A stretch of DNA of 64,000 nt, taken from positions 1,504,001-1,568,000 of the forward strand of contig OZ251219.1 in assembly GCA_965240465.1 (NCBI GenBank). Direction: 5' to 3'. Positions within the stretch are counted from its first letter, which is position 1; each line of letters opens with the position of its first letter. The translations under genes were made by a program, and so were the position numbers. The DNA is from a bacterium (lineage in GTDB: Bacteria; SAR324; JACQKK01). Below are positions 1 to 64,000 of this stretch, in pieces. The notes under the pieces were generated by a model. It was not told the DNA's origin, ran no database searches, and saw nothing but the letters and a program-made list of their open reading frames with translations.

Positions 1-1238
1 CCAAAACCATTAAAAAACAACTGGCTACCCCTATATGACCCAGGGGTTATTTCATAGTAACCTCCTAAATTGCGATCATAACCAGCCTGTTCTTCGTCGC
101 CAGAGGCATTCATGGTTTGCAGAGTTAGTTCATTTTTATCAAAATAAAAATTAAGTTCACTTTCATAAAATCTTCCTGTGTAGGATGAATTAATTTCTTC
201 TCCCGTGCTCAATGTTTGCCCTTCATATCCAATATTAAATCTGCGATAAGGATGATAAACACGCTCCCCATTAACTCCCAGAACTTGTAGCCTAAAATGT
301 AGTATAGGATTCTCCCAATTTAGATGAAAACCGTAAGTATATATTCCTTTTACATCATAGTAGACGAGGGTATTATTATCGTCATAGATAAGGGTTGGGT
401 CTTTATTTATTTCGTTATCTTCGGGATTATTAGTTTCTTTTTTGTAATCAGAAAATCCCGGACCAAGATTTTTTCCTAGCGGAATGTTACTTTCTGTATG
501 CTCAAAAATGAATAATTCATTACTAAAATGTCTCTTTCTTCCTGCTGGAGCTTCTTCATCCCAGAAGGTATACAAAAGACTGATATGATTGATAACATCT
601 AATTTGTATTCTCCCACAAATGCCGTACCAAAGGGAACACACCAGCTTTTTGCCCGACAATCAAAGGTTATCGCTGGGATATTAGCCTCAAATACTGCTC
701 CCCTGTTGCCCCCTAGCGACAAGTATTTTTTACCAATGTATATTGGCGAGCGAGGATTAGGCTCATATCGCAACCAAGATTCATACAGGGCTACCCCGTT
801 ATCTGAGCCTTCTGAGCGAGACTCAAAACTATTTTTTTTATCGCGCAATTCGTTTGTCTTTACCAGATTGTTTCCTAGCTGAAGTACCATATTGATGGAA
901 ACATCAGGATGTGTCACGGTTCGTAATCCAAAACGCAGGTTTTGATAGGGTGTGTTCTTTAGATTTTCTGTAAGCTCTCCAAACTCTTTGTTGTCGTTGT
1001 AGCGTAGCCAAGCTGAGAATTCGGCATCGGCCTCTACACCCCTTAGTACCAAGAGGCGTTCCTCTACTTCTTCATATTCACCTTTCTCCAAAGGCTGAAA
1101 ATTAATTTGTGCAAAGGTGGTCTGCGGAGTACCACAAAAAGACATCGCCAATAAAAGCACGGCAATCGGTGGCATTAATTGCCTAAACGCAAACAAATGT
1201 TTAAGGCGATAATTCTTGGAATGTTTTATGAGTATCAT
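1..1238 (-). CDS. Partial exported protein, possibly an outer-membrane beta-barrel; runs off the left edge
   Basis: Manual translation from the ATG at 1238 (MILIKHSKNY...IAVLLLAMSFCGTPQTTFAQ, signal-like) stays open to position 1. Aromatic-rich alternating segments. Absent from the ORF track because no stop lies in the window. Confidence 0.65.
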   Translation of the reverse strand, partial: MILIKHSKNYRLKHLFAFRQLMPPIAVLLLAMSFCGTPQTTFAQINFQPLEKGEYEEVEERLLVLRGVEADAEFSAWLRYNDNKEFGELTENLKNTPYQNLRFGLRTVTHPDVSINMVLQLGNNLVKTNELRDKKNSFESRSEGSDNGVALYESWLRYEPNPRSPIYIGKKYLSLGGNRGAVFEANIPAITFDCRAKSWCVPFGTAFVGEYKLDVINHISLLYTFWDEEAPAGRKRHFSNELFIFEHTESNIPLGKNLGPGFSDYKKETNNPEDNEINKDPTLIYDDNNTLVYYDVKGIYTYGFHLNWENPILHFRLQVLGVNGERVYHPYRRFNIGYEGQTLSTGEEINSSYTGRFYESELNFYFDKNELTLQTMNASGDEEQAGYDRNLGGYYEITPGSYRGSQLFFNGF

Positions 1239-1353
1239 GCTTTTAATCAATATGGTGAAGAATTGTAGCAAAAACAAATTGCATCAACTAAAAAATATCA
1301 TTGTATATCAAGTGCCTTCTTTGTAATTCACATCTTTTGGTACACAAAGTTTA

Positions 1354-2586
1354 TCATTTTAATTCTTTCAATCTAGCCATCAAGTATTCCATAGTACGCT
1401 TTCCTTTTATGCGATTACAGTTACTACATAAAAGTTGTAAATTCTCTATTTCACTTCCGCCACCGTGAATTTCTGGCACAATATGGTCTGTGTCAAAATG
1501 TCTGATTCCAAATTTTTCCTTACACCCATTGCATTTACCGTCCTGCTTGCCAAAGAGAAAAAATTTATCTTCTTTGGTGGATTTTTTCTTAAAGTCCTTG
1601 TCTGTGCGGGTGGGAATGTCTGTTCTGTAAATAGGTTTATCTCTAAGCAGGTCTTTTGGAACTTCTTTTTTCAAGCGGGCTTTCACCAATTCAAAGGCTT
1701 TTGGTGCGACATCAATCCCGATCCACTTACGTCCCAAGCGTTCAGCAGCGATGCAGGTGGTGGCACAACCACAAAAAGGGTCAAGTACTAAACCTTCTGG
1801 GGGACATGAGGCTTGTATAATGCGTTCTAAAAGGGCAAGTGGCTTTTGAGTGGGATAACCTGTGCGTTCTTTAGCAGTTGGTGATAGAATACCTATATCC
1901 CATACATCACGAATATGAGATCCGAGTGACTGCTCGCCAGATTTCTTGCCACGCATACGCTTGCCCTTCTCATCAAACACATTAAGTATTTTTAATCCCC
2001 CATCTGCTTTTAAGGTGGAATCTGCCAAGGGTTCAAAAAGTTGATTCCAAAAAAATATGTTTGAATTTGTGTAGCGTAGCAAAATATCGTGCATTCTTTG
2101 AAAGCTCCTTTGTTTTGCAGGCCAACGCCTATAAGACCACACAATCTCGTTCTTAAAATGTTGGTGACCAAAGATAGTGTCTAGCAATAGCTTAAGGTAA
2201 TGGCTGGCGGTAGGATCACAATGTAGATATAGACTACCTGTGTCTTTTAATACACGGTGCATTTCAAACAAACGCACAGCCATATAAATCAAATAGTATT
2301 TGGCAGTACGGCTACCTATATCGCCTACGGCATCTAAGTACTTATAGAGCTCTGGCTGGCGGGCTTTGATTTCCTCATGCCACTCTTCTTTGACTGATTC
2401 TTCGTGCCAAATATCATCAAAAGTAGCCCCCTCAGCTTCACTGCCCACCGGAGCATGAAACTGCTTGCCCTTGTTAAAAGGCAGATCCAAGTAAATCAGG
2501 TCAATGCTGTCGCTGTTAATGCCACGTATGACTTCCAAGTTGTCACGACAAAAAATGGTGCTGGATTTCAAGGTTATCTGTGACAT
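1354..2586 (-). CDS. N6/N4 DNA methyltransferase (beta class) fused to a C-terminal HNH endonuclease domain
   Basis: DLIYLDLPFN (motif IV-like), YPTQKP, VLDPFCGCATT (motif I); C-terminal CNGC...DHIVP...GG...NLQLLCSNCNRIKG. Confidence 0.9.
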   Translation of the reverse strand: MSQITLKSSTIFCRDNLEVIRGINSDSIDLIYLDLPFNKGKQFHAPVGSEAEGATFDDIWHEESVKEEWHEEIKARQPELYKYLDAVGDIGSRTAKYYLIYMAVRLFEMHRVLKDTGSLYLHCDPTASHYLKLLLDTIFGHQHFKNEIVWSYRRWPAKQRSFQRMHDILLRYTNSNIFFWNQLFEPLADSTLKADGGLKILNVFDEKGKRMRGKKSGEQSLGSHIRDVWDIGILSPTAKERTGYPTQKPLALLERIIQASCPPEGLVLDPFCGCATTCIAAERLGRKWIGIDVAPKAFELVKARLKKEVPKDLLRDKPIYRTDIPTRTDKDFKKKSTKEDKFFLFGKQDGKCNGCKEKFGIRHFDTDHIVPEIHGGGSEIENLQLLCSNCNRIKGKRTMEYLMARLKELK

Positions 2587-2641
2587 ATCACCATCATAAG
2601 TTGTTATTGTGCATATTCAACCGTGTACTCAGCGATATAAA

Positions 2642-3289
2642 TCACCTTTCCTTAGGAATTTTGGGATTGTGGATTTTTTCATAGCCGATGGTACTTGTAA
2701 GCATTGTTGGGTGATAGTTATGTCCGGGCAACACCTTGATGTTATCATCCAGCTTAATTAGCCTAGCCAGCGATTGCTGCATTACATTAGCATCTCCGTT
2801 GGGCAGATCCGTGCGTCCGCAGCTACCACAAAAGAGGGTATCCCCAGTGAACAGGGAGTCATTTACCAAGAAGCACTGAGAGCCCTTGGTGTGTCCTGGG
2901 GTATGGAGGCAGGTTATTTTAAGGGTGCCAACCTCTAATTGAGAGCCTTCTTGGGTGGTTTTTATAAGATTTTCTGGGGCGGGTGTAGATTGTTTTTCGG
3001 CCTCGTGAACGAAGATAGGTAAGGGTTCTGGCAATTTTTGTAACAGGCTTTCTAGGCCTTCTATTTCTATAAGTCCCAGAAAATTTTTGCCACCTACGTG
3101 ATCGGGATGGGTATGGGTCAATAAAACGGATGCAAGAGTTAGCTTTTCTTGTGCTATCTTATCCAGCAAGATTTGAATATCCCAGGCGGGGTCAATCAAG
3201 GCTACTTGGCGGGTTTCGGGGCAGCCTAAAATATAAATAAAGTTAGCCATTTGGCCTAGCTGCAGTTGTCGTATAATTGGCTGTGTCAT
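2642..3289 (-). CDS. MBL-fold metallo-hydrolase (glyoxalase II-like)
   Basis: THTHPDH, HTPGHT, FTGDTLF, LPGH motifs. Confidence 0.9.
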   Translation of the reverse strand: MTQPIIRQLQLGQMANFIYILGCPETRQVALIDPAWDIQILLDKIAQEKLTLASVLLTHTHPDHVGGKNFLGLIEIEGLESLLQKLPEPLPIFVHEAEKQSTPAPENLIKTTQEGSQLEVGTLKITCLHTPGHTKGSQCFLVNDSLFTGDTLFCGSCGRTDLPNGDANVMQQSLARLIKLDDNIKVLPGHNYHPTMLTSTIGYEKIHNPKIPKER

Positions 3290-3351
3290 TATTTTTCCTG
3301 TAAAAGTGTTGGCGACTTATCCTAATGGAATTTTGATTAAGAGTTTTTAAG

Positions 3352-4503
3352 TTAAGAAAAGTTTTCCCCAGAAGCAATAGCATAGCCTGCCATGATTTGC
3401 TGGGATATGTGTTCGGCTGAAAACATGCTTATATGTTTAGGGATTGCATTTCTGAGCTTTTTTCTGAGAGTGTCGTCAACAAGTAATTTTTGGAGTTGAT
3501 GGGCGATATGTTCAGGGTCTTGAGGATCGGCTAGCAGGCAAGCCTTACCACCTGCTTCTGGCATGCTACTGCAATTTGAGGTAAGGCAGGTAGCATTACA
3601 CTGAAGGGCTTCTAACACAGGCAAGCCAAAACCTTCCATTATAGATAGGTATGTACAAGCTCTAGCTTGTGCATAGAGAGCTGGAATATCCATAAGATTA
3701 ACATGTCCCAAGAAGTGGACTTGTTTTGAAATACCCAGGGATGTTGCCAGCCGTTTCAGTTTTTTTCCATAGTTGCTAAAAGCCCCCACAAAAAAGATGT
3801 GAAAATCTTTACGCACAGAAATTGGGAGCTGATAGAAAGCCTGTAGTAGCATGTGTCCGTTTTTTCTTGGTTCTAGCGAGCCTAATTGCAATATAAAGTT
3901 TTGAGGAAGTTGGTAGGTTTTACGGACTCGCTGTTGTTCTTTGGGGGAGAAGTTTTCTGGGTTGTAAATGGTGTCTGCAGAGGGGTAGATGACTTGTACT
4001 TTTTCGGGAGGGATGGAGAATGCGTCACAGAGGTCATTCTTGGTGGCTTGTGAGACTGCAAATATACGGTTTGTAGACTGAGCAGCACTTTTGAAGCGGC
4101 GTTGATAATAAAAGCGGTCAACAGCAGGATATAATTTAGGATGATGCAAAAAAATTAAATCGTGAATGGTTACCACAGTAGGACAAGCCAACCGCTTGGG
4201 AAGTACATTGCTAAGCCCGTGATAAAGAATTAGTTGGTGTTCTTGAGCTTGTTTTTTTATTTTTATGAAACGCAGATATTGTTGTCGCCATTTACTGGGT
4301 CTTTTTTTAGGGGCATGTACTGTGGCATTGTCTGGTAGCTGAAAATGAGGAGGTTGCCATTCGGGATGCAATGGCACAGGCGAGTACAGGTGCATCTTAA
4401 GAGCAGGAGCATGGTTGCCAAGTGCAACAATCAGATTACGAGAATAGTTACCTAGCCCGCGATGGTTTTCTGCAAAACGTTTAGCATCAAAGCCGATGTT
4501 CAT
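3352..4503 (-). CDS. Glycosyltransferase family 4
   Basis: MNIGFDAKR start, TIHDLIF, GSLEPRKN, EGFGLPVLEA; start moved to ATG 4503. Confidence 0.9.
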   Translation of the reverse strand: MNIGFDAKRFAENHRGLGNYSRNLIVALGNHAPALKMHLYSPVPLHPEWQPPHFQLPDNATVHAPKKRPSKWRQQYLRFIKIKKQAQEHQLILYHGLSNVLPKRLACPTVVTIHDLIFLHHPKLYPAVDRFYYQRRFKSAAQSTNRIFAVSQATKNDLCDAFSIPPEKVQVIYPSADTIYNPENFSPKEQQRVRKTYQLPQNFILQLGSLEPRKNGHMLLQAFYQLPISVRKDFHIFFVGAFSNYGKKLKRLATSLGISKQVHFLGHVNLMDIPALYAQARACTYLSIMEGFGLPVLEALQCNATCLTSNCSSMPEAGGKACLLADPQDPEHIAHQLQKLLVDDTLRKKLRNAIPKHISMFSAEHISQQIMAGYAIASGENFS

Positions 4504-4693
4504 GAGGCACACAGTGGCTGTAGCAGATTTTTTGTATTTTCCATTTCTTGGGGAACACCGATTAAAAGTGGTTGGGAAAGTCGGCAATTATCATCGGTTG
4601 ATAGCATATTTTTAACATTCGGCAGACCACCATCAAGATGCTTATTCGTGCCTTACTAGCGAGTAAGAAACAAGGCTACCGCTATATCCCATA

Positions 4694-6127
4694 CTAAACG
4701 CTATCGTATAGCAAACTATCCAGAGACCCGTAGCCGCTGCTAACACCCCCCTCATCGTAATGTTCAGGCTTGGTACGCACCAAAAAACCAATGTCTTGAT
4801 TGATTATATCTCGCTCTCCTTCTGCCAGTAAGATCCCAAAACGTCCTATCTCGCTGACTGATTTCAGTGGTAGAACACTACCAGAATGGGATGTCACTAG
4901 GATAGTCTGGTGAGTAACAGGATGGATCTTACTCATTAGAACCCATGCTTGCCTTTCGCTTGGTGATAATTGGTTAAGTTTTTGTGACAGAGCTTGGTTA
5001 AACAGATTGTGTCCACCACCTTCTCTTTGAGGCTTTAGAACAAATTCATGAGGGCTTTCAAGGGCTTTCTTCCAAGCGGGAAGACCATCTCGCAGAGGTT
5101 CATCTAGTGAGTACATGGGGGTGAGGGTTTTGGGCAGATCTGGGGGACAATTGGGGGCAAAGCGTTTCAACAAATCAGGCTGACAAAGCAATTGCTGCGT
5201 TTTCTTTAGCCCAGCTAGTTGTCCAGCAGCATCGGGGATTTCTACCGTGGATGAGTGAGCTAACAATTTTCTGCCTTTCCATGCATCTGGATGAGCAATA
5301 TCTTCGGGTCGGTATCCAGAACGAAAGCAAGCCACTGCTATCTTGATGTTTCCGATCCACAGGTCAGCATTTTTCAGTCTTCCTTCTTGACCAATGTTGC
5401 TAAGAGTCATTCGCCTGACAGGGACATCTCGCTGGATTAGCTCTTGCTCTAACAGATGCTGATCGGCAAGATTTGTTTCATCGGGCTGTACGACCATCAA
5501 AAAGTAGCTGTTTTTGTGATCACATTTATGAAAAGCAGCGGTTAGTGAATCTGCTGTGTTTTTTAGACAAGGATTATTAACCAAGTTAGCTAACCAAGAA
5601 GTTTTATGTAGTAAAAAATGATGTAATTGATGAATGCGGCTGGCTAGGGCTACACAACTTACCGATTGAGTATTGATTTCTACCAGCTTAGGAACAAATA
5701 CTGGTACAGAAGAGTGATCGGGCGATAAATCAATGGGAGTAGCGGGGGAAATAAAGAAATCATGTCGGTTAAGATATAGTTTAAGAGGTTGTGTATCACA
5801 GGCGGGTAGTAAGCTCAGCAAGCATTTTACAAAGGGATCTTCTGTGGTTTCCAGTGCTTCTCGCAGGAAGGAATGGTCTTGTGCTATGGCATGGATGAGG
5901 CGGTTGAAATGTGGAGTTAGTTCAATAAGTTGAGTAAGGGTCTCAGGTGAAATAGGGGACGGTGTTAAAGCAAAATTAAGCGGCTGAGCTGGTTGTTTGA
6001 GGGGAAATTTAAGCAAATTCAGCGTATTGGCAAGGGAGCGTGCTTCTACTAAGCGAGGAGAGAGCAACTCTATTAACTGAGAACGATTAGAGCCAGTACG
6101 TATCTTATTTGTGCTAGTGGAGTTCAT
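4694..6127 (-). CDS. Eukaryote-type glutathione synthetase (GSS/GSH2-like ATP-grasp)
   Basis: EINTQSVS, FRSGYRPED, QLAGLKKTQQ, FVLKPQREGGGHN, SEIGRFG, GFLVRTK, EGGVSSGYGSLDS; 477 aa. Confidence 0.85.
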   Translation of the reverse strand: MNSTSTNKIRTGSNRSQLIELLSPRLVEARSLANTLNLLKFPLKQPAQPLNFALTPSPISPETLTQLIELTPHFNRLIHAIAQDHSFLREALETTEDPFVKCLLSLLPACDTQPLKLYLNRHDFFISPATPIDLSPDHSSVPVFVPKLVEINTQSVSCVALASRIHQLHHFLLHKTSWLANLVNNPCLKNTADSLTAAFHKCDHKNSYFLMVVQPDETNLADQHLLEQELIQRDVPVRRMTLSNIGQEGRLKNADLWIGNIKIAVACFRSGYRPEDIAHPDAWKGRKLLAHSSTVEIPDAAGQLAGLKKTQQLLCQPDLLKRFAPNCPPDLPKTLTPMYSLDEPLRDGLPAWKKALESPHEFVLKPQREGGGHNLFNQALSQKLNQLSPSERQAWVLMSKIHPVTHQTILVTSHSGSVLPLKSVSEIGRFGILLAEGERDIINQDIGFLVRTKPEHYDEGGVSSGYGSLDSLLYDSV

Positions 6128-6178
6128 AGTGTAAAAGGTATTAATGGTCTTCCCCTATTTATTGCACGGAAATGACAG

Positions 6179-6868
6179 ATGAATAAATGCTTAGTCTCTG
6201 TCTCTGATTTGCACAAAGAATATCGGGAGGGTGGAGGTATCCTTCCCGTGTTAAGTGGGGCGTGCTTAGAAGTATCGGAAGGTGAAACTGTTGCGATAAT
6301 GGGGGCATCGGGGAGCGGCAAGAGTACATTGTTGCATATCTTGGGTGCATTGGACACTCCTAGTAGTGGTGATGTTCGGGTAGCAGGATATAATTTAGTA
6401 GCACTAAAAGCTACCGACGCGGCTGATTTTCGTAATCGGGTGATCGGCTTTGTGTTTCAATTTCATCATTTGTTAATGGATTTTACAGTGTTGGAAAATG
6501 TGATGATGCCCGTGTGGATTTCTCAAGGTCGTACGGTGCGTTGTAGAGAGAATGCCTTAGAACTACTAGAAGCGGTAGGACTGGTTAATCGTGCGGAACA
6601 TAAACCTTTTCAGATTTCGGGCGGTGAGCGTCAACGGGTAGCAATTGCACGAGCATTGATGAATCGCCCCAAGGTGTTGCTAGCCGATGAACCCACTGGA
6701 AGTTTGGACAGAACAAACTCCGAAAAAATTGCTGAATTATTACTCAAGTTAAACAAGAATTTTGGGCTGACACTAATACTAGCAACCCACAACCCCATGG
6801 TAGCCGCTGGAGTTTCCAAATGCCTGTTTTTGCGTGATGGTGAGTTACATGAGAACTCTTCTGTATAA
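6179..6868 (+). CDS. lolD: Lipoprotein-releasing ABC transporter ATPase
   Basis: GASGSGKST, FVFQFHHLL, SGGERQRVAIARAL, LADEPTGSLD; directly upstream of bamA. Confidence 0.85.
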   Translation: MNKCLVSVSDLHKEYREGGGILPVLSGACLEVSEGETVAIMGASGSGKSTLLHILGALDTPSSGDVRVAGYNLVALKATDAADFRNRVIGFVFQFHHLLMDFTVLENVMMPVWISQGRTVRCRENALELLEAVGLVNRAEHKPFQISGGERQRVAIARALMNRPKVLLADEPTGSLDRTNSEKIAELLLKLNKNFGLTLILATHNPMVAAGVSKCLFLRDGELHENSSV

Positions 6869-6897
6869 TCCTTTGCAGTTCTCCTTGGAAAGACCTA

Positions 6898-6971
6898 ATA
6901 GCATGCTTCATTATAGTATGCTTCATTATAGTATGCTTCATTATAGTATGCTTCACTATAGTATGCTTCAT
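6898..6971. repeat. 15-bp tandem repeat (ATAGTATGCTTCATT), about 5 copies
   Basis: Read directly; encodes SMLHY repeats in the bamA frame. Confidence 0.95.
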
Positions 6972-9449
6972 CTCATTTTTGGACTACTTGAGGAAGTAGT
7001 TCGGGCGTTTTTTCAATCAGCAAGACTACTTTTTTTTCGGGGAATAATCCTAGCAGTACTTTTATTTGGTCTATTGTTGCTGGCACCGAATGCGTATTCA
7101 CAAATCAGCGAACTTAATGGGGTAAAGATTGTAAATGTACAAATAGAAGGTCTGCAAACAGTCGCCTCAGGAGAAATCTTAGGTCGGGTGTTATCAAAGG
7201 TGGGCAACAATTTACAAGTGGAGCTGTTAACACAGGACATTAAAAAAATTCACGCCTTAGGTTTTTTTAGCAATGTTCAAGTGTTAACAGAGCCAGAAAA
7301 GAATGGAATAAAGCTCATATTTCGGGTGACCGAAAGATTGCGGATCGGAGAACTGGAGGTGATAGGCAGCCAGCTGTTAAGCAAGAGTGTTAGAGATAAA
7401 GCAATCACCTTGCGAGAAGGAGAAGTCCTTCTAAAATCCAAATTGGAAGATAATTTAGAATCTTTGAGGCGAGAGTATCGTAAGAAGGGATATTACAAAA
7501 CACGGGTATCTGTAACACAAGAACTCCTTTCAAAAGGGAAAGCACGAGTTACTATAGTGGTGGAAGAAGACCCACGAGTGTACGTCACCAGGATTCGGAC
7601 CCAGGGCAACAAAGCGTTCAGCGGGTTACAGATTCGCCGCTGGATGCGATCTGCCGAAGTAGATTGTTTTAGTTGGATAAATCAATCTGGTTTATTCCAA
7701 GAGGAAAGGATTAACTACGATTTGCAGGCTATCAGCCTAGAATACCTACAACGAGGCTATGTGCGAGTGTTGCTCAAGAAGCCAAAAATAGTATTAGTGC
7801 GTAAACGAGGACATTATGCGGCTCATGTAGATCTATCCATAGTTGAGGGAGAGCAGTACAGCACCCGTATAGTAGATATTCAGGGGGACATCTTAGGTAA
7901 TAAAAGCACAATGCTGAAATTATTAGGTATTAAGTCTCAGGAAGTATTCAATGCACGGGAGCATAATCAGGATATATTTAGATTGCGTAGCCAGTATCAG
8001 GAGCAAGGATATGCTTTTGTGCGTGTTATTCCTGATGTAAGGATTAATGATGAACTCCGTACGGTGGACGTTGTCTATCAGATTTTTCAGGGAGAAAGGG
8101 CGTACATTGGTCGGATAGAGATTCAGGGCAATGACACAACGCATGATCATGTGATTCGCAGGGAGTTTTCACTGACTGAAAACACTTTGTACAATGGAAA
8201 GAAGCTAAAGGAATCTCAAGCAAATTTATCACGCTTGGGATTTTTTGAGCCATCTTTATCTGTTGATACCGAGGTGAGCGATGTAGACAATGTGCTGAAT
8301 GTGGCTACTAAAGTTACTGAGGGGCGTACGGGAAGTTTTCAGTTGCAGCTAACTTATGGAGAGACCACTGGAATACAGACAATTTTTTCGGTGGCTAAGA
8401 CCAATTTTTTGGGTCGCGGGCAAACCATTCGCTTAGATCTGCAAGCAGCTCAGAAGCAGAACGAACGCTCAGCAAGATTGAGTTTTACGGAACCATATTT
8501 ACTAGGAACTTCCATTTCCAGTACCACCTCTTTGTCTTTTTCCCGAGATGATGATTCTTCTGAGCTAGAGCGTGGTTTATTAAGGATAGAAACGGTATCG
8601 CAATCATTATCGCGGAAAATTATTGGACTGTTAAGAGGTAGTATTTCGGTGGCACTTGAAGATGTAGAATTTGAAAAAGATCCCGAATATAACCAGCAAC
8701 TACAATCCACGACTTTGGGATTATCATGGAATACGGTCAATCACCCGATTTTTCCATCCAGTGGAGGTTCTGTGGGGGCATTTGCCACCAATGTAGAAGG
8801 AAGTTCTCGGTTTCGTCGCTACACCCTGAATGGGAGAAAGTTTTTTAGGCTGGACTCTGAAAACATGCTGGTGTTGATGATGCGAGCTCGCTTAGGTTGG
8901 CTAGAAAAAATGGGAGAAGAAGACATCCCCGCTGAACAGCGTTATAGACTGGGAGGAGCTTATACCCTACGAGGATATAGCTACTTGGAAATCGGAGGAG
9001 CATATGGACGCAGACAGCAGGCACTCAATAGTTCATCGGCATTATTCACCGATCTTGAAGGCAACCCCATCGCAGGAAGTAATGGCTATCCTATCAATGG
9101 CTCACAAGACCAGCGTACTATTGGACTTGACCAAGAACAGCGAGATAAATTATCTGGAGGAGGAATTCAACAGCGATTGTTTAACATAGAACTATTGTTA
9201 CCCTTATCGGGACCTGCTTTTCGCAGTGCGATATTCTATGATGCGGGCCAAGTTAACTCAGAAACAGAGCAATATGAGATTCTCGGGACTCCTGAGCCGA
9301 GTTTCTTTGATCTGCGTCAATCTTATGGGGCCGGAATTAGAATTATCACACCGCTGGGGGTACTACGCTTTGAATACGGAATAAAAATAAATCCCCAGCA
9401 AAACGAAGACTCAGATGATTTTGAATTTACCATCAGCTCTTTGTTTTGA
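6903..9449 (+). CDS. bamA: Outer membrane protein assembly factor BamA; start uncertain
   Basis: POTRA-like repeats, GNDTTHDHVIRRE, NFLGRGQ, LRGY loop, GAGIRIITPLG, terminal F. Confidence 0.92.
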   Translation: MLHYSMLHYSMLHYSMLHYSMLHLIFGLLEEVVRAFFQSARLLFFRGIILAVLLFGLLLLAPNAYSQISELNGVKIVNVQIEGLQTVASGEILGRVLSKVGNNLQVELLTQDIKKIHALGFFSNVQVLTEPEKNGIKLIFRVTERLRIGELEVIGSQLLSKSVRDKAITLREGEVLLKSKLEDNLESLRREYRKKGYYKTRVSVTQELLSKGKARVTIVVEEDPRVYVTRIRTQGNKAFSGLQIRRWMRSAEVDCFSWINQSGLFQEERINYDLQAISLEYLQRGYVRVLLKKPKIVLVRKRGHYAAHVDLSIVEGEQYSTRIVDIQGDILGNKSTMLKLLGIKSQEVFNAREHNQDIFRLRSQYQEQGYAFVRVIPDVRINDELRTVDVVYQIFQGERAYIGRIEIQGNDTTHDHVIRREFSLTENTLYNGKKLKESQANLSRLGFFEPSLSVDTEVSDVDNVLNVATKVTEGRTGSFQLQLTYGETTGIQTIFSVAKTNFLGRGQTIRLDLQAAQKQNERSARLSFTEPYLLGTSISSTTSLSFSRDDDSSELERGLLRIETVSQSLSRKIIGLLRGSISVALEDVEFEKDPEYNQQLQSTTLGLSWNTVNHPIFPSSGGSVGAFATNVEGSSRFRRYTLNGRKFFRLDSENMLVLMMRARLGWLEKMGEEDIPAEQRYRLGGAYTLRGYSYLEIGGAYGRRQQALNSSSALFTDLEGNPIAGSNGYPINGSQDQRTIGLDQEQRDKLSGGGIQQRLFNIELLLPLSGPAFRSAIFYDAGQVNSETEQYEILGTPEPSFFDLRQSYGAGIRIITPLGVLRFEYGIKINPQQNEDSDDFEFTISSLF

Positions 9450-9690
9450 TATTGTATGCCTTGTCGGTTGTTAATATCTTCATATGATGATATGTTTCCG
9501 TACCCATGCCCTTAACAAGCTTGGCAGGCTAATCATTACAGAGGGCAGATAAAAACTTTTGACCATGCAATATCGTTTAACTCTCAAACCGCTTGTGATG
9601 CCGCGTGTTGTGCCGTGTGTGTTGCTATTATTAGATCGTTTAATATCTTGGCGAGGTACCCTATCAATCAAATTGGGGGGGGTGTGCTCA

Positions 9691-10218
9691 TTGAAGGTAT
9701 TTTTTGCATTTATGGTGGGTGGAATTATTTTCCCTGCTTTTGTGGTAGGTAATGTTCAGGCAGAAGCAAAACAGGGGTTGAAAATTGCGGTAGTGGATAT
9801 GAATAGGATATTAAATGAGTCTAAAGCTGGTCGTGGTGAAAAAAATAAATTATTGGCAAAACGCGATAAATTGCAAAAAGAATTAAGCATTAAGGAGACT
9901 GAATTCAAAGAAAAAGTGGCTGCTCTGGATGCCAATTTACTGCTGACTGAAGAAGCCCGTAAGCAAGAAGAATTGAAATTACGCCGGCAATTTCAAGAAT
10001 TGCAAGCCCAGATGAAAGATTCCCAAGCTGATCTATCTAAACGGGAACTTGTAGCTACCCAGAGGGTGTTTAAGAAAGCAGAGAGAATTGTTAGAAGATT
10101 AGCCAAAGAAGGCGATTACGACCTCGTTTTGGAGCGTACTAGTGCTGAAACGGTGCTGTATACAAGAGAGCCCTTAGAGGATATTACTAAGCAAGTAATT
10201 TCTGAGATTGGTAATTGA
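9691..10218 (+). CDS. skp: Periplasmic chaperone Skp/OmpH
   Basis: KIAVVDMNRILNES followed by coiled coil; lies after bamA. TTG 9691 taken as the likely start (ORF track begins at 9559). Confidence 0.85.
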   Translation: MKVFFAFMVGGIIFPAFVVGNVQAEAKQGLKIAVVDMNRILNESKAGRGEKNKLLAKRDKLQKELSIKETEFKEKVAALDANLLLTEEARKQEELKLRRQFQELQAQMKDSQADLSKRELVATQRVFKKAERIVRRLAKEGDYDLVLERTSAETVLYTREPLEDITKQVISEIGN

Positions 10219-10234
10219 AGGATAGAGTTGCAAA

Positions 10235-10672
10235 ATGATACCTTATGAAGAAATTACAAAAATCTTGCCTCATCGCTATCCATTTTTGTTATTGGATAGA
10301 GTACTGGAAGTAAAACCCGGTAAAAGTTGTGTGGCTTTGAAGAATGTATCTTGCAATGAGCCTGTTTTTACGGGTCATTTTCCTGGTAGACCTATTTTTC
10401 CTGGGGTTATGTTGCTGGAGGCAATGGCACAAGTTGCTGGTGTGTTAGTAGGTAAGTCGGTAAAAAAGAATGTGAATGACTTTATTCTTTTGTACGTGGG
10501 AGTGGATAAAGCACGTTTTAAGAGACAAATTGTACCCGGTGATACGCTGATTATGGAAGCTAAACTGCTGACCCGTAAGCTAGATATGTGGGTATTTGCG
10601 GTTCAGTCCAAGGTGGATGATGAGCTGGCATGTCGGGCGGAGATTAGACTAGTCACAGTTCCTCGTAGGTAG
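10235..10672 (+). CDS. fabZ: 3-hydroxyacyl-ACP dehydratase
   Basis: LPHRYPFLLLDRV, FTGHFPGRPIFPGVMLLEAMAQ. Confidence 0.95.
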   Translation: MIPYEEITKILPHRYPFLLLDRVLEVKPGKSCVALKNVSCNEPVFTGHFPGRPIFPGVMLLEAMAQVAGVLVGKSVKKNVNDFILLYVGVDKARFKRQIVPGDTLIMEAKLLTRKLDMWVFAVQSKVDDELACRAEIRLVTVPRR

Positions 10673-10721
10673 CCTAAGTACCTTAGACTAACAGAATAGT
10701 CTTGTAGTTTATGTAGAGCCT

Positions 10722-11654
10722 ATGAGCCTGCGAGTAGGTGTTATTGGGGTGGGAAAGTTGGGCAGATTTCATGCTTTGAAATATGCGTCCCTAAGTGAAT
10801 GCCAATTTATTGGCGTCTGCGACCTGAATAGTCAACGCTCGCAGGCGGTAGCTGATGAGCTCGGGGTGCGTGTATTTAAGCAACCCAGGGATCTACTGGC
10901 AGAGGTAGACGCGGTAAGCATTGCAACCATCAGTACCACTCACCACAACATTGGGATGCAAGCATTAACAAGGGGAATACACGTCCTGATGGAAAAACCA
11001 CTGGCGGCTTCCACTAAGGAAGCAGAAGATCTGGTGCTTCTTGCGAACAAGCGACAGCTTATCTTACAGGTTGGTTATCTGGAACGCTTCAACGGAGCAA
11101 TACAGGCCTGTCAAACTAAGATCAAGCGACCCATTTTCATTGATGCCGTTCGGGTGTCTAATTTTTCTGGACGAGGAGAAGACATAGATGTGGTACTAGA
11201 CCTGATGAGTCATGACTTAGATTTAGCCTTGATGATGGACTCTTCCTCCATTCAAGAAATACAAGCGATTGGGGTATCTTTGATGACCGATAAGATTGAT
11301 CTAGCCAATGTAAGATTGCGTTTTGCTTCTGGCTGTGTAGCTAATATTTCTGCCAGTAGGATATCCACTCATTCGGAGCGTAATATGCGGATTTTTCAAA
11401 AAAATTGTTGTTTTTCGCTGGATTTTTCTCTGCCTGCCTGCACCATGCTTACCGTGGGAGATCTTAAAAAAGATAAGCAAACCATTGCGAACTCGCTTGA
11501 TGTTTCCAAACAAGACGCACTGGAAGCCGAAATAAGGTCTTTTATAAATTCCGTGAGAACGAAAAAACCACCCTTAGTCGGTGGTGAAGACGGTTTGCGT
11601 GTAATGAAAGTAGCTGCGAGGATAACGTCCATCATTTTGGAAAATTCTCAGTAA
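10722..11654 (+). CDS. Gfo/Idh/MocA oxidoreductase, GnnA-like (UDP-GlcNAc 3-dehydrogenase)
   Basis: GVGKLG, EKPLA, QVGYLERFN, DVVLDLMSHDLD, ASRIS; lipid A cluster context. Confidence 0.8.
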   Translation: MSLRVGVIGVGKLGRFHALKYASLSECQFIGVCDLNSQRSQAVADELGVRVFKQPRDLLAEVDAVSIATISTTHHNIGMQALTRGIHVLMEKPLAASTKEAEDLVLLANKRQLILQVGYLERFNGAIQACQTKIKRPIFIDAVRVSNFSGRGEDIDVVLDLMSHDLDLALMMDSSSIQEIQAIGVSLMTDKIDLANVRLRFASGCVANISASRISTHSERNMRIFQKNCCFSLDFSLPACTMLTVGDLKKDKQTIANSLDVSKQDALEAEIRSFINSVRTKKPPLVGGEDGLRVMKVAARITSIILENSQ

Positions 11655-11681
11655 TAATTAGATTAAAAAAGGACTAATAAC

Positions 11682-12827
11682 ATGTTTAGTCTCTTAAAGA
11701 GCTGGGTGACTTTCCCCATAAATAAGCTGAGACTCTTGCCACAGCGAATATTCTGGGAGTCATGGAAATCTTTTGTACTGTTTACGGTTATACTGACATT
11801 ATTCTTGCTGTTTCAGAAATTGCATTGGCTTTTGGAATGGATTGTTAGTCACAGGGTAGACTTTAATCTGTTGGGTTGGATGCTACTCTTTTCGTTGCCG
11901 AGCATAATGCTACCCGTAATGATATTTGCAATTGTGGGAGCCGTATTTACGGTGGTAATTAGATATTCTTACAATTTTGAGTTGGTAGCCCTGATGGCTT
12001 CAGGAGTAAGTTTGCGAAGTTATGCTCAAGGTTTTCTTGTGTTTGGCTTTTCAGTGGCTTTACTGGTGGCTACTTTTAGTTTGTGGCTAAGTCCACTGTC
12101 TTTGAGATATTTGAATCAACTACAATTCCAAGCGATTAAAACACGCACATTTCAACGGATTAAACCAGGAAATCTCAATTTTTCCTTACCTAGTATAGTG
12201 ATCTTGAGTAGACAGGTAGAAGAAGGCAATCACTTATATGATGTACATTTCATGCCTCGGTATCCGAAAGATGATTTCAGCATTATTTCGGCTCTCCATG
12301 GATTTTTACTCAATACAGAAAAGCAGCGTCAGCTACTTTTGGTGATAGAAAATGGTGAATCGTTGGAGCTAAGCGAGAAAGAAAGCAGTATCACAAATAT
12401 ACAGTTTGAACGCTCGGAAAACCTGTTAGGAGGACTCGTCAGTGGGCGTCATTTCAAGAATATAAGTAGAATTGAGTTGGAAAGTACTCTCAATTTGCAG
12501 CAGCGGTTAGCTTCTGACAATCTGGGGAACTACGCTCGCCACAATATAGAGCTACAGATTTATAATCGTTGGCTGACGCCGCTGGCATGCATAGCACTTG
12601 TATTGGCTTCTGTACCTATGGCAATGTTGGATCCTCGCTCGGGCAGATATTCTAGCTATCTAAGAGCGGTCATGCTGGTTGCGGTTTATTATTTGGCTTG
12701 GCTAGCCATAACTAATCTGGTTAAAGGACGAGGGTTGCCTTCTGAGTTCATGTTAGGTCCTCTTTCGTTGGTGGGTTGCTATGGCTTGATGCGTTTGCGT
12801 CAATTGAACATTCGCCCTTGGTTTTAG
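11682..12827 (+). CDS. LptF/LptG family permease
   Basis: ELVALMASGVS motif; 3 TM, periplasmic domain, 3 TM layout. Confidence 0.8.
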   Translation: MFSLLKSWVTFPINKLRLLPQRIFWESWKSFVLFTVILTLFLLFQKLHWLLEWIVSHRVDFNLLGWMLLFSLPSIMLPVMIFAIVGAVFTVVIRYSYNFELVALMASGVSLRSYAQGFLVFGFSVALLVATFSLWLSPLSLRYLNQLQFQAIKTRTFQRIKPGNLNFSLPSIVILSRQVEEGNHLYDVHFMPRYPKDDFSIISALHGFLLNTEKQRQLLLVIENGESLELSEKESSITNIQFERSENLLGGLVSGRHFKNISRIELESTLNLQQRLASDNLGNYARHNIELQIYNRWLTPLACIALVLASVPMAMLDPRSGRYSSYLRAVMLVAVYYLAWLAITNLVKGRGLPSEFMLGPLSLVGCYGLMRLRQLNIRPWF

Positions 12828-13642
12828 TAGGAGGAATTGCTGGGACTTGCTGAGAGTTGCTGCAGCCATTGCCACATCGTATTGAATATTTGTTCTTTGT
12901 GCATATTCAGGCGATGGTCTCCATCCTTAAGCAACAATAGTTGCAAGGATTTCTCAGGACATTGCCGCAAGAATTCAGTACTTTTTTCCCAAGGAATGAC
13001 CTCATCAGCAATACCGTGGATTAGCAAAGCGGGGCCTTGCCACTTCTGTAGAAGCTTCTTAAAGGGATATTGATAGCTATCTTCAATCAATTGCCAACCG
13101 AGAAGAATATCCTCCCAGTCAGAATCAAGCCGCAGAATACCCTTTTTTTGCCAGTCTTTCCATCGTTTTGAGGATATATTGCTCTTTATACAATGAGGAA
13201 AATCCAAAGCGGGTGATAACAAGACTAATGGTCCTCCGCTACCGATTTTTAGTTCTCCCTGATACCAAGCAACTAAGGCAGCTCCCATACTGGAGCCTAT
13301 CAGCAATGGAAGAGGAGCTTCTGGTTGGCGTTGCTGTAAGCACCAACTAAGGGCAGTTTCCATATCCGCCAAGGCACGACTGACGGTCATCTCTGCCAGA
13401 TTTCCATCTGATTCTCCATGCCCACGCAAATCCAGCCTGAGAAAACTCCAACCGCGAGCACCAAATTCTTGCTGGAAGAAAAGAGCTTTTTCGCCTTGTC
13501 GGTCCGAAGCCAGTCCATGAACGAATACCGCCATAGGTGCAGTAGGAGAAGCCGATAACCAGTCCACCATTATCGCTTCCTTGTTGGTGGAAGAATTATC
13601 AACAACTAACCTATGGGTCTCTATAACAGGATTTTTACTCAA
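12824..13642 (-). CDS. Alpha/beta hydrolase
   Basis: VHGLASD, RGHGES, GSSMG, HGIADEVIP, GDHRL. Confidence 0.9.
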   Translation of the reverse strand: MSKNPVIETHRLVVDNSSTNKEAIMVDWLSASPTAPMAVFVHGLASDRQGEKALFFQQEFGARGWSFLRLDLRGHGESDGNLAEMTVSRALADMETALSWCLQQRQPEAPLPLLIGSSMGAALVAWYQGELKIGSGGPLVLLSPALDFPHCIKSNISSKRWKDWQKKGILRLDSDWEDILLGWQLIEDSYQYPFKKLLQKWQGPALLIHGIADEVIPWEKSTEFLRQCPEKSLQLLLLKDGDHRLNMHKEQIFNTMWQWLQQLSASPSNSSY

Positions 13643-13655
13643 TGATAAACGCGGT

Positions 13656-15014
13656 TTAAGAGTTCACACTACGGGCTTGGGCTGGGTTCACAAACGCCAA
13701 TAGCACTCCCCCTGCCAGAAAAAAGGCGTTAAGACTCAAAAGAGCAATGCGAGTATCACCGCTGATAAAAACCAATCCGCCAAATACAAGAGGCCCCATC
13801 ATAGCAGAAAAACGAGAACTTAGTGCAAAGAAAGAGAAATACTCAGCCTCCCTGCCATAAGGGATGAAGCTGGCAAATAAAGATCGGCTGATAGCCTGCA
13901 ACCCTCCCAAGAAGAGACCGATCAAGACTGCCAACCAATATAATTCTACTAGGGTGTGGATAACCTGAGCTAGCAAAATAGTTATGCTGAAAGCTATCAA
14001 GCAAATAAAAATAGTGGTTTTTTCACTAGTGCGATTACTCAGCCAACCCAAAAAAAGAGTGCCAGGTATGTTCATAACCTGAATGATGATAATCATTAAA
14101 ATCAAGTCCTTAATACCTACTTTTTGGCTCAGGGAGGCATCGGTATAGATGTTTTGCAGAGCGTACGGGGTTGCATTTGAAATAAGGGTAGCAATGCCAT
14201 CATTATACAACAAGAAAGCCAATAAAAAGCGGAGGTGGTGCGGGTGTTTAAGTAAATTAAGCAGAGAACGTTTTAAGCTGCCAAAAATGCTTTTTACTTG
14301 GGTCTGGGAGGTAGCTGGTAGCCATCCCAAAGATAAGATGCCAAAACATCCCCACCAGAGCCCTATCAGCAAGAACGCGGTAGGTAGGTGATCGGGGACC
14401 AGCCATATCAGCAGTGCCAGCAATATCAATGCCCCTCCAGCGTAGCCCAGGGCATACCCTAAGCTAGAAAGACGAGCATTTTCCTTAGGGTTAGAAGTCA
14501 ATTGAGGCAAATAAGCATTGTAAAATACATTGGCAGATTCATATCCTACATTGCCTATAAAGACCAACAGCCCAATCACTGCCCAAGACCAAGAAACATC
14601 GCTCCACAAGGGCCAAAGCGATTGCCCCACAGTAGCCGTAGCACCAAGCAAGCAAAATAACAGTGCAAACTGCTTGTGCTTGCCACGGGCATCTACCACA
14701 GGACCTAAAAGTAATGCCCCTAAGGCAGCTACTCCCGCTGATGCCCCCACCAATATTGACCAAGCTGCTTCTGCCGTCCAACGACTTCCAAATAACGGTA
14801 AGGCTAGGGCAGAACCTACTCTTAGACCTCCAGCTTCTTCTGCCGCTTGTTCAAACAGGGCAATAAACCAAGCCGAACCCAATACCGTCATCACACAAAG
14901 GACAAAAGCACTGTTAGCCCAATCGTAGAAAGCCCAACGCCAGCCGTTCTTTCCAATTCCCCGCCCTAAATCTGGAATACGATTTTTTAAGTCAATCAGC
15001 AGAGAATTAAACAT
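13656..15014 (-). CDS. MFS transporter, UMF1/Atg22-like
   Basis: WAFYDWANSAF, FYNAYLP, GYALGYAGG, QAISRSLF. Confidence 0.88.
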   Translation of the reverse strand: MFNSLLIDLKNRIPDLGRGIGKNGWRWAFYDWANSAFVLCVMTVLGSAWFIALFEQAAEEAGGLRVGSALALPLFGSRWTAEAAWSILVGASAGVAALGALLLGPVVDARGKHKQFALLFCLLGATATVGQSLWPLWSDVSWSWAVIGLLVFIGNVGYESANVFYNAYLPQLTSNPKENARLSSLGYALGYAGGALILLALLIWLVPDHLPTAFLLIGLWWGCFGILSLGWLPATSQTQVKSIFGSLKRSLLNLLKHPHHLRFLLAFLLYNDGIATLISNATPYALQNIYTDASLSQKVGIKDLILMIIIIQVMNIPGTLFLGWLSNRTSEKTTIFICLIAFSITILLAQVIHTLVELYWLAVLIGLFLGGLQAISRSLFASFIPYGREAEYFSFFALSSRFSAMMGPLVFGGLVFISGDTRIALLSLNAFFLAGGVLLAFVNPAQARSVNS

Positions 15015-15039
15015 AGTGTGAGTACTCTGTTATCGGCAG

Positions 15040-15137
15040 GCAAGCAAGGATAGCAAACAAGGATCGCAAACAAGGATCGCAAACAAGGATAGCAAACAAG
15101 GATCGCAAATAGGGATCGCAAACAAGGATCGCAAATA
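15040..15137. repeat. 13-bp tandem repeat (CAAGGATCGCAAA), about 7 copies, intergenic
   Basis: Read directly. Confidence 0.95.
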
Positions 15138-15146
15138 TGGCTCCAA

Positions 15147-17525
15147 TTAGGGAAGTACTTGTACCTCTGTTTCCAGTTGAATTCCACTATGATTTAATAC
15201 TTCTTGCTGTACCTTTTTAATGAGATTTAAGACATCGCTAGCAGAGGACTTGTTAACATTGATTATAAAATTAGAGTGCTGGGTACTCACCTTTGCTCCC
15301 CCGATTGTTAGTCCTTTTAAGCCTGCCCGATCAATCAGCTGAGCGGCTGTGTCCCCTGTGGGATTCTTAAACACCGACCCACAATTAGCACCTCTTGGAT
15401 GATGCTTCTTACGCCATGCTAGCATTTCTTGCTGTTGCTGCTTGGCTTTGGTAGGGGTGGTGGATAATAGTTCAAATTCGGCAGCGTAGATAACAGATGA
15501 AGAGGAAAAAGGAGAACTACGATAGGAAAATCTACCTCCATTTTTTGTTTTTAGCTTTGGTTCATTTGCTTGCCATTCCTGTATTTTTCCCCGCGGCAAG
15601 CACAACCATACCCGTGATAAGAATTTTGCTATTTCGCCTCCATGAGCTCCAGCATTCATTTTCACCGCTCCTCCGATGCTACCAGGGATCACCGAGAGAA
15701 ACTCCATACCTCCTAAATTCACTGCACGACATTTTTCCACAAAAGCTGCATTAGCCAAGCCTGCTCCCACTCGCACCCTATTTCCCTTGACAGACAAGGT
15801 CTGCATTCCTCTTCCTAGCCTGATCACTACCCCAGCCAAACCCTCATCTTTTATCAACAAGTTAGAACCCTTCCCCAGCACCCACCAAGGAACCTCAGTT
15901 CTGCCCAACCAGCCCATCAAGGCTTGTAAATCCGATTGACTATTAACATCTACTAAGCACAAGGCTTTTCCTCCTATTCGCAGAGAATTTTTGCTAGCCA
16001 GCGGTTCATGCCAACAAATAGTGGAATCGGACAAAACATCTCGCAATGAGACTCCCCAAGTAGGCTCTTCTTTAGTAGCAGTGGGAGGAGTAGCAGTGGA
16101 AGTAGTAGCAGTGGAAGTAGTAGCAGTGGAAGTAGTAGCAGTGGAAGGGGGTGAAGAGGTCTCAGCAAGTACCCTATGCCATAGTTTGGTTATATCACCA
16201 GCACCCATGGTGATAAACAATCCTTCGGACCAACGATTATTCAATAATGGTGGGATGAGATCTTTCCAGTGGCTGAGTAACTGTGGTTTGTGTTTCATCC
16301 AATGTGCTATGTTGGCGGCTGAAACATTGGGAAGTGGTTGTTCTCGGGCTGAATAGATGGGTGTTAGTAGTACTTCATCGGCTAGGTTTAGGGCTTGGGC
16401 GAATTCTTTAGCAAAATGCTTGGTGCGAGAATAAAGGTGCGGCTGGAATGCCACCACCAGAGGACCAGGATAAAGTCCCTTTAGGCTGGCTAGGGTTTTT
16501 TGTATCTCGGTCGGGTAATGAGCATAATCATCCATGAGTACTAGATTGCCTAGCTTCCCTAATTGCTGTTGACGGCGATCTACACCACTAAATTTTTCCA
16601 AGCCCTCAATGATTTTATCTATCGGCAGTTGCATGCTATTGGCTAGGGCAAATGCTCCCGCCAAGTTAAGGGCATTGTATTGACCTCGCAATGTAGAACG
16701 GAATTGATGCTCTCCTGTAGCTAGTTTCAGCCTGAGTTCTGTGCCATCTATTCCCAGCGACTGCCATTGGAGGCAAACATCAGCCCTTTTATCCATCCCG
16801 AAGGAAACACTTTTAGTAGCAGGCATTCTTTCCGCTAGGGCTTTAACGCGAGGATCATCCAGATTATAAACCAGAATGCCATCAGCGGGCAGCCGTTTTA
16901 TGAAATCCTGCATCACGGCTTCTAGGGTTTCCATGCTGCCGTGAATATCCAAATGATCGGCTTCTATGTTGGTCAGTAGAATTGCTTGGGGAGATAATTT
17001 TAAGAAGCTGCCATCACTTTCATCGGCTTCACAGACGCAAAATGGACCTTCTCCAGAACGAAAATTGCCCGACCATTTGGATAAATTACCCCCCAGAAAA
17101 ACAAGGGGGTCTTGCTCACAGGATTCTAAGGAACAAGCCAAAGCCGCGGTAGAAGTGGTTTTACCATGGGTCCCAGTGACAGCTAATAATCGCCGTCCCT
17201 GAGTAAGAGCTGCCATCATTTCACTGCGATGAAACTTGAGGATCCCCAACTTCTTTACCTCTTGCCAAATGGGATTATCAGCTTTTAAGGCACTGGAAAA
17301 TACCACCGCATTAGCATTGCTAAACAAATCACCGCGGTGACCAATCTGCGTGGAAATACCTGCTGCCCTCAGAGATTCCAGCACCGAACTGGGTTCAATA
17401 TCGCTACCAGATACATGAACTCCACGCCTATGTAACTCCATTGCCAAGGCACTCATACCAATGCCTCCAATCCCCAAGAAATGATACCGCCAATCCAGCG
17501 ATATAATCGGCATGGTGGTACTCAT
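15147..17525 (-). CDS. murC-murB: Fused MurC (UDP-MurNAc-L-Ala ligase) and MurB (UDP-GlcNAc-enolpyruvate reductase)
   Basis: N part: GIGGIGMS, GTHGKTT, EADESDGSF, DDYAHYP, FQPHLYSRT. C part: LGKGSNLL, IPGSIGGAVKMNAGA, GSVFKNP, HSNFIIN. Confidence 0.93.
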   Translation of the reverse strand: MSTTMPIISLDWRYHFLGIGGIGMSALAMELHRRGVHVSGSDIEPSSVLESLRAAGISTQIGHRGDLFSNANAVVFSSALKADNPIWQEVKKLGILKFHRSEMMAALTQGRRLLAVTGTHGKTTSTAALACSLESCEQDPLVFLGGNLSKWSGNFRSGEGPFCVCEADESDGSFLKLSPQAILLTNIEADHLDIHGSMETLEAVMQDFIKRLPADGILVYNLDDPRVKALAERMPATKSVSFGMDKRADVCLQWQSLGIDGTELRLKLATGEHQFRSTLRGQYNALNLAGAFALANSMQLPIDKIIEGLEKFSGVDRRQQQLGKLGNLVLMDDYAHYPTEIQKTLASLKGLYPGPLVVAFQPHLYSRTKHFAKEFAQALNLADEVLLTPIYSAREQPLPNVSAANIAHWMKHKPQLLSHWKDLIPPLLNNRWSEGLFITMGAGDITKLWHRVLAETSSPPSTATTSTATTSTATTSTATPPTATKEEPTWGVSLRDVLSDSTICWHEPLASKNSLRIGGKALCLVDVNSQSDLQALMGWLGRTEVPWWVLGKGSNLLIKDEGLAGVVIRLGRGMQTLSVKGNRVRVGAGLANAAFVEKCRAVNLGGMEFLSVIPGSIGGAVKMNAGAHGGEIAKFLSRVWLCLPRGKIQEWQANEPKLKTKNGGRFSYRSSPFSSSSVIYAAEFELLSTTPTKAKQQQQEMLAWRKKHHPRGANCGSVFKNPTGDTAAQLIDRAGLKGLTIGGAKVSTQHSNFIINVNKSSASDVLNLIKKVQQEVLNHSGIQLETEVQVLP
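16074..16148. repeat. 15-bp tandem repeat (AGTAGCAGTGGAAGT), 5 copies, forming the MurC-MurB linker
   Basis: Encodes STATT repeats. Confidence 0.95.
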
Positions 17526-18569
17526 TTAACCTCCTATGCGATGCATCTCTACTTTTTTCAGGTCGGTAGCTGGTATGTTATCAGCAGAGTCGCCAAGCGT
17601 TTTTCTTTCTTCTGAGTAACGATCGGTGCGTTGTTGCCAAGTTTCTTGGATTAACTCTAACAATTCCTCATCTGAAGCACCACGGCGTAGGGGAGTACGC
17701 AAATCTAAACCTTTGGTAGCAAATAAACAGGTGAATAATTCTCCATCGGCAGATAATCTTGCTCGGGTACAACTACTACAAAAAGGCTCCGAAATAGACG
17801 CTACCACCCCTATCTCCCCCTGCCCATCCACATACCTATGACGGCTGGCTGGCTTTTCATCTCGTCTCCCGATTAACTCCAACGCCCACCTCTGATTTAG
17901 TAATCGCAGTATTTCGGCGGCTTCCACTACCTTCTGCGGCTGCCAGCCACTGCAACCGCCCACATCCATGTACTCAATAAAGCGTAAAATTACGCCACTA
18001 CCCCGAAATTGCTCTGCCATGGCTACTATCTGATCCTTATTCACCCCCTGGATAACCATATTCACCTTAACAGGATCAAGACCAGCTGCCTGAGCTGCCT
18101 CAATCCCCTTTAGCACCCGAACAACTGCTCCCTGCTTTGTCCCATTACCGCTACCTATGCCAATAATGCTACGAAAAATTTCCTCATCCAAACTATCCAA
18201 ACTGACTGTTATCCTGCTTAATCCTGCCCGACTTAAATCATCTGCCATTGATTCCAAAAACCAGCCATTAGTAGTCAGAGATAAATCACTTATGCCAGTC
18301 AAATTCCGCAATCGTTCCACTAATTTTAGCATCCCCTTGCGTAATAACGGTTCACCTCCTGTCAGGCGTAACCTAGTAGCCCCTAATTGCACTCCTAGTG
18401 AAGATAAGCGTACTATTTCATCATCGCTCAGTAGATTTGTATGATCGGTAAATTTCCAGTCTTTGCCATATCCATCGGCTGGCATGCAGTACTCACAGCG
18501 AAAATTACAGCGGTCAGTCAGTGAAATACGCAAATCGCGTAATTGCCGTCCTAACTTATCTTCAAGCAT
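17526..18569 (-). CDS. moaA: GTP 3',8-cyclase
   Basis: LRISLTDRCNFRCEYCMP, FCSSCTRARL, C-terminal MHRIGG. Confidence 0.95.
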   Translation of the reverse strand: MLEDKLGRQLRDLRISLTDRCNFRCEYCMPADGYGKDWKFTDHTNLLSDDEIVRLSSLGVQLGATRLRLTGGEPLLRKGMLKLVERLRNLTGISDLSLTTNGWFLESMADDLSRAGLSRITVSLDSLDEEIFRSIIGIGSGNGTKQGAVVRVLKGIEAAQAAGLDPVKVNMVIQGVNKDQIVAMAEQFRGSGVILRFIEYMDVGGCSGWQPQKVVEAAEILRLLNQRWALELIGRRDEKPASRHRYVDGQGEIGVVASISEPFCSSCTRARLSADGELFTCLFATKGLDLRTPLRRGASDEELLELIQETWQQRTDRYSEERKTLGDSADNIPATDLKKVEMHRIGG

Positions 18570-18675
18570 TTAGTAATCTCAACATGTCGGGTTTTCTCTA
18601 CGACATCACATGGCATCACGAGGATGGTGAAGTTATAGCAACGCGATCACCTGTTTATACTAGCAGAAAGTATTG

Positions 18676-19800
18676 CTAGGACAAAGCTCCTAGGATGGTA
18701 TTAGTAATCAGGTCTTGAATATCTGGATTAAGGTAAGCGTGCATGGGGAGGCTGATAACTTGTTGGGTAAGAGCAACTGTGATATTAGTTTCGCCTGAGA
18801 TATGGCTGAAGTGCTGATAAGCGGGTTGTCGGTGGAAAGGAATGGGGTAATAGATAGCAGTGGGGATGTTTTGTTGCTGGCTGGCAATGGCGATTTTATC
18901 CCTCTGGTCGCTGATGATGGTATACTGTGCCCAAGTACTGGAGCGATCTGCCTTGAGTTGAGGAGTGCTTACAACTCCTCCTAGGGCTTGCTGATAGCGT
19001 TGAGCAATTTGCTGTCTGCGTTGGAGTTCCTCGGGAAAGATGCTGAGTTTTTGCCTTAGAATGACCGCTTGGATGCTATCTAGGCGTGAATTAAGTCCGA
19101 TGTAACAATGCTCATAGCGGTGGCTGCCTTGCCCATGTTGACGCAAGGAACGTAATTTTTGGGCTAGGTCATGATCCTGAGTAAAGACCGCCCCTCCGTC
19201 TCCATAACAGCCAAGTGGCTTGGAAGGAAAAAAACTGACCGCAGTGGCATCTCCCAAAGTGCCGACTGACTGCTGCTGATATTTCGCCCCGAAACTTTGG
19301 GCTGCATCGGCAATGAGGAATAGATTGTGCTCCGAGCAAAACGCTTGCAGGGCTTGATAATCATCAGGCTGACCGAATAGGTCTACTGCGATAAGGACTT
19401 TTGGTTTGAGTTTTTTTCTGGAGGCAACTTCTAGGGCTGATAGCAGTAGTCGGGGATTGAGCATGAAAGTGTCTTTTTCCACATCCACGAAAATGGGAGA
19501 TGCCCCAACCATGGCAACAGATTCCGCGGTAGCAATGAAGGTGAAATCGGGGACTATCACTGCATCGCCACTCCCTATGCCAAGGGCGAGCATAATGAGC
19601 AATAGGGCATCTGTCCCGTTGGCACAGGTAATACAGTGCTTTGCCCCACAGAAATCAGCCAGCTCTGATTCTAGAGCCTCTACTTCTGGCCCTAAAACAA
19701 AGCGACCATCTTTGAGAAGTGCTGCTAGTGACTGGCTGAGTTGAGGTTCCAGTCGTTCTCGCTGGGCTTGTAGGTCAATAAAGGGGATGGAAGTAGACAA
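18676..19800 (-). CDS. DegT/DnrJ/EryC1/StrS aminotransferase (WbpE/GnnB-like)
   Basis: IPFIDL, ANGTDAL, DAAQSFG, SFFPSKPLGCYGDGG, NSRLDSIQA. Confidence 0.9.
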   Translation of the reverse strand: MSTSIPFIDLQAQRERLEPQLSQSLAALLKDGRFVLGPEVEALESELADFCGAKHCITCANGTDALLLIMLALGIGSGDAVIVPDFTFIATAESVAMVGASPIFVDVEKDTFMLNPRLLLSALEVASRKKLKPKVLIAVDLFGQPDDYQALQAFCSEHNLFLIADAAQSFGAKYQQQSVGTLGDATAVSFFPSKPLGCYGDGGAVFTQDHDLAQKLRSLRQHGQGSHRYEHCYIGLNSRLDSIQAVILRQKLSIFPEELQRRQQIAQRYQQALGGVVSTPQLKADRSSTWAQYTIISDQRDKIAIASQQQNIPTAIYYPIPFHRQPAYQHFSHISGETNITVALTQQVISLPMHAYLNPDIQDLITNTILGALS

Positions 19801-19855
19801 TGTAAATTATTTAGGAGAAAAAAATAAAAATATCTGAGTCACTTTGCCAGAAAAT

Positions 19856-20485
19856 CTAATCAGAAAAAACCGGGTGCTGATGATGTGGAAAAAGCACCCC
19901 TTGCCATTTCAAGTGATTACGGCGTCGCTTCAAGGAGGAGGAAAGAATATAAGTTTGAGTTTGTTGACAATGCTTATGAGGACGCAAGCGAACATAAACA
20001 TTATTGATTTCTCCATGCTTTTTATCAATGTGGTAGGCCTTGAGCAGGTCTTTAATGATGCTCTTACGCTGGGTAGCGTCTTCAAAAATATCAGGTGGTA
20101 AGACGGGTCGGTGAAGAAGTTCATCGGTGGTAATGCCAGTGTGTTGGATGGCACTATCGCTAACTGACTGAGGCGGGCAATGACTAAGTGAGTGCTCGCT
20201 TGGCAAGGTGGGATAAGCTACAAAAACAAACGGAAGGGAGTCCTTAATGAAATCGTGTTCTGCCAATCTTTCATTTATGCGTCTAGAGGCTTGCCCTACG
20301 ATAATGGGGGGAATAAAGGGGATGATTATCATTATCAAGTAAGCATAAGACCATTGATCCATTATGCGACTCAGAGTGCTCTGGATGATCAGGATACTGA
20401 ACCCAATCACAAAAGAAGCCCGCAAAGGGGTCTGAATAATAAACTCAATGGTGCGTCCGAATAGACTCGGTCGTCTTTGCGACAT
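19856..20485 (-). CDS. Hypothetical membrane protein with 2 TM segments and a possible PAS-like domain
   Basis: Two hydrophobic segments followed by SVSDSAIQHTGITTDELL (weak PAS-like); start set at ATG 20485. Confidence 0.5.
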   Translation of the reverse strand: MSQRRPSLFGRTIEFIIQTPLRASFVIGFSILIIQSTLSRIMDQWSYAYLIMIIIPFIPPIIVGQASRRINERLAEHDFIKDSLPFVFVAYPTLPSEHSLSHCPPQSVSDSAIQHTGITTDELLHRPVLPPDIFEDATQRKSIIKDLLKAYHIDKKHGEINNVYVRLRPHKHCQQTQTYILSSSLKRRRNHLKWQGVLFPHHQHPVFSD

Positions 20486-20607
20486 AATACGCTTAGAAAA
20501 ATCAAGTGATAGATAGCAGCTCGGGCATTTCCAAACAAGCAACCGCCCATGTTAGCATGAATGCAGGATAAAAATGGTGCTATAATGTGGTGTTCCGTGT
20601 ATGAATT

Positions 20608-20671
20608 GCAAATAGCATGGCAAATGACATGGCAAATGACATGGCAAATGACATGGCAAATGACATGGCAA
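20608..20671. repeat. 12-bp tandem repeat (CATGGCAAATGA), about 5 copies, in a divergent intergenic region
   Basis: Read directly. Confidence 0.95.
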
Positions 20672-20758
20672 CCAACACGATAGGCAACATGATACATTCA
20701 CTGTGAAATCCCGCTATGAGATGTCGCTACGAAATGTCCTGCGGTTTGGGAGATTGAT

Positions 20759-22393
20759 TTGAACGAAAGCGTTGTACCCCTAGAGCGTGTGAAAGTAGCG
20801 GTTTGGAGTGAATTGGCAGACCGTAATCCTGCCTACGCTCTGGTAGCTGGGGTTGACTTGGTATTGGTGCGTTGGGATGAGCAAGTTTCGGTATTGTATG
20901 GGCGATGTTTGCATCGCGGAGCCTTAATGTCGGATGGGAGAATTGAGGGGGATAATTTGATATGCGGCATGCATAATTGGGATTATTGTTTTGAGACTGG
21001 GGTCAGTGGTTACAACTCCGCAGAGAGATTACACAAGTTTAATGCTTGGGTGCAAGAAGATGCTGTGTATGTTGACCGATTGGAAATAGAAGCGTGGGAA
21101 AAGGACAATCCGCAACCTTATGACCGAGATACCTATCAGGGACTGTACGCTGATATTCATGGTACCCCTGATGAACCACACAACGCTTATATTAGAGAGT
21201 TAGCGGTCAATGGTCTTGAGAAGATGGGTCAGCATGGCTGGGTATCGGCTATGGGTGTATCTCGGGAAAGATTGCCTAGTTGGGATGATATTCAGATAAT
21301 CACTGCTCAGTTGGCGGTTAGTCCTCAGCAGGATAATGTTGCGGTTGGTACGGAGCTAGTGATTGGCACCCGAGCCAAAAAGCCCTTACTTTTGAGTATT
21401 CCTTTGTTTGTCAGCGACATGAGCTTTGGTGCTCTTAGTGAGGAAGCCAAGGTGGCTTTGGCAAAAGGGGCAGAATTAGCAAAGACTGGCATTTGCTCTG
21501 GTGAAGGAGGTATGTTACCTGAGGAAAAACAAGCTAATTCACGCTATTTTTATGAGCTCGCTAGTGCACGTTTTGGCTGGTCTTTGGATAGGGGAGCTAG
21601 TTGTCAGGCATTTCATTTCAAATCTGGTCAAGGTGCTAAGACTGGTACTGGCGGTCATTTGCCCGGCAAAAAGGTGCAGGGTAAAATCGCTAAGGTGCGT
21701 GGACTTACTCCGGGTACCTCTGCGATTAGTCCCGCAGCTTTCCCCGACCTCCATACTCCTCAAGATTATGCCCGCCTAGCTGATGAAGTCCGCCAAGCTT
21801 CGGGTGGCATCCCGATCGGCTTTAAGATGTCCGCCCAGCATATTGAAAAAGACTTGGACTTCGCCTTAGAGGCTGGTGCAGATTACATCATTCTGGATGG
21901 CCGTGGCGGAGGAACTGGGGCAGCTCCTAACATCTTCAAGGATCATATTTCGGTCCCTACCATGGCGGCTTTGGTGCGGGCTCGCAGACACCTAAATAAA
22001 TTGGGGCAACAGGACATCACTCTCATTATTACAGGCGGCTTGCGTACCGAAACCGATTTTGTCAAAGCACTGGCACTAGGAGCAAACGGTATCGCCGTTT
22101 CCAACTCAGCCATACAGGCGATCGGTTGTTTGGGTATGCGTGCCTGTCATACCAATAACTGCCCCGTAGGAATTGCTACCCAGCAATCTCATTTGCGGGC
22201 ACGACTGTTAGTGGATGCCTCGGCACAACAGCTGGCAAACTTCTTCCAAGCCACCGTGGAACTGATGAAAATTCTCTGCCGTGCCTGCGGGCATACTCAC
22301 CTTAATCAATTCAACACCGACGACGTCGCCACCTTGAACAGAGATATTGCCATGCTTACTGGTATTAATTATGCTGGCGTTATGTCGCCATAA
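20759..22393 (+). CDS. Rieske [2Fe-2S] domain fused to an FMN-binding glutamate synthase-family domain
   Basis: CLHRG...CGMHNW; MSFGALS, GEGG, QGAKTGTGGHLPG, DGRGGGTGA, GCLGMRACHTNNCPVGIATQ. Confidence 0.9.
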   Translation: MNESVVPLERVKVAVWSELADRNPAYALVAGVDLVLVRWDEQVSVLYGRCLHRGALMSDGRIEGDNLICGMHNWDYCFETGVSGYNSAERLHKFNAWVQEDAVYVDRLEIEAWEKDNPQPYDRDTYQGLYADIHGTPDEPHNAYIRELAVNGLEKMGQHGWVSAMGVSRERLPSWDDIQIITAQLAVSPQQDNVAVGTELVIGTRAKKPLLLSIPLFVSDMSFGALSEEAKVALAKGAELAKTGICSGEGGMLPEEKQANSRYFYELASARFGWSLDRGASCQAFHFKSGQGAKTGTGGHLPGKKVQGKIAKVRGLTPGTSAISPAAFPDLHTPQDYARLADEVRQASGGIPIGFKMSAQHIEKDLDFALEAGADYIILDGRGGGTGAAPNIFKDHISVPTMAALVRARRHLNKLGQQDITLIITGGLRTETDFVKALALGANGIAVSNSAIQAIGCLGMRACHTNNCPVGIATQQSHLRARLLVDASAQQLANFFQATVELMKILCRACGHTHLNQFNTDDVATLNRDIAMLTGINYAGVMSP

Positions 22394-22453
22394 TTTCTCA
22401 AGTGATAATTACACGAGTTTGATTTCTCAAGTAATAATTGCACGAGTTTGATT
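22393..22453. repeat. 29-bp tandem duplication starting at the stop codon
   Basis: ATTTCTCAAGT(G/A)ATAATT(A/G)CACGAGTTTG twice. Confidence 0.9.
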
Positions 22454-22486
22454 CGCACTTTCTGCACCTTTTTCATATTCATCACC

Positions 22487-23350
22487 ATGACTACAAAATC
22501 TTACATTACCTCCAATGCCATTAGTACTGGATGGCGAAATATCCCTGTCCCACCTGTGCCTTCGCTAGCAAGTGCTCGCCTACGACTGCACTGGGGATCA
22601 CAAATTCCCTGTGCTGCTGCCAGTCAGTTAATAGAACCCTTACCCGATTACAGCCACTGCAACCTGACATATAATGCCAATTTGAATGCTCTTTTAAGCC
22701 GTCCCTTGCCAAAACATAAGGATTTATCAGCAGGTTTGGTACTAACCGAATGTAGCCTTCTGGTTACCGACAAAAAATTCCAACCCCTAGCATCTAAGCC
22801 GTTGGCAGGACTAACACTGGAAGAAGGAATGAAATGGATGGCTTCTGCCCTCAAGGAATATGGAGGAGACGTACCTCCACTAGTGCGTCCATTTCAGGAA
22901 ATCCCAGCTAGCCCCATTGCCAACAAAGAGCCTTTTCCTGATGGCGACCCCGCTGGATTAGCTGAGGTAGATAGATGGTTCGCCAACAGCTTCTCAACCT
23001 TGCTTCCATTGGCTAAATCCCTGAAGAGCAGTACGGTTTGGTGCTGGCCTCATCATTTTGATGTAGCTACCTTACTCTTCCTAGAAGACAAACCACCTGA
23101 CAAAGCCCAACAAATTAACATTGGCTTCAGCCCTGGCGATGGCAACTTTGATCACCCATACTGGTATGTTACCTTCTGGCCCGATTCCACCGAACCCTTG
23201 CCTCCTTTGGAAGGTCAGGGAATTTGGTGCCAAGAAGCATTTAAGGGGGCTCTGCTCCTTACCGATCATTTGGCTATCAGTGACCAGCCCGAACAATTAG
23301 CAGCCTATCTTAATTCTGCCATAGGGGCTTCCATCAAATTAGTAGGTTGA
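22487..23350 (+). CDS. Conserved hypothetical protein (DUF5996-like)
   Basis: LHWGSQ, WPHHFDVATL, GFSPGD, PYWYV; family assignment from memory. Confidence 0.6.
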   Translation: MTTKSYITSNAISTGWRNIPVPPVPSLASARLRLHWGSQIPCAAASQLIEPLPDYSHCNLTYNANLNALLSRPLPKHKDLSAGLVLTECSLLVTDKKFQPLASKPLAGLTLEEGMKWMASALKEYGGDVPPLVRPFQEIPASPIANKEPFPDGDPAGLAEVDRWFANSFSTLLPLAKSLKSSTVWCWPHHFDVATLLFLEDKPPDKAQQINIGFSPGDGNFDHPYWYVTFWPDSTEPLPPLEGQGIWCQEAFKGALLLTDHLAISDQPEQLAAYLNSAIGASIKLVG

Positions 23351-23493
23351 TTTTATTACTATTTCTTGTTCAATGTCTCCAGTATGTGTACCGAGCAACA
23401 ATGATTAGCGGCTATCATTAGCAAGTTGAACGGTGTATGCTTCGTGGTGGATGGGGAACATAAGTCGGAACACAAATAAACGTGCAGGGTATC

Positions 23494-25467
23494 ATGTCTG
23501 AAGATTTAGCCAAGCAATTGGTGTGGCACAAAGCCATAGACAAGGATGAGCTGGCTGAGGGGCGGGTGAAGTCGGTCACTTGCGATAGACAGACGCTTTG
23601 CATGACTCGTTGGCAAGGCAAGTATGCGGCTTTGGATAATCGTTGTCCGCACCAAGGGGGGCCGCTGGGGGAGGGTTCTATAGAGAATGGTTTTTTGCGT
23701 TGCCCTTGGCACGGCTGGGATTTTGATCCTATCAATGGTCGTCCGCCGGGTGGTTATGATGACGGGGTGCGGGTTTTTCCAGTAGAGGAAAGAGAAGACG
23801 GCATTTATGTTGGTTTGGAGCCAGAGAAGCAGCCGATTGCGACTGTCAGCGATGTTATGGTTCGTACTATGACCAATTGGGGAGTGTGCAATGTGTTTGG
23901 GATGGTAGGTCATTCCAACTTGGGCTTGGCGGAGGCGATTAGACTAGAAGAGAAAGCAGGACGGCTACGCTATATTGGAATAAGACATGAAGGGGCCGCA
24001 GCTTTTGCGGCTTCGGGATATGGCAAGTTGACTGGTCGGGCGGCGGCATGTTTGGCGATTGCTGGTCCTGGAGCTACTAATTTACTGACTGGCTTATGGG
24101 ATGCCAATGTGGATAGATCGCCCGTGTTGGCTTTGACTGGGCAGGTGGATACTCAAGTTTTGGGGCCGGGTGCCTTTCAGGAGGTTGATTTGCAAGCAGC
24201 TTTTGGGAAAGTAGCCTTTTGGAGTCAGTCAGTGCTGCCCGGTAGTCGTCATGTGGAGTTAATGAATCTGGCTTGCAAGCACGCCATGATTGAGCGAGGA
24301 CCTACTCATCTTATTTTTCCAGATGAAGTACAAACACTCCCTGCTCCCGTGAAAGTAAGTGCTGGAAGCCCTGAGGGTCGTTTGCCTGCTAGTGAAATTA
24401 TTCCTCCTCAGGGCGAGCTGCAAAATGCTTTGGATTTACTAAGGAAATCCAAGCGACCAGTTATCATTGTGGGGCATGGAGCGCGATTTCACATGGACGG
24501 AGTACTGGCTTTGGCGGAAAAAATGAATATCCCCGTACTGACTACTTTCAAGGGCAAGGGGCTGATTGCCGATACTCATCCATTAGGCTGTGGCGTCTTA
24601 GGTAGGAGTGGTACTCCCATTGCCAGCTGGTTTATGAACGAAAGCGATTGTTTGTTAGTGTTTGGGGCGAGTTTTAGCAATCACACTGGGATTTCATCAT
24701 ATAAGCCGATCATTCAGGTGGACTTTGACCCCATGATGTTAGGTAAGTTCCATGCGGTGCAGGTGCCAGTTTGGGGAGAAATCGGAGTGACCGCAACTCT
24801 GCTACTGGATCAATTAGGCTCGGTCAAGTTTGATTGGACGCGAGAACAGGTAGCCGAAAGATGGTGCATATGGAGAAAAGAAAAAGCTAGTCGCCGTAAA
24901 GATGACCTCGGCAAGGGATTAAATTCAGCCGTGTTATTTGATGCTCTTTCTCGTTTAGCTCCTCCCGATGCCATCATACCAGTTGATGTAGGCAACAACA
25001 CCTATTCCTTTGGGCGATACTTTGAGTGCTGCGGGCAAGCGGTATTGATGTCGGGTTATTTGGGATCCATTGGATTTGCACTACCAGCAGCCTTGGGGGC
25101 TTGGTGTGCTACTCAGGAGGAGGATCCACTTTTTAAGGGGCGTAAGGTTATTTCTGTTTCTGGAGACGGTGGTTTTGGTCAGTATATGGCAGAAATAACC
25201 ACCGCAGTAAAATTCAAAATGAACATAACCCATGTTCTATTGCATAACAAACAGTTAGGGAAAATCAGCAAAGAACAGAGGGCTGGTAGCTGGCCCGTCT
25301 GGCAGACTTCTTTACACAATCCAGACTTTTCTCGCTATGCCGAATTATGTGGTGCTTTGGGAATTAGGGTCTCTGAGATTAGCGAATTGGACGAAGCCTT
25401 AAAGACGGCTATCGCTTACCCTGGCACTAGCTTGGTGGAAGTACTCACAGACCCCGAACTTATCTAG
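23494..25467 (+). CDS. Rieske [2Fe-2S] domain fused to a TPP-dependent pyruvate oxidase/acetolactate synthase-like enzyme
   Basis: CPHQGG...CPWHGW; IRHEGAAAFAA, GPGATN, DVGNN, SGDGGFGQ...N TPP motif. Confidence 0.9.
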   Translation: MSEDLAKQLVWHKAIDKDELAEGRVKSVTCDRQTLCMTRWQGKYAALDNRCPHQGGPLGEGSIENGFLRCPWHGWDFDPINGRPPGGYDDGVRVFPVEEREDGIYVGLEPEKQPIATVSDVMVRTMTNWGVCNVFGMVGHSNLGLAEAIRLEEKAGRLRYIGIRHEGAAAFAASGYGKLTGRAAACLAIAGPGATNLLTGLWDANVDRSPVLALTGQVDTQVLGPGAFQEVDLQAAFGKVAFWSQSVLPGSRHVELMNLACKHAMIERGPTHLIFPDEVQTLPAPVKVSAGSPEGRLPASEIIPPQGELQNALDLLRKSKRPVIIVGHGARFHMDGVLALAEKMNIPVLTTFKGKGLIADTHPLGCGVLGRSGTPIASWFMNESDCLLVFGASFSNHTGISSYKPIIQVDFDPMMLGKFHAVQVPVWGEIGVTATLLLDQLGSVKFDWTREQVAERWCIWRKEKASRRKDDLGKGLNSAVLFDALSRLAPPDAIIPVDVGNNTYSFGRYFECCGQAVLMSGYLGSIGFALPAALGAWCATQEEDPLFKGRKVISVSGDGGFGQYMAEITTAVKFKMNITHVLLHNKQLGKISKEQRAGSWPVWQTSLHNPDFSRYAELCGALGIRVSEISELDEALKTAIAYPGTSLVEVLTDPELI

Positions 25468-25505
25468 CGTAGTTTATCTAGCGTAGTTTATCTAGTATAG
25501 TTTAT
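25460..25505. repeat. 14-bp tandem repeat (TTATCTAGCGTAGT), 3 copies, running from the stop codon to the serS start
   Basis: Read directly. Confidence 0.93.
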
Positions 25506-26772
25506 GGTGGTGACTATGCTTGACCTACGCTTGGTAAGAGAACAACCCCAGCTACTTAAAGAGAACATTGCTAACAGAGGCATTCAAGCCGATGTAGATG
25601 CCTTGCTTAGCAAAGATGATATAGCCCGTAAGATTCGCACCCGACTGGAAGGAATCCAAAAACGGCGTAATAATCTTAATACTGAGATCAAAGCTGCCAG
25701 CCAAGCTGAACGGGCTCAGTTGGTTGTTGAGAACAAAGCCTTAAAAGAGCAAGAAACTCAGCTAGAAAAAGAAGTCTGTCAAGCAGAGGGAGTCAGAACT
25801 CAGTTGTTGAATAAAATGCCTAATTGGACTCATGGGGAATCTCCTATTGGCAAGGATGAATCTAGTAATCGGGTACTGAGGGTCGTTGGTGAACCCGCTA
25901 CCTTTAGCTTTGCACCCAAAGATCACCTCCAACTAATGCTGAACCTAGACTTGGTAGACTTTGAACGAGCTGCTAAGGTCAGCGGACAAAAATTCTATTA
26001 TCTTAAAAATGAGGCGGTACTTTTGGAGCAAAGTCTTATTAATTTTGCCCTCAGCTATCTGCAGAAAAAGGGCTTTACCCTGTTAACCACCCCCGATTTA
26101 GCCAGACAGAGCATTATGCAAGGTATAGGATTTCAACCTCGGGATGAGGCTACTCAGGTTTATAACCTAGAAAATACTGACCTCAGTCTGGTAGCAACCT
26201 CAGAGATCACCTTAGGAGGATTTTTTAGTGAAGAAATACTTTCGGCAGAACAGCTGCCCTTGCTACTGGCAGGATTATCTCATTGCTTTCGTACTGAAGC
26301 TGGTTCTGCGGGTAAGGAGTCCAAAGGATTATTTCGGGTTCATCAATTCACTAAGGTGGAAATGTTTGCCTTCACTACTCAAGAAACCTCAGATCAAATG
26401 CACCAACAACTACTGGACTGGGAGGAAGAAATCTACCAACAACTACAAATCCCCTTTCGCGTGGTGGATATATGTACTGGCGACCTGGGCGCACCTGCAT
26501 ATCGTAAGTTTGATCTAGAGGCTTGGATGCCAGGACGCCGTCAATGGGGCGAAATTACTTCCACCTCTAATTGCACTGATTATCAAGCTCGCCGACTGGG
26601 GATCCGTTATAAATCGCCCCCGAATAAGGGAACTAGACTGGTTCATATGCTAAACGGCACAGCCATTGCTACTACTCGCACTATGATCGCTCTATTGGAA
26701 AATGGACAACAGCCTGATGGTTCCATCCACTTTCCTCCCGTACTACAACTTAACCCTATTAAGACTCGTTGA
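25504..26772 (+). CDS. serS: Serine-tRNA ligase
   Basis: CFRTEAG, GLFRVHQFTKVE, EITSTSNCTDYQARRL, HMLNGT. Confidence 0.97.
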   Translation: MVVTMLDLRLVREQPQLLKENIANRGIQADVDALLSKDDIARKIRTRLEGIQKRRNNLNTEIKAASQAERAQLVVENKALKEQETQLEKEVCQAEGVRTQLLNKMPNWTHGESPIGKDESSNRVLRVVGEPATFSFAPKDHLQLMLNLDLVDFERAAKVSGQKFYYLKNEAVLLEQSLINFALSYLQKKGFTLLTTPDLARQSIMQGIGFQPRDEATQVYNLENTDLSLVATSEITLGGFFSEEILSAEQLPLLLAGLSHCFRTEAGSAGKESKGLFRVHQFTKVEMFAFTTQETSDQMHQQLLDWEEEIYQQLQIPFRVVDICTGDLGAPAYRKFDLEAWMPGRRQWGEITSTSNCTDYQARRLGIRYKSPPNKGTRLVHMLNGTAIATTRTMIALLENGQQPDGSIHFPPVLQLNPIKTR

Positions 26773-26794
26773 CACTCACAATCTTAGATCTTCC

Positions 26795-27352
26795 ATGTTT
26801 AATTCCAAGAAAAATGAAGCTCTCAAGGTTCTGATCGCCATGCCACAGCTCAAAGATAGCTATTTTGAAAAAACCGTTATCTTTCTATGTGAATACAACA
26901 CGGATGGAGCCATGGGCTTTGTTGTCAATATCCCTTCGGCAACCTCCGTGGACGATCTAATGCAGGAACTGAATATCTCCGTTCCTCAGCTACAAACAGA
27001 ATCCATTCTGCTAGGAGGACCCGTACAACCTGAATTCTGCTGGTCCATCCATACCAACGATTATAAAGCCCCCTCTACTACTCCCTTTGGTTCTACTTTT
27101 GGCATCAGCTCCATCACTGATATTATCCCTGCCATTTGTGATGGACATCCACCAGAAAATTACATCCTCGGAGTAGGATATGCAGGCTGGGGGGTTGGTC
27201 AACTGGATAAAGAAATAGATCAAGAATCATGGTGGCTGGCTGAAATTGACCCCTCCTTACTATTGAAAACCAAATGTGAAAACCGCTGGGAAATGGCCAT
27301 GGATCACTCAGGCTTGTCCAGAAACTCCCACACACATTTTTGCAGAGCTTAG
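26795..27352 (+). CDS. YqgE/AlgH family protein
   Basis: LIAMPQLKD, GAMGFVVN, GGPV, GYAGWGVGQLDKEI. Confidence 0.9.
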   Translation: MFNSKKNEALKVLIAMPQLKDSYFEKTVIFLCEYNTDGAMGFVVNIPSATSVDDLMQELNISVPQLQTESILLGGPVQPEFCWSIHTNDYKAPSTTPFGSTFGISSITDIIPAICDGHPPENYILGVGYAGWGVGQLDKEIDQESWWLAEIDPSLLLKTKCENRWEMAMDHSGLSRNSHTHFCRA

Positions 27353-27520
27353 TGTCAGCCTAGTGTCATTTTGCAGAGCCTAGTGTCATTTTGCAGAGCC
27401 TAGTGTTATTTTGCAGAGCCTAGTGTCATTTTGCAGAGCCTAGTGTCATTTTGCAGAGCCTAGTGTTATTTTGCAGAGCCTACCATTTTGCCAGGGCCTA
27501 GTGTCAGCCTAGTGTCATTC
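27335..27520. repeat. 20-bp tandem repeat (TAGTGTCATTTTGCAGAGCC), 6 full copies plus partial copies
   Basis: Read directly; the first partial copy overlaps the yqgE 3' end. Confidence 0.95.
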
Positions 27521-27560
27521 TATCTATCGGCAAGTAGCATGAAAGCATAGCATTCAGCAT

Positions 27561-28649
27561 TTAATCCTCTGCTACCCCGCTTCTGTTGTCATCCTCAATG
27601 CTACGATGAAATCTAGCATGACGATCTTCCCTTACTATCTGCGTCTTCCGTTGCGGTGGACGCCCTGCTTGTTGTTGATATGCCGTCTCGCACCAGTGCC
27701 AGAATATGTCTAAGAAATTCACTACTTCTGTGGATGGCAAACATTTTACGCTGGCTGCTCCCTCTCTGCCCCCGCCTCCAAAGCGTTCTGCCACTTTCCA
27801 TGCATCGCTGGGGCTATTTAACGGAGCGCGAATAGAGGCATCAAAGCTGCCATCGTGATTTTCTAGGGCTATCAATAACGCTTTATCAGGGTACTGACGC
27901 CCCAACTGCCCTAACCATACCTTGCGAACGCGGCGAACTGGTTCCCTAGGACGCAAAATGTACACCAGTCCATCGGGTTGATCTTCAACAATTAATAATT
28001 TCCTTGCATGCTCTAGATCTTCTTTCATCACCTTCCCGATCCGTGCCAGACGCTCATTTTCTTTGATAAAATCTAGAGGATTATCATATGCCATCATATT
28101 ATAGTGCATTTCAGTCACCGATAAATGCCCCGCATTCAGTAAGTCTCCATATGCATTGTAATTGAGCAATTCCGCTAGGGACTGTAGCTGTTCAACATCG
28201 TTTTCACTCAATCCGCTACCTTGCAGCAGTTTTTTTGCCTCAGATGGCATGTTGTCGCCAAATGCTCCTACGGCAGCCCATTCTTGATGAGCACCATTCA
28301 AGTGCTTATTAACCAACAAACTAGTACATGTTTCTGGGCTAGCATCTAAGTGCAATTCCAGTCTTTCATGCTCTGGCTGCTCAGAAGATATATGATGATC
28401 AAAACAACGAACCCTACATCCCTGTTTTAATAATTGCTTCAACGACACCAAATTACGCTCCAAAGGTAAGTCCAGCATCAAGATATCTCTGTTTTCCGCG
28501 GTCAAGATGGACATCAGCAAGCTGTGCTGGCTAAGCCCACCCGATACCACTTGGCGTTCATTCAACGGCTCTGCTAGTCGTATTTGCTGGATGGAACACA
28601 ACCCATCAGCATCCCCATGAAAAACGTCTATGGCTGTCATCGGTTTCAT
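27561..28649 (-). CDS. DHH-family phosphoesterase
   Basis: FHGDADG, FDHH, GAFGDN, NYNAYG, SIRAP, GGGGREGAA. Confidence 0.8.
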   Translation of the reverse strand: MKPMTAIDVFHGDADGLCSIQQIRLAEPLNERQVVSGGLSQHSLLMSILTAENRDILMLDLPLERNLVSLKQLLKQGCRVRCFDHHISSEQPEHERLELHLDASPETCTSLLVNKHLNGAHQEWAAVGAFGDNMPSEAKKLLQGSGLSENDVEQLQSLAELLNYNAYGDLLNAGHLSVTEMHYNMMAYDNPLDFIKENERLARIGKVMKEDLEHARKLLIVEDQPDGLVYILRPREPVRRVRKVWLGQLGRQYPDKALLIALENHDGSFDASIRAPLNSPSDAWKVAERFGGGGREGAASVKCLPSTEVVNFLDIFWHWCETAYQQQAGRPPQRKTQIVREDRHARFHRSIEDDNRSGVAED

Positions 28650-28824
28650 CAGTTGAAAGGAACAAGCTTATGCCACCGTCACTATAGCATTATATTAGCA
28701 AGGTATGTAAGAGAAACAGATGAAATGGATTATGCCCTAACTGCAGATAATTTGAAAGAGTGGCTTTCACCACAAAATGTGATAACTTTGCCAAGCGGGA
28801 TAACCAGCAAATTGAGGGTGTTTA

Positions 28825-30210
28825 TTGAATCCAAATAAAAACTTAAAAATTCCATTTGTAGTGCAAAGCACTCAAACAAGAGAACAAACTAATCCATCAG
28901 AATGCCCAAGCGGACTGGAGGGAGTACCATCCGATTTACCCAAAGAGGTTGGTTCACCTACTAAAGAGCTAGAAGAAAAATCTCGGAACATTTGGAGTGT
29001 CAGTGAATTTACCCATCGGGTCGGAGAGTTATTGGAGTCGGGTCTGGGTTCGGTGTTGGTGAAGGGTGAGGTTTCGGGATTTATTAGGGCGTCTTCGGGG
29101 CATTGCTATTTTCAGTTAAAAGATGAGGAAGCAATTTTACGGGTAGTCATATTTAGGGGGATAGCAGAAAGGATACGCTTTCAGGTAGAGAATGGATTGC
29201 AGTTGGTGGTTGGTGGCGACATAAGGGTGTACATGCAGAGGGGGGAATATCAGTTGCAGGCGGTTCGGGTTTTACCGCAGGGTATGGGCGAGCTTCAGCT
29301 GGCTTTTGAGCAGTTACAAAAACGATTGCAAGCAGAAGGCCTTTTTGATGAAAAACTGAAACGGAAATTGCCATGGCTTCCTAGGGCTGTGGGAGTAGTG
29401 ACATCGCCAAATGGGGCTGCTCTGCATGATATATTGGAGGTATTAAACAGGCGTTTTTTGGCTCTGCCAGTGGTGGTACAGCCGTGCGTGGTTCAGGGAG
29501 CTGGAGCAGGACAGAAATTGTCAGCTGCGGTACAATCATTGAGTACGCAAGCAGAGGAGCTAGGTATAGACGTGATCATAGTAGGTAGAGGAGGTGGTTC
29601 AGCAGAAGATCTGTGGGCTTTTAATGACGAGGGCTTAGCACGTGCCATTCGTGCGTGTAGTGTTCCAGTGGTTTCGGCAGTGGGTCATGAGATTGATTTT
29701 ACCATTGCCGATTTGGTAGCTGACCAGCGAGCCCCTACGCCTTCTGCTGCTGCTGAGATAGTCTCACCCCGACAGGATGATCTACTGGATCTAGTGATGA
29801 ATTCACGCCTAAGACTACATAGGGCAATGGAGCAAATACTTATCAGAAACAAGGAAAAACTACGCCATTTGCAGGTCCAAATTCGCTCTCCAATAGATTT
29901 CTGGCGATATGAAAAGCAGCGTCTCTATGGCCTACAAAAGCAGCTGTACGACCTCAAGAAAACTCTATTTGACACACCGAAAGCCCATTTGGCTCAGTTG
30001 AAAACCGCTCTAGATGCCCTAAGTCCGCTAGCGGTTCTGGCACGCGGATATGCGATTGTTAAGAATCGAAGCGGGCAGGCATTGCTTTGTGCTAGCAAAG
30101 CCAATCTGGGTGAAGCCCTAGATATTCGCTTGCATCAGGGAGAGTTGAATGTCAGGGTGGAGGGGATGTCTGTTGCTGATGCCAAATCTAGTCCGAAAAA
30201 AGATGACTAG
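28825..30210 (+). CDS. xseA: Exodeoxyribonuclease VII large subunit; start uncertain
   Basis: SSGHCYFQLKD, VTSPNGAA, GRGGGSAEDLWAFN, SAVGHEIDFT, RAPTPSAAAE. Confidence 0.95.
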   Translation: MNPNKNLKIPFVVQSTQTREQTNPSECPSGLEGVPSDLPKEVGSPTKELEEKSRNIWSVSEFTHRVGELLESGLGSVLVKGEVSGFIRASSGHCYFQLKDEEAILRVVIFRGIAERIRFQVENGLQLVVGGDIRVYMQRGEYQLQAVRVLPQGMGELQLAFEQLQKRLQAEGLFDEKLKRKLPWLPRAVGVVTSPNGAALHDILEVLNRRFLALPVVVQPCVVQGAGAGQKLSAAVQSLSTQAEELGIDVIIVGRGGGSAEDLWAFNDEGLARAIRACSVPVVSAVGHEIDFTIADLVADQRAPTPSAAAEIVSPRQDDLLDLVMNSRLRLHRAMEQILIRNKEKLRHLQVQIRSPIDFWRYEKQRLYGLQKQLYDLKKTLFDTPKAHLAQLKTALDALSPLAVLARGYAIVKNRSGQALLCASKANLGEALDIRLHQGELNVRVEGMSVADAKSSPKKDD

Positions 30211-30243
30211 CCCGAAAAAAGCTGACTAGTCCGAAAAAAGCTG
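30188..30243. repeat. 19-bp tandem repeat (CTAGTCCGAAAAAAG(A/C)TGA), 3 copies, overlapping the xseA stop
   Basis: Read directly. Confidence 0.93.
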
Positions 30244-30319
30244 GTAAGCCCAGCAAAGAAACTGAGATTTACTGCTTAATGCTTTTTATCTCCTGCTAGC
30301 ATCCTGAAAATACGAGCCT

Positions 30320-31777
30320 ATGGCAAAGAACATAACCCCACGCAATGAAAATTATAACCAGTGGTATTTGGATGTCATAAAAGCAGCACAATTGGCGGAT
30401 TATGCTCCAGTCAAAGGTTGTATGGTAATTAGACCCAATGGTTACGCCATTTGGGAATTGATGCAAGCTGAATTAAATGCTCGCTTTAAGGAAACAGGAC
30501 ATCAAAATGCTTATTTTCCCATGCTTATTCCAGAGCATTTTATCAAGAAAGAAGCCGAACATGTGGAAGGATTCTCTCCTGAATTAGCAGTGGTTACTCA
30601 TGCTGGAGGTAAGCCACTAGAGGAATCTCTGGCTATCCGACCTACCTCAGAAACAATGATCGGACATATGTACGCCCAGTGGATAAAGAGCTATCGGGAC
30701 CTTCCTTTGCTTATTAACCAGTGGTGCAATGTTGTGCGTTGGGAAATGCGTACTCGTCTCTTCCTGCGTACCTCAGAATTCCTATGGCAAGAAGGGCATA
30801 CCGCCCATGAAAATCATCAGGAAGCCGAAGCTGAAACCCTTAAGATTCTTGATATTTACAGGCAATTTTTCATCAATCATCTTGCCATGCCCGTGATAGC
30901 AGGCAAAAAAAGCGAAACTGAAAAATTCCCAGGGGCCTTGCATACCTACACCGTAGAAACCATGACCCAAGACCGAAAAGCCTTGCAAACGGGGACATCC
31001 CATAACCTAGGACAAAACTTCGCCCAAGCCTTCCAGATCAAATTCTTAGACAAAAACAACCAACTGCAATTAGTCCACACCACCAGCTGGGGAGTATCCA
31101 CTCGCATGATCGGCGGACTTATTATGACTCACAGTGATGACGACGGTTTAGTACTACCACCCAAGGTAGCTCCACTCCAAGTGGTCATTGTTCCGATTGC
31201 CAAAACCGAAGCCGAAATAAAAAAAGTCATGCCAATCGCAGAAAAAATCGCTGCCAACCTTCAGGAAAACTTTGAGCCACATCGCATCAAACTAGACCAA
31301 AATTTCGATGACCGACCCGCAGAACGCTTCTTCCACTGGATACAGCAAGGAGTACCACTAAGAATAGAAATAGGATCTCGCGACATCGCCCAAGAGCAAG
31401 CCATCCTGGTCAGGCGTGATAACAGAGAAAAAATTACGACCTCCTTTTCTTCTTTGACACAACAAGTCCAGCAAACCATGGAGAAAATCCAACTAAACCT
31501 GCTACAAAATGCCCAAAAATTTCAACATCAGCATTCATATCAGGTAGATTCCCTCCCCCAATTTCAACAGCAAATTGAACAAGGAGGATTCTGCTACGCT
31601 CACTGGGATAACACCACAAAATCCGAACAAAGGCTCAAATCCTTAGCTAAGGCTACTCTTCGCTACATCCCTTTTAAGCCTTCCGACCTGCCACCACATA
31701 TCAGCCCAGAACCCGGTAAATGCATTGTTAGCGGCCAGCCATCTAAGCAGCGAGTATTGTTTTCTCAGGCTTACTGA
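30320..31777 (+). CDS. proS: Proline-tRNA ligase, archaeal/eukaryote-like type
   Basis: HVEGFSPE, IRPTSET, QWCNVVRWE, EFLWQEGHT, terminal AY. Confidence 0.96.
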   Translation: MAKNITPRNENYNQWYLDVIKAAQLADYAPVKGCMVIRPNGYAIWELMQAELNARFKETGHQNAYFPMLIPEHFIKKEAEHVEGFSPELAVVTHAGGKPLEESLAIRPTSETMIGHMYAQWIKSYRDLPLLINQWCNVVRWEMRTRLFLRTSEFLWQEGHTAHENHQEAEAETLKILDIYRQFFINHLAMPVIAGKKSETEKFPGALHTYTVETMTQDRKALQTGTSHNLGQNFAQAFQIKFLDKNNQLQLVHTTSWGVSTRMIGGLIMTHSDDDGLVLPPKVAPLQVVIVPIAKTEAEIKKVMPIAEKIAANLQENFEPHRIKLDQNFDDRPAERFFHWIQQGVPLRIEIGSRDIAQEQAILVRRDNREKITTSFSSLTQQVQQTMEKIQLNLLQNAQKFQHQHSYQVDSLPQFQQQIEQGGFCYAHWDNTTKSEQRLKSLAKATLRYIPFKPSDLPPHISPEPGKCIVSGQPSKQRVLFSQAY

Positions 31778-31834
31778 GGTTAAATTATCACCGCCCCCGA
31801 TGGTGATAGGTTGAAAAAATTTGGGAGTATCAGT

Positions 31835-33100
31835 ATGGCACCTCAAGGTTATCGGGCTTTGGATGTAGAGGGGGTCAGGGCTTATGGTGCCGATGCCGAT
31901 GCGATTAGCAATATTTTGGGCGGGGATGCTCCCGACTGGCAAATAAGAGAGGTGGGAGATGGCAACTTAAACTTGGTCTTTGTGCTGAAAGGAACCAGCG
32001 GTGCTTGTGTGGTAAAGCAAGCCCTGCCATATATGCGAGTAATCGGGGAAAGCTGGCCTTTGTCGTTGGAGCGTAATCGGTTTGAGTATCATTGCTTGGT
32101 TCGCCATGCTCGCTGTGTGCCTACTCTAATTCCTAGTTTGTATCATCATGATGAGACGATGGCATTGATGGCTATGGAATATCTAACGCCGCATATCATC
32201 TTGCGGAAAGAATTAATCGCTGGACAGCAATTTCCACTGGTAGCAGAACATATGGCAGAATATATGTCCCAGACCTTGTTCAAAACATCTGACCTATATT
32301 TGAAGCCAGAAAAAAGGCGAAAAGATCTGCGTTTGTTCTCGGAAAACAACCAACTATGTGAAATTACCGAAAATGTGGTTTTCACTGACCCCTATCTTGA
32401 CTCTGAGATGAATCGTTGGACTAGTCCTCAGCTGGATAAGCTGGTAGCAGAGTTTCGGGCTGATAAAAAATTGAAGCAAGCCTCCCAAGAGTTAAAATTC
32501 AAATTTGCCACCGCGGCTGAATCTCTGTTGCATGGCGACCTACACTCAGGCTCTGTTATGGTCACCGAACAGGAAACTAAGGTGATTGATCCTGAATTCG
32601 CATTTTATGGTCCAATGGGTTTTGATGTGGGAGCCTTACAAGCTAATTGGTTGCTGGCTTATTTTTCTCAGCCTGGACACGAACAAAAAGCTCGGGAAAG
32701 GGAGCAGTACCAAAGTTGGATACTGCAACAAGTGCGGGATACATGGCGTCTGTTTGCCGAGAAATTTAGCAGGCTCTGGCAAGAGGAACGCTGTGGAACG
32801 GCATTTAGTCGCTCGCTGTTGAAACAGGATACTGAGGCACTAGATTGCTTCCTACAAAGGCTACACCAAGATGCGATTGGATTCGCTGGGGCTAAGATGG
32901 TGCGGCGTCTGATAGGAGTGGCACATGTAGAGGATATGGAAGCGATTGAAAACCCAGACCTACGTGCCAAATGTGAAGAAAAAGCCTTGCAGCTGGGTCG
33001 TCTGCTGATGCTGGAAAGAGCCAGCGACTTCCAAGAAGTCTGCCAGTTAGCCCAAAACTTAGAGAGGCGGGACTTGGGGAGGCGAGACTTGGGGGCTTGA
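31835..33100 (+). CDS. mtnK: S-methyl-5-thioribose kinase
   Basis: EVGDGNLNLVF, KQALPY, LLHGDLHSGS, IDPEFAFYGPMGFD, GVAHVED. Confidence 0.95.
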   Translation: MAPQGYRALDVEGVRAYGADADAISNILGGDAPDWQIREVGDGNLNLVFVLKGTSGACVVKQALPYMRVIGESWPLSLERNRFEYHCLVRHARCVPTLIPSLYHHDETMALMAMEYLTPHIILRKELIAGQQFPLVAEHMAEYMSQTLFKTSDLYLKPEKRRKDLRLFSENNQLCEITENVVFTDPYLDSEMNRWTSPQLDKLVAEFRADKKLKQASQELKFKFATAAESLLHGDLHSGSVMVTEQETKVIDPEFAFYGPMGFDVGALQANWLLAYFSQPGHEQKAREREQYQSWILQQVRDTWRLFAEKFSRLWQEERCGTAFSRSLLKQDTEALDCFLQRLHQDAIGFAGAKMVRRLIGVAHVEDMEAIENPDLRAKCEEKALQLGRLLMLERASDFQEVCQLAQNLERRDLGRRDLGA

Positions 33101-33207
33101 CTTGGGGGCTTGACTTGGGGGCTTGACTTGGGGGCTTGACTTGGAGAGGCGGGACTTGGGGGCTTGACTTGGGGGCTTGACTTGGAGAGGCGGGACTTGG
33201 GGGCTTT
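33061..33207. repeat. Composite tandem array of GACTTGGGGGCTT (13 bp) and GACTTGGAGAGGCGG (15 bp)
   Basis: Read directly; begins inside the mtnK 3' end. Confidence 0.95.
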
Positions 33208-33409
33208 CCAGTTAAGGAGGAACTTTCCCGTTAAGGATGCCTGCAACATCTGGCTTATTTGGCGGTGAGGATGCTAATACGTTCTGGATGAGAAGGTTGG
33301 GACTTGGGGGCTTTCCAGTTAAGGAGGAACTTTCCCGTTAAGGATGCCTGCAACATCTGGCTTATTTGGCGGTGAGGATGCTAATACGTTCTGGATGAGA
33401 AGGTTGGGA
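33192..33409. repeat. Perfect 107-bp tandem duplication
   Basis: 33192-33298 equals 33299-33405. Confidence 0.92.
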
Positions 33410-34609
33410 GTTGGGATCATCGGGGGGGGATGGAGCTGCGGGGGCTGGGGGGGCTGGGGAGGGAATTGCGAGGGCGGGGGTGGAGGGAATTGCGAAGGCG
33501 GGGGTGGAGGGAATTGCGAAGGCGGGGGTGGAGGGAATTGCGAAGGCGGGGGTGGGGGATTTTGATTGGACGGAATTATTAGGGGATTTGGATGTTGGGC
33601 GGGAAGTTCGTGGTTCTGCCAAGAGGTTTTTGAAAGCGATGTTGCGTTCGGTGAGGAAGTCGGTAAGTTGTTTGAGGACGAGGATATTGTCTTGAGGGAA
33701 TTTTCTACCACTGATTTCAAATTTTGCTGGTGAGGGCAGGGCTTTTAGGGCTATGAGCAGGGATTTTTCTTGGGTTTTCAGTTGCTGAGGGGTAAGTTGG
33801 CGAGCTGTTTGATGTTCCTTGATGACGGACTGAAACACGACTTTTAGGAGTGCCTCTTGTTTGAGCATGTCTTTTAGGAATAGGTGTTGGAGGAAGCGGA
33901 GGTACTCGGTGGCAGTATGTTGGGGGATGGCTAGCTTAATGGCTAGTGGTTCTCCAGTGCGGATACCCAGGATGATGAGGGGTAATTGTTCTCCTCCGAT
34001 CGCCGACGAGATGAATTGATGACTGCTATGAAGAAAGTGCAACAACGCGGTAAGAGGCTGAGTATTTAGGGGAGCGGGCGGTTCGGGGTAATAGCGGATT
34101 TCCAGTGTTTGGGTGTTTTTGGGGAGGGGGGGAGAAGCAGGAGATTCAAGGGCTTCCACCACGGTATTGGCGGTATTGAAGGCGGTCAGACAACGATTCC
34201 AAGTTTCTGAGATATGCTGAGCTTCCATTAGCAGCTGGATCGGCTGATGATGTACTTGATAGCGATGGGTTTCCCAGTTTTGCTGGAACAGAGTCTCTAG
34301 GCGTTCAGCGATGGCTTTCAGTTCACTGGGCTTTAAGATGATTGCCAATAATTCTTCTTCGGTTGAATGATAATCTTCCAGCCGAATTAGCAATCTGCGT
34401 ACGGTTTTAAGATGCTCTGGGATGGCATTGCAGAAGGCATCACTGAATAGGTACTTACTTAAATCGCTTTCTAGGGATTTGCTTGGATTAGGACCGGCGT
34501 ACTCGGGCAGATTTTTTAGAAACCGCACCCGCAATTCCTCATAGCAACGGAAGCCGTTATCCATCAACAGCACGAATTCTCGAAAGATTGTACTTAGTTC
34601 ATCTACCAT
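33362..34609 (-). CDS. Hypothetical protein with a Pro-rich repeat tail
   Basis: 415-aa ORF co-oriented with ndk; no recognised motif. Confidence 0.7.
   Translation of the reverse strand: MVDELSTIFREFVLLMDNGFRCYEELRVRFLKNLPEYAGPNPSKSLESDLSKYLFSDAFCNAIPEHLKTVRRLLIRLEDYHSTEEELLAIILKPSELKAIAERLETLFQQNWETHRYQVHHQPIQLLMEAQHISETWNRCLTAFNTANTVVEALESPASPPLPKNTQTLEIRYYPEPPAPLNTQPLTALLHFLHSSHQFISSAIGGEQLPLIILGIRTGEPLAIKLAIPQHTATEYLRFLQHLFLKDMLKQEALLKVVFQSVIKEHQTARQLTPQQLKTQEKSLLIALKALPSPAKFEISGRKFPQDNILVLKQLTDFLTERNIAFKNLLAEPRTSRPTSKSPNNSVQSKSPTPAFAIPSTPAFAIPSTPAFAIPSTPALAIPSPAPPAPAAPSPPDDPNSQPSHPERISILTAK
33458..33555. repeat. 24-bp coding tandem repeat, 4 copies (TPAFAIPS)
   Basis: GAGGGAATTGCGAAGGCGGGGGTG units. 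Confidence 0.93.
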
Positions 34610-34717
34610 TATTCTTCCCTGAGGCGATGTTATGAAAAAAACGATTTAATCCTAGCTTAAAAAGCACTGCCAGTAATAGTCCTGTGAACCCGACAAAATT
34701 AAGGAAGAGGTTCTAAT

Positions 34718-35137
34718 TTAGAGTAATTCTTGTTTCTCAAAGAAAAAGGCTATTTCTACTTGAGCTGTTTCTGGGGCATCAGAGCCATGAACGGTATTGA
34801 GCTCTATGCTGGTACCAAATCGCTTACGGATAGTCCCTTCTGCAGCTTCAGCGGGATCGGTAGCTCCCATCAATTCTCGGTTCTTACCAATGGCACGCTC
34901 TCCTTCCAACACCGATACCACAATCGCACCTGAAGACATATAAGTAGTGAGGCTGTCAAAAAAAGGTCTTCCTCGGTGCACCTCATAAAATCCTTGGGCT
35001 GCTTGCTTGCTAAGGCGATATTTCTTCAACGCCAGAATAGTCAATCCATTCTTCTCAAAATGGCTTAGTATCTCTCCCACCAGATTTCTTCGTACCCCAT
35101 CGGGCTTAATAATAGACAAGGTGCGTTCAAGGCTCAT
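34718..35137 (-). CDS. ndk: Nucleoside diphosphate kinase
   Basis: [27 protein letters not shown]. Confidence 0.97.
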
Positions 35138-35233
35138 TTATCATCCTTTTTAATTAGCAAACAACAACTAGCTACAACTTACACCATCAACAGGGGGGCA
35201 TTCAAATATAAACCCCATCTTTCACCTGTTTTT

Positions 35234-35290
35234 ATGCATTGTATCATGCATTGTCTCATGCATTGTCTCATGCATTGTCTCATGCGTTGT
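35234..35290. repeat. 12-bp tandem repeat (ATGCATTGTCTC), about 5 copies
   Basis: Read directly. Confidence 0.93.
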
Positions 35291-35322
35291 TTTGCGCGAT
35301 CGCAAAGTTTCACCTATCCCTA

Positions 35323-36387
35323 TTAATTCAGTGACTTCTTAGCTGGTACTCCGAGTTCTTTCAGTTTCTCCACCCTTCCAATGAGATTACCCTTGCCCTG
35401 TGAGAGCTTACTGAGGGCATCTTCTTGAGCTGTAGAGGCTTTGCCAAGGGCATTTCCGATGTCTTTTATATCATCCACAAAACCCACGACCTTGTCATAG
35501 AGGGCACCTGCTTGACGGGCGATCTCTTGGGCATTGGTGTTTTGCCTTTCCACCCGCCAAATAGAAGCAGTTATCTGCAAACATGATAGCAAGGTAGTAG
35601 GAGAAACAGGTATCACTCGGAGTTTCCAAGCTCGCTCAGACAGATCTCTGTAAGTTTGCGTGGCCAACACTAATGAGCCATCGTTGGGCATAAACATGTA
35701 TACAAAATCGGGAGTACGCAACTTTGCTTGGGTGTAGTCTCGCTCGGACAAAGCTTTCACATGATTTAATACCGCCTCTGAGTGTTTCTGCTTAGCCACT
35801 TGGGCAGCTTGGGGGTCATTGTTGTTGAGTGCATCCTCATGTTCTGCATAATGCTTTAGCGATACCTTGGCATCTACCACCAAGCAACGATTCTCTGGCA
35901 GCAGCACTACGGCATCGGGCTTTAACAAACCTCCTTCCTCGCTCCTCAGCCCCAAGCCCTTTCCCTGCAGAACGTACTCCTCCCCTTCACGCAAACCCGA
36001 AGCCTCCAGTATTTTCTCTAATATCATTTCCCCCCAATGACCCTGAGATTTCACATCTCCTCGCATGGCCCGAGTTAAACTATCTGTACTGCTGGATAAA
36101 TTTTTGTGTATCCGTACAAATTGCTCCATCTGCCCCTTAAATTCAGCATTCTGGGTACGCACATCCCGATGAAAATCCTTAATGTTCTCTCTCAGAGGAT
36201 TAAGCAACACGCCTAAATGCGAATTCATTTCCTCAGCCTGCTTCTTGGTAGTAACCTCGGTTTGCTGTGCAAATTCTAGTTTTAGAGTTTCCTTTCGTCC
36301 CTTTTTTTCTCCCCATAAAAACCCCGCCAATAAACCAATCACCCCTGCCGATAGAAATAGAAAAATTGTTAAAAAAATTACACTCAT
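35323..36387 (-). CDS. rmuC: DNA recombination protein RmuC
   Basis: QGHWGEMILE, KPDAVV, VDAKVSL, DFVYMFMP, VSPTTL. Confidence 0.93.
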   Translation of the reverse strand: MSVIFLTIFLFLSAGVIGLLAGFLWGEKKGRKETLKLEFAQQTEVTTKKQAEEMNSHLGVLLNPLRENIKDFHRDVRTQNAEFKGQMEQFVRIHKNLSSSTDSLTRAMRGDVKSQGHWGEMILEKILEASGLREGEEYVLQGKGLGLRSEEGGLLKPDAVVLLPENRCLVVDAKVSLKHYAEHEDALNNNDPQAAQVAKQKHSEAVLNHVKALSERDYTQAKLRTPDFVYMFMPNDGSLVLATQTYRDLSERAWKLRVIPVSPTTLLSCLQITASIWRVERQNTNAQEIARQAGALYDKVVGFVDDIKDIGNALGKASTAQEDALSKLSQGKGNLIGRVEKLKELGVPAKKSLN

Positions 36388-36400
36388 TCAAATCCTTTCA

Positions 36401-36444
36401 AAAAAACCAGCATACAAAAAACCAGCATACAAAAAACCAGCATA
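36401..36444. repeat. 15-bp tandem repeat (AAAAAACCAGCATAC), 3 copies
   Basis: Read directly. Confidence 0.92.
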
Positions 36445-36644
36445 TTTGGATGAAAACACCCCATGCTATCAAACTAGAGCTAAATATAATACCCACAGTA
36501 ATATTGACAATCGGAGGGGGGTGGGGGGTGCAGATCAGCTATGAAGGTTAGCCTTGCAAAAAACCAATGAGAAGGTACGGTATCACTAGTGCTAGTAAGA
36601 GATATTTCGTACTGGTTTAGGCATAAATCATCTTAGCTATAAAC

Positions 36645-37595
36645 ATGTTTGAGGATATTAAGGAACATATGGACTCAGTAGAGCGGGAGTTATCTCGCGG
36701 GCTGGATTCTAGTACTCCATATTTGGACGAGATGGCAAACCACATAGTTGGTGCTGGAGGCAAGCGGGTACGTCCTGCGATGGCTATTTATGCGGCTTGG
36801 ATGTTTGGTGATATTAGCGAGAAGGTTTATCGGGCGGCCGCGGCCTTAGAGTACTTGCATACGGCAACATTACTACATGACGATGTGGTAGATGAGGCCG
36901 ATAAGCGTCGGGATCAGGATACCGCGCGGATATTATGGAGCAATGCATCTAGTGTTTTGGTGGGGGATTATCTGCTAGCATTTGCGTTTAAGAGTTTGAC
37001 AAAGTTAGGTGATAAGGAGGTTTTGGATTTAATATCGGAGACGACCATGTTGATGTCTCGCGGAGAGTTGTTGCAATTGGCGAGTAGTTGTATCACGGCT
37101 AGCGAGCATGATTACTTAGATATTATTCATTGCAAGACTGCCTGTTTATTTGGAGCTGCGGTTCAGATAGGCGGTATTTTGGGTGGTGCTGAGAAGGAGT
37201 TACATGGGAGTTTATATGAGTATGGTCATGGAGTAGGGATGGCATTTCAGATGGTGGATGATGCCTTAGACTACTCTAGGGTTAGGATTGGCAAGCCATT
37301 GGGAACGGATTTTCGTGAGGGTAAGATAACCATGCCTTTAAGTCGTTTGCTATTGGTAGCGAGTCCTGAAGAGAGATCCGAGTTGCAGCAGGCTTTGAGT
37401 GGTAGTGAGGTTGACGATGTGGTTATTAGTCGGGTGGTGGATTTAATGCAGAAGTACAAGATTGATGATTATACTCGCAGGATTGCTTTAGAGAGAGTTG
37501 AAAAGAGCTTGTCATTATTGGATAAGATGCCTAAAGGAGAGGCACGTGATTCTCTTATGCGTTTGGCTTGGTTTGTAGTGGAACGCCAGTATTAA
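36645..37595 (+). CDS. Polyprenyl diphosphate synthase (IspB-like)
   Basis: GGKRVRP, HDDVVD..RR, KTA, FQMVDDALD. Confidence 0.93.
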   Translation: MFEDIKEHMDSVERELSRGLDSSTPYLDEMANHIVGAGGKRVRPAMAIYAAWMFGDISEKVYRAAAALEYLHTATLLHDDVVDEADKRRDQDTARILWSNASSVLVGDYLLAFAFKSLTKLGDKEVLDLISETTMLMSRGELLQLASSCITASEHDYLDIIHCKTACLFGAAVQIGGILGGAEKELHGSLYEYGHGVGMAFQMVDDALDYSRVRIGKPLGTDFREGKITMPLSRLLLVASPEERSELQQALSGSEVDDVVISRVVDLMQKYKIDDYTRRIALERVEKSLSLLDKMPKGEARDSLMRLAWFVVERQY

Positions 37596-37612
37596 AGTAT
37601 GGATGACTAAGC

Positions 37613-38563
37613 ATGATAACTACGATTATATTGCCGTTGAATGTATTTTTAGCGGTAGTTTTATCATTGGCTGGGGGCAGATTTTTTAACGGGAGCAATT
37701 TGCTGAAGATTTCCTTAGTTGGCGGGGCGATTACGCCTTTGTTACTGGCTGGAGTGGCATATGTATTATCGCCAGATTTGGTGCAATTTATGGGAGTATT
37801 GCCTGGCAGTGCATCGTTGGTGAGTAGTCTACTGTTGTTTGCCAGCCTTGGAGTACTTGGTGGTTTTACACTAGGAAAGGGAGTACTGGTGGGGCTTGGT
37901 ATGCTGGCTGGTTGGGGGTTGTTTTTACTATTAGCGTTGTTATCTGCACCTGGGGTAGTTTTCACACATTTAGGCATCCGATTGATGTACCCTGCTTTCA
38001 ATAGTGGTCATCCTTGGTTGCTAGCGGTGCTGGCAATGTTGATGTTGTTACTTTTTATTACAAATAAACTGCATCTATGGCACAAATTGGCGATTGCTTT
38101 CACTGTTGTTTATCTGCTGGGGGGAGTTTCTTTTTATGCTTATACACGAAACAAAGCTGAGCTTACTCAAGGTCAGTTATTTCCTGCTTCCAGCTGGCCT
38201 AGAAATTGGTGGGTGGTTGAATCCAAAGATGAGGAGTGGAACATCAAACGCCTGAGGGTAGGTAAGGCACCACAGCCCATCGCTAGCTTGCCCCAGTGGA
38301 ACAATCAGCCAGAGCTTCTTTACTTACTTAGAGACCCAATTGTTGCTAATTTCTATTACGATGTATTCTTGCATCCTATCGCCAAGATCCAACAGAATGA
38401 AAATGGCCAGCTACTTACCATATCGGAGGCTCTTCCTGTAGCCAAAGAAAAATCTCAGTCTGTTTTTATCTTGGATGCTAACCAACGAGAACAATTTCGC
38501 ATCTACACCCTGCAAAAATTGCCGAAGAAAAACTCAAAAGAAAAATCAGAAGAAAAATCATGA
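37613..38563 (+). CDS. Hypothetical multi-pass membrane protein
   Basis: Several TM segments followed by a soluble C-terminal part; tight spacing with neighbours. Confidence 0.65.
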   Translation: MITTIILPLNVFLAVVLSLAGGRFFNGSNLLKISLVGGAITPLLLAGVAYVLSPDLVQFMGVLPGSASLVSSLLLFASLGVLGGFTLGKGVLVGLGMLAGWGLFLLLALLSAPGVVFTHLGIRLMYPAFNSGHPWLLAVLAMLMLLLFITNKLHLWHKLAIAFTVVYLLGGVSFYAYTRNKAELTQGQLFPASSWPRNWWVVESKDEEWNIKRLRVGKAPQPIASLPQWNNQPELLYLLRDPIVANFYYDVFLHPIAKIQQNENGQLLTISEALPVAKEKSQSVFILDANQREQFRIYTLQKLPKKNSKEKSEEKS

Positions 38564-39075
38564 GCAATTCTCAATATCCCAAGCCTTCCTCAAAAAATAT
38601 CCAAGCAGGTTTCTCGCTTGTACTTAAAGGACTTGGCATCACAACAAATATAGAACAAACCGCCCAGCAAACCACTCAAGCTTGGCTGGAACATCTTACC
38701 ACCGCTCTCCACCACCCACCACCAGCTATTTCTCTTATCTCTGCCTCGCCTAATCGGGGTATAATTCAGCTGAACCGAATTCCATTTCATTCTTTGTGTT
38801 CGCATCATTTACTGCCCTTTTTTGGATATGCCAAGGTTGAGTATATCCCTGATAAACACATATGCAGTATTTCTTCGCTCTCCAAAATTACACAGCATCT
38901 TGCTAAACAGCCAACCTTGCAAGAGCAACTCACTCTACAAATCTCCCAGCATCTACAACAAGTCCTCCAACCGAAAGCCCTTAAAATAAATCTTTCTGCT
39001 CGGCATCTTTGCCTACAGCTGCGAAATGGACATCCACACACCTTTTCAACTTCTCATACCCAAGGTCAGTGGTGA
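38560..39075 (+). CDS. Divergent GTP cyclohydrolase I (FolE-like)
   Basis: FHSLCSHHLLPFFG, YIP, LQEQLT, RHLC..LR. Confidence 0.75.
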   Translation: MSNSQYPKPSSKNIQAGFSLVLKGLGITTNIEQTAQQTTQAWLEHLTTALHHPPPAISLISASPNRGIIQLNRIPFHSLCSHHLLPFFGYAKVEYIPDKHICSISSLSKITQHLAKQPTLQEQLTLQISQHLQQVLQPKALKINLSARHLCLQLRNGHPHTFSTSHTQGQW

Positions 39076-39121
39076 CAAGACCACATTCTTCCCAAGAAAA
39101 TTATCTGGGCGACTTGAGCTA

Positions 39122-39847
39122 CTACCGATAAGCCTTGAGAGCTTTATTTTGCTTGAGGAAGTAGCCGACATCTCTACCATCGTAGGTTTTGGCGTTCATG
39201 TCTGCTCCAGCGTGAATGATTAGCGACATGATTTTTTGGCTTTCTCTTAGTGCTGCCACAAATAAGAGGGTGGTAAAGCCTTCTTGGCTACGAGCCTCTA
39301 GGTTTGCCCCTGCATCAATTAAGATTTTCAAAACATTAGTGCTATTGCCCCTTGCGGCAACTAAATGAAGAGGGGTAAGTCCGCCTGGAGCTATTGCTTC
39401 TAGGTTGGCACCATTACTTAAAAGAACCTTGGTAACACTTGAGAGACTATTTTCTGCTACCGCCCGATGCAATGGGGTGAGTCCTTCCTTGTCTAGGGCA
39501 TTGATTTTTGCTCCTTTTTTTAGAAGCACTGCCACCACCAGATGATTGTTCCGTTTGGCTGCCAAGTGAAGAGGAGTTGCACCACTTTCACTGCGAACCT
39601 CTGTTTTGGCACCAGCTTTTAGCAAGGTTATGATAACCTGAGGGTCGGAATTCTGCCATGCAGCCCAATGCAAGGGGGTTAAGCCAAATTCATCCCTTTC
39701 ATTGACGCTTTCTACTTTGCTTAGCAGCTCTGTAACTTTATCGGGAGTGGCAACCCTTATAAAGTCCACATTGCACAAGCTAGTACACTCTCCTCCCCAT
39801 ACGACAAAGGGAGGCAAACACAATAAAAATAAGAAGAACCAACGCAT
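39122..39847 (-). CDS. Secreted ankyrin-repeat protein
   Basis: Signal peptide and about 5 G.TPLH.AA repeats. Confidence 0.92.
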   Translation of the reverse strand: MRWFFLFLLCLPPFVVWGGECTSLCNVDFIRVATPDKVTELLSKVESVNERDEFGLTPLHWAAWQNSDPQVIITLLKAGAKTEVRSESGATPLHLAAKRNNHLVVAVLLKKGAKINALDKEGLTPLHRAVAENSLSSVTKVLLSNGANLEAIAPGGLTPLHLVAARGNSTNVLKILIDAGANLEARSQEGFTTLLFVAALRESQKIMSLIIHAGADMNAKTYDGRDVGYFLKQNKALKAYR

Positions 39848-39946
39848 TTAGTTCATCCAATTGCTCCAACCCCATGCAAAAACATCCCTTCATTATACCA
39901 CCATCTCCTCCATTGTGCAAGATGGCACTGCACAACCATAACACCC

Positions 39947-39987
39947 CCCACCCCCGATGGCACAAGCCCACCCACCCCCGATGGCAC
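39947..39987. repeat. Direct repeat CCCACCCCCGATGGCAC, 2 copies, period 24
   Basis: Read directly. Confidence 0.8.
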
Positions 39988-40032
39988 GCGGCCGTGCTTT
40001 AAATATGTTTTATTATTGTAGGAAATTATTTA

Positions 40033-41145
40033 TCAGCTATGATTAACAGCTCTTATTTCCCCAATAAGGTTATCTATAATCTGTTCGGATACATCTGGGA
40101 CAACTATTATATGTCCGATATCACCTTGGGAAGCAATTTGATATTTTTTCAAAATATCGTCATTTACTTTTTCAAATATTTTTTCAAGTACTACTGTAAT
40201 AGAGTTAGGATTTCTCCAAGCCTTTATTCCGATTTCCGTGAGTTTTTTAATGGCATAATCCGCTACATTAAAACACTTGGACAATTTTTGTTTGAATTCA
40301 TCTATTCCTAATTTATTGATTGCATACCATAAGAACATAGGAGTTACACCATTCCTAGAGCCAGATATAGTGGTATCAACACTAGCAATATACTCAATAG
40401 TTTTTCCAAGATTTTCAATGTTTTCATTTTCTGCTACTACAATTCCACAAGGAATAGGAGAGCCGATGAATTTATGACCACTAATAGCTATACTATTGAT
40501 GCCATCTGGAAAAGTAAATGAAGGAGGATTAGCTACAAATGGCAATATCATCCCACTTAAGGCAGCATCTGCATGGATGTAGTAAGGAACATCCTTGACA
40601 ATTTGCTTAATTTTTTCTATATCGTCCGTAGCCCCCTTCATGGCAGTTCCAATGTTAGCAGAAATTATGGCTGGCTTAGCTGGGGAAGCCGAAATAGCCT
40701 TAGATAGAGCTTGGTAATCTATTTCTCCATTGTGAGTACTGTCTATAACTATGTCATTTACTCTGAGTAATTTGATTATCTTATGCACACTATAATGGGT
40801 ATCTTTAGAGTAATAAACAATGCCATCGGGATATTTCTCTCTAGCCAATAGAAGCCCATAAAGATTGCCTTCAGTACCTCCATTAGTTACATATCCAGAT
40901 GTATTTTCTTCTTTTGCTTTGACCAGTTTTTGGAAGAAATTTACCACCTCTCTTTCGTACTTAAATGTATTCACCTGATAATTACCTTCTACAAAAGGGT
41001 TCCCAATGTTATTAATGGGAAACCTCAATAATGGATACAAATCAGTGTAGTCAAAATCACCGTTACTAGGATATCCAAGAGATAATTTACTATGTATTTC
41101 AAGATTCTTTACCAGATTATCTATCTCTTCTTTTATTTTATCCAT
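40033..41145 (-). CDS. hdc: PLP-dependent group II decarboxylase, histidine decarboxylase-like
   Basis: NNIGNPF, GYVTNGGTEGNLYG, THYSV, HADAALSG, SGHKFIGSPIPCG, SGSRNG; AT-rich. Confidence 0.8.
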   Translation of the reverse strand: MDKIKEEIDNLVKNLEIHSKLSLGYPSNGDFDYTDLYPLLRFPINNIGNPFVEGNYQVNTFKYEREVVNFFQKLVKAKEENTSGYVTNGGTEGNLYGLLLAREKYPDGIVYYSKDTHYSVHKIIKLLRVNDIVIDSTHNGEIDYQALSKAISASPAKPAIISANIGTAMKGATDDIEKIKQIVKDVPYYIHADAALSGMILPFVANPPSFTFPDGINSIAISGHKFIGSPIPCGIVVAENENIENLGKTIEYIASVDTTISGSRNGVTPMFLWYAINKLGIDEFKQKLSKCFNVADYAIKKLTEIGIKAWRNPNSITVVLEKIFEKVNDDILKKYQIASQGDIGHIIVVPDVSEQIIDNLIGEIRAVNHS

Positions 41146-41237
41146 CCATTTCTCCTTATTCTATGAAACATATTTATAGACTTCATAATTTCAATCACTG
41201 TGCATTGTATATTGTCAAACTACAAATTGGGTAAGTT

Positions 41238-42236
41238 TTAATTAAGCTTCTGTTCCCAGTTAAGGGTGTGTTCTACCATCAAAGGAAGAGTGCTCAGGGA
41301 GGGCTGCCAGCCTAACACGTCTTTAATGAGCGAAATATCGGCGATGACAGAGGGGATGTCCCCTTTGCGTAAGGGAGCTTCTTTAGTGGGGAGGGGCTTT
41401 TTAGTTATTTTTTCTGTAGCCCGAACGATTTCTTTAACTGAGCTACCCTGACCAGAACCACAGTTAAATATTCGGGGAGTATCAGGCTTGATTTGATTGT
41501 TGAGCAGCATTTTAATAGCCAATTGATTAGCTTTGGCGACATCCCAAACGTGGACATAATCGCGAATGGCAGAGCCGTCTGGAGTTTCCGATCCCGTGTT
41601 GCAGAGAGGTAGGTACTCTTTTTTGCCCAGTGCGATTTGAGAGATTAACTTCATCAGAGTGAAATTCTTGGAGTTGCAATTACCCGTGCGACCTTTTGGG
41701 TCGGCTCCTGAGACATTAAAATAGCGGAGAGCAATGAAGTTAAGGCCTCCAGCGATATAGGCATCTTGCAACATATTTTCCACCATAAGCTTGGAGTGTC
41801 CATAAGGATTAGGTGGTTTGTGGGAGGTATTTTCCTCTTTGGCAGGTAATTGAATGTGCGATGTATACACAGCCGAAGTAGAAGCAAATAGCAAGTTGGG
41901 AACTCGGTGCTTAAGGCACGATTGTAGCAGGGTAAGGGTAGAACAGAAATTGTTTTGATAATAGAGGAGCGGTTTTTGTACCGATTCAGGAGCCACCAGA
42001 CTAGCAGCCAGATGAATTACCGCTTGAATGCTATGCTTAGTGAAAATACCCTCTAATGTGGGTTCGTTGTCGACATCGCCCTTAACGAATTCAGCTTGGG
42101 GAGGAGTTGGAGTGTTGGCACCTGAGGAGAGGTTATCTAATAGCACTAGATTAAATTCCTCGCTGAGTAACCACGCAGTGTGACTACCAATATAGCCCGC
42201 CCCACCAGTGATGAGAATACTAGGAGTGTTGCCCAT
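41238..42236 (-). CDS. galE: UDP-glucose 4-epimerase
   Basis: TGGAGYIGSH, YGHSK, LRYFNVSGA, DGSAIRDYVHV; start set at ATG 42236. Confidence 0.9.
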   Translation of the reverse strand: MGNTPSILITGGAGYIGSHTAWLLSEEFNLVLLDNLSSGANTPTPPQAEFVKGDVDNEPTLEGIFTKHSIQAVIHLAASLVAPESVQKPLLYYQNNFCSTLTLLQSCLKHRVPNLLFASTSAVYTSHIQLPAKEENTSHKPPNPYGHSKLMVENMLQDAYIAGGLNFIALRYFNVSGADPKGRTGNCNSKNFTLMKLISQIALGKKEYLPLCNTGSETPDGSAIRDYVHVWDVAKANQLAIKMLLNNQIKPDTPRIFNCGSGQGSSVKEIVRATEKITKKPLPTKEAPLRKGDIPSVIADISLIKDVLGWQPSLSTLPLMVEHTLNWEQKLN

Positions 42237-42396
42237 AATAATGCAATTCTGTGTGTTTTTATGATACAAGCAGGCTAATAAGACACCTTCAGCCTGTGGC
42301 ACAAGACAAGGCCAAGTTAACATTGTGATGATTAGTGCATTAATAATTATATGAGATATGGCTCATTCAATCTATCAAGCCTAAGCACCAAGAGGA

Positions 42397-43341
42397 GTGA
42401 AACAACAAACCATGATAAAAGCAAGCAAACAGCAGAAGATTTGTGTAGTGATACCAGCCTTTAATGAAGAAGGGAACATTTCTTTAGTAGCCGAAGGATT
42501 GCTGGAGGTACTAAAAAAGGAAAGATTTGAGATCATTGTTGTGGATGATGGTTCTGGTGATCAAACGGCAGAAATGGTGCGAAAGATTAGTCTTAAGGAT
42601 CCTCGGGTACGATTGGTGCAATTGTCCAGAAATTTTGGTCACATATCTGCATTGTCGGCAGGCTTAGAGCGAGTTTCTGATGCAGATGTGGTCATCATAA
42701 TGGATGCCGATTTGCAACATCCTCCTCAGACTATAACCCAAATGCTTGAGTATTGGCGAAAGGGTTTTTTGGTGGTCAGAATGCAGCGTAAAAATTATGC
42801 CCATCCCCCCATAAAGATTCTTTTATCAAAGCTGTTTTACTGGACAACAAAACGGATGCTAACTTATCCTCCAGTCCCTAGATCTCCCGAATTTATGCTA
42901 CTTGATAAGCAAGTAATCGCCACTCTGCTAAAATTAAAAGACAAAAACTTCACCCTGCGAAGCGTCGTCAGCTGGCTCGGATACAAAACTTTAGTCCTAC
43001 CTTTTCAAGAACAACCACGCCATTCAGGAAAAAGCGGCTATTCATTGGCTAAATCCATTAGCATGACCTTTAGCACCCTGTTTTATCTTACCACTACCCC
43101 ACTAAAATTAGGCTTCTTACTGGGTTCAATCGGAATCATTGCCTCATTAGCTCTGGTAGGATGGGTAGTCTTGGGAAATACCACCCAAAATCTCCTACAA
43201 ATATGGATCCTCACCCTAATCACCTTTCTAGCCTCTATTCAACTAATCGTGCTGGGTGTTATCGGAGCTTATCTAGGGGTCGTAGTTAAAAACATCAGAC
43301 ATATACCGCCTTACATCGTACTGGATGAAGATACTCAGTAA
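42397..43341 (+). CDS. GT2 polyprenol-phosphate glycosyltransferase (ArnC/GtrB-like)
   Basis: VIPAFNEE, VDDGSGD, SRNFGH, MDADLQHPP, two C-terminal TM segments. Confidence 0.9.
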   Translation: MKQQTMIKASKQQKICVVIPAFNEEGNISLVAEGLLEVLKKERFEIIVVDDGSGDQTAEMVRKISLKDPRVRLVQLSRNFGHISALSAGLERVSDADVVIIMDADLQHPPQTITQMLEYWRKGFLVVRMQRKNYAHPPIKILLSKLFYWTTKRMLTYPPVPRSPEFMLLDKQVIATLLKLKDKNFTLRSVVSWLGYKTLVLPFQEQPRHSGKSGYSLAKSISMTFSTLFYLTTTPLKLGFLLGSIGIIASLALVGWVVLGNTTQNLLQIWILTLITFLASIQLIVLGVIGAYLGVVVKNIRHIPPYIVLDEDTQ

Positions 43342-43359
43342 CCACAAGGCAAAAAATAA

Positions 43360-44253
43360 ATGCCAAAAATTAAATTCCAATATGTCCGCCACGGACCCCC
43401 AGAAACTCTGCTCGCATTCCTTACCAACCGTTTTAAGTACCATCCCCAAAATATCTGGTATGAACTCATCTTCAATAAACAAGTGGTCGTTAATAATCAA
43501 CCAACCTCCCCGCAACATATCCTCAAATCCACTGAACTAATCATCTACCAAAGACCCTACTTCCCTGAACCCCACGTAAATAAACAATTCCAAATCATCT
43601 ACCAAGACAAAGATCTGTTGGCAGTCAGTAAGTCCAATAACATCCCTACCTCCCCCTCAGGAAAATACTGGCATAACTCCTTGATACACGTCCTCCAAAA
43701 TGAACTAAATGCAAAAAATCTGCGTGCCATCCATCGCCTAGACCGAGAAACCAGCGGAGTAAATCTCTTCGCCTTCGGGAAAGAAAATGCTGCTATCCTT
43801 TGTCGGGCATTTCAGCAAAAGCAAGTCCGTAAAACTTATGCAGCACTGCTTAAAGGACATATCCGCCAAAAACGCACTCAGGTTGATATCCCCATCACTG
43901 CCGATCCCCACAGCCAAATTCACATAAAACAAGCCGTCTGCTATAATGGTAAACCCAGTAAAACAAACTTCTACCTAGTACGTCTAGTCCAAGAAAATAC
44001 CCTCGCCCATATTAGACCACTCACTGGCAGAACCCACCAAATACGCGTACACGCAGCTCATATAGGACATCCCGTACTCCACGATAAACTATACAGCCAA
44101 AACGAAAATGACTTCCTCCAATCCCTTAAACCCTCCTCATCGCCCAACTCCCCTAAACATCAACTCCACGCCCTTAGGCTACAACTCCAACATCCTAGAA
44201 CCAAACGGCAAATTACCTTTCAGGATACCTCGGCAACTATTTGCAATTTATAG
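43360..44253 (+). CDS. RluA-family pseudouridine synthase
   Basis: HRLDRETSG, TGRTHQIRVH, LHA. Confidence 0.93.
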   Translation: MPKIKFQYVRHGPPETLLAFLTNRFKYHPQNIWYELIFNKQVVVNNQPTSPQHILKSTELIIYQRPYFPEPHVNKQFQIIYQDKDLLAVSKSNNIPTSPSGKYWHNSLIHVLQNELNAKNLRAIHRLDRETSGVNLFAFGKENAAILCRAFQQKQVRKTYAALLKGHIRQKRTQVDIPITADPHSQIHIKQAVCYNGKPSKTNFYLVRLVQENTLAHIRPLTGRTHQIRVHAAHIGHPVLHDKLYSQNENDFLQSLKPSSSPNSPKHQLHALRLQLQHPRTKRQITFQDTSATICNL

Positions 44254-44261
44254 GCAGGTGG

Positions 44262-44306
44262 TGCTTCGCAATGATACTTGATACTTCGCAATTGATGCTT
44301 CGCAAT
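44262..44306. repeat. Degenerate ~14-bp repeat (TGAT(A/G)CTTCGCAAT), 3 copies
   Basis: Read directly. Confidence 0.75.
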
Positions 44307-44344
44307 AAATATCCTCACTTTAGGAAGCTAAATAATAAATCCCT

Positions 44345-44372
44345 TGTCAGGAGGGCGTCTTCCCTCCTGACA
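44345..44372. other. Perfect 11-bp stem-loop (terminator-like or REP-like)
   Basis: TGTCAGGAGGG-cgtctt-CCCTCCTGACA; no immediately adjacent U tract. Confidence 0.6.
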
Positions 44373-44566
44373 CGGTCTTGGCAGGGTGGGTATGCCCCGC
44401 GCACTGGCCAATGTGTCCTCATTTATAAACCTGAATTGTTGATGAATAATCATTGTATATCTGCATTAGCGGTCTTAAAAAGCATTTATTTTTTTCTTCT
44501 GTTATAAAGATAACAACTATTGAAAATGCAGTTGTGAGTATCGCATGGCAATTCTATGAGGAAATT

Positions 44567-44719
44567 GTGAGGTATTCCTCGCAAAAAAGCAGTGAGGTAT
44601 CCCTCGCAAAAAAGCAGTGAGGTATTCCTCGCAAAAAAGCAGTGAGGTATTCCTCGCAAAAAAGCAGTGAGGTATTCCTCGCAAAAAAGCAGTGAGGTAT
44701 TCCTCACGAAAAAGCAGTG
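44567..44719. repeat. 25-bp tandem repeat (GTGAGGTATTCCTCGCAAAAAAGCA), 6 copies, each with an internal hairpin
   Basis: Copies start at 44567, 44592, 44617, 44642, 44667 and 44692. Confidence 0.96.
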
Positions 44720-44752
44720 CAGTTTTGCTCCAGATAAGGTGAGTACCCAGCT

Positions 44753-45739
44753 ATGAAGAATGTCGCTAAGAAATATCGCGGTTCGGAGTTTGAATGGATA
44801 ACGCGTTTGGCGAAGTTATCTTCCCAGTCAAGCGGTAGAGATTTACCATCGGGGGCGGTTGGCATAGGCGATGATTGTGCTAGGTGGCCTATGGTAAATA
44901 ACGACCTGCTATTGAGTTGTGATTCAGCGGTATCAGGACGTCATTTTCAGCCAAAGATTTCCCCTTGGGATGCTGTTGGTTGGCGGCTCATATGTGCCAA
45001 TGTCAGTGATATTCTTGCTTGTGGAGGTACTCCTTTGGCGGCTTTGATTGCCATCAAGAGTCCTGTTGTCGTTGCCGATGAGCCTGCCAGTCAGATTATG
45101 GAAGCAGTATATGAGGGGATTAACCAAGCAGCGGTAGCCTACGATTTGCATGTTGTGGGAGGTAATCTTAGTCGGGCAGCGGAGCTGATATTTGATTGTT
45201 TTATGTTGGGAGAAGCCAAGCGTTTTATTGCTCGTTCTGGGGTTCAGGCGGGAGATTGGTTAGCACTAAGCGGCACACTAGGAGAGGCTGAGGCAGGTCG
45301 TTTGGCATTGATAGAAACTCAGTTGCGTGTTCCTTCTGCCTGTGAGAAAGTCCTCATTCAAAAATGGATGCGACCGCAGATACCTATTCACCTAGCGACA
45401 TGGTTACAGCGACATGCCCATGCTGCCATTGACATCAGTGACGGGCTTTCCAGCGAGCTACATCATCTAGCCGAGGCCAGTCATTTAAGATTATGCATTC
45501 AGGGCGGTAGTTTATCTGCGGGGGATCAGCTCCGAACTTGGCTCTGCGAGAAGAAGCGGGATGTTTTGCAATGGTTACTTCACCGCGGGGAGTGCTGGGA
45601 GTTGCTCGTTGCTGGAAGTCCTAAGACGCAAAAATCAGCCGAGCAAGCGGGCTTAGAAATCATTGGATATGCCGAGCATGGCACGGGGGTGCTGCTGGAT
45701 GAGCAACCTCTTTTAGCCCAAGGCTTTACTCATTTCTAA
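44753..45739 (+). CDS. thiL: Thiamine-monophosphate kinase
   Basis: EFEWI, GIGDDCA, NVSDILACGG, DISDGL, terminal FTHF. Confidence 0.92.
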   Translation: MKNVAKKYRGSEFEWITRLAKLSSQSSGRDLPSGAVGIGDDCARWPMVNNDLLLSCDSAVSGRHFQPKISPWDAVGWRLICANVSDILACGGTPLAALIAIKSPVVVADEPASQIMEAVYEGINQAAVAYDLHVVGGNLSRAAELIFDCFMLGEAKRFIARSGVQAGDWLALSGTLGEAEAGRLALIETQLRVPSACEKVLIQKWMRPQIPIHLATWLQRHAHAAIDISDGLSSELHHLAEASHLRLCIQGGSLSAGDQLRTWLCEKKRDVLQWLLHRGECWELLVAGSPKTQKSAEQAGLEIIGYAEHGTGVLLDEQPLLAQGFTHF

Positions 45740-45791
45740 GGAGAACTTGCTTGAGACAATACTTAAAACAGATTAAAGTCTTTTATTTTTT

Positions 45792-46274
45792 TCACATTGT
45801 CTTACAACCAATAGGTAATTTAGAGTATTTTTTTCTAAAATCTTTCAAAATATTTTTTTCTAAAACCTTAACAGAAGGAAAACTATCAGTACCTTCTTTG
45901 TTGAATATTTTATATTTTAGTTTTTTAGGAAAATAAGCATATACTTTAGTGGTTTTACCTAATTTTAATAAACTTTGTAACACGAAGTAATTTGTAGAAC
46001 CACTTGCTTTAGCACCGTTATAATTACGCACCCTATCACGTATTGAACGTATAGAATGACCTATCTTAAAAATTTTACCATCCAATACAAAAATATAAAC
46101 TAATCCTCGCTCATTGATTAATTTATCATCCTTGGAAATAAAGTCCAAACACTCCTCTTTATCATTAGGTACTAGATAACAAATATGCTTAAAATCATCT
46201 TTATAAGTAAATTTTGTGTATTTTATTTCGTTCTTCAATTCATTCATATTTTTAATTATATTTCTTTCTGTCAT
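45792..46274 (-). CDS. GIY-YIG type II restriction endonuclease, Hpy188I-like
   Basis: GLVYIFVLDGKIFKIGHSI, TNYFVLQSLLK, PIGC resemble R.Hpy188I as I recall it; overlaps the MTase 3' end. Confidence 0.8.
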   Translation of the reverse strand: MTERNIIKNMNELKNEIKYTKFTYKDDFKHICYLVPNDKEECLDFISKDDKLINERGLVYIFVLDGKIFKIGHSIRSIRDRVRNYNGAKASGSTNYFVLQSLLKLGKTTKVYAYFPKKLKYKIFNKEGTDSFPSVKVLEKNILKDFRKKYSKLPIGCKTM

Positions 46275-47493
46275 AATATCTCCCGTTAAATTGTTTTATA
46301 ATGTTATTCTCTTTTTTTGAAAACTTAAAATCCTTCCAAACTGGAAATTTTTGTAAGATCCTGATGTTATTAAAATTACCATATCTAGTTATATTATTTA
46401 AGAATTTATAAATGTCATTATCCAATTCTCTTTTAATTTTATCTGCTGATTCTTTTGACTCACACCTAATAAAAGCAATGCTCTGTGTCATCCCGCAATT
46501 GTCAATGAAAGTTTGATATTGATTTGTTAAAGAAATAAAAACCTTCCAACCCACTTGGTATTTATGAGGTATTTTGCTCCACAAAATCTGGGTGGGTGTA
46601 TGTATTATCCTGTATCTAAATAAACTATTTTCTTTATCACTTAAACATTCTGCTTTTGTATATCTGTGTAAATTGCTAGTTGTCTCAACCCTGTATTTCT
46701 GTTTATCAGACAACAATGTCTTACTTAAAATAGCTTGAACAATCTCGGAAAAATATAGAGGGATAAACTTCACATTCTTATCTAATTTAACCCACTCTTT
46801 ACTTTTTATAAAATAATTATTATCAATAGTGAAATATTCCCTATTTTCTTTTTTTTGCAGAATAAACCAAGTAAATGAAGAACCTACTCTTGGAAAATAT
46901 TTCTTAGCTCCGCCTATGTTTATATGGATAAATTGATAATTACTTAATAATTCTGGCAATATATTTCTGTCGGAATATGACTGCCAATTATTAGGGCAAA
47001 TAAAAAGAATATAACCATCTTTCCTAACTACCTCCATTGATTTTCTTATAAAATCCCTAGATAAATTATGATTTTTAGATACCCTTTTATAACCATTGAA
47101 TTTTGCATAAGGGGGATTGGAGACCACTAAATCATATTCTTCTTGTTCTTGAAAAGTTAAAAAATCTCTTTTGAATACTTTAATACCTTTACCAAAAATC
47201 TCGCTTAAATTATTTATTCTCTTTTCATTTATATCATTAAATACCAAATTTTTAATTGCTGTTTTTGTTTGAATATATGAATGGAAATTACCATTGCCAC
47301 AACAACAATCTAAGACTTTAATGCTTTTTCTATTCCATAATTCATTAGGTATAAAATCAACCATTTCTTTTACACAATCCAAAGGAGTGCAAACATCGTT
47401 AGAATTAAAAAAATGAGAAGAATCTTTATCTAATAAATCATAAAAACTTCTTATTTCAGCAAAATTTTTTTTATCTATTTTTTCTAGTTTCAT
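46252..47493 (-). CDS. N6-adenine DNA methyltransferase (gamma class), cognate of the adjacent REase
   Basis: VLDCCCGNGNF (motif I) precedes VSNPPY (motif IV); very AT-rich. Confidence 0.88.
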   Translation of the reverse strand: MKLEKIDKKNFAEIRSFYDLLDKDSSHFFNSNDVCTPLDCVKEMVDFIPNELWNRKSIKVLDCCCGNGNFHSYIQTKTAIKNLVFNDINEKRINNLSEIFGKGIKVFKRDFLTFQEQEEYDLVVSNPPYAKFNGYKRVSKNHNLSRDFIRKSMEVVRKDGYILFICPNNWQSYSDRNILPELLSNYQFIHINIGGAKKYFPRVGSSFTWFILQKKENREYFTIDNNYFIKSKEWVKLDKNVKFIPLYFSEIVQAILSKTLLSDKQKYRVETTSNLHRYTKAECLSDKENSLFRYRIIHTPTQILWSKIPHKYQVGWKVFISLTNQYQTFIDNCGMTQSIAFIRCESKESADKIKRELDNDIYKFLNNITRYGNFNNIRILQKFPVWKDFKFSKKENNIIKQFNGRYYDRKKYN

Positions 47494-47563
47494 AATCTAG
47501 TAATAGTTAATTATATTTTTCATAAATTAAAATATACTAATTGGGTACACTAAAAAATTTTAC

Positions 47564-48688
47564 CTATAAAGGTAAAAAAGAATTCTCATGTCTTTCAAGT
47601 TTCACCCCCAGATATTCAAAAGCTTTGGGAGTAGCAACGCGTCCTCGGGCGGTTTTTTGGATGAATCCTTGTCGGATAAGGAAGGGCTCATAAATTTCTT
47701 GGATGGAATCAGGCGACTCAGAAAGGGCAGCCGAGATGGTGCTTAATCCGACTGGCTTTCCTTGAAATTGCTTGGTTAGGAGGAGCAAGAATTGATGGTC
47801 AAAGTAGTCCAGCCCTAGTTGATCAATACCCATTCTGGCAAGGGATTTATCCACAATTGACTTGTTAATGGCAGAGGATTTTTGAAGCTGCTGAAAGTCC
47901 TGCAGCCTCTTAAGCAAACGATTTACTACCCGTGGAGTTCCTCGGGAACGCTTTGCCAGCACTATGGCGGCCTCCTTTTGGAGCGGGATTTTAAGTATCT
48001 TTGCCGAACGCAGAGCTAAGGTGCAAAGCTCTTGATGAGAGTAGTAATTAAGACGCAAAAGAATGCCAAACCGATCTCGCAAAGGAGCTGTAAGTAATCC
48101 CGCACGAGTGGTAGCTCCCACCAAAGTGAAAGGAGGAATGCTGATACTCACAGTACGTGCCATCGGGCCTTGACCAATTATCAGGTCTAATTTGAAATCC
48201 TCCATGGCACCATAGAGGATTTCCTCTAAGGTGTTTCTCATTCTGTGTATCTCATCAATGAAAAGGATGCCATTCTTGGGAATATTGGTGAGTATCGCAG
48301 CTAAGTCTCCGATTTTTTCAATCACCGGACCCGATACAGAACGTATCGGAACCTGCATCTCATACCCAAGTACACGGGCTAAAGATGTTTTTCCCAACCC
48401 AGGTGGCCCACTGAGTAGAACATGGTCTAGCGGTCGGTTACGCTTTCTGGCAGCCTGTATGTAGACCTTAAGATTTTCACAGATCTCCGACTGCCCAATG
48501 TAATCCCTAAGACGCAAGGGGCGTAACTGAGAAAAAGACTGCAATGCACCAGCTGCAGTGCCATCTGCAGTGCCAACTGGGATGACATCATCGGGAGAGG
48601 ATCGGTAATCCGCCGCGGTATCTGGCTGATCACTCAGCTGCTTGCCATTGGATATATCTACTGATGATTTTGTGATCGGTGCTTCCAT
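47564..48688 (-). CDS. ruvB: Holliday junction branch migration helicase
   Basis: LRPLRLRDYIGQ, GPPGLGKT, FIDEIHR, GATTRAG, SRGTPR. Confidence 0.97.
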   Translation of the reverse strand: MEAPITKSSVDISNGKQLSDQPDTAADYRSSPDDVIPVGTADGTAAGALQSFSQLRPLRLRDYIGQSEICENLKVYIQAARKRNRPLDHVLLSGPPGLGKTSLARVLGYEMQVPIRSVSGPVIEKIGDLAAILTNIPKNGILFIDEIHRMRNTLEEILYGAMEDFKLDLIIGQGPMARTVSISIPPFTLVGATTRAGLLTAPLRDRFGILLRLNYYSHQELCTLALRSAKILKIPLQKEAAIVLAKRSRGTPRVVNRLLKRLQDFQQLQKSSAINKSIVDKSLARMGIDQLGLDYFDHQFLLLLTKQFQGKPVGLSTISAALSESPDSIQEIYEPFLIRQGFIQKTARGRVATPKAFEYLGVKLERHENSFLPL

Positions 48689-48896
48689 GCAGAGATTCGG
48701 GTTCGGGGTTACTTTGGCAGGATATACTGCCCGTCATAAAAATTCAATTGAAAAGATTTAATTGGTATCCTCAAATACTCCAAGAATTAACCTCCAAAAC
48801 AAGGAATGTTGCTTAGTTGTAACACATATCCTATGGTGTTTTTTAATGGTGAATATACGGCTTTACAAATGCCATCCGAGTACAGACAATAAAACC

Positions 48897-48975
48897 CGCT
48901 AGCTATTGTCGCTAGTTATTGCCGCTAGTTATTGTCGCTAGTTATTATCGCTGGTTATTATCGCTGGTTATCATC
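48897..48975. repeat. 13-bp tandem repeat (CGCTAGTTATTGT), 6 copies with progressive variants
   Basis: Read directly. Confidence 0.93.
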
Positions 48976-49029
48976 AATGAGTAAGAAATATCTATGCGAT
49001 TGCAAGGTACGGATGTAGACTAGTTTGAT

Positions 49030-49800
49030 ATGACTTCAATCACCAAGATAATCTTAGTACTAACATTCTGGGGCGGTGTTCTGGCAGGAGGATGCTCATC
49101 TAACGCGGAATTTGCTCCTAGTGGCTCAGAAGTTATTAAATGGCCTAGTGCCAATCGTCAGTCTACTGGGAAAGCACTCAGTGTAGGGGCTGAGGTAGTA
49201 AGTGCAGAAGATGGATCTTTCAGGCTGAAAGGAGTACGCTACGGCTTGCAGAAGGATATAGTCCAGTTTGTGATTGAAGGACGCGACACCCCTAAGCACG
49301 GTTTTGATTATCTGGAAACTCGCTTAAAGCTAAGCCTCATTGAATCGGAGGAGCAACGAATCGCCTTTGCCTTAGGCATTTTAGGGCGTTTCACCGAAAA
49401 TAGTGCCCGAGGTAAAGAACGAATAGATAATCGGAAATCTTCATTGTTCTTGGTTACCACTGCTGAGTTGTATCCGTTCGTCAGTTTGGGAGGAGTACGC
49501 ACCAATTTGTACCTAGATAATCGTGTGTTATCCTTGGGTTTGGAGTATCAGCTTAGTTATGCCATCAAGTTATTGGCAGAGGGCGATTATTTATTCGCGC
49601 GCAAGAAGCGTCTAGAAGACAAGCAAGATGAAGAAGTTCGGGAATCCAGACGGCTGGGTCTGCCCGAGCCAAAAAAAGAACCCATTGATTATAGAGATGC
49701 TCGCGGTGGTTTAGAGATAGCCAATGGAGCCTTTTATGTGCAAATACTGGTAGGCGATGATGCCGATGGAGTTGTCATCCAGACTGGCGGAGGTTTCTAG
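49030..49800 (+). CDS. Hypothetical lipoprotein
   Basis: Lipobox-like LAGGC; beta-strand-like pattern and terminal F. Confidence 0.65.
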   Translation: MTSITKIILVLTFWGGVLAGGCSSNAEFAPSGSEVIKWPSANRQSTGKALSVGAEVVSAEDGSFRLKGVRYGLQKDIVQFVIEGRDTPKHGFDYLETRLKLSLIESEEQRIAFALGILGRFTENSARGKERIDNRKSSLFLVTTAELYPFVSLGGVRTNLYLDNRVLSLGLEYQLSYAIKLLAEGDYLFARKKRLEDKQDEEVRESRRLGLPEPKKEPIDYRDARGGLEIANGAFYVQILVGDDADGVVIQTGGGF

Positions 49801-49803
49801 CAA

Positions 49804-49920
49804 GCCAAATAGGTCGGAAGGATAGGGCCAAATAGGTCGGAAGGATAGGGCCAAATAGGTCGGAAGGGCCAAATATAGGGCCAAATAGGTTGGAAGGATA
49901 GGGCCAAATATGTCGGAAGG
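49804..49920. repeat. 23-bp tandem repeat (GCCAAATAGGTCGGAAGGATAGG), about 5 copies with internal deletions
   Basis: Read directly. Confidence 0.94.
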
Positions 49921-49947
49921 AAATTACTGACTGTTGAAGGAACGACG

Positions 49948-52380
49948 ATGTTGGTAAAAATCATAGCCTTGGGACTGGAAGCACAGGTTTGGAAGGATTT
50001 ATTTGCTCGCCTGCAAGAAGATAAGGTGTCCACAGCGGTAGCCACGTACTGTGAGCCTCTAGAAATGGCTGGTTTGCTAAATCGCTTGGAAGGTTATCAT
50101 CAAGAAGCCTGCGACATACTCCTGTGCGGGGTGATGGCGGAATCTAACCCGCGGGATTCCTTAAAAATGATGGCAGACATTCATAGGCTACTGAAACCTG
50201 CTCCCTCATTGGTGCTGGCACTGCCAACTCCTCAATTGCAAAAGTTGGTAGCTAGTCGGCTGTCCTTGCGAGTGGAACTCCCAAAACGTTCTCCCCTGCC
50301 GATCTTTAGTCCTGCTCTGCTAGTGGAAAAATCACAGCTACAATTTCCCTTACTAGAAATTAATTCAAGCATCAAAAGGCTTATCTTTCGCAATGGTGAT
50401 GTCTTCACTAGGCACACACAGCCGCATCAGCTACCCGATAACACTCTTATCGGACTGGATATGCTGGAAAATATTCACGATGCCCACGATAATCCATGTT
50501 CCCCTTCCCGCTGGCTGAAGACGGTCTTAAAAGAAATTGGAGTACAACTTAACTATAAACCATTGGGAATACTTAAGAATTCCCAAGGATTGTTCTTATC
50601 GCCAGGGGTATCCACCTTAGATATTGGCCGTATTTGGTTAAATAATATGCTCTTTGAGAGCTGGCTAGACCTAGATCCTCAATCCAAGCAGGGCGGATTT
50701 AAGCAATTACTGGAGCTGCTAGCTCGCACCGCCCAAGAAAATTCTGACCGATGGAGAACCGCCTACCAAGCTTTTAGACAAGCTGAACAAAAAACCGATG
50801 TCCCCATATGGCTTCAGGGAGGTACTCCTCTGCTACGAGATGGCTTACGCTACTTACTGCTTCAGGCAGGATATAAGTCGGTCCAATCGCGGACATCCGC
50901 GGTGCCTTTCAACGAGCCAGCTCTGCTTTTGCACCTTGATGAAAAAGACCCCTTGGAAGAAATACACCTAGTGCCTCCAAACATAGTACATTGGGGTAAG
51001 GAATTATCTCGGTTACTAACCCCTCTCTCTGTTATCCCAAATTGGCAAACCCTTGAATTTAGACCTTCCCCAGCTGCCAATCCCGACCAACTCGCACCTG
51101 AAGAAGACAACCTACAAATCTTCCAAGGAAGACACCGCAAACTACTTGATGCCCTAAAAATGAACCGAAAACGACTCCTAATGCTACAGCAAACCAAAGA
51201 ACTTACCTCCGCTGCCCTATCTCAGCCCCTGCTTAACGACAACTTCACCAACTGGCAAAACAGAGCCGAAAACCATGATGGTACCAATGAAAGTACCAAT
51301 CAAGAACCAGATGAACGCAATAGCTCTGCTGGCTCTACAAATGGCTCTGCTGACTCTACAAATGGCTCTGGCTCTGCTGATGGCTCAGAAGAAACGGTGA
51401 ACTCCGAGCGTCAATTGGTGCCAAAAGCCCTGCTTTTCACTGACGATGATGAAGAAGCTGCTGACTGGATGCTATCATGTACTCATATCCCACAAAAACG
51501 CTGGCTAAATCTGCAGTCGGTACAAGATGCCGAAACTCTGCTCCGATTTCCCATGCCAGCCCCCACACCCCCAGCCCCTCATTCCAATGTTGCTGATGCC
51601 AATGTTACCGATGCCAATGTTGCTGATTCCAACACTGATGCCAATGCTCCCCTGATATTCATTTCTGTTCGTACTAAGGCTCGCCTGCTGAAGCTGAAGC
51701 AGCATCTTATTGAGGAGCAACAACAAGCTCAAGATGCCCTAGTTAGCATCCGAGAGCGTGATGATTTTTATCGTACCGAATGCCAAAAGCAAGCTTATCA
51801 GGCACATCAGACTGCATCTGACTGGCTCTTAGTAGCTCTTGAGAGGTGGTTGCAACAAAGTAGTTTGCCTGTTGTTTTGGAGCAGACCTGTAAGGATCGG
51901 GAACGCGTTTGGTTTTCAGCATCTTATATTCACAACATTGGCTTAATTGCTTCTTCTCATGAGAATCGTCAATCTATTCTCAATGCCTGTAAGAAGCTGC
52001 TTTTATCCCTCAAAGAGCAGCGTAGTGCCATTCCACAATTCATATATCATCCAGAAGATTATTCACTGCCGTCTAACGAACACCCTAACCTCCCTGTCTT
52101 TAACGAGTACATACAGATGTTAAGATCCCATTTATCGGCTAAAAATCTCCATTTGCTCTTGATAGAGTATCCTTATGAGATTGCTTGCTCCATTTTGGAG
52201 GCTCTGGCACCCGAAATAAAGGATATTCCTGCCATTGTACTGATGCCAGATACTTGTTCTCCGCCTCCGATATTGCGTCCGAAAACTCGCTTTCGCTGGG
52301 TACCCAGACTAGGTAGCATCTCCCTTGATTATGAGGGAGGAGCTGTAGCAGCTATCCGATCCTGCTTAGACACCAGATAA
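49948..52380 (+). CDS. Large hypothetical protein with coiled-coil segments and low-complexity repeat inserts
   Basis: 810-aa ORF; inserts at about 51322-51385 (21-bp unit) and 51584-51645 (15-bp unit). Confidence 0.7.
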   Translation: MLVKIIALGLEAQVWKDLFARLQEDKVSTAVATYCEPLEMAGLLNRLEGYHQEACDILLCGVMAESNPRDSLKMMADIHRLLKPAPSLVLALPTPQLQKLVASRLSLRVELPKRSPLPIFSPALLVEKSQLQFPLLEINSSIKRLIFRNGDVFTRHTQPHQLPDNTLIGLDMLENIHDAHDNPCSPSRWLKTVLKEIGVQLNYKPLGILKNSQGLFLSPGVSTLDIGRIWLNNMLFESWLDLDPQSKQGGFKQLLELLARTAQENSDRWRTAYQAFRQAEQKTDVPIWLQGGTPLLRDGLRYLLLQAGYKSVQSRTSAVPFNEPALLLHLDEKDPLEEIHLVPPNIVHWGKELSRLLTPLSVIPNWQTLEFRPSPAANPDQLAPEEDNLQIFQGRHRKLLDALKMNRKRLLMLQQTKELTSAALSQPLLNDNFTNWQNRAENHDGTNESTNQEPDERNSSAGSTNGSADSTNGSGSADGSEETVNSERQLVPKALLFTDDDEEAADWMLSCTHIPQKRWLNLQSVQDAETLLRFPMPAPTPPAPHSNVADANVTDANVADSNTDANAPLIFISVRTKARLLKLKQHLIEEQQQAQDALVSIRERDDFYRTECQKQAYQAHQTASDWLLVALERWLQQSSLPVVLEQTCKDRERVWFSASYIHNIGLIASSHENRQSILNACKKLLLSLKEQRSAIPQFIYHPEDYSLPSNEHPNLPVFNEYIQMLRSHLSAKNLHLLLIEYPYEIACSILEALAPEIKDIPAIVLMPDTCSPPPILRPKTRFRWVPRLGSISLDYEGGAVAAIRSCLDTR

Positions 52381-52430
52381 GGCTTGCGTGCTTAGGTCAA
52401 GCGATTGCTAACAGAGTAGGCAATAGGAAT

Positions 52431-52597
52431 AGATAGGAGGCATGGATGGCACAGATAGAGGCATGGATAAGGCAGATAATAGGCATAGATGGCACAGATA
52501 AGAGGCATAGATGGCACAGATAGAGGCATGGATAAGAGGCAGATAAGAGGCATAGATGGCACAGATAAGAGGCATGGATAGGAGGCACCGATAAGAT
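52431..52597. repeat. Mosaic tandem array built from GAGGCAT(A/G)GAT, GGCACAGATA and GATAA modules
   Basis: Read directly; ends at the rsmA ATG. Confidence 0.9.
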
Positions 52598-53407
52598 ATG
52601 GGTAGGCGATTTGGTCAGCATTTTTTGAGGAGCAAAGATACTGCCCAACGCATAGTGGCTACGGTTGAGCTTGGGGAGGGATCATTTGTATTGGAGATTG
52701 GTCCTGGCAGGGGAGCTCTCACCAGCGTGTTGCTGGGAACGGGAGCACGTGTTTGTGCCATAGAGCATGATGCCCTTTTGTTTGAATATCTCCAGCAAAA
52801 ATGGGGGCAACATCCACGCATATCGCTATTGCACGATGATATACTTCGGGCTGATCTTCACCCAGCAGAGCTCTTTGGTCAGCACCTCCAAGATTTGCAG
52901 CCATTTTACATTGTTGCCAATATTCCCTACTACCTCACCACTCCCCTGCTGATGAAGCTCATTCCCATCCGTGCCAATCTTAAGCGGGTGGTACTCACCT
53001 TGCAGAATGAGATCGCCGAAAGAATTGTTGCTCAGCCAAACACCTCTAAAAAATATGGCTCTCTCAGCGTAGCCGTGCAGCATGCTTTCCATCCCCGAAT
53101 ACATTTTCAGCTTCCGCCCGAGGCTTTTTTGCCACCCCCAAAGGTGCATTCTGCAGTACTTTCCTTGCTACCTAAGAAGCAATTTATGCATCCTGAACTG
53201 GAACATAGTTTCCTCCAGTGGTGCAAACAAGTTTTCTCTCAACGCCGCAAGCAGTTCGGTAATATATCGCCTGCCAAATTACAAGCACCAGCTACCCTGT
53301 CTTCTCTCAGCCTACCTGCCTTGCCTTCCAATTGGAAAACACTAAGACCAGAAGTACTTAGTCCCTCGCAACTCCTGAATATCTTTGTGAACGGACTGCT
53401 TAACTAG
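52598..53407 (+). CDS. rsmA: 16S rRNA adenine dimethyltransferase
   Basis: FGQHFL, LEIGPGRGALT, VANIPYY, YGSLSV, FLPPPKVHSAV. Confidence 0.95.
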   Translation: MGRRFGQHFLRSKDTAQRIVATVELGEGSFVLEIGPGRGALTSVLLGTGARVCAIEHDALLFEYLQQKWGQHPRISLLHDDILRADLHPAELFGQHLQDLQPFYIVANIPYYLTTPLLMKLIPIRANLKRVVLTLQNEIAERIVAQPNTSKKYGSLSVAVQHAFHPRIHFQLPPEAFLPPPKVHSAVLSLLPKKQFMHPELEHSFLQWCKQVFSQRRKQFGNISPAKLQAPATLSSLSLPALPSNWKTLRPEVLSPSQLLNIFVNGLLN

Positions 53408-53498
53408 CCAAGTACCTACCTTGATTTTTCACCCTTGCTTAGCTTAGAATAGCGATGTAAGGAACTCAGTATCTTTTCAAGCTTGTCAGGATAATAAC

Positions 53499-53852
53499 AT
53501 GGAAAAAACTTCACACGTTTTGCATATTACTCCCAGAGCTGCCGAGCAGGTGAAAAGCGTCTTGGATGGGGAGCAAATATTGCTCCGTATTGATGCGGTC
53601 AAGGGGGGTTGCTCGGGCTATAAGTACACCCTGGATGCGACCGAAAGCATTGCTCCTAACGATGTCCAATTTTCTTCCAATGGACTGATCCTAATCGCTG
53701 ATAGTAGCCGACTGAATGACATCTTAGGTTCTTTGGAGATAGACTATCAGGATGGCAATTTAGTTGAGCAAGGTTTTACCTTCAAGCCCATCTCTGCTGG
53801 TGATACCAATTGCGGCTGTGGTAAGTCTTTTGCCCCTGTTAAGGGGACTTGA
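53499..53852 (+). CDS. HesB/IscA/ErpA-family Fe-S carrier
   Basis: GGCSGYKY, CGCGKSF. Confidence 0.93.
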   Translation: MEKTSHVLHITPRAAEQVKSVLDGEQILLRIDAVKGGCSGYKYTLDATESIAPNDVQFSSNGLILIADSSRLNDILGSLEIDYQDGNLVEQGFTFKPISAGDTNCGCGKSFAPVKGT

Positions 53853-55342
53853 TGATGAATTATCAGAGGACGGAATCTTCCAGAAACCGTGTTTGGTGGC
53901 TGGCGGTATCTGTGATAGTGCTGGCGTACGCGGTGCGTGTTTGGGCGGCTTATTACATTCCACTTTTTGACACCACCGAGGCCCGCTACGCCGATATGGC
54001 TCGCAAGATGGTGGAGTCTTCCGACTGGATTAACGTCCCGTACGATGGCGAAGTTGATTTTTGGTCAAAACCGCCGTCGAGTTTTTGGATATCGGCATTG
54101 GGTGTGAAGCTCTTTGGAGACGGAGAGTTAAGTTCTCGCATAGGTTTGTTGCTGGTGAGCCTCATGTTTTTGTGGGGTTGGTATGCTTGGGTGCGAAAAA
54201 TCTTGGGAGCACATTTATCTGTGATGGCGACTTTAGCCTTAGCGATTTCTCCTGCGTACTTAATATCATCAGCGGTTATTTTCACGGATATGATGCTCAC
54301 CATAGCAATATCTATTGCCCTGATGGGATTTTGGAATCGGATAAACTATGCCAATCCCAAGGCGGAGTGGTTTTTATACTTGGGAATGGCTATGGGACTG
54401 CTGTCTAAGGGGCCGATAGCCTTATTGTTCATTTTATTTCCAATCGGTATTTGGGCGTTCGTTAATGGAAAAATCAGGCAGGTCTGGCGGGACTTTCAAT
54501 GGATAAAGGGGGGAATCATGGTTTTGCTCATCGCGATACCTTGGTACGTGCTGTTTGAAATTAAAAGCCCCGGATTTTTGCATTATTTCATAATGAAAGA
54601 ACACTTAGGCCGCTTCTTTGCTGGCGATTCTCTCAATCAGGGATATTTATTCGGTAGCATTCATAAAAGACCGTTGGGGACTATCTGGGCAGCATTGTTC
54701 ATCGGGTGCTTGCCATTCAGTCTACTGGCGATTGGATTGGTTTTCAAAAGAAGCACTCTTGACCTTTATCGGAATCACCGCTCGCTGATCAATTTCCTGC
54801 TCTGGTGGATGCTGGGTCCCTTACTCTTATTCAGCTTTACCAGACACATTTTGGAATCGTATGCCCTGCCCGCCGTACCACCCTTTATCATGCTGATAAC
54901 CATGCTGATAATGAACGCCCGCCCCAAACAACAAATCACCCGCAGCTACTGGGTGATGGCTTTGAGCTTAGGTATTATAGTCCCGTTTATTTTATCATCC
55001 GTCTATTTCACTCGTGAGTCGTACCAAAATCCAAAACTCACCAAGAAGCAACTGATCTCCTACATAACCCAAGGAGAATTCTTGGACTGTCCCCTTTTTA
55101 TCTGGAAAGATAGATCATTCTCTGCTGAATATTACAGCCAAGGTGCCACTAAGACCGCCCGCAACTTTGATGCACTACAAGCAGCTGCCAAAGCAAAAAC
55201 ATGTGCCCTTTTGGTTATCAATAAAAAGCTTGAAACCAGCTTCCCCGCAGATAAACGAGAGAAAATCAGAATTGTTAAAAAGTACCCGACCATCACCCTT
55301 TACATCCTAAGTGACAAAGCAGATTATCCTCCACCAAAATAA
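53849..55342 (+). CDS. ArnT/GT39-like membrane glycosyltransferase
   Basis: TEARYADMARKM, WSKPP, TDM, LSKGP, PWY, EH. Confidence 0.85.
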   Translation: MMMNYQRTESSRNRVWWLAVSVIVLAYAVRVWAAYYIPLFDTTEARYADMARKMVESSDWINVPYDGEVDFWSKPPSSFWISALGVKLFGDGELSSRIGLLLVSLMFLWGWYAWVRKILGAHLSVMATLALAISPAYLISSAVIFTDMMLTIAISIALMGFWNRINYANPKAEWFLYLGMAMGLLSKGPIALLFILFPIGIWAFVNGKIRQVWRDFQWIKGGIMVLLIAIPWYVLFEIKSPGFLHYFIMKEHLGRFFAGDSLNQGYLFGSIHKRPLGTIWAALFIGCLPFSLLAIGLVFKRSTLDLYRNHRSLINFLLWWMLGPLLLFSFTRHILESYALPAVPPFIMLITMLIMNARPKQQITRSYWVMALSLGIIVPFILSSVYFTRESYQNPKLTKKQLISYITQGEFLDCPLFIWKDRSFSAEYYSQGATKTARNFDALQAAAKAKTCALLVINKKLETSFPADKREKIRIVKKYPTITLYILSDKADYPPPK

Positions 55343-55347
55343 TGGGG

Positions 55348-56286
55348 CTAAGATGCCGATTTCGCGTACACATCCATAACTGCTCGCAACAACTTCAGGG
55401 CCGCGGGCTTTTCCCTCTGGAATGAATTACGACCGATAATAGAGCCAAACCCACCCCCAACCATGATGCTACCTACCTCTTGGAGAATTTCATCCTCACC
55501 TTTAGCAGGGCCACCCGAAAAAATGACAACCCGCCTCCCATTAAAGCACGATCGCACGATATAGCTCACACGCTGGCTAAGCCTCCCAAGGATTATCGGG
55601 TACTCTTGATATATCTTTTGTGATTCCTTTTGTTCTACATGCTCGGTGGGAAGCTTGACCTTAACAATGTTTGCTCCCAGTAAGCAGGCTAGGTGAGCTG
55701 CATAAGCCACTATATCAATGGCGGTTTCGCCTTCCTTAGAGAGAAATTTACCTCTGGGATAAGACCAAACAACTACCGCTAGTCCTGCAGATTTGGCTTC
55801 TAGGATCAGATCTCTTAGTTGCTCGTACATGAGGTTGGAAAACTCAGAACCCGGATAAATGGTAAATCCAACCGCACTAGCCCCAAGGCGTAGGGCGTCC
55901 TCAATGCTGGAGGTGATGGCAGGGCAAGGCTCGCCAGAAACCAAAGAAGTACTGCTGTTTAACTTGAGGATAAGCGGAATCTCGGCTGGAAAATCAGCCG
56001 CGGCAGCCTCCAACGCCCCAAGAGGAGCAGCATAAGCACTACAACCAGCTGCTATGGCTAACTCAAAGTGGAAACGAGGGTCATAGGCAGCAGGATTAGG
56101 CTCAAAGGAGCGGGTTGGGCCATGCTCAAATCCCTGGTCAACAGGTAAGATAACCATCCTCCCGCTACCGCCAGTAGTCCCTTGATAGAGCATGCGAGCA
56201 ATGTTGGTAAGAGTACCAGTGTTCTCATGCTTGTACCAACTAAGGATTTCCTTAACACGCTTAGTGGTTTTAATAGTTGGGTTCAT
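55348..56286 (-). CDS. fbaB: Class I fructose-bisphosphate aldolase
   Basis: ILPVDQGFEHGP, LKLNS, VVWSYPRG, VKVK, FSGG, IIGRNSFQ. Confidence 0.9.
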   Translation of the reverse strand: MNPTIKTTKRVKEILSWYKHENTGTLTNIARMLYQGTTGGSGRMVILPVDQGFEHGPTRSFEPNPAAYDPRFHFELAIAAGCSAYAAPLGALEAAAADFPAEIPLILKLNSSTSLVSGEPCPAITSSIEDALRLGASAVGFTIYPGSEFSNLMYEQLRDLILEAKSAGLAVVVWSYPRGKFLSKEGETAIDIVAYAAHLACLLGANIVKVKLPTEHVEQKESQKIYQEYPIILGRLSQRVSYIVRSCFNGRRVVIFSGGPAKGEDEILQEVGSIMVGGGFGSIIGRNSFQREKPAALKLLRAVMDVYAKSAS

Positions 56287-56424
56287 GTTGAATATTTGGG
56301 TATCTTGTGTGATGGTGGGGTTGTTTGTCCCCCTAGGGTCTAAGCATTCCTATAAGTGCAAAGCATGCCTATAAGCGTAAGCGTAAAGCATGCCCCATCG
56401 GTAACACAATCAGAGTAAAGGCTA

Positions 56425-58626
56425 ATGGATATAAACATAAATAAGCAAGTTAAAAAAAATGACGAGTATGAAGCTCCAGAGATAAAATTAAAGGGGATCA
56501 AGTTCAAAGGAGTAATTAGTCGCTCGGACAAAGCTCATCAGGCGGGCGGGGGCGAAGCTCCTTATCAGGCGAGGGCGGGCGGGACTCAGGCGAGGGGGGG
56601 GGGGGGCGAAGCTCCTTATCAAGCGAGGGCAGGCGGGACTCAGGCGAGGGGAGGGGGGGGCGAAGCTCCTTATCAAGCGAGGGGGGGCGAAGCCCCTTAT
56701 CAAGCGAGGGCAGGCAGGACACAGGCGGGCGGAGATTATCAATCGAGGGCAGGCGGGACTCAGGCGAGGGGGGGGGGGGGCGAAGCTCCTTATCAAGCGA
56801 GGGCGGGCAGGACACAGGCGGGGGGGGGCGAAGCTCCTTATCAAGCGAGGGGGGGCGAAGCTCCTTATCAAGCGAGGGCAGGCAGGACACAGGCGGGCGG
56901 AGATTATCAAGCGAGGGGAGGGGGGGGCGAAGCTCCTTATCAGGCGAGAGGGGGCGAAGCTCCTTATCAGGCGAGAGGGGGCGAAGCTCCTTATCAAGCG
57001 AGGGCAGGCGGGACTCAGGCGAGGGCAGGCGGGACTCAGGCGAGGGGAGGCGAAGCTCCTTATCAGGCGAGAGGGGGCGAAGCTCCTTATCAAGCGAGGG
57101 CAGGCAGGACACAGGCGAGCGGAGATTATCAAGCGAGGGGAGGCGGGGGCGAAGCTCCTTATCAAGCGAGGGCGGGCAGGACTCAGGCGGGGGGGGGCGA
57201 AGCTCCTTATCAGGCGAGGGCGGGCAGGACTCAGGCGGGGGGGGGCGAAGCTCCTTATCAGGCAGGCGAGGGCATAGATCATCATCAGGCGAGGACGGGC
57301 GGAGTATTGGTTACTCGTGGGCGTTCTATAGTGAAGGAAGAGCATGAAACTTCAAATTGGCGGAAGAGACCGAGCGATGAGTTATTGATGCGTTGTGTGT
57401 TGCTGGATAGTATAGCGGGCAGTGAGGGCATTACGGGGGAAGGTATTGCGGGTGAAGGTATTGCGGGGGAGGAGCGGGAGCGTCAGTTGCTATCTGGGGT
57501 GGATTGGAATTTGGCTGTCAAGCACATATTTGAGTTGCATAGGTTATACACTGGGAGGGGAAAGAAGGAGTATCAGGGGGTAGAGAATCCTTTATGGGGT
57601 CGGGAGTTGGGGTATCAGTTGTATTATTTACCTCGTAATTTGCATAGGGTTCGTTGTGTGTTGCGCGGGTTGCCTTGGTTTCAGGGTGGGGAGGACTGGT
57701 TATTGCGTCCTTGGCTAAGATTGCGTGATGGTGAGTGGTCGTTGTCTTGGTTGGACTTAGGTTGTGGGACGGGGGCCTTTAGTTTGGCTTGGTTGCAGTG
57801 GTTGGCGGGCTTAGGGGCACCCCTTGAGGGATGGCCTAGCTTACATATTACCCTAGTTGATCAATCTCATCGCCTATTGGATATAGCTGAGCGTCAAATA
57901 CGTCTATATGTTAAGGTAGCCTTACCAGCAGCTAAGTTGAGAATAGTGCGAGTGGCCCGCGGGATTGCTCCGTGGTTGGAGAGTGAGGCTGGGAAGAAGT
58001 CATTTTGTTTGGTAGGGGTAGCGATGTCTTTAACGGAGCTAGGATTATTGGGGCCGCGTCGTAAGAGTGAGCGTTCTGGCATTATGCTCAAAGGACTGCA
58101 AGAACGCGTTTCCAATGGGGGCTTGATGCTCTTTGTGGAACCGGGCGTTCGTAAGGGCTATCTTAACCTGATGATGCTACATCCTTGGCTAAGAAAACAC
58201 CCGATATTGTATCCGTGTCCTCATCAGCAGCCTTGCCCGATGTGGCATCCTGCCGTGCGTAATTGGTGTCATGCCACTGAAATACTGCCTCGGCACTTCT
58301 TTTTTGATGAGCCACTGCAACGCTATGGTGGACTTCAGTTTAATATGCGTGATGTCAATCTTTCTGCTTTGGCGGTTCAAAACACTGCCGATAGCAGCAC
58401 TCCGCCATTTCGTCATTTGCAAGCTGGGGAAAGAGTGGTCTCTGGACTGATGCCTTTCAAGCAAGCCATGGCTTTTCCTCGGGTAATTAGAGATTCTTTG
58501 CATTCTTCGCCTCTATCTAAATCCTGCTTGGTATGTACTGCCAACGGAAAACTGCGAGTGCTATCCGTATCGTCTCAAGATGAAGATATCTACCGAGGAG
58601 CTTGGCTTCGGACTTCCCAGAAATAA
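56425..58626 (+). CDS. Rsm22-family SAM-dependent methyltransferase with a long N-terminal RGG/Gly-rich repeat
   Basis: YYLPRN, LDLGCGTG, FVEPG, YPCPHQQPCPM...WCH. Confidence 0.78.
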   Translation: MDININKQVKKNDEYEAPEIKLKGIKFKGVISRSDKAHQAGGGEAPYQARAGGTQARGGGGEAPYQARAGGTQARGGGGEAPYQARGGEAPYQARAGRTQAGGDYQSRAGGTQARGGGGEAPYQARAGRTQAGGGEAPYQARGGEAPYQARAGRTQAGGDYQARGGGGEAPYQARGGEAPYQARGGEAPYQARAGGTQARAGGTQARGGEAPYQARGGEAPYQARAGRTQASGDYQARGGGGEAPYQARAGRTQAGGGEAPYQARAGRTQAGGGEAPYQAGEGIDHHQARTGGVLVTRGRSIVKEEHETSNWRKRPSDELLMRCVLLDSIAGSEGITGEGIAGEGIAGEERERQLLSGVDWNLAVKHIFELHRLYTGRGKKEYQGVENPLWGRELGYQLYYLPRNLHRVRCVLRGLPWFQGGEDWLLRPWLRLRDGEWSLSWLDLGCGTGAFSLAWLQWLAGLGAPLEGWPSLHITLVDQSHRLLDIAERQIRLYVKVALPAAKLRIVRVARGIAPWLESEAGKKSFCLVGVAMSLTELGLLGPRRKSERSGIMLKGLQERVSNGGLMLFVEPGVRKGYLNLMMLHPWLRKHPILYPCPHQQPCPMWHPAVRNWCHATEILPRHFFFDEPLQRYGGLQFNMRDVNLSALAVQNTADSSTPPFRHLQAGERVVSGLMPFKQAMAFPRVIRDSLHSSPLSKSCLVCTANGKLRVLSVSSQDEDIYRGAWLRTSQK
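56533..57300. repeat. Mosaic G-rich array with 15 copies of the GGCGAAGC(T/C)CCTTATCA core (GEAPYQ)
   Basis: Core copies counted in the translation; linker modules ARAGGTQ, ARAGRTQ, GDYQ, ARGG. Confidence 0.95.
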
Positions 58627-58656
58627 ACATGGACTTACATATTTCCAAGTCACATC

Positions 58657-60186
58657 ATGTCTTCACAGCCGACCCCTCCATACCTTGCCGAGCAAATACT
58701 TAGAGCTAGATTATCCTTGTTAGCTACAGGATGGCTGGACATCATCAGCAAAAATAAAGATTTTCAAACCACCAATAAAAAAACCCTAAACATCCTTGAT
58801 GGCGGAATACTCAGGCTTAGCGAACTTGATCCTAAAATCTCTAAAACCAGTAAGCAATCTGCTTATTTGCTCTTCCGTGATGCCCACATTAAGCTAGATA
58901 ACAAGCAGATTAAGGGTGTTTTGCAACTCAGTTGGGCACCCATGGCTAAGCCCGTAGGCACCAAGATTATCTTGCGGGTTTGCTATCTTCCTCCTGCTCG
59001 GTCGGTTGCCGCTCCGTTGCTATCTCTGCAAAACCTGCTCGCAGAAAGACTCCACTGGGCCGAAAATCCTGCCACCGCTCCCATCCACAAATTGCCGGGC
59101 CTTTGCGGGATCGCCGCTAGCAATCACCCAGAGGAACTAGATAACCTAATACAGCATGCCGCCGAAGCCCGAGCTTATCTAAAAGCAGATAATCTCATCA
59201 GACCCCTAAAACAACACATCTCCAACCCCAACGATCCTCGCGTACAACATCAACTAGAACAAAAATTATTTGAAGGCATCTGTCGCTTTATCGGTTCTAA
59301 AAGTTATCAAGAACCTTTCTCGGCCCTGGCAAAACACTTTCCCCTCTCACAAATCAAAGATACCCTCCAGCTGAAACCAGAAAGAGCTAAGTTAAAAATC
59401 CTATCCCTTTGGATGGGTGCACTCCATATGCTAAAAGAACCGCTCGCAGATATCCATCCAGATTGCCGTGCTTATTACTCCCAACTAAAAAATAACTGGG
59501 AAAAACATGATGCCCCCTCACCCCTAGTACCACTACAAAAAACCAGAACCCGACCACTAAACTCACTGGAACGCAGATTGATCGCCCTCTTTTGGCATAT
59601 TTACCATCTGCAACCACATGGTCTCCTCAACGGATGGCTCGGACTCCTGAGCCAAATAGATCCTCTCCGCAATGACGAAACCATGCAATCCGAAGTGAAA
59701 AATATACTCAGAAAAGCTTTCCATACTCCCCACAACGAACCTTGGCAACTACACACTACCTTCCATTCTAAAATGCTCCCTCAACCCGTGCAGCTCGCAG
59801 GAGATCATCTTGTTGCCGTACTCGCTGCCAATGCCATTGTCCCCTTCTTCCTAGGACTGGCTCGCTGGAAAAAAGATACCGAAATGGAAAAAACCCTCTA
59901 TCGCTTCTACCTACTGCTACCAACCGAAATATCTAATCCTCGCATCCAATACATGGAAGAAAGACTCTTTCTATCCTCACATAAAAAAAGACCGCTAAGA
60001 AGCCAACAAGGAATCCTTCAGCTACATCAAGACTTCTGCCATCATTTCCCTTATAAATGCCAACTTTGTAAGATCCCTATCCTGAGGACACAGCATACTT
60101 TCATAGCCTGCCATGCTGACAATATTGACGATGGCTTTCTAAACAAACTCTTCCAGCCTCAGACGCATTCCGTACACGAAGATTAA
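58657..60186 (+). CDS. DUF2851-like protein
   Basis: FRDAHIKLD...G, RPLNSLERRL, ANAIVPF, QQGILQLHQDFC...CQLC. Confidence 0.65.
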   Translation: MSSQPTPPYLAEQILRARLSLLATGWLDIISKNKDFQTTNKKTLNILDGGILRLSELDPKISKTSKQSAYLLFRDAHIKLDNKQIKGVLQLSWAPMAKPVGTKIILRVCYLPPARSVAAPLLSLQNLLAERLHWAENPATAPIHKLPGLCGIAASNHPEELDNLIQHAAEARAYLKADNLIRPLKQHISNPNDPRVQHQLEQKLFEGICRFIGSKSYQEPFSALAKHFPLSQIKDTLQLKPERAKLKILSLWMGALHMLKEPLADIHPDCRAYYSQLKNNWEKHDAPSPLVPLQKTRTRPLNSLERRLIALFWHIYHLQPHGLLNGWLGLLSQIDPLRNDETMQSEVKNILRKAFHTPHNEPWQLHTTFHSKMLPQPVQLAGDHLVAVLAANAIVPFFLGLARWKKDTEMEKTLYRFYLLLPTEISNPRIQYMEERLFLSSHKKRPLRSQQGILQLHQDFCHHFPYKCQLCKIPILRTQHTFIACHADNIDDGFLNKLFQPQTHSVHED

Positions 60187-60228
60187 CATTGATTGTCAGC
60201 GAGGCATTTTGGCTCTATGCTGGTAGAG

Positions 60229-60270
60229 CATGGCAGATAGATCATGACAGATAGATCATGGCAGATAGAT
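60229..60270. repeat. 14-bp tandem repeat (CATGGCAGATAGAT), 3 copies
   Basis: Read directly. Confidence 0.92.
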
Positions 60271-60292
60271 GACATCTAGTTAGTAGAGATAA

Positions 60293-61294
60293 ATGAAGAT
60301 AGGCATTGTAGGATTATCAGGGAGTGGCAAAAGCACCTTATATCGGGCTTTGGGAGGTTCTAGCGGTGAGGTCTGTACCATAAAATCTCCTGATGAGCGA
60401 GTGGATGCCCTAGCCAAGCTGAGTGGCTCTAAAAAGCGTACCTATGTGGAGGTGAGCTTTGTTTCTTCTTCGGGAGGGAGTAATTTTCAGGCTCTGCAAG
60501 CGGATGCCCTAGTAGTAGTGTTGAGAGGCTTTGACAGCAGTACCCCTGCCTCGCCAGCAACCGAATGGAAAGAATGGGAATCCGAACTGATCTTAACCGA
60601 TATGGAGCTGTTAGAAAATCGCATTTCACGGCTACACAAAGAGCATAAGCCCGAACAAAAATCAGAGCTTGAATTATTGCAGCAATGCTTGGCTCATCTG
60701 GAGAATGGTAAGCGTTTGATTAGCTTTTCACGGGATAAGCAAGCCCAAAGAATTCTAAGTGGATACTCGTTATTATCAGCTAAGCCCGTCTTGCCCCTGC
60801 TAAACTTGGATGAAAACCGCTTCACCGCTCAAGAGCGATCGCTACAGCAATCGCTACAGCAATCGCTACAATCGCTGCAAACCGCCCCCGAATGCCAACC
60901 CATGAGCCTCTGCGCCCAACTGGAAATGGAAATAAGCCAGCTATCAGCCGAAGAACAACCCGAATTCTTAGCCAGCTTGAACCTAGAAAAACCCGTCCGA
61001 GAACGCTTTATTCAAGCTGCCTTTGGTATGTTGGATCTCATTTGCTTTTTAACCACCGGCCCCGAGGAAAGTCGTGCTTGGTCAATCTCCTCAGGGTCAT
61101 CGGCTCAGCAGGCAGCAGGCAAAATCCATTCCGACATCGCCCGAGGCTTTATCCGAGCTGCGGTCATTCCCTATCAGCAGTTGCTAGAAATCGGCTCGGA
61201 AAAGGAAGCCCGCCAGCAAGGGAAAATCCGCTTGGAAGGCAAGCAGTACGTGGTTCAAAATGGCGATGTCATTCACTTCCGCTTTGCAACCTAA
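60293..61294 (+). CDS. ychF: YchF-family ATPase, shortened and divergent
   Basis: GIVGLSGSGKST, LLSAKP, AAGKIHSDIARGFIRA, EGKQYVVQNGDVIHFRF. Confidence 0.85.
   Translation: MKIGIVGLSGSGKSTLYRALGGSSGEVCTIKSPDERVDALAKLSGSKKRTYVEVSFVSSSGGSNFQALQADALVVVLRGFDSSTPASPATEWKEWESELILTDMELLENRISRLHKEHKPEQKSELELLQQCLAHLENGKRLISFSRDKQAQRILSGYSLLSAKPVLPLLNLDENRFTAQERSLQQSLQQSLQSLQTAPECQPMSLCAQLEMEISQLSAEEQPEFLASLNLEKPVRERFIQAAFGMLDLICFLTTGPEESRAWSISSGSSAQQAAGKIHSDIARGFIRAAVIPYQQLLEIGSEKEARQQGKIRLEGKQYVVQNGDVIHFRFAT
60838..60880. repeat. 12-bp coding repeat (SLQQ) inside ychF
   Basis: ATCGCTACAGCA units. Confidence 0.85.
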
Positions 61295-61297
61295 CCG

Positions 61298-61325
61298 CAC
61301 TGCGATCCATCACTGCGATCCATCA
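61298..61325. repeat. 13-bp duplication (CACTGCGATCCAT) filling the convergent junction
   Basis: Read directly. Confidence 0.85.
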
Positions 61326-63953
61326 AGGGCTGCACTGAATAGGACACTGAATATGGCTTGAAGGCTGATAACAAATGAGATCGCCTTCTACTTGAACATC
61401 GCTTTCTGCTTTATATGACTTCAGGCTGGGATATTTGCCCGCGGCGAAATCCCAATTAAAGCCATTCCAGCCATCGTAGCTACCATTATCGCAGAGCTGA
61501 TTGGAGGGATCGGTAATGTTCCAAGTGCCACCAATATTGGCAGCCTCGCAGGCAGCTTGAGTATCGGGAGCTAGGTTGGTCAAGGTCTGTAGTTGCTCGG
61601 CAGTTTTGCCCCGTGCCTTAGTTGAATCCAGGGTGAGCTCCGTCCCACCGCTTAGAGAAATATCAGTGTCATAATAGCTATTGGTGATCTCACCTACGTT
61701 ATTAAATATTGTTCCCACCAATCTACCTACTTTGTCTGCACCTTCCCCTCCATCAACCGCAACTAGAGCATAGCTGTCCCTAATATAGATATTTAAGAAA
61801 CCTTGCTGAAAGAAGCCTTCCACCCCAAAAACCCCTACCAAACCACCTACTGTGTCGTTACCCGTGCCACCATTAGCAGGACCAGTAGCATAACTGTTTG
61901 CAATGATGGCATTAGATACAAAACCATAAGTACTTCCTAGATTAATCCCCACCAAACCACCTACTGAATCATTATCTTCATCACCATTGACTGTACCAGT
62001 CGCATAGCTGTTTTGGATCAGCCTTCCATTATTCCCCACCAAGCCGCCTACATTATCACTACCCGTGCCACCATTGACTGTACCAGCCGCATAGCTGTTT
62101 CTAATATAGCCGTTATTATACCCTACCAACCCCCCCACTTTGTCATGATTAACACCGCCATAAACATCTCCAGTGGCATAACTGCCCGCAACATTACCTC
62201 CTACAATCTCCCCTACTAACCCCCCCACTCTGTCATTACCACCTGAACCACCATAAACATCCCCAGTCGCATAACTACCTTCAACATTACTTTTGTAAAG
62301 ACTCCCTACCAACCCCCCCACTTCGTTATCACTACCTGAACTGCTAGTTACATTTCCAGTGGCATGACTGTTTTTAATCAGGCTATTTTCTATAGCTAAC
62401 CCTGCCAACCCGCCAACCCTGTTGGAATTACTACTGATAATAACACTGCCCACGGCATAACTGCTTTCAATCTCACCTTTGTTTACCGTTCCCACCAAGC
62501 CACCTACAGAGTTACGCCTACCCTCATCGCCAGCAACATCACCCGTGGCTAAGCTGTTTCTTATTATACCTTCGCTATATCCCACCAAGCCACCTACATG
62601 GTTAAACTTACCCGCACCGCCAACAACATCGCCCATGGCATAACTGTTCACGACAGTCCCATTATTGCTTCCCGCTAATCCTCCTAACTCATTACCTTCA
62701 CCCGCACCACCAGTAACATCGCCAGTGGCATAGCTACTCTGGATGATACCCTCACTACGCCCTACCAACCCGCCAGCTCGCACATAATCACCATCGGCAA
62801 CCGCAATCTCTAACTCAGCCGAAACATTATCTATTACCCCACCACTCCTTAACAAAGCTACCACCGCACCTACAAAATTAGGAGACGCATCCGCTCCCAT
62901 TGCCCAACTGCTATAAACAAAACCTGATTCAAACGATAAGTCGCGAACCGTACCACTTAACACCGCAAAAAACCCCGTGTGTTCGGTGTCGTTATCAAGG
63001 TTGAGATTATTGATGGTATAATTACCTCCATCAAAGACAGCCTCAAAGGGAGCATTCCCACTGCCTATTGGACTCCAATTAGACAGAGAAAGTAGCTCAA
63101 TGTCGTTCACCAGTTCATAGCCATTGCACCCCGTACTCGGACAACCAATGCTAGAACCTGTATCGGCATCACTGATCTTGTAGCTATCGCCTGCCAAGTT
63201 GTAGCGAATGTTATTCAACTGAGCCAAATTAGAAATATCAATTAAACCATCGCCATCTCTATCGGGATCTTGACCGCCCGCATCGGGGTCTTCCAAAGAA
63301 TCTAGGCAACCATCCGAGTCGGCATCGTTGATGGCAGTATCCCAGTTTTTTGCTCCTACTGGGCAATTATCGGAAGTGTCTGCTATTCCATCATTGTCAT
63401 CATCGGAGTCCGCGGAATCCAATTCACCGTCATTATCAGCATCGGTACCTGCACCCTGATCTTCATCCGTGCTGGCATCCTGACAACCATCTGAATCGGC
63501 ATCTTCTGCGGTGTTGCTCTGCCATAATCTCGTTCCTCTTTGGCAGCCATCTGCTGTATCTAAGATGAGGTCATTGTCATCATCAAGGTCGGTAGTATCT
63601 GGCTGGCCATCATTATCGTAATCGCTGCCTAGGCCTTGGTCCTTATCCTCTTTATGAGAATCAAAACAGCCGTCTAAGTCTTGGTCTGTGCTGGGACCAC
63701 TGACGAACCCTACTGGACTGTAACGGCATAAATCTTGGCTGTTTAGGATTCCATCACCATCGGAATCCCCGCTACTTTCCACCCCCACGCCCCCGACCCC
63801 GCCACCTCCACCTACTCCTCCAGTGCTGCTACCCCCCCCCTCCCCTCCCCCCCAGCAACCACTAACGAACAAGGCTAGAACTAAGAACAAGAAATGGATG
63901 CTTCCAGTATTCTTAGAGTTCATTATTGTGCTCCTCATTATTGTGCTTATCAT
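61323..63953 (-). CDS. Surface lipoprotein with thrombospondin type 3-like Ca-binding repeats and GLUG repeats
   Basis: Lipobox FVSGC; DxDxDG...D.C repeats; about 12 VGGLVG...NSYATG repeats. Confidence 0.85.
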   Translation of the reverse strand: MISTIMRSTIMNSKNTGSIHFLFLVLALFVSGCWGGGEGGGSSTGGVGGGGGVGGVGVESSGDSDGDGILNSQDLCRYSPVGFVSGPSTDQDLDGCFDSHKEDKDQGLGSDYDNDGQPDTTDLDDDNDLILDTADGCQRGTRLWQSNTAEDADSDGCQDASTDEDQGAGTDADNDGELDSADSDDDNDGIADTSDNCPVGAKNWDTAINDADSDGCLDSLEDPDAGGQDPDRDGDGLIDISNLAQLNNIRYNLAGDSYKISDADTGSSIGCPSTGCNGYELVNDIELLSLSNWSPIGSGNAPFEAVFDGGNYTINNLNLDNDTEHTGFFAVLSGTVRDLSFESGFVYSSWAMGADASPNFVGAVVALLRSGGVIDNVSAELEIAVADGDYVRAGGLVGRSEGIIQSSYATGDVTGGAGEGNELGGLAGSNNGTVVNSYAMGDVVGGAGKFNHVGGLVGYSEGIIRNSLATGDVAGDEGRRNSVGGLVGTVNKGEIESSYAVGSVIISSNSNRVGGLAGLAIENSLIKNSHATGNVTSSSGSDNEVGGLVGSLYKSNVEGSYATGDVYGGSGGNDRVGGLVGEIVGGNVAGSYATGDVYGGVNHDKVGGLVGYNNGYIRNSYAAGTVNGGTGSDNVGGLVGNNGRLIQNSYATGTVNGDEDNDSVGGLVGINLGSTYGFVSNAIIANSYATGPANGGTGNDTVGGLVGVFGVEGFFQQGFLNIYIRDSYALVAVDGGEGADKVGRLVGTIFNNVGEITNSYYDTDISLSGGTELTLDSTKARGKTAEQLQTLTNLAPDTQAACEAANIGGTWNITDPSNQLCDNGSYDGWNGFNWDFAAGKYPSLKSYKAESDVQVEGDLICYQPSSHIQCPIQCSP

Positions 63954-63969
63954 TGTTGGCTCCTCATTG
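63921..63969. repeat. Degenerate 15-bp repeat (CATTATTGTGCTCCT) across the gene start
   Basis: Read directly; gives alternative in-frame Met codons. Confidence 0.75.
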
Positions 63970-64000
63970 TTTGGCTGTTAATGATAATAAATGTTGGGAT

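Follow-up and report, generated by a model that had tools for sequence, protein, structure and literature searches.

Locus-specific tandem repeats in two SAR324-like genomes lie in chromosomal zones, follow synonymous G+C and keep the reading frame in genes

The window, the whole 64,000-nt stretch analysed here, lies on a cellular chromosome of 1.60 Mb with SAR324-like kin (genome G000), and we compared it with a congener, a separately assembled species (G001). With Tandem Repeats Finder (calls merged, score at least 50, units of 10–30 bp) we found 26 arrays in the window, in agreement with the preliminary description, which had counted about 25, each with its own unit. The features of the window are as follows, with the strand where one is assigned; GC4 denotes synonymous G+C.

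1..14900: array-poor margin of a low-GC zone, with a single array and GC4 0.41 (0.35 in the 30 kb upstream); grades into an array-rich zone, GC4 0.43–0.48
6898..6971, plus strand: 15-bp array, in frame, N-terminal region of bamA
15040..15135: 13-bp x7.4 intergenic array, gap-free in contigs from two runs of one sample
16073..16147, minus strand: 15-bp array, linker of a MurC-MurB fusion
20608..20738: 12-bp x5.3 array and adjoining 13-bp x2, intergenic
22393..22453: 29-bp x2.1 duplication occupying a gene junction
25460..25505: 14-bp x3.3 array spanning a stop codon, ahead of serS
27357..27506: 20-bp x7.6 intergenic array
30188..30243: 19-bp x2.9 array spanning the xseA stop
33057..33415: 13/15-bp compound array, then a 107-bp x2.1 duplication (33192–33415)
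33458..33559, minus strand: 24-bp in-frame array, an insertion relative to the G001 ortholog
35234..35290: 12-bp x4.8 intergenic array
36401..36444: 15-bp x2.9 intergenic array
38524..38560, plus strand: 12-bp in-frame array at a C-terminus
39940..39987: 24-bp x2 intergenic duplication
44278..44306: 14-bp x2.1 intergenic duplication
44567..44719: 25-bp x6.1 intergenic array
48897..48971: 13-bp x5.8 intergenic array
49804..49921: 23-bp x4.8 intergenic array
51319..51632, plus strand: 810-aa ORF holding two in-frame arrays (units of 21 bp and 15 bp), the 21-bp array within an insertion missing from the G001 ortholog
52431..52596: 13/22-bp compound intergenic array
56537..57291, plus strand: 21/27-bp compound array, the window's largest (252 codons), encoding a Gly/Ala/Gln/Arg-rich insert of 252 aa within the ORF of an Rsm22-like methyltransferase
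57422..57467, plus strand: 15-bp in-frame array in the Rsm22-like methyltransferase ORF too
60224..60270: 14-bp x3.4 intergenic array
60834..60870, plus strand: 12-bp in-frame array in ychF, an insertion relative to the G001 ortholog
61298..61325: 13-bp x2.2 duplication, spacer of convergent genes
63920..63976, minus strand: GLUG-repeat protein with a 15-bp array at its start

The unit lengths given earlier match ours, including the two-copy 24-mer at 39940, which Tandem Repeats Finder had not called and in which 21 of 24 bases agree; the largest array, the compound array at 52431–52596 and the 107-bp duplication had been overlooked. One array per about 2.5 kb holds as a number but not as a spacing, with 1 array in the first 14.9 kb and 25 in the remainder. 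Over the whole of G000 we counted 516 arrays with 511 distinct units, and none of 159 G001 units was identical to any G000 unit. The arrays are confirmed as real and genome-wide, and chance is ruled out, as exact two-copy units of 11–30 bp number hundreds in G000 against 0–1 per length in three codon-shuffled genomes. No transposase occurred among the window ORFs scanned (50 with NCBIfam, 17 with Pfam), no reverse transcriptase (RVT_1) in five of five genomes, and no Rfam match in a check for CRISPR, retro-element or mobile footprints; neither a shared unit, a flanking element nor a strong motif was found, in accordance with the earlier claim of no shared element. G000 carries bacterial 16S rRNA, 45 tRNA/tmRNA genes, dnaA-dnaN-recF-gyrB and genes on both strands, at a coding density of about 90%. 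An overlap of the contig ends was rejected as a circular overlap (617/2109), and a search for a dif site in G000 identified none.

Array density varied 7-fold along G000 (20.0 vs 2.8 arrays per 40 kb), in zones of 150–350 kb that were mirrored about the origin; dnaA (605 kb) gave the best symmetry of all axes (r 0.76, phase-surrogate p 0.002). For G001, symmetry was rho 0.68 (n=10) within about 540 kb of dnaA, a limit set after the data were seen, and 0.19 (n=19) over the whole arm. Within each genome, density followed synonymous G+C, which is a new observation: rho was 0.77 over 39 bins of G000, a value reached by 0 of 77 rotations, and 0.84 over 37 stretches of G001. Between G000 and G001, ortholog differences in density and GC4 agreed closely (rho 0.92), ortholog GC4 itself was uncorrelated (-0.04, 341 pairs), and the densities of orthologous stretches were anti-correlated (-0.43, 36 stretches). 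Since the differences agree and the zones of the two genomes are out of phase, position decides, not gene content. Taken together, these findings suggest that repeats and base composition are shaped by one position-dependent mutation process. The literature searched, which took in few subscription journals, contained no description of these repeats in the SAR324-like lineage, nor of GC3-linked minisatellite zones in bacteria. On balance we lean towards the reading that the arrays arose by replication-coupled duplication and substitution on one chromosomal wave, with drift retaining them and selection on frame filtering them, as neutral-to-tolerated scars in a genome-reduced lineage.

In the GC-rich isochores of eukaryotes, minisatellites grow by unequal exchange and G+C by biased gene conversion. 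A recombination landscape of this kind, in which G+C rises by conversion and arrays grow by exchange wherever sister or inter-copy recombination is frequent, would explain the link to GC4 no less well than the replication wave does. The genes recA, recF, recJ and ruvB are intact, E. coli queries for RecG, RecQ and SbcD found no match, and bacterial recombination maps are often replichore-symmetric and correlated with G+C (PMC11879095). However, copy number and purity were independent of zone (rho 0.03 and -0.03), and such a landscape gives neither the seed length nor the junctions described below. The same source argues against biased conversion in bacteria and reports landscapes conserved across orthologs, whereas those of G000 and G001 are reversed. 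We therefore regard recombination as an unlikely cause.

Non-coding units peaked at 13–14 bp in both genomes, which is likewise new. Observed against shuffled counts were 37/0 at 13 bp and 36/0 at 14 bp in G000, with few extra units of 2–6 bp (86/66), and 11/0 and 13/0 in G001. The exact two-copy count excludes the score threshold of Tandem Repeats Finder as the source of the 13-bp mode; 12- and 15-bp units are under-counted in non-coding DNA because the ORF caller absorbs stop-free arrays. Zero overhang, that is no junction microhomology, was the commonest junction class (21 of 98 clean arrays in G000, 13 of 45 in G001), and an excess of 2–5-bp overhangs in G000 (36 of 98, about 17 expected) points to some use of microhomology. 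Units and flanks were mildly enriched in GCA/TGC only (220 vs 170), without positional bias in 36 clean arrays, replichore asymmetry of motifs, leading/lagging asymmetry or a primase-like motif; a G-rich leading-strand bias of units was rejected, being the same as background (0.073 vs 0.083). Changes within arrays were transition-rich and balanced (AT>GC 87 vs GC>AT 96).

We then compared these products with the replication and repair genes. G000 retains mutS, mutL, recJ, full-length polA, ssb, dnaN, uvrA, uvrB, uvrC and mfd. No PF00929 or TIGR00573 match to DEDDh/DnaQ was obtained in G000 or G001 (best E of a custom HMM 0.01), the PHP proofreading site is degenerate, and Pol I has lost the ExoI acids that all 9 other aligned genomes of the family retain, its 5' nuclease acidic residues appearing intact by sequence. 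Missing, too, is the canonical UvrD/PcrA-type helicase, clade 'a' of a quick tree only, which is present in 37 of 43 genomes of the order; it matches PcrA/UvrD/Rep models better, by scores that do not tell Rep from PcrA/UvrD, and a divergent UvrD-family paralog is still present. A relative, G040, likewise has neither helicase 'a' nor a dnaQ match, its PHP and Pol I exonuclease motifs are degenerate, and in the 400 kb sampled it showed 2.0 arrays per 100 kb and no 13–14 peak. Because equal losses go with few arrays there, loss of the UvrD/PcrA-type helicase or of proofreading is ruled out as a sufficient cause. The proposed lineage specificity is supported, arrays being dense in G000 and G001 and few in G040.

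The modal unit equals the UvrABC product length, and in uvrD cells 13-mers were the most abundant excision product and remained genome-bound (PMC11536166). Given intact uvrA, uvrB, uvrC and mfd and the lost helicase, a 12–13-nt excised oligomer might stay bound while exonuclease-dead Pol I fills the gap, both copies occasionally being ligated. Yet unit positions 8–9 bore no dipyrimidine signature (14/31 vs 16.0 expected, dipyrimidines only), the 16–18-bp tail and the GC4 link are not predicted, the UvrD-family paralog remains, and G040 shares the helicase loss without the arrays; we consider such repair patches quite improbable. Slippage of the classical Streisinger kind, brought on by lost proofreading or mismatch repair as in Portiera, appears more doubtful still. 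The lack of DnaQ, the 2–5-bp microhomology and the non-coding homopolymers of G000 (91 vs 34 shuffled) would suit it, but mutS and mutL are intact, the 2–6-bp excess is small, zero overhang is modal, and homopolymers are not in excess in G001 (8 vs 10). Of the polymerase slippage or repair defect first proposed, a proofreading and helicase defect thus exists, though not as a sufficient cause; ordinary slippage or a mismatch-repair defect was not supported in the form proposed.

All 10 window arrays in real ORFs have units divisible by 3, compared with 3 of 16 non-coding ones, among which we scored those starting at 44278 and 52431, placed by a crude ORF caller in short spurious ORFs. Genome-wide, 238 of 264 ORF arrays keep the frame, which bears out the frame filtering that had been suggested and answers the accompanying check of unit length modulo 3. 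We find it very unlikely that the arrays serve as contingency loci under selection, whether to tune expression or to build disordered regions of proteins. In-frame arrays do yield low-complexity inserts, and 68 of 266 CDS arrays in G000 lie within 150 nt of the called start; but no unit is shared with G001, density is reversed between orthologous regions, and convergent spacers are struck about as often as divergent, promoter-bearing ones (44/185 vs 50/192). The idea of expression tuning accordingly found no support. A raw excess of arrays in spacers under head-on transcription (69/356 vs 49/364) disappeared upon stratification by zone (p 0.64); head-on CDS arrays numbered 152 vs 114 as a raw count without stratification.

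An assembly artefact or a hybrid genome has a negligible chance of being the explanation: matching contigs came only from a single sample (two runs), which may be the source, and no RNA run was listed among the matches, but separately assembled G001 has the same unit spectrum, an artefact could not respect reading frame, contigs span several arrays without gaps, and ortholog identity is 61–68% in every density class with no rise where zones agree, on which ground a hybrid origin was rejected. As to copy-number variation within a population, the contigs of the two runs shared a single minor joint (30220>30137).

For the replication-coupled reading, we propose the following course. At a nick or short gap, about 12–16 nt would be copied twice, hardly depending on microhomology. 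The most likely means is strand displacement, or re-equilibration of a flap, while polymerases that lack canonical proofreading fill gaps on the lagging strand or at repair sites; the product is what we observe, and the enzyme is inferred. The seed would then grow or shrink by whole units, as mismatch repair clears loops of a few bases and not these. Chromosome position sets the rate, in the mirrored zones of G000 where synonymous G+C is higher, and duplications and G+C may both follow one wave of replication errors because uncorrected errors are A:T>G:C-biased. Frame-breaking units in genes are purged by selection, and the remainder probably persists under weak selection in a presumably host-restricted lineage. 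Against this reading stand G040, the absence of strand asymmetry, the partial symmetry of G001, the signs of some microhomology use, and the in-array equilibrium GC of G001 (0.35), lower than its GC4 (0.56). The evidence comes from two genomes of one evolutionary origin.

More tentatively, and with less than even confidence, the genus may possess bacterial isochores: zones anchored at the origin, with a phase that differs between the sister species, where a single process raises G+C and makes 13–14-bp duplications without microhomology, possibly via re-ligated excision-repair or lagging-strand patches. If so, both chromosomes would preserve a fossil record of replication-linked mutagenesis and would reveal a new way in which minisatellites arise at a set unit length. 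Some thousand independent seeds, a narrow range of unit lengths and phase-switching zones make G000 and G001 a gene-controlled natural experiment. It touches on three open questions, namely how minisatellites are seeded from unique DNA, how Borg-type repeats originate, and whether G+C within bacterial chromosomes is set by replication waves or by biased gene conversion.

Several known systems resemble parts of this picture. Like G000, Ehrlichia ruminantium, a host-associated bacterium, has genome-wide tandem repeats in a small genome; its variable repeats reportedly have much longer units and are mostly non-coding. Portiera BT, too, has a reduced genome in which intergenic repeats of a sharply preferred unit length have proliferated, and it has lost dnaQ (Sloan and Moran 2013, PMC3673631); its mode is 7 bp rather than 13–14, and it also lost mutL, ssb, dnaN and ruvC, the first three of which G000 keeps. 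In rad27 yeast, which is deficient in flap endonuclease, faulty Okazaki maturation yields duplications of several bases, some of them direct and free of microhomology (PMC13493898), and duplications free of microhomology occur in G000 too; in contrast, the Pol I 5' nuclease of G000 looks intact, and the available part of that source gives no 13–14-bp mode. In repair-defective bacteria, as described for E. coli, substitution waves mirror each other about the origin, independently of transcription and with A:T>G:C-biased errors (Foster 2013, PMC3583449; Niccum 2019, PMC6606806). Mirror symmetry about oriC was seen in G000 and only partly in G001. The laboratory wave concerns base substitutions at 2–4-fold amplitude, whereas G000 holds a natural, 7-fold record of duplications with a GC4 imprint and a phase that differs between congeners. 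The flattening of the E. coli wave by Rep loss (PMC6606806) counts against the replication-wave reading. Borg elements come closest, with units unique to each locus, frame-preserving in ORFs and absent from homologs (Schoelmerich et al. 2023, PMC9879509). Under the Borg criterion (perfect repeats, at least 50 nt, at least 3 units), applied with units up to 60 bp, 120 regions make up 0.70% of G000, against 0.62% of an average Borg (PMC9879509), so that the Borg-like density first described was borne out. Borgs, however, are linear archaeal extrachromosomal elements with terminal inverted repeats and one gene strand per replichore; G000 is a cellular, circular-type bacterial chromosome whose dnaA cluster, rRNA, tRNAs and two-stranded genes reject Borg membership. 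Borg units are A-biased, but non-coding units of G000 hold 27% A against a 30% background, many of its arrays are degenerate, and its array density follows zones around oriC and varies with GC4. Repeat density at Borg level thus needs no Borg polymerase.

Short tandem-repeat arrays, each with its own unit, do occur across the window as the preliminary description claimed, and G000, the genome of the window, holds 645 merged Tandem Repeats Finder (TRF) arrays, 516 of them with units of 10-30 bp. The claimed lack of a shared element sequence holds genome-wide, 511 of these 516 units being distinct. Exact arrays per 100 kb number 28.1 in the window, 24.6 in G000, 13.5 in its congener G001 (740 kb) and 9.0 in G008 (480 kb), a sister lineage in the PolA and DnaE tree (87% bootstrap, long branches) with an intermediate load and a unit mode of 10 bp (loci L146-L152, L295-L311). 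Among other relatives we counted 2.5 in G009 (120 kb), 2.0 in G040 (400 kb), 1.7 in G004 (60 kb), 0 in G038 (60 kb) and 1.25 in four members of the order (80 kb); 76 loci, mostly from distant bacteria, gave 1.1. In two runs of one sample, perhaps the source sample, contigs crossed the arrays at window 15040, 22393 and 25460 without gaps, and contigs broke at longer perfect arrays, where depth was raised. Contigs of both runs also contain a minor joint that jumps back by 84 bases at window 30137-30220, the 3' end of xseA; its depth is 12.6 and 15, and it may be a segregating tandem duplication. At full depth both runs have one extra base after intergenic position 30302, probably an assembly error.

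G000 is one contig of 1,599,138 bp, on which the window occupies C1:1504001-1568000. It has 45% G+C, a crude ORF call makes about 90% of it coding, and it contains a single match to bacterial 16S rRNA and 45 tRNA/tmRNA genes; a selenocysteine tRNA is kept in this reduced genome (G000:C1:118512-118610). The sole congener, G001, has 1.72 Mb in one contig, and the remaining family members have 2.3-5.2 Mb. Housekeeping genes in the window include bamA, murC-murB, serS, proS, xseA, ruvB and ychF, the RuvB having a relative at 61% identity that is titled 'SAR324 cluster bacterium'. Other features of the window are:
1354-2586, N6/N4 DNA methylase in fusion with an HNH domain
4694-6127, top model a eukaryote-type glutathione synthase, with a score under its cut-off
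15147-17525, MurC-MurB fusion protein
39122-39847, ankyrin-repeat protein
40033-41145, histidine decarboxylase
46252-47493, Eco57I-type methylase, in a stretch of 30% G+C
61323-63953, GLUG-repeat secreted-type protein
Because the genome is reduced and an ankyrin-repeat gene is present, we infer that the lineage is host-associated; the ankyrin-repeat protein, histidine decarboxylase and GLUG-repeat protein are compatible with this. GCGC, TCGA, CCGG and GGCC are depleted across G000 to 0.12-0.30 of expectation.

Unit lengths were taken from an exact two-copy count, which is independent of the TRF threshold. Non-coding units of 10 to 18 bp in G000 numbered 12, 13, 20, 37, 36, 8, 18, 9 and 8, respectively, against 0.0-0.4 per length in shuffles, and units of 2-6 bp totalled 86 against 66 shuffled. 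In G001 the corresponding numbers were 11, 13, 8 and 6 for 13 to 16 bp, respectively, and lengths of 10-12 bp gave 6. Not one of 159 G001 units recurs in G000; the length scale is therefore inherited, not the arrays themselves. Clean perfect arrays ended without a partial copy, at an overhang of zero bases, in 21/98 cases in G000 and 13/45 in G001, the most frequent class in both. Random breakpoints would place 52 of the 98 G000 arrays in this class, and overhangs of 2-5 bases are in excess, so that seeding uses slight, but some, microhomology. The flat tail of overhang lengths is added by erosion. No strong motif or replichore asymmetry was found in the units.

The earlier observation that units inside ORFs are multiples of three extends to the genome: this was so for 238 of 264 units in called ORFs, compared with 45/167 intergenic units and 23/85 straddling an ORF boundary. 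Array density was 158 per 100 kb outside ORFs versus 18 inside, and thus most coding events have been removed. The in-frame arrays in ychF and in ORFs 33362 and 49948 are insertions relative to their G001 orthologs; five further proteins showed no such gap or were unaligned over the array.

Array density differs 7-fold among zones of G000 (20.0 versus 2.8 per 40 kb), and its best mirror axis, at 605 kb, lies on dnaA (605,074). Counted from the origin, arrays per 40 kb were as follows:
arm 1: 24 26 24 22 24 15 16 5 13 9 4 3 4 9 21 35 24 9 14
arm 2: 11 23 20 19 17 16 15 17 3 3 3 1 1 3 10 18 20 4 2
The arms correlate with r 0.76, reached by 11 of 5000 phase surrogates, and the window lies on the left arm's second density peak. 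G001, sampled in 37 stretches of 20 kb (43% of its genome), is almost empty of arrays around the origin and rich in them in the mid-arms, with partial mirror symmetry. Stretch by stretch, density in one genome is anti-correlated with that of its ortholog in the other (rho -0.43, n=36): a collinear block, G000 1256-1326 kb, has many arrays in G000 and none in G001, and array-poor 1039-1062 kb corresponds to a part of G001 with 14 arrays. Both congeners have a divergent DnaA (about 205 bits against a cut-off of 344; G000:C1:605074-606393), and its gene sits in an intact dnaA-dnaN-recF-gyrB cluster adjoining ssb.

G+C at four-fold sites (GC4) follows the zones. In G000, after exclusion of genes with over 5% repeat coverage, rho was 0.77 over 39 bins, and none of 77 rotations or reflections was as high; adjacent bins are not independent, so that it is the rotation test that should be relied on. 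In G001 rho was 0.84 over the 37 stretches, GC4 ranging from 0.45 to 0.71. GC4 of 341 ortholog pairs was uncorrelated (-0.04), and their GC4 difference tracked the density difference (0.74 by gene, 0.92 by stretch). Masked intergenic G+C also tracked array density (0.46), and second codon positions did not (-0.19). The link was absent in G008 (0.06, n=24) and G040 (0.18, n=20), which have few arrays to correlate.

Among the repair genes named for inspection, mutS, mutL, polA and recJ proved present in both congeners. A DEDDh (DnaQ-type) domain was found in neither, 10/21 genomes having one, and single E. coli queries of G000 did not find sbcB, sbcD, recQ, recG or ung. Both congeners carry recA, uvrB, uvrC, rnhB and dnaE, and E. 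coli queries also matched uvrA, mfd, ssb, priA, ligA, recF, two xthA and mutM in G000, where UvrA is an 1864-aa tandem double (G000:C1:562883-568477). No Y-family polymerase or reverse transcriptase was found; a stand-alone RNase D-like exonuclease is still present. Pol I keeps the acidic residues of its 5' nuclease. What we take to be its ExoI acids are gone in G000 and G001 and kept in 9/9 of the remaining family genomes in the alignment, which does not include G002 and G010. Of the 9 positions that we take to be ligands of the DnaE PHP domain, 4-6 differ in G000, G001 and G008, and all are intact in five relatives. There are two UvrD-family clades, one of which (helicase 'a') gets the higher scores with PcrA, Rep and UvrD models; 37/43 genomes in the order carry it, and G000, G001, G018, G031, G039 and G040 lack it. 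G008 has a degenerate PHP, no DnaQ match and a long-branched helicase 'a'. These losses do not by themselves cause arrays: G040, a 4.3-Mb single-contig relative without recognisable proofreading exonuclease or canonical UvrD/PcrA (loci L320, L322, L272), has all four yet few arrays, and a neighbouring family has likewise lost the Pol I and PHP motifs. The proofreading and helicase losses are at most permissive.

Taken together, our results show that seeds have a fixed length and weak microhomology, that the zones are anchored on the origin and shared with GC4, and that selection acts on frame. Seeds may originate where polymerases without proofreading fill nicks or short gaps. Published work describes such duplications in flap-endonuclease-deficient yeast (PMC13493898), displacement of downstream primers by Pol I at Okazaki junctions (10.1101/2022.08.02.502465), and origin-symmetric substitution waves, mostly A:T>G:C, in E. 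coli mutators (PMC6606806, PMC3583449). An error wave dominated by A:T>G:C would lift GC4 where errors are common. Changes inside G000 arrays were balanced (87 AT>GC, 96 GC>AT); endosymbiont changes are more AT-biased. Recombination with biased conversion (PMC11879095) accounts for the GC link as well as a mutation wave does, but leaves the seed length unexplained. That length matches the 13-nt UvrABC product in cells without UvrD (PMC11536166, PMC10614213, PMC2997466), an attractive reading that did not hold up in the single sequence test made of it or against the G040 control.

The likeness to Borgs suggested earlier extends to density: by the Borg criterion, perfect arrays make up 0.70% of G000 DNA, and PMC9879509 gives 0.62% for Borgs. 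The basic pattern of repeat proliferation is already known; it works like the repeat proliferation of Borgs, Portiera and Ehrlichia and belongs to none of these. A comparable unit mode might appear in the supplementary data on Borgs. In the papers searched we found no account of a 13-14-bp scale, of array density in lock-step with GC4 or of the phase reversal between congeners.

What the first reader, a model, noticed from the sequence alone, without database searches (positions are those of the whole stretch)
17526..60300. Kilobase-scale sawtooth G/C strand skew independent of coding strand
Seen: the + strand jumps abruptly from C/A-rich to G/T-rich and then drifts back over about 2-8 kb. Jumps by eye lie near 18.6, 23.4, 29.0, 31.8, 36.5, 44.3, 52.4, 56.4 and 60.2 kb. 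Hand counts on 60-nt lines that I selected (so not an unbiased sample), all in + strand genes: 29041 28G/6C, 31021 6G/20C, 31861 24G/8C, 44101 3G/25C, 57601 19G/7C, 59221 7G/18C. In two - strand genes: 17761 9G/23C and 18841 21G/6C. Proteins follow the bias, with G/V/W-rich starts and Q/H/P/K-rich ends (for example RluA). Established: bacterial skew normally flips only at ori and ter. Inference: recurrent local ssDNA exposure, from dispersed replication or repair initiation, or a transcription-polar mutation gradient. Several jumps coincide with repeat arrays, so the two phenomena may share a cause.
Basis: partly seen in the sequence, partly recalled or inferred. Interest (0 to 1): 0.8.

Follow-up and report, generated by a model that had tools for sequence, protein, structure and literature searches.

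The report
Gene-anchored G-to-C strand skew switching
In this small bacterial genome and its sister species, most transcription units start G-rich and end C-rich on their own sense strand, even at silent codon positions; the cause is unknown, and I found no report of this in bacteria.

Summary
All 8 hand counts reproduce and 8 of the 9 listed jumps are recovered. Genome-wide, 600-bp GC skew has SD 0.196 against 0.061 for binomial noise. The signal is stronger at fourfold sites, and steep declines occur in 36% of genes against 6% after codon shuffling.

It is tied to genes. Upward jumps sit at non-coding gaps of 20 bp or more and are absent at tight operon junctions. The fall happens inside genes and is closer to a step near mid-unit than to a ramp. 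"Independent of coding strand" follows trivially from reverse-complement symmetry.

Replication looks ordinary: dnaA sits at the cumulative-skew minimum. Rho, NusG, RNase HI and HII, UDG, MutS, MutL, Mfd and UvrA are all present. Repeat arrays do not explain the jumps.

The sister genome shares the pattern; eight larger relatives do not.

My best guess is a transcription-linked strand-asymmetric transition bias. The mechanism is inferred, not shown.

The scan noted gene-anchored skew sawteeth before on other DNA: a Planctomycetota genome with opposite polarity and a giant-virus-like genome with the same polarity. The closest published analogue is in fungi (PMC3315797), with reversed polarity.

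The parts
18570..18675 (.). Up-jump at the gap between two minus-strand genes, moaA-like 17526-18569 and a DegT-type aminotransferase 18676-19800. Plus-strand skew goes from -0.43/-0.18 to +0.38.
   Evidence: peak 18429, +0.62
20759..23350 (+). Unit of two plus-strand genes after the divergent gap 20543-20758. G-rich (+0.38 to +0.24) up to about 21.6 kb, then C-rich (down to -0.24).
23351..23481 (.). Up-jump at a co-directional gap, followed by a unit from 23482 (Rieske-TPP enzyme, serS, algH-like) that declines from +0.34 to about -0.2 by 28.5 kb. It shows no reset at the convergent gap near 27.4 kb.
   Evidence: peak 23402, +0.46
28825..31777 (+). Unit xseA plus proS after the divergent gap 28650-28824. 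All-site skew goes from +0.40 to -0.29; fourfold-site skew goes from +0.78 to -0.78.
   Evidence: peaks 28899 and 31714
33362..36387 (-). Minus-strand unit (rmuC, ndk, unknown gene). Sense-strand skew is about +0.2 at the 5' part (36.3 kb) and falls to -0.62 at the 3' end (33.3 kb). A G-rich repeat array lies at 33.06-33.56 kb on the plus strand.
36388..36644 (.). Up-jump at a divergent gap.
   Evidence: peak 36512, +0.68
36645..39075 (+). Tight three-gene unit (polyprenyl synthase, unknown gene, GTP cyclohydrolase I; junctions 17 bp and overlapping). Skew is +0.26 to +0.46 until about 38.1 kb. A down-step follows at 38267 inside the second gene, then -0.26 and -0.43. There is no reset at the internal junctions.
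42397..44253 (+). Unit glycosyltransferase plus rluA-type pseudouridine synthase (18-bp junction). Down-step at 42795; rluA is C-rich throughout (all sites -0.26 to -0.42, fourfold sites -0.30 to -0.81).
44254..44752 (.). Up-jump in a 499-bp gap that holds a 25-bp x 6 array.
   Evidence: peak 44373, +0.55
52381..53407 (+). Up-jump in the array-bearing gap 52381-52597, then the rsmA/ksgA-type gene 52598-53407 with a sharp internal down-step at 52807 (+0.34 to -0.23).
53499..55342 (+). Unit of an Fe-S assembly protein plus a PMT-family glycosyltransferase. Up-jump at 53435 and down-step at 54816.
56425..60186 (+). Two-gene unit (30-bp junction) after the divergent gap 56287-56424. Skew is +0.34 to +0.55 until about 58.0 kb. 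The down-step at 58176 lies within about 20 bp of the genome's cumulative-skew maximum. Skew then runs -0.14 to -0.38.
60187..60292 (.). Up-jump at a co-directional gap with a 14-bp array.
   Evidence: peak 60177, +0.56

Best explanation
This is a lineage-specific strand-composition pattern anchored on transcription units. It is superimposed on an ordinary DnaA/oriC replication skew. On its own sense strand, each unit bounded by non-coding gaps is G-rich (C-poor) in its promoter-proximal part. It then switches, often fairly sharply near mid-unit, to C-rich (G-poor) in its distal part. The next gap resets it, which gives the upward jumps on either strand.

I think the most likely cause is a transcription-linked, strand-asymmetric substitution pressure acting mainly through transitions. 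In the proximal part, C->T on the non-template strand would outrun C->T on the template strand. In the distal part the balance would be reversed, for example because antisense, divergent or read-through transcription from the next boundary dominates there. A G-rich transcript could reinforce this by favouring R-loops.

Shown here: the anchoring on gaps, the presence and greater strength of the signal at silent sites, the transition signature, the conservation between two species, and the absence in larger relatives. Inferred only: that transcription and single-strand exposure are the cause, and what reverses the sign in the distal half.
For: 1. Anchoring. Sharp up-jumps lie near non-coding gaps in 59-74% of cases against a 16% baseline, while down-jumps lie there in 14-33%. 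Of the 68 strongest up-jumps, 54 are in gaps or within 60 bp of a gene edge.

2. The unit is not the ORF. At co-directional junctions under 20 bp the jump is -0.006 +/- 0.029 (n=49). At 20-80 bp it is +0.10 (n=71) and at 80-200 bp +0.14 (n=105). Divergent gaps give +0.17 to +0.25. Divergent gaps make up 48 of 127 strong-jump gaps against 48 of 346 no-jump gaps.

3. Silent sites. The fourfold gradient runs from -0.06 to -0.33 and is larger than at codon positions 1 and 2. The skew continues into flanking non-coding DNA and switches 50-75 bp after stop codons and at mid-gap.

4. Signature. Between C-rich and G-rich windows, twofold Y sites change C/(C+T) from 0.50 to 0.21, and twofold R sites change G/(G+A) from 0.24 to 0.65. 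The sister genome shows the same.

5. Independence from replication direction. Leading and lagging genes show the same gradient with an offset of 0.2-0.27.

6. Persistence. Across 199 orthologue pairs at a median 64% amino-acid identity, gene fourfold skew correlates at r=0.63. The within-gene drop correlates at r=0.60 for all sites and 0.35 for fourfold sites.

7. Derived trait. It is present in 400 kb of the same-genus genome G001 (1.72 Mb). It is absent in samples of 8 of 8 other relatives, whose SD is 0.06-0.12.
Against: There are no expression data, so neither sense nor antisense transcription has been observed.

Genes expected to be highly expressed (tuf, fusA, rpoB, rpoC) show only a weak pattern, where a simple dose effect would predict the strongest.

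Convergent gaps, which need hold no promoter, still show up-jumps of +0.09 to +0.16. The C-rich 3' end is equally strong whether the downstream neighbour is convergent or co-directional.

Position in the unit explains under 1% of fourfold-site deviance, and half of the variance lies between genes. At fourfold sites A and T hardly change. A simple 'favour G, disfavour C' weighting fits as well as deamination, so selection on RNA composition gives the same signature.

RNase HI and HII, UDG, Mfd, Rho and NusG are all present, so no missing safeguard explains why this lineage differs.

Gene calls are crude longest-ORF calls, and units are defined only by gap size.
Confidence: 0.45

Rival explanations
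1. Selection on transcript composition. C-rich, G-poor RNA toward unit ends would load Rho and terminate both sense and antisense transcripts at boundaries. G-rich, C-poor proximal RNA would resist premature Rho action. An NTP-supply argument like that proposed for fungi is a variant of this idea.
For: The axis is essentially G versus C with A and T near neutral at fourfold sites; that C > G is what Rho responds to is recalled knowledge. Rho and NusG are present. Intrinsic-terminator-like sites are not above shuffles in 40 kb of the window: 15 against 21.2 expected, and 25 against 19.6 expected. The most negative skew lies in the last ~125 bp before the stop and up to 25 bp after it, and flips by +75 bp. 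Resets need a non-coding gap. The pattern is conserved between species with saturated silent sites.
Against: The C-rich zones span 0.5-1.5 kb of translated sequence, far more than the ~80-100 nt I recall for a rut site. Fourfold skews reach -0.8, which would need strong per-site selection in a reduced genome. Eight relatives with Rho and NusG show no such pattern. The switch scales with gene length (0.62 x length) and is not fixed relative to the 3' end.
Confidence: 0.25
2. Dispersed, bidirectional DNA synthesis starting at intergenic boundaries, by transcript- or R-loop-primed replication or long-patch repair. Each 2-4 kb unit would then behave as a mini-replicon, with an origin-like up-jump and a mid-unit terminus.
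For: The up-jumps have the polarity of a replication origin. The true origin region is itself the second largest jump (607,807; +0.96). The fall is step-like and near the middle of the unit (median relative position 0.52), as expected for converging forks. The local signal has the same composition signature as this genome's replichore skew: a large GC offset with almost no AT offset.
Against: A conventional single origin and terminus skew persists with dnaA at the minimum. RNase HI and HII are present. Left and right flanks of a boundary are not coupled in strength; the flank correlation is +0.14 to +0.21 and not negative. Resets follow operon structure. No shared motif marks strong-jump gaps; the best Fisher p is about 1e-4 over 1,782 6-mers and 2,291 7-mers tested.
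Confidence: 0.1
3. By-product of tandem-repeat birth and decay. Skewed short motifs amplify at gene ends and gaps, then decay into unique sequence and leave skewed patches.
For: The genome holds 645 arrays totalling 105 kb. Some of the most skewed patches in the window are arrays: 33.06-33.56 kb, 56.5-57.3 kb and 62.1-62.4 kb. Several of the 14 strongest 'inside gene' jumps adjoin internal arrays.
Against: Jump size is about the same with and without arrays: co-directional 0.099 v 0.076, divergent 0.199 v 0.190, convergent 0.097 v 0.086. Conserved enzyme domains such as rluA and proS carry fourfold skews of -0.7 to -0.8. Twofold and fourfold silent sites across all genes follow the pattern.
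Confidence: 0.05
4. Amino-acid composition, codon usage or chance, with no positional process.
For: Some gene-level skew is protein-driven. Large genes at 691-708, 800-812 and 1342-1355 kb are C-rich at fourfold sites, and the one of these clusters I profiled at all sites (799,925-812,347) is G-rich overall. Codon position 1 correlates only weakly with fourfold skew at gene level (r=0.14).
Against: Codon shuffling within genes removes the excess of negative slopes (36% to 6%). Silent sites lead. Eight relatives encoding homologous proteins lack the pattern.
Confidence: 0.03

Closest known systems
[quoted passage not shown]
   Same: The skew changes sign along the gene. It is seen at fourfold sites, extends into flanking non-coding DNA and shifts amino-acid usage. 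It is strong in some species and weak in close relatives. The cause is unresolved, with a mutational and an adaptive hypothesis both proposed.
   Different: The polarity is reversed: fungi are C-rich at the 5' end and G-rich at the 3' end. The fungal case is eukaryotic, with Pol II and single genes. Here the unit is a bacterial transcription unit with no reset at tight operon junctions. The change is step-like, and fourfold skews reach +/-0.8 locally.
Transcription-associated strand asymmetry (excess G and T on the non-template strand, strongest near the 5' end of human genes; excess C->T on the non-transcribed strand in enterobacteria). Recalled knowledge; PMC2927911 seen only in a search listing.
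   Same: The G-rich proximal half on the sense strand. The C/T and G/A transition signature at twofold sites.
   Different: The known cases keep one sign along the gene. Here the distal half reverses to C-rich, and genes expected to be highly expressed are not the most skewed.
Replication-associated GC skew: a bacterial origin/terminus switch, and the human skew 'N-domains' with upward jumps at origins (PMC3320577 and PMC2764438; abstracts in a search listing only)
   Same: Upward jumps with origin polarity and a fall between them. The composition signature matches this genome's own replichore skew.
   Different: The scale is 2-4 kb instead of a replichore or a megabase. There are about 400 units beside one conventional dnaA-linked origin. 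The jumps follow operon structure.
C-rich, G-poor loading zones of Rho-dependent terminators (recalled knowledge)
   Same: C > G on the transcript just before unit ends. Rho and NusG are present and intrinsic-terminator-like sites are not enriched.
   Different: The C-rich zones are about ten times longer and lie inside translated sequence. They are paired with a G-rich proximal zone. Relatives that have Rho lack them.

Membership tests
Replication (origin/terminus) GC skew | One sign change at the origin next to dnaA and one at the terminus per replicon | tested here: not met
   The genome does have this. The cumulative-skew minimum at 607,845 lies beside dnaA (605.6 kb) and the maximum lies at 1,562,156. 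The finding is a separate layer: 412 fitted segments with a median length of 2.95 kb.
Replication (origin/terminus) GC skew | The sign depends on replication direction | tested here: not met
   Leading and lagging genes show the same 5'->3' decline (+0.07 to -0.24, and -0.20 to -0.43). They differ only by an offset.
Transcription-associated strand asymmetry | Polarity is defined by gene orientation and resets at transcription-unit boundaries | tested here: met
   The same sense-strand polarity holds on both strands. Jumps occur at gaps of 20 bp or more and not at tight junctions, and are largest at divergent gaps. Units are inferred from gaps, not from transcripts.
Transcription-associated strand asymmetry | Present at silent sites and in transcribed non-coding flanks | tested here: met
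   Fourfold and twofold sites. Flanking non-coding DNA.
Transcription-associated strand asymmetry | Strength scales with transcription | tested here: inconclusive
   There are no expression data. tuf, fusA and rpoBC show a weak pattern, but codon selection may mask it.
Fungal-type opposite 5'/3' GC skew (PMC3315797) | Sense strand C-biased at the 5' end and G-biased at the 3' end | tested here: not met
   The polarity here is the reverse: G-rich at the 5' end and C-rich at the 3' end.
Fungal-type opposite 5'/3' GC skew (PMC3315797) | The sign changes within the gene, silent sites are affected, and amino-acid usage is affected | tested here: met
   Amino-acid shifts of up to about 0.3-0.5 log2 units (Q, N, T, K, P up; V, W, C down) occur toward the C-terminus and are not seen in controls. 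Codon positions 1 and 2 co-vary with fourfold sites.
Rho-dependent terminator C>G zone | A short C-rich, G-poor untranslated RNA stretch upstream of a Rho-dependent 3' end | tested here: inconclusive
   C > G at unit ends is met and Rho is present. But the zones are 0.5-1.5 kb long and translated. Termination itself cannot be tested with these tools.
Skew N-domains (replication fork polarity gradients) | The upward jumps are active replication initiation sites | not testable with these tools
   This needs nascent-strand or marker-frequency data. Only contigs of one sample were available.

The most novel reading that the evidence does not exclude
The intergenic boundaries may be sites where DNA synthesis, primed by transcripts or R-loops as replication or long-patch repair, starts in both directions and meets near mid-unit. 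On this reading the chromosome of this reduced-genome lineage carries hundreds of 2-4 kb mini-replicon-like units on top of its DnaA-driven replication. The origin-like polarity of the jumps, the step-like mid-unit fall and the shared composition signature with the replichore skew do not exclude it.
Probability: 0.08. Interest if true: 0.9.

Novelty: new variant of a known kind. Interest (0 to 1): 0.62.

Why it matters
If the pattern is mutational, it records which DNA strand is more exposed or worse repaired at each position of each transcription unit. It is strong enough to change codon choice and, measurably, protein composition.

That would make this lineage a natural system for studying transcription-linked mutagenesis, R-loops and antisense transcription in bacteria. 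If it is selective, it would show that termination or transcript composition can shape kilobases of coding sequence.

In practice, gene-level GC skew in such genomes cannot be used to infer inversions, origins or foreign DNA. The pattern could also serve to predict transcription-unit boundaries in uncultured organisms.

Earlier notes of this scan report similar gene-anchored sawteeth in two unrelated genomes, one of each polarity. This suggests a wider phenomenon that has been overlooked.

Tried and rejected
**Repeat arrays as cause.** Rejected.

**Fold-back complementarity between G-rich and C-rich halves.** Only short imperfect inverted matches were found, 14-27 nt at 70-93%, in 3 of the 4 units tested and none in the fourth.

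**Shared motif at strong-jump gaps.** None survives correction for multiple tests.

**Missing repair or transcription genes.** dnaA, rho, nusG, rnhA, rnhB, UDG, mutS, mutL, mfd and uvrA were all found in G000. All those searched in G001 (rho, nusG, rnhB, mutL, mfd, uvrA) were found there too. Other genes were not searched.

**Promoter- and terminator-like consensus scans.** Not above shuffles over 40 kb, so they could not be used to define units.

**Directon order.** Only a weak effect of about 0.1.

**Protein conservation against strength of decline.** No relation (Spearman -0.05 and -0.07).

**Trinucleotide context of the asymmetry.** Confounded by neighbouring G and C, so uninformative.

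**Stronger near the terminus?** No. The SD is 0.14-0.23 in all 64-kb blocks.

**Expression data.** No RNA holder was listed for 10 kb of the window.

**Contigs of two runs of one sample.** This sample is probably the source of the window, so the check is not independent. Long pieces match with 0 other letters and break at repeat arrays, and they give no usable polymorphism.

**Literature.** Seven full-text searches found no report of a gene- or operon-polar GC-skew switch in bacteria. This covers only the held library.

Full report
**What was checked**

For statistics I used my own crude gene calls: longest ORFs of at least 100 aa chosen greedily without overlap, giving 1,202 ORFs that cover 88% of the genome. 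Pfam matches show that the ORFs of the finding's region are ordinary housekeeping genes such as moaA, serS, xseA, proS, ndk, rmuC, folE, rluA, ruvB and rsmA.

- All 8 of 8 hand counts reproduce exactly.
- Eight of the 9 listed jumps are recovered as up-jumps of at least 0.4 within about 0.2 kb. The ninth, at 56.4 kb, is a smaller step.
- In 17526-60300 the 600-bp skew has SD 0.213 and ranges from -0.37 to +0.53.
- Genome-wide the SD is 0.196 against 0.061 for binomial noise, 12.5% of windows exceed |0.3|, and every 64-kb block has SD 0.14-0.23.

- The signal is stronger at silent sites. Sense-strand fourfold skew falls from -0.06 to -0.33 over gene deciles, against 0.27 to 0.09 at position 1 and -0.05 to -0.16 at position 2. 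The gene-level fourfold SD is 0.33.
- Shuffling codons within genes removes the signal. Slopes below -0.15 per kb occur in 36% of 454 genes of at least 1.2 kb against 6% after shuffling. Slopes above +0.15 occur in 6% against 6%.

**Shape**

The fall of skew along 5'->3' is unchanged by reverse complementation. Genes on both strands must therefore look alike on the plus strand. In gene coordinates this means each sense strand runs from G-rich to C-rich.

The rise and the fall sit in different places. Sharp up-jumps lie near non-coding gaps in 59-74% of cases against a 16% baseline, whereas down-jumps lie there in 14-33%. Of the 68 strongest up-jumps, 54 are in gaps or within 60 bp of a gene edge.

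Up-jumps outnumber down-jumps clearly only at high thresholds: 217 v 153 at 0.4 and 40 v 11 at 0.6. In the window there are 12 of each at 0.4. Read against the ORF list, 10 of the 12 down-steps lie inside single called ORFs within the finding's neighbourhood; 4392 is also inside an ORF and 45999 is at the edge of the low-GC island.

In 163 clearly declining genes a two-level step fits better than a line in 90%. The median gain ratio is 1.51, against 1.10 for a simulated ramp and 1.39 for a simulated step. The levels average +0.22 and -0.16. The switch lies at a median relative position of 0.52, and its distance from the start scales as 0.62 x gene length. "Square wave with gene-phased switching" therefore describes it better than "sawtooth".

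The pattern is a tendency and not a law:

- 66% of 412 fitted segments (median 2.95 kb) decline, and 68% of breakpoints are upward.
- Half of the 300-bp variance lies between genes (0.0209 of 0.0402), and a quarter is per-gene linear trend.
- A position-in-unit model explains under 1% of the fourfold-site deviance.

**The unit is the transcription unit, not the ORF**

Jump size at junctions by type and gap:

| Junction type | Gap | Jump | n |
|---|---|---|---|
| Co-directional | under 20 bp | -0.006 +/- 0.029 | 49 |
| Co-directional | 20-80 bp | +0.10 | 71 |
| Co-directional | 80-200 bp | +0.14 | 105 |
| Convergent | 20-80 bp | +0.16 | 19 |
| Divergent | 20-80, 80-200, over 200 bp | +0.25, +0.17, +0.25 | 4, 19, 44 |

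- Divergent gaps are 48 of 127 strong-jump gaps but 48 of 346 no-jump gaps.
- The flip occurs 50-75 bp after stop codons and around mid-gap.
- The tight three-gene unit 36645-39075 shows one G-rich block, one internal down-step at 38267 and one C-rich block, with no reset at its junctions.

**Composition signature**

Between the most C-rich and the most G-rich windows:

- Fourfold sites change C from 0.40 to 0.13 and G from 0.10 to 0.30, while A (0.21 to 0.25) and T (0.29 to 0.32) hardly move.
- Twofold sites, where only transitions are silent, respond in parallel. C/(C+T) goes from 0.50 to 0.21 and G/(G+A) from 0.24 to 0.65, and the sister genome shows the same.

This fits a shifting balance of C->T on the two strands. 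It fits a simple preference for G over C in the transcript equally well.

Proteins follow modestly. Toward C-termini Q, N, T, K and P rise and V, W and C fall, by up to 0.3-0.5 log2 units, unlike in controls. Positions 1 and 2 co-vary with fourfold sites: the correlation of half-gene differences is 0.35-0.36, against 0.04-0.36 in the two control genomes (0.04 and 0.16 in G009, 0.36 and 0.17 in G008).

**Not replication, not missing genes, not repeats**

- The cumulative skew has its minimum at 607,845, beside dnaA at 605.6 kb. Its maximum is at 1,562,156, which is window position 58,156.
- Leading and lagging genes show the same decline, offset by 0.2-0.27.
- rho, nusG, rnhA, rnhB, a UDG, mutS, mutL, mfd and uvrA are present.
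- The genome has 645 repeat arrays totalling 105 kb. Jump size is about the same with and without an array, and arrays occur in 29% of strong-jump gaps against 24% of no-jump gaps.
- No motif marks strong-jump gaps, and there is no fold-back complementarity between the halves.

**A derived, persistent trait of the genus**

Four hundred kb of the same-genus genome G001 (1.72 Mb) show SD 0.179 and a fourfold gradient from +0.003 to -0.315.

Samples of eight other relatives show SD 0.060-0.124 and no gradient. They come from two families with genomes of 2.8-5.3 Mb, and the samples were 50-200 kb each. The largest hint is a last-quintile dip in G021.

Between G000 and G001 I found 200 reciprocal best hits out of 314 G001 ORFs, at a median 64% identity. 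Gene fourfold skew correlates at r=0.63 (n=199). The within-gene drop correlates at r=0.60 for all sites and 0.35 for fourfold sites (n=126). Something keeps regenerating the pattern at the same places.

**Mechanism**

I favour a transcription-linked strand-asymmetric transition bias (0.45). The main rival is selection on transcript composition, for example Rho loading at unit ends (0.25). That rival is helped by the G/C-only axis and by the lack of intrinsic-terminator-like sites above chance. It is hurt by the kilobase extent of the zones and by relatives that have Rho but lack the pattern.

Against the simplest transcription model:

- tuf, fusA and rpoBC are weakly patterned.
- Convergent gaps still jump.
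- There are no expression data.

Boundary-initiated DNA synthesis is not excluded by shape (0.1).

**Known parallels**

The closest published case is in unicellular fungi, with opposite polarity and an equally unresolved cause (PMC3315797; I read the abstract, discussion and passages). Seven full-text searches found no bacterial report.

Earlier notes of this scan describe gene-anchored skew sawteeth in a Planctomycetota genome (opposite polarity) and in a giant-virus-like genome (same polarity). I did not test those.

Noticed in passing
window about 58,156 (genome 1,562,156): The genome's cumulative GC-skew maximum, the likely replication terminus, falls inside the window at a down-step within ORF 56425-58626. 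The replichores are unequal, about 954 and 645 kb. Genes show no leading-strand preference (606 of 1,202).
   Followed up: partly
window 45,792-47,493: Low-GC island (26-28% G+C against about 45%). It holds an Eco57I-type methyltransferase-like ORF and a T5orf172-domain ORF, so it is probably recently acquired. It does not share the skew pattern.
   Followed up: no
window 56,537-57,291: G-rich in-frame 27/54-bp repeats (60-67% G+C) fill the N-terminal part of ORF 56425-58626. The only Pfam match of this ORF (Rsm22-type methyltransferase) lies at residues 474-726.
   Followed up: no
G000:C1:261,288-271,494: Four partial RNase H C-terminal fragments with internal stops, spaced about 3.0-3.5 kb apart, lie downstream of the intact rnhA-like gene at 255.7 kb. 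This looks like a repeated block of gene relics.
   Followed up: no
window 30,302: Contigs of both laid runs carry one extra C after this position, in the xseA-proS gap. This is a possible 1-bp error or variant in the assembly.
   Followed up: no
window 20,759-25,467: Two neighbouring enzymes carry N-terminal Rieske [2Fe-2S] domains: a glutamate-synthase-like protein and a TPP-dependent enzyme.
   Followed up: no
G000:C1:562,934-568,432: UvrA matches form a double-length open frame of 1,867 aa. Similar frames of about 1,830-2,090 aa occur in relatives.
   Followed up: no
window 17,000-56,999: Sigma-70-like promoter and intrinsic-terminator-like consensus sites are no more frequent than in shuffled sequence. 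Promoters: 26 v 28.7 and 44 v 40.2. Terminators: 15 v 21.2 and 25 v 19.6.
   Followed up: partly
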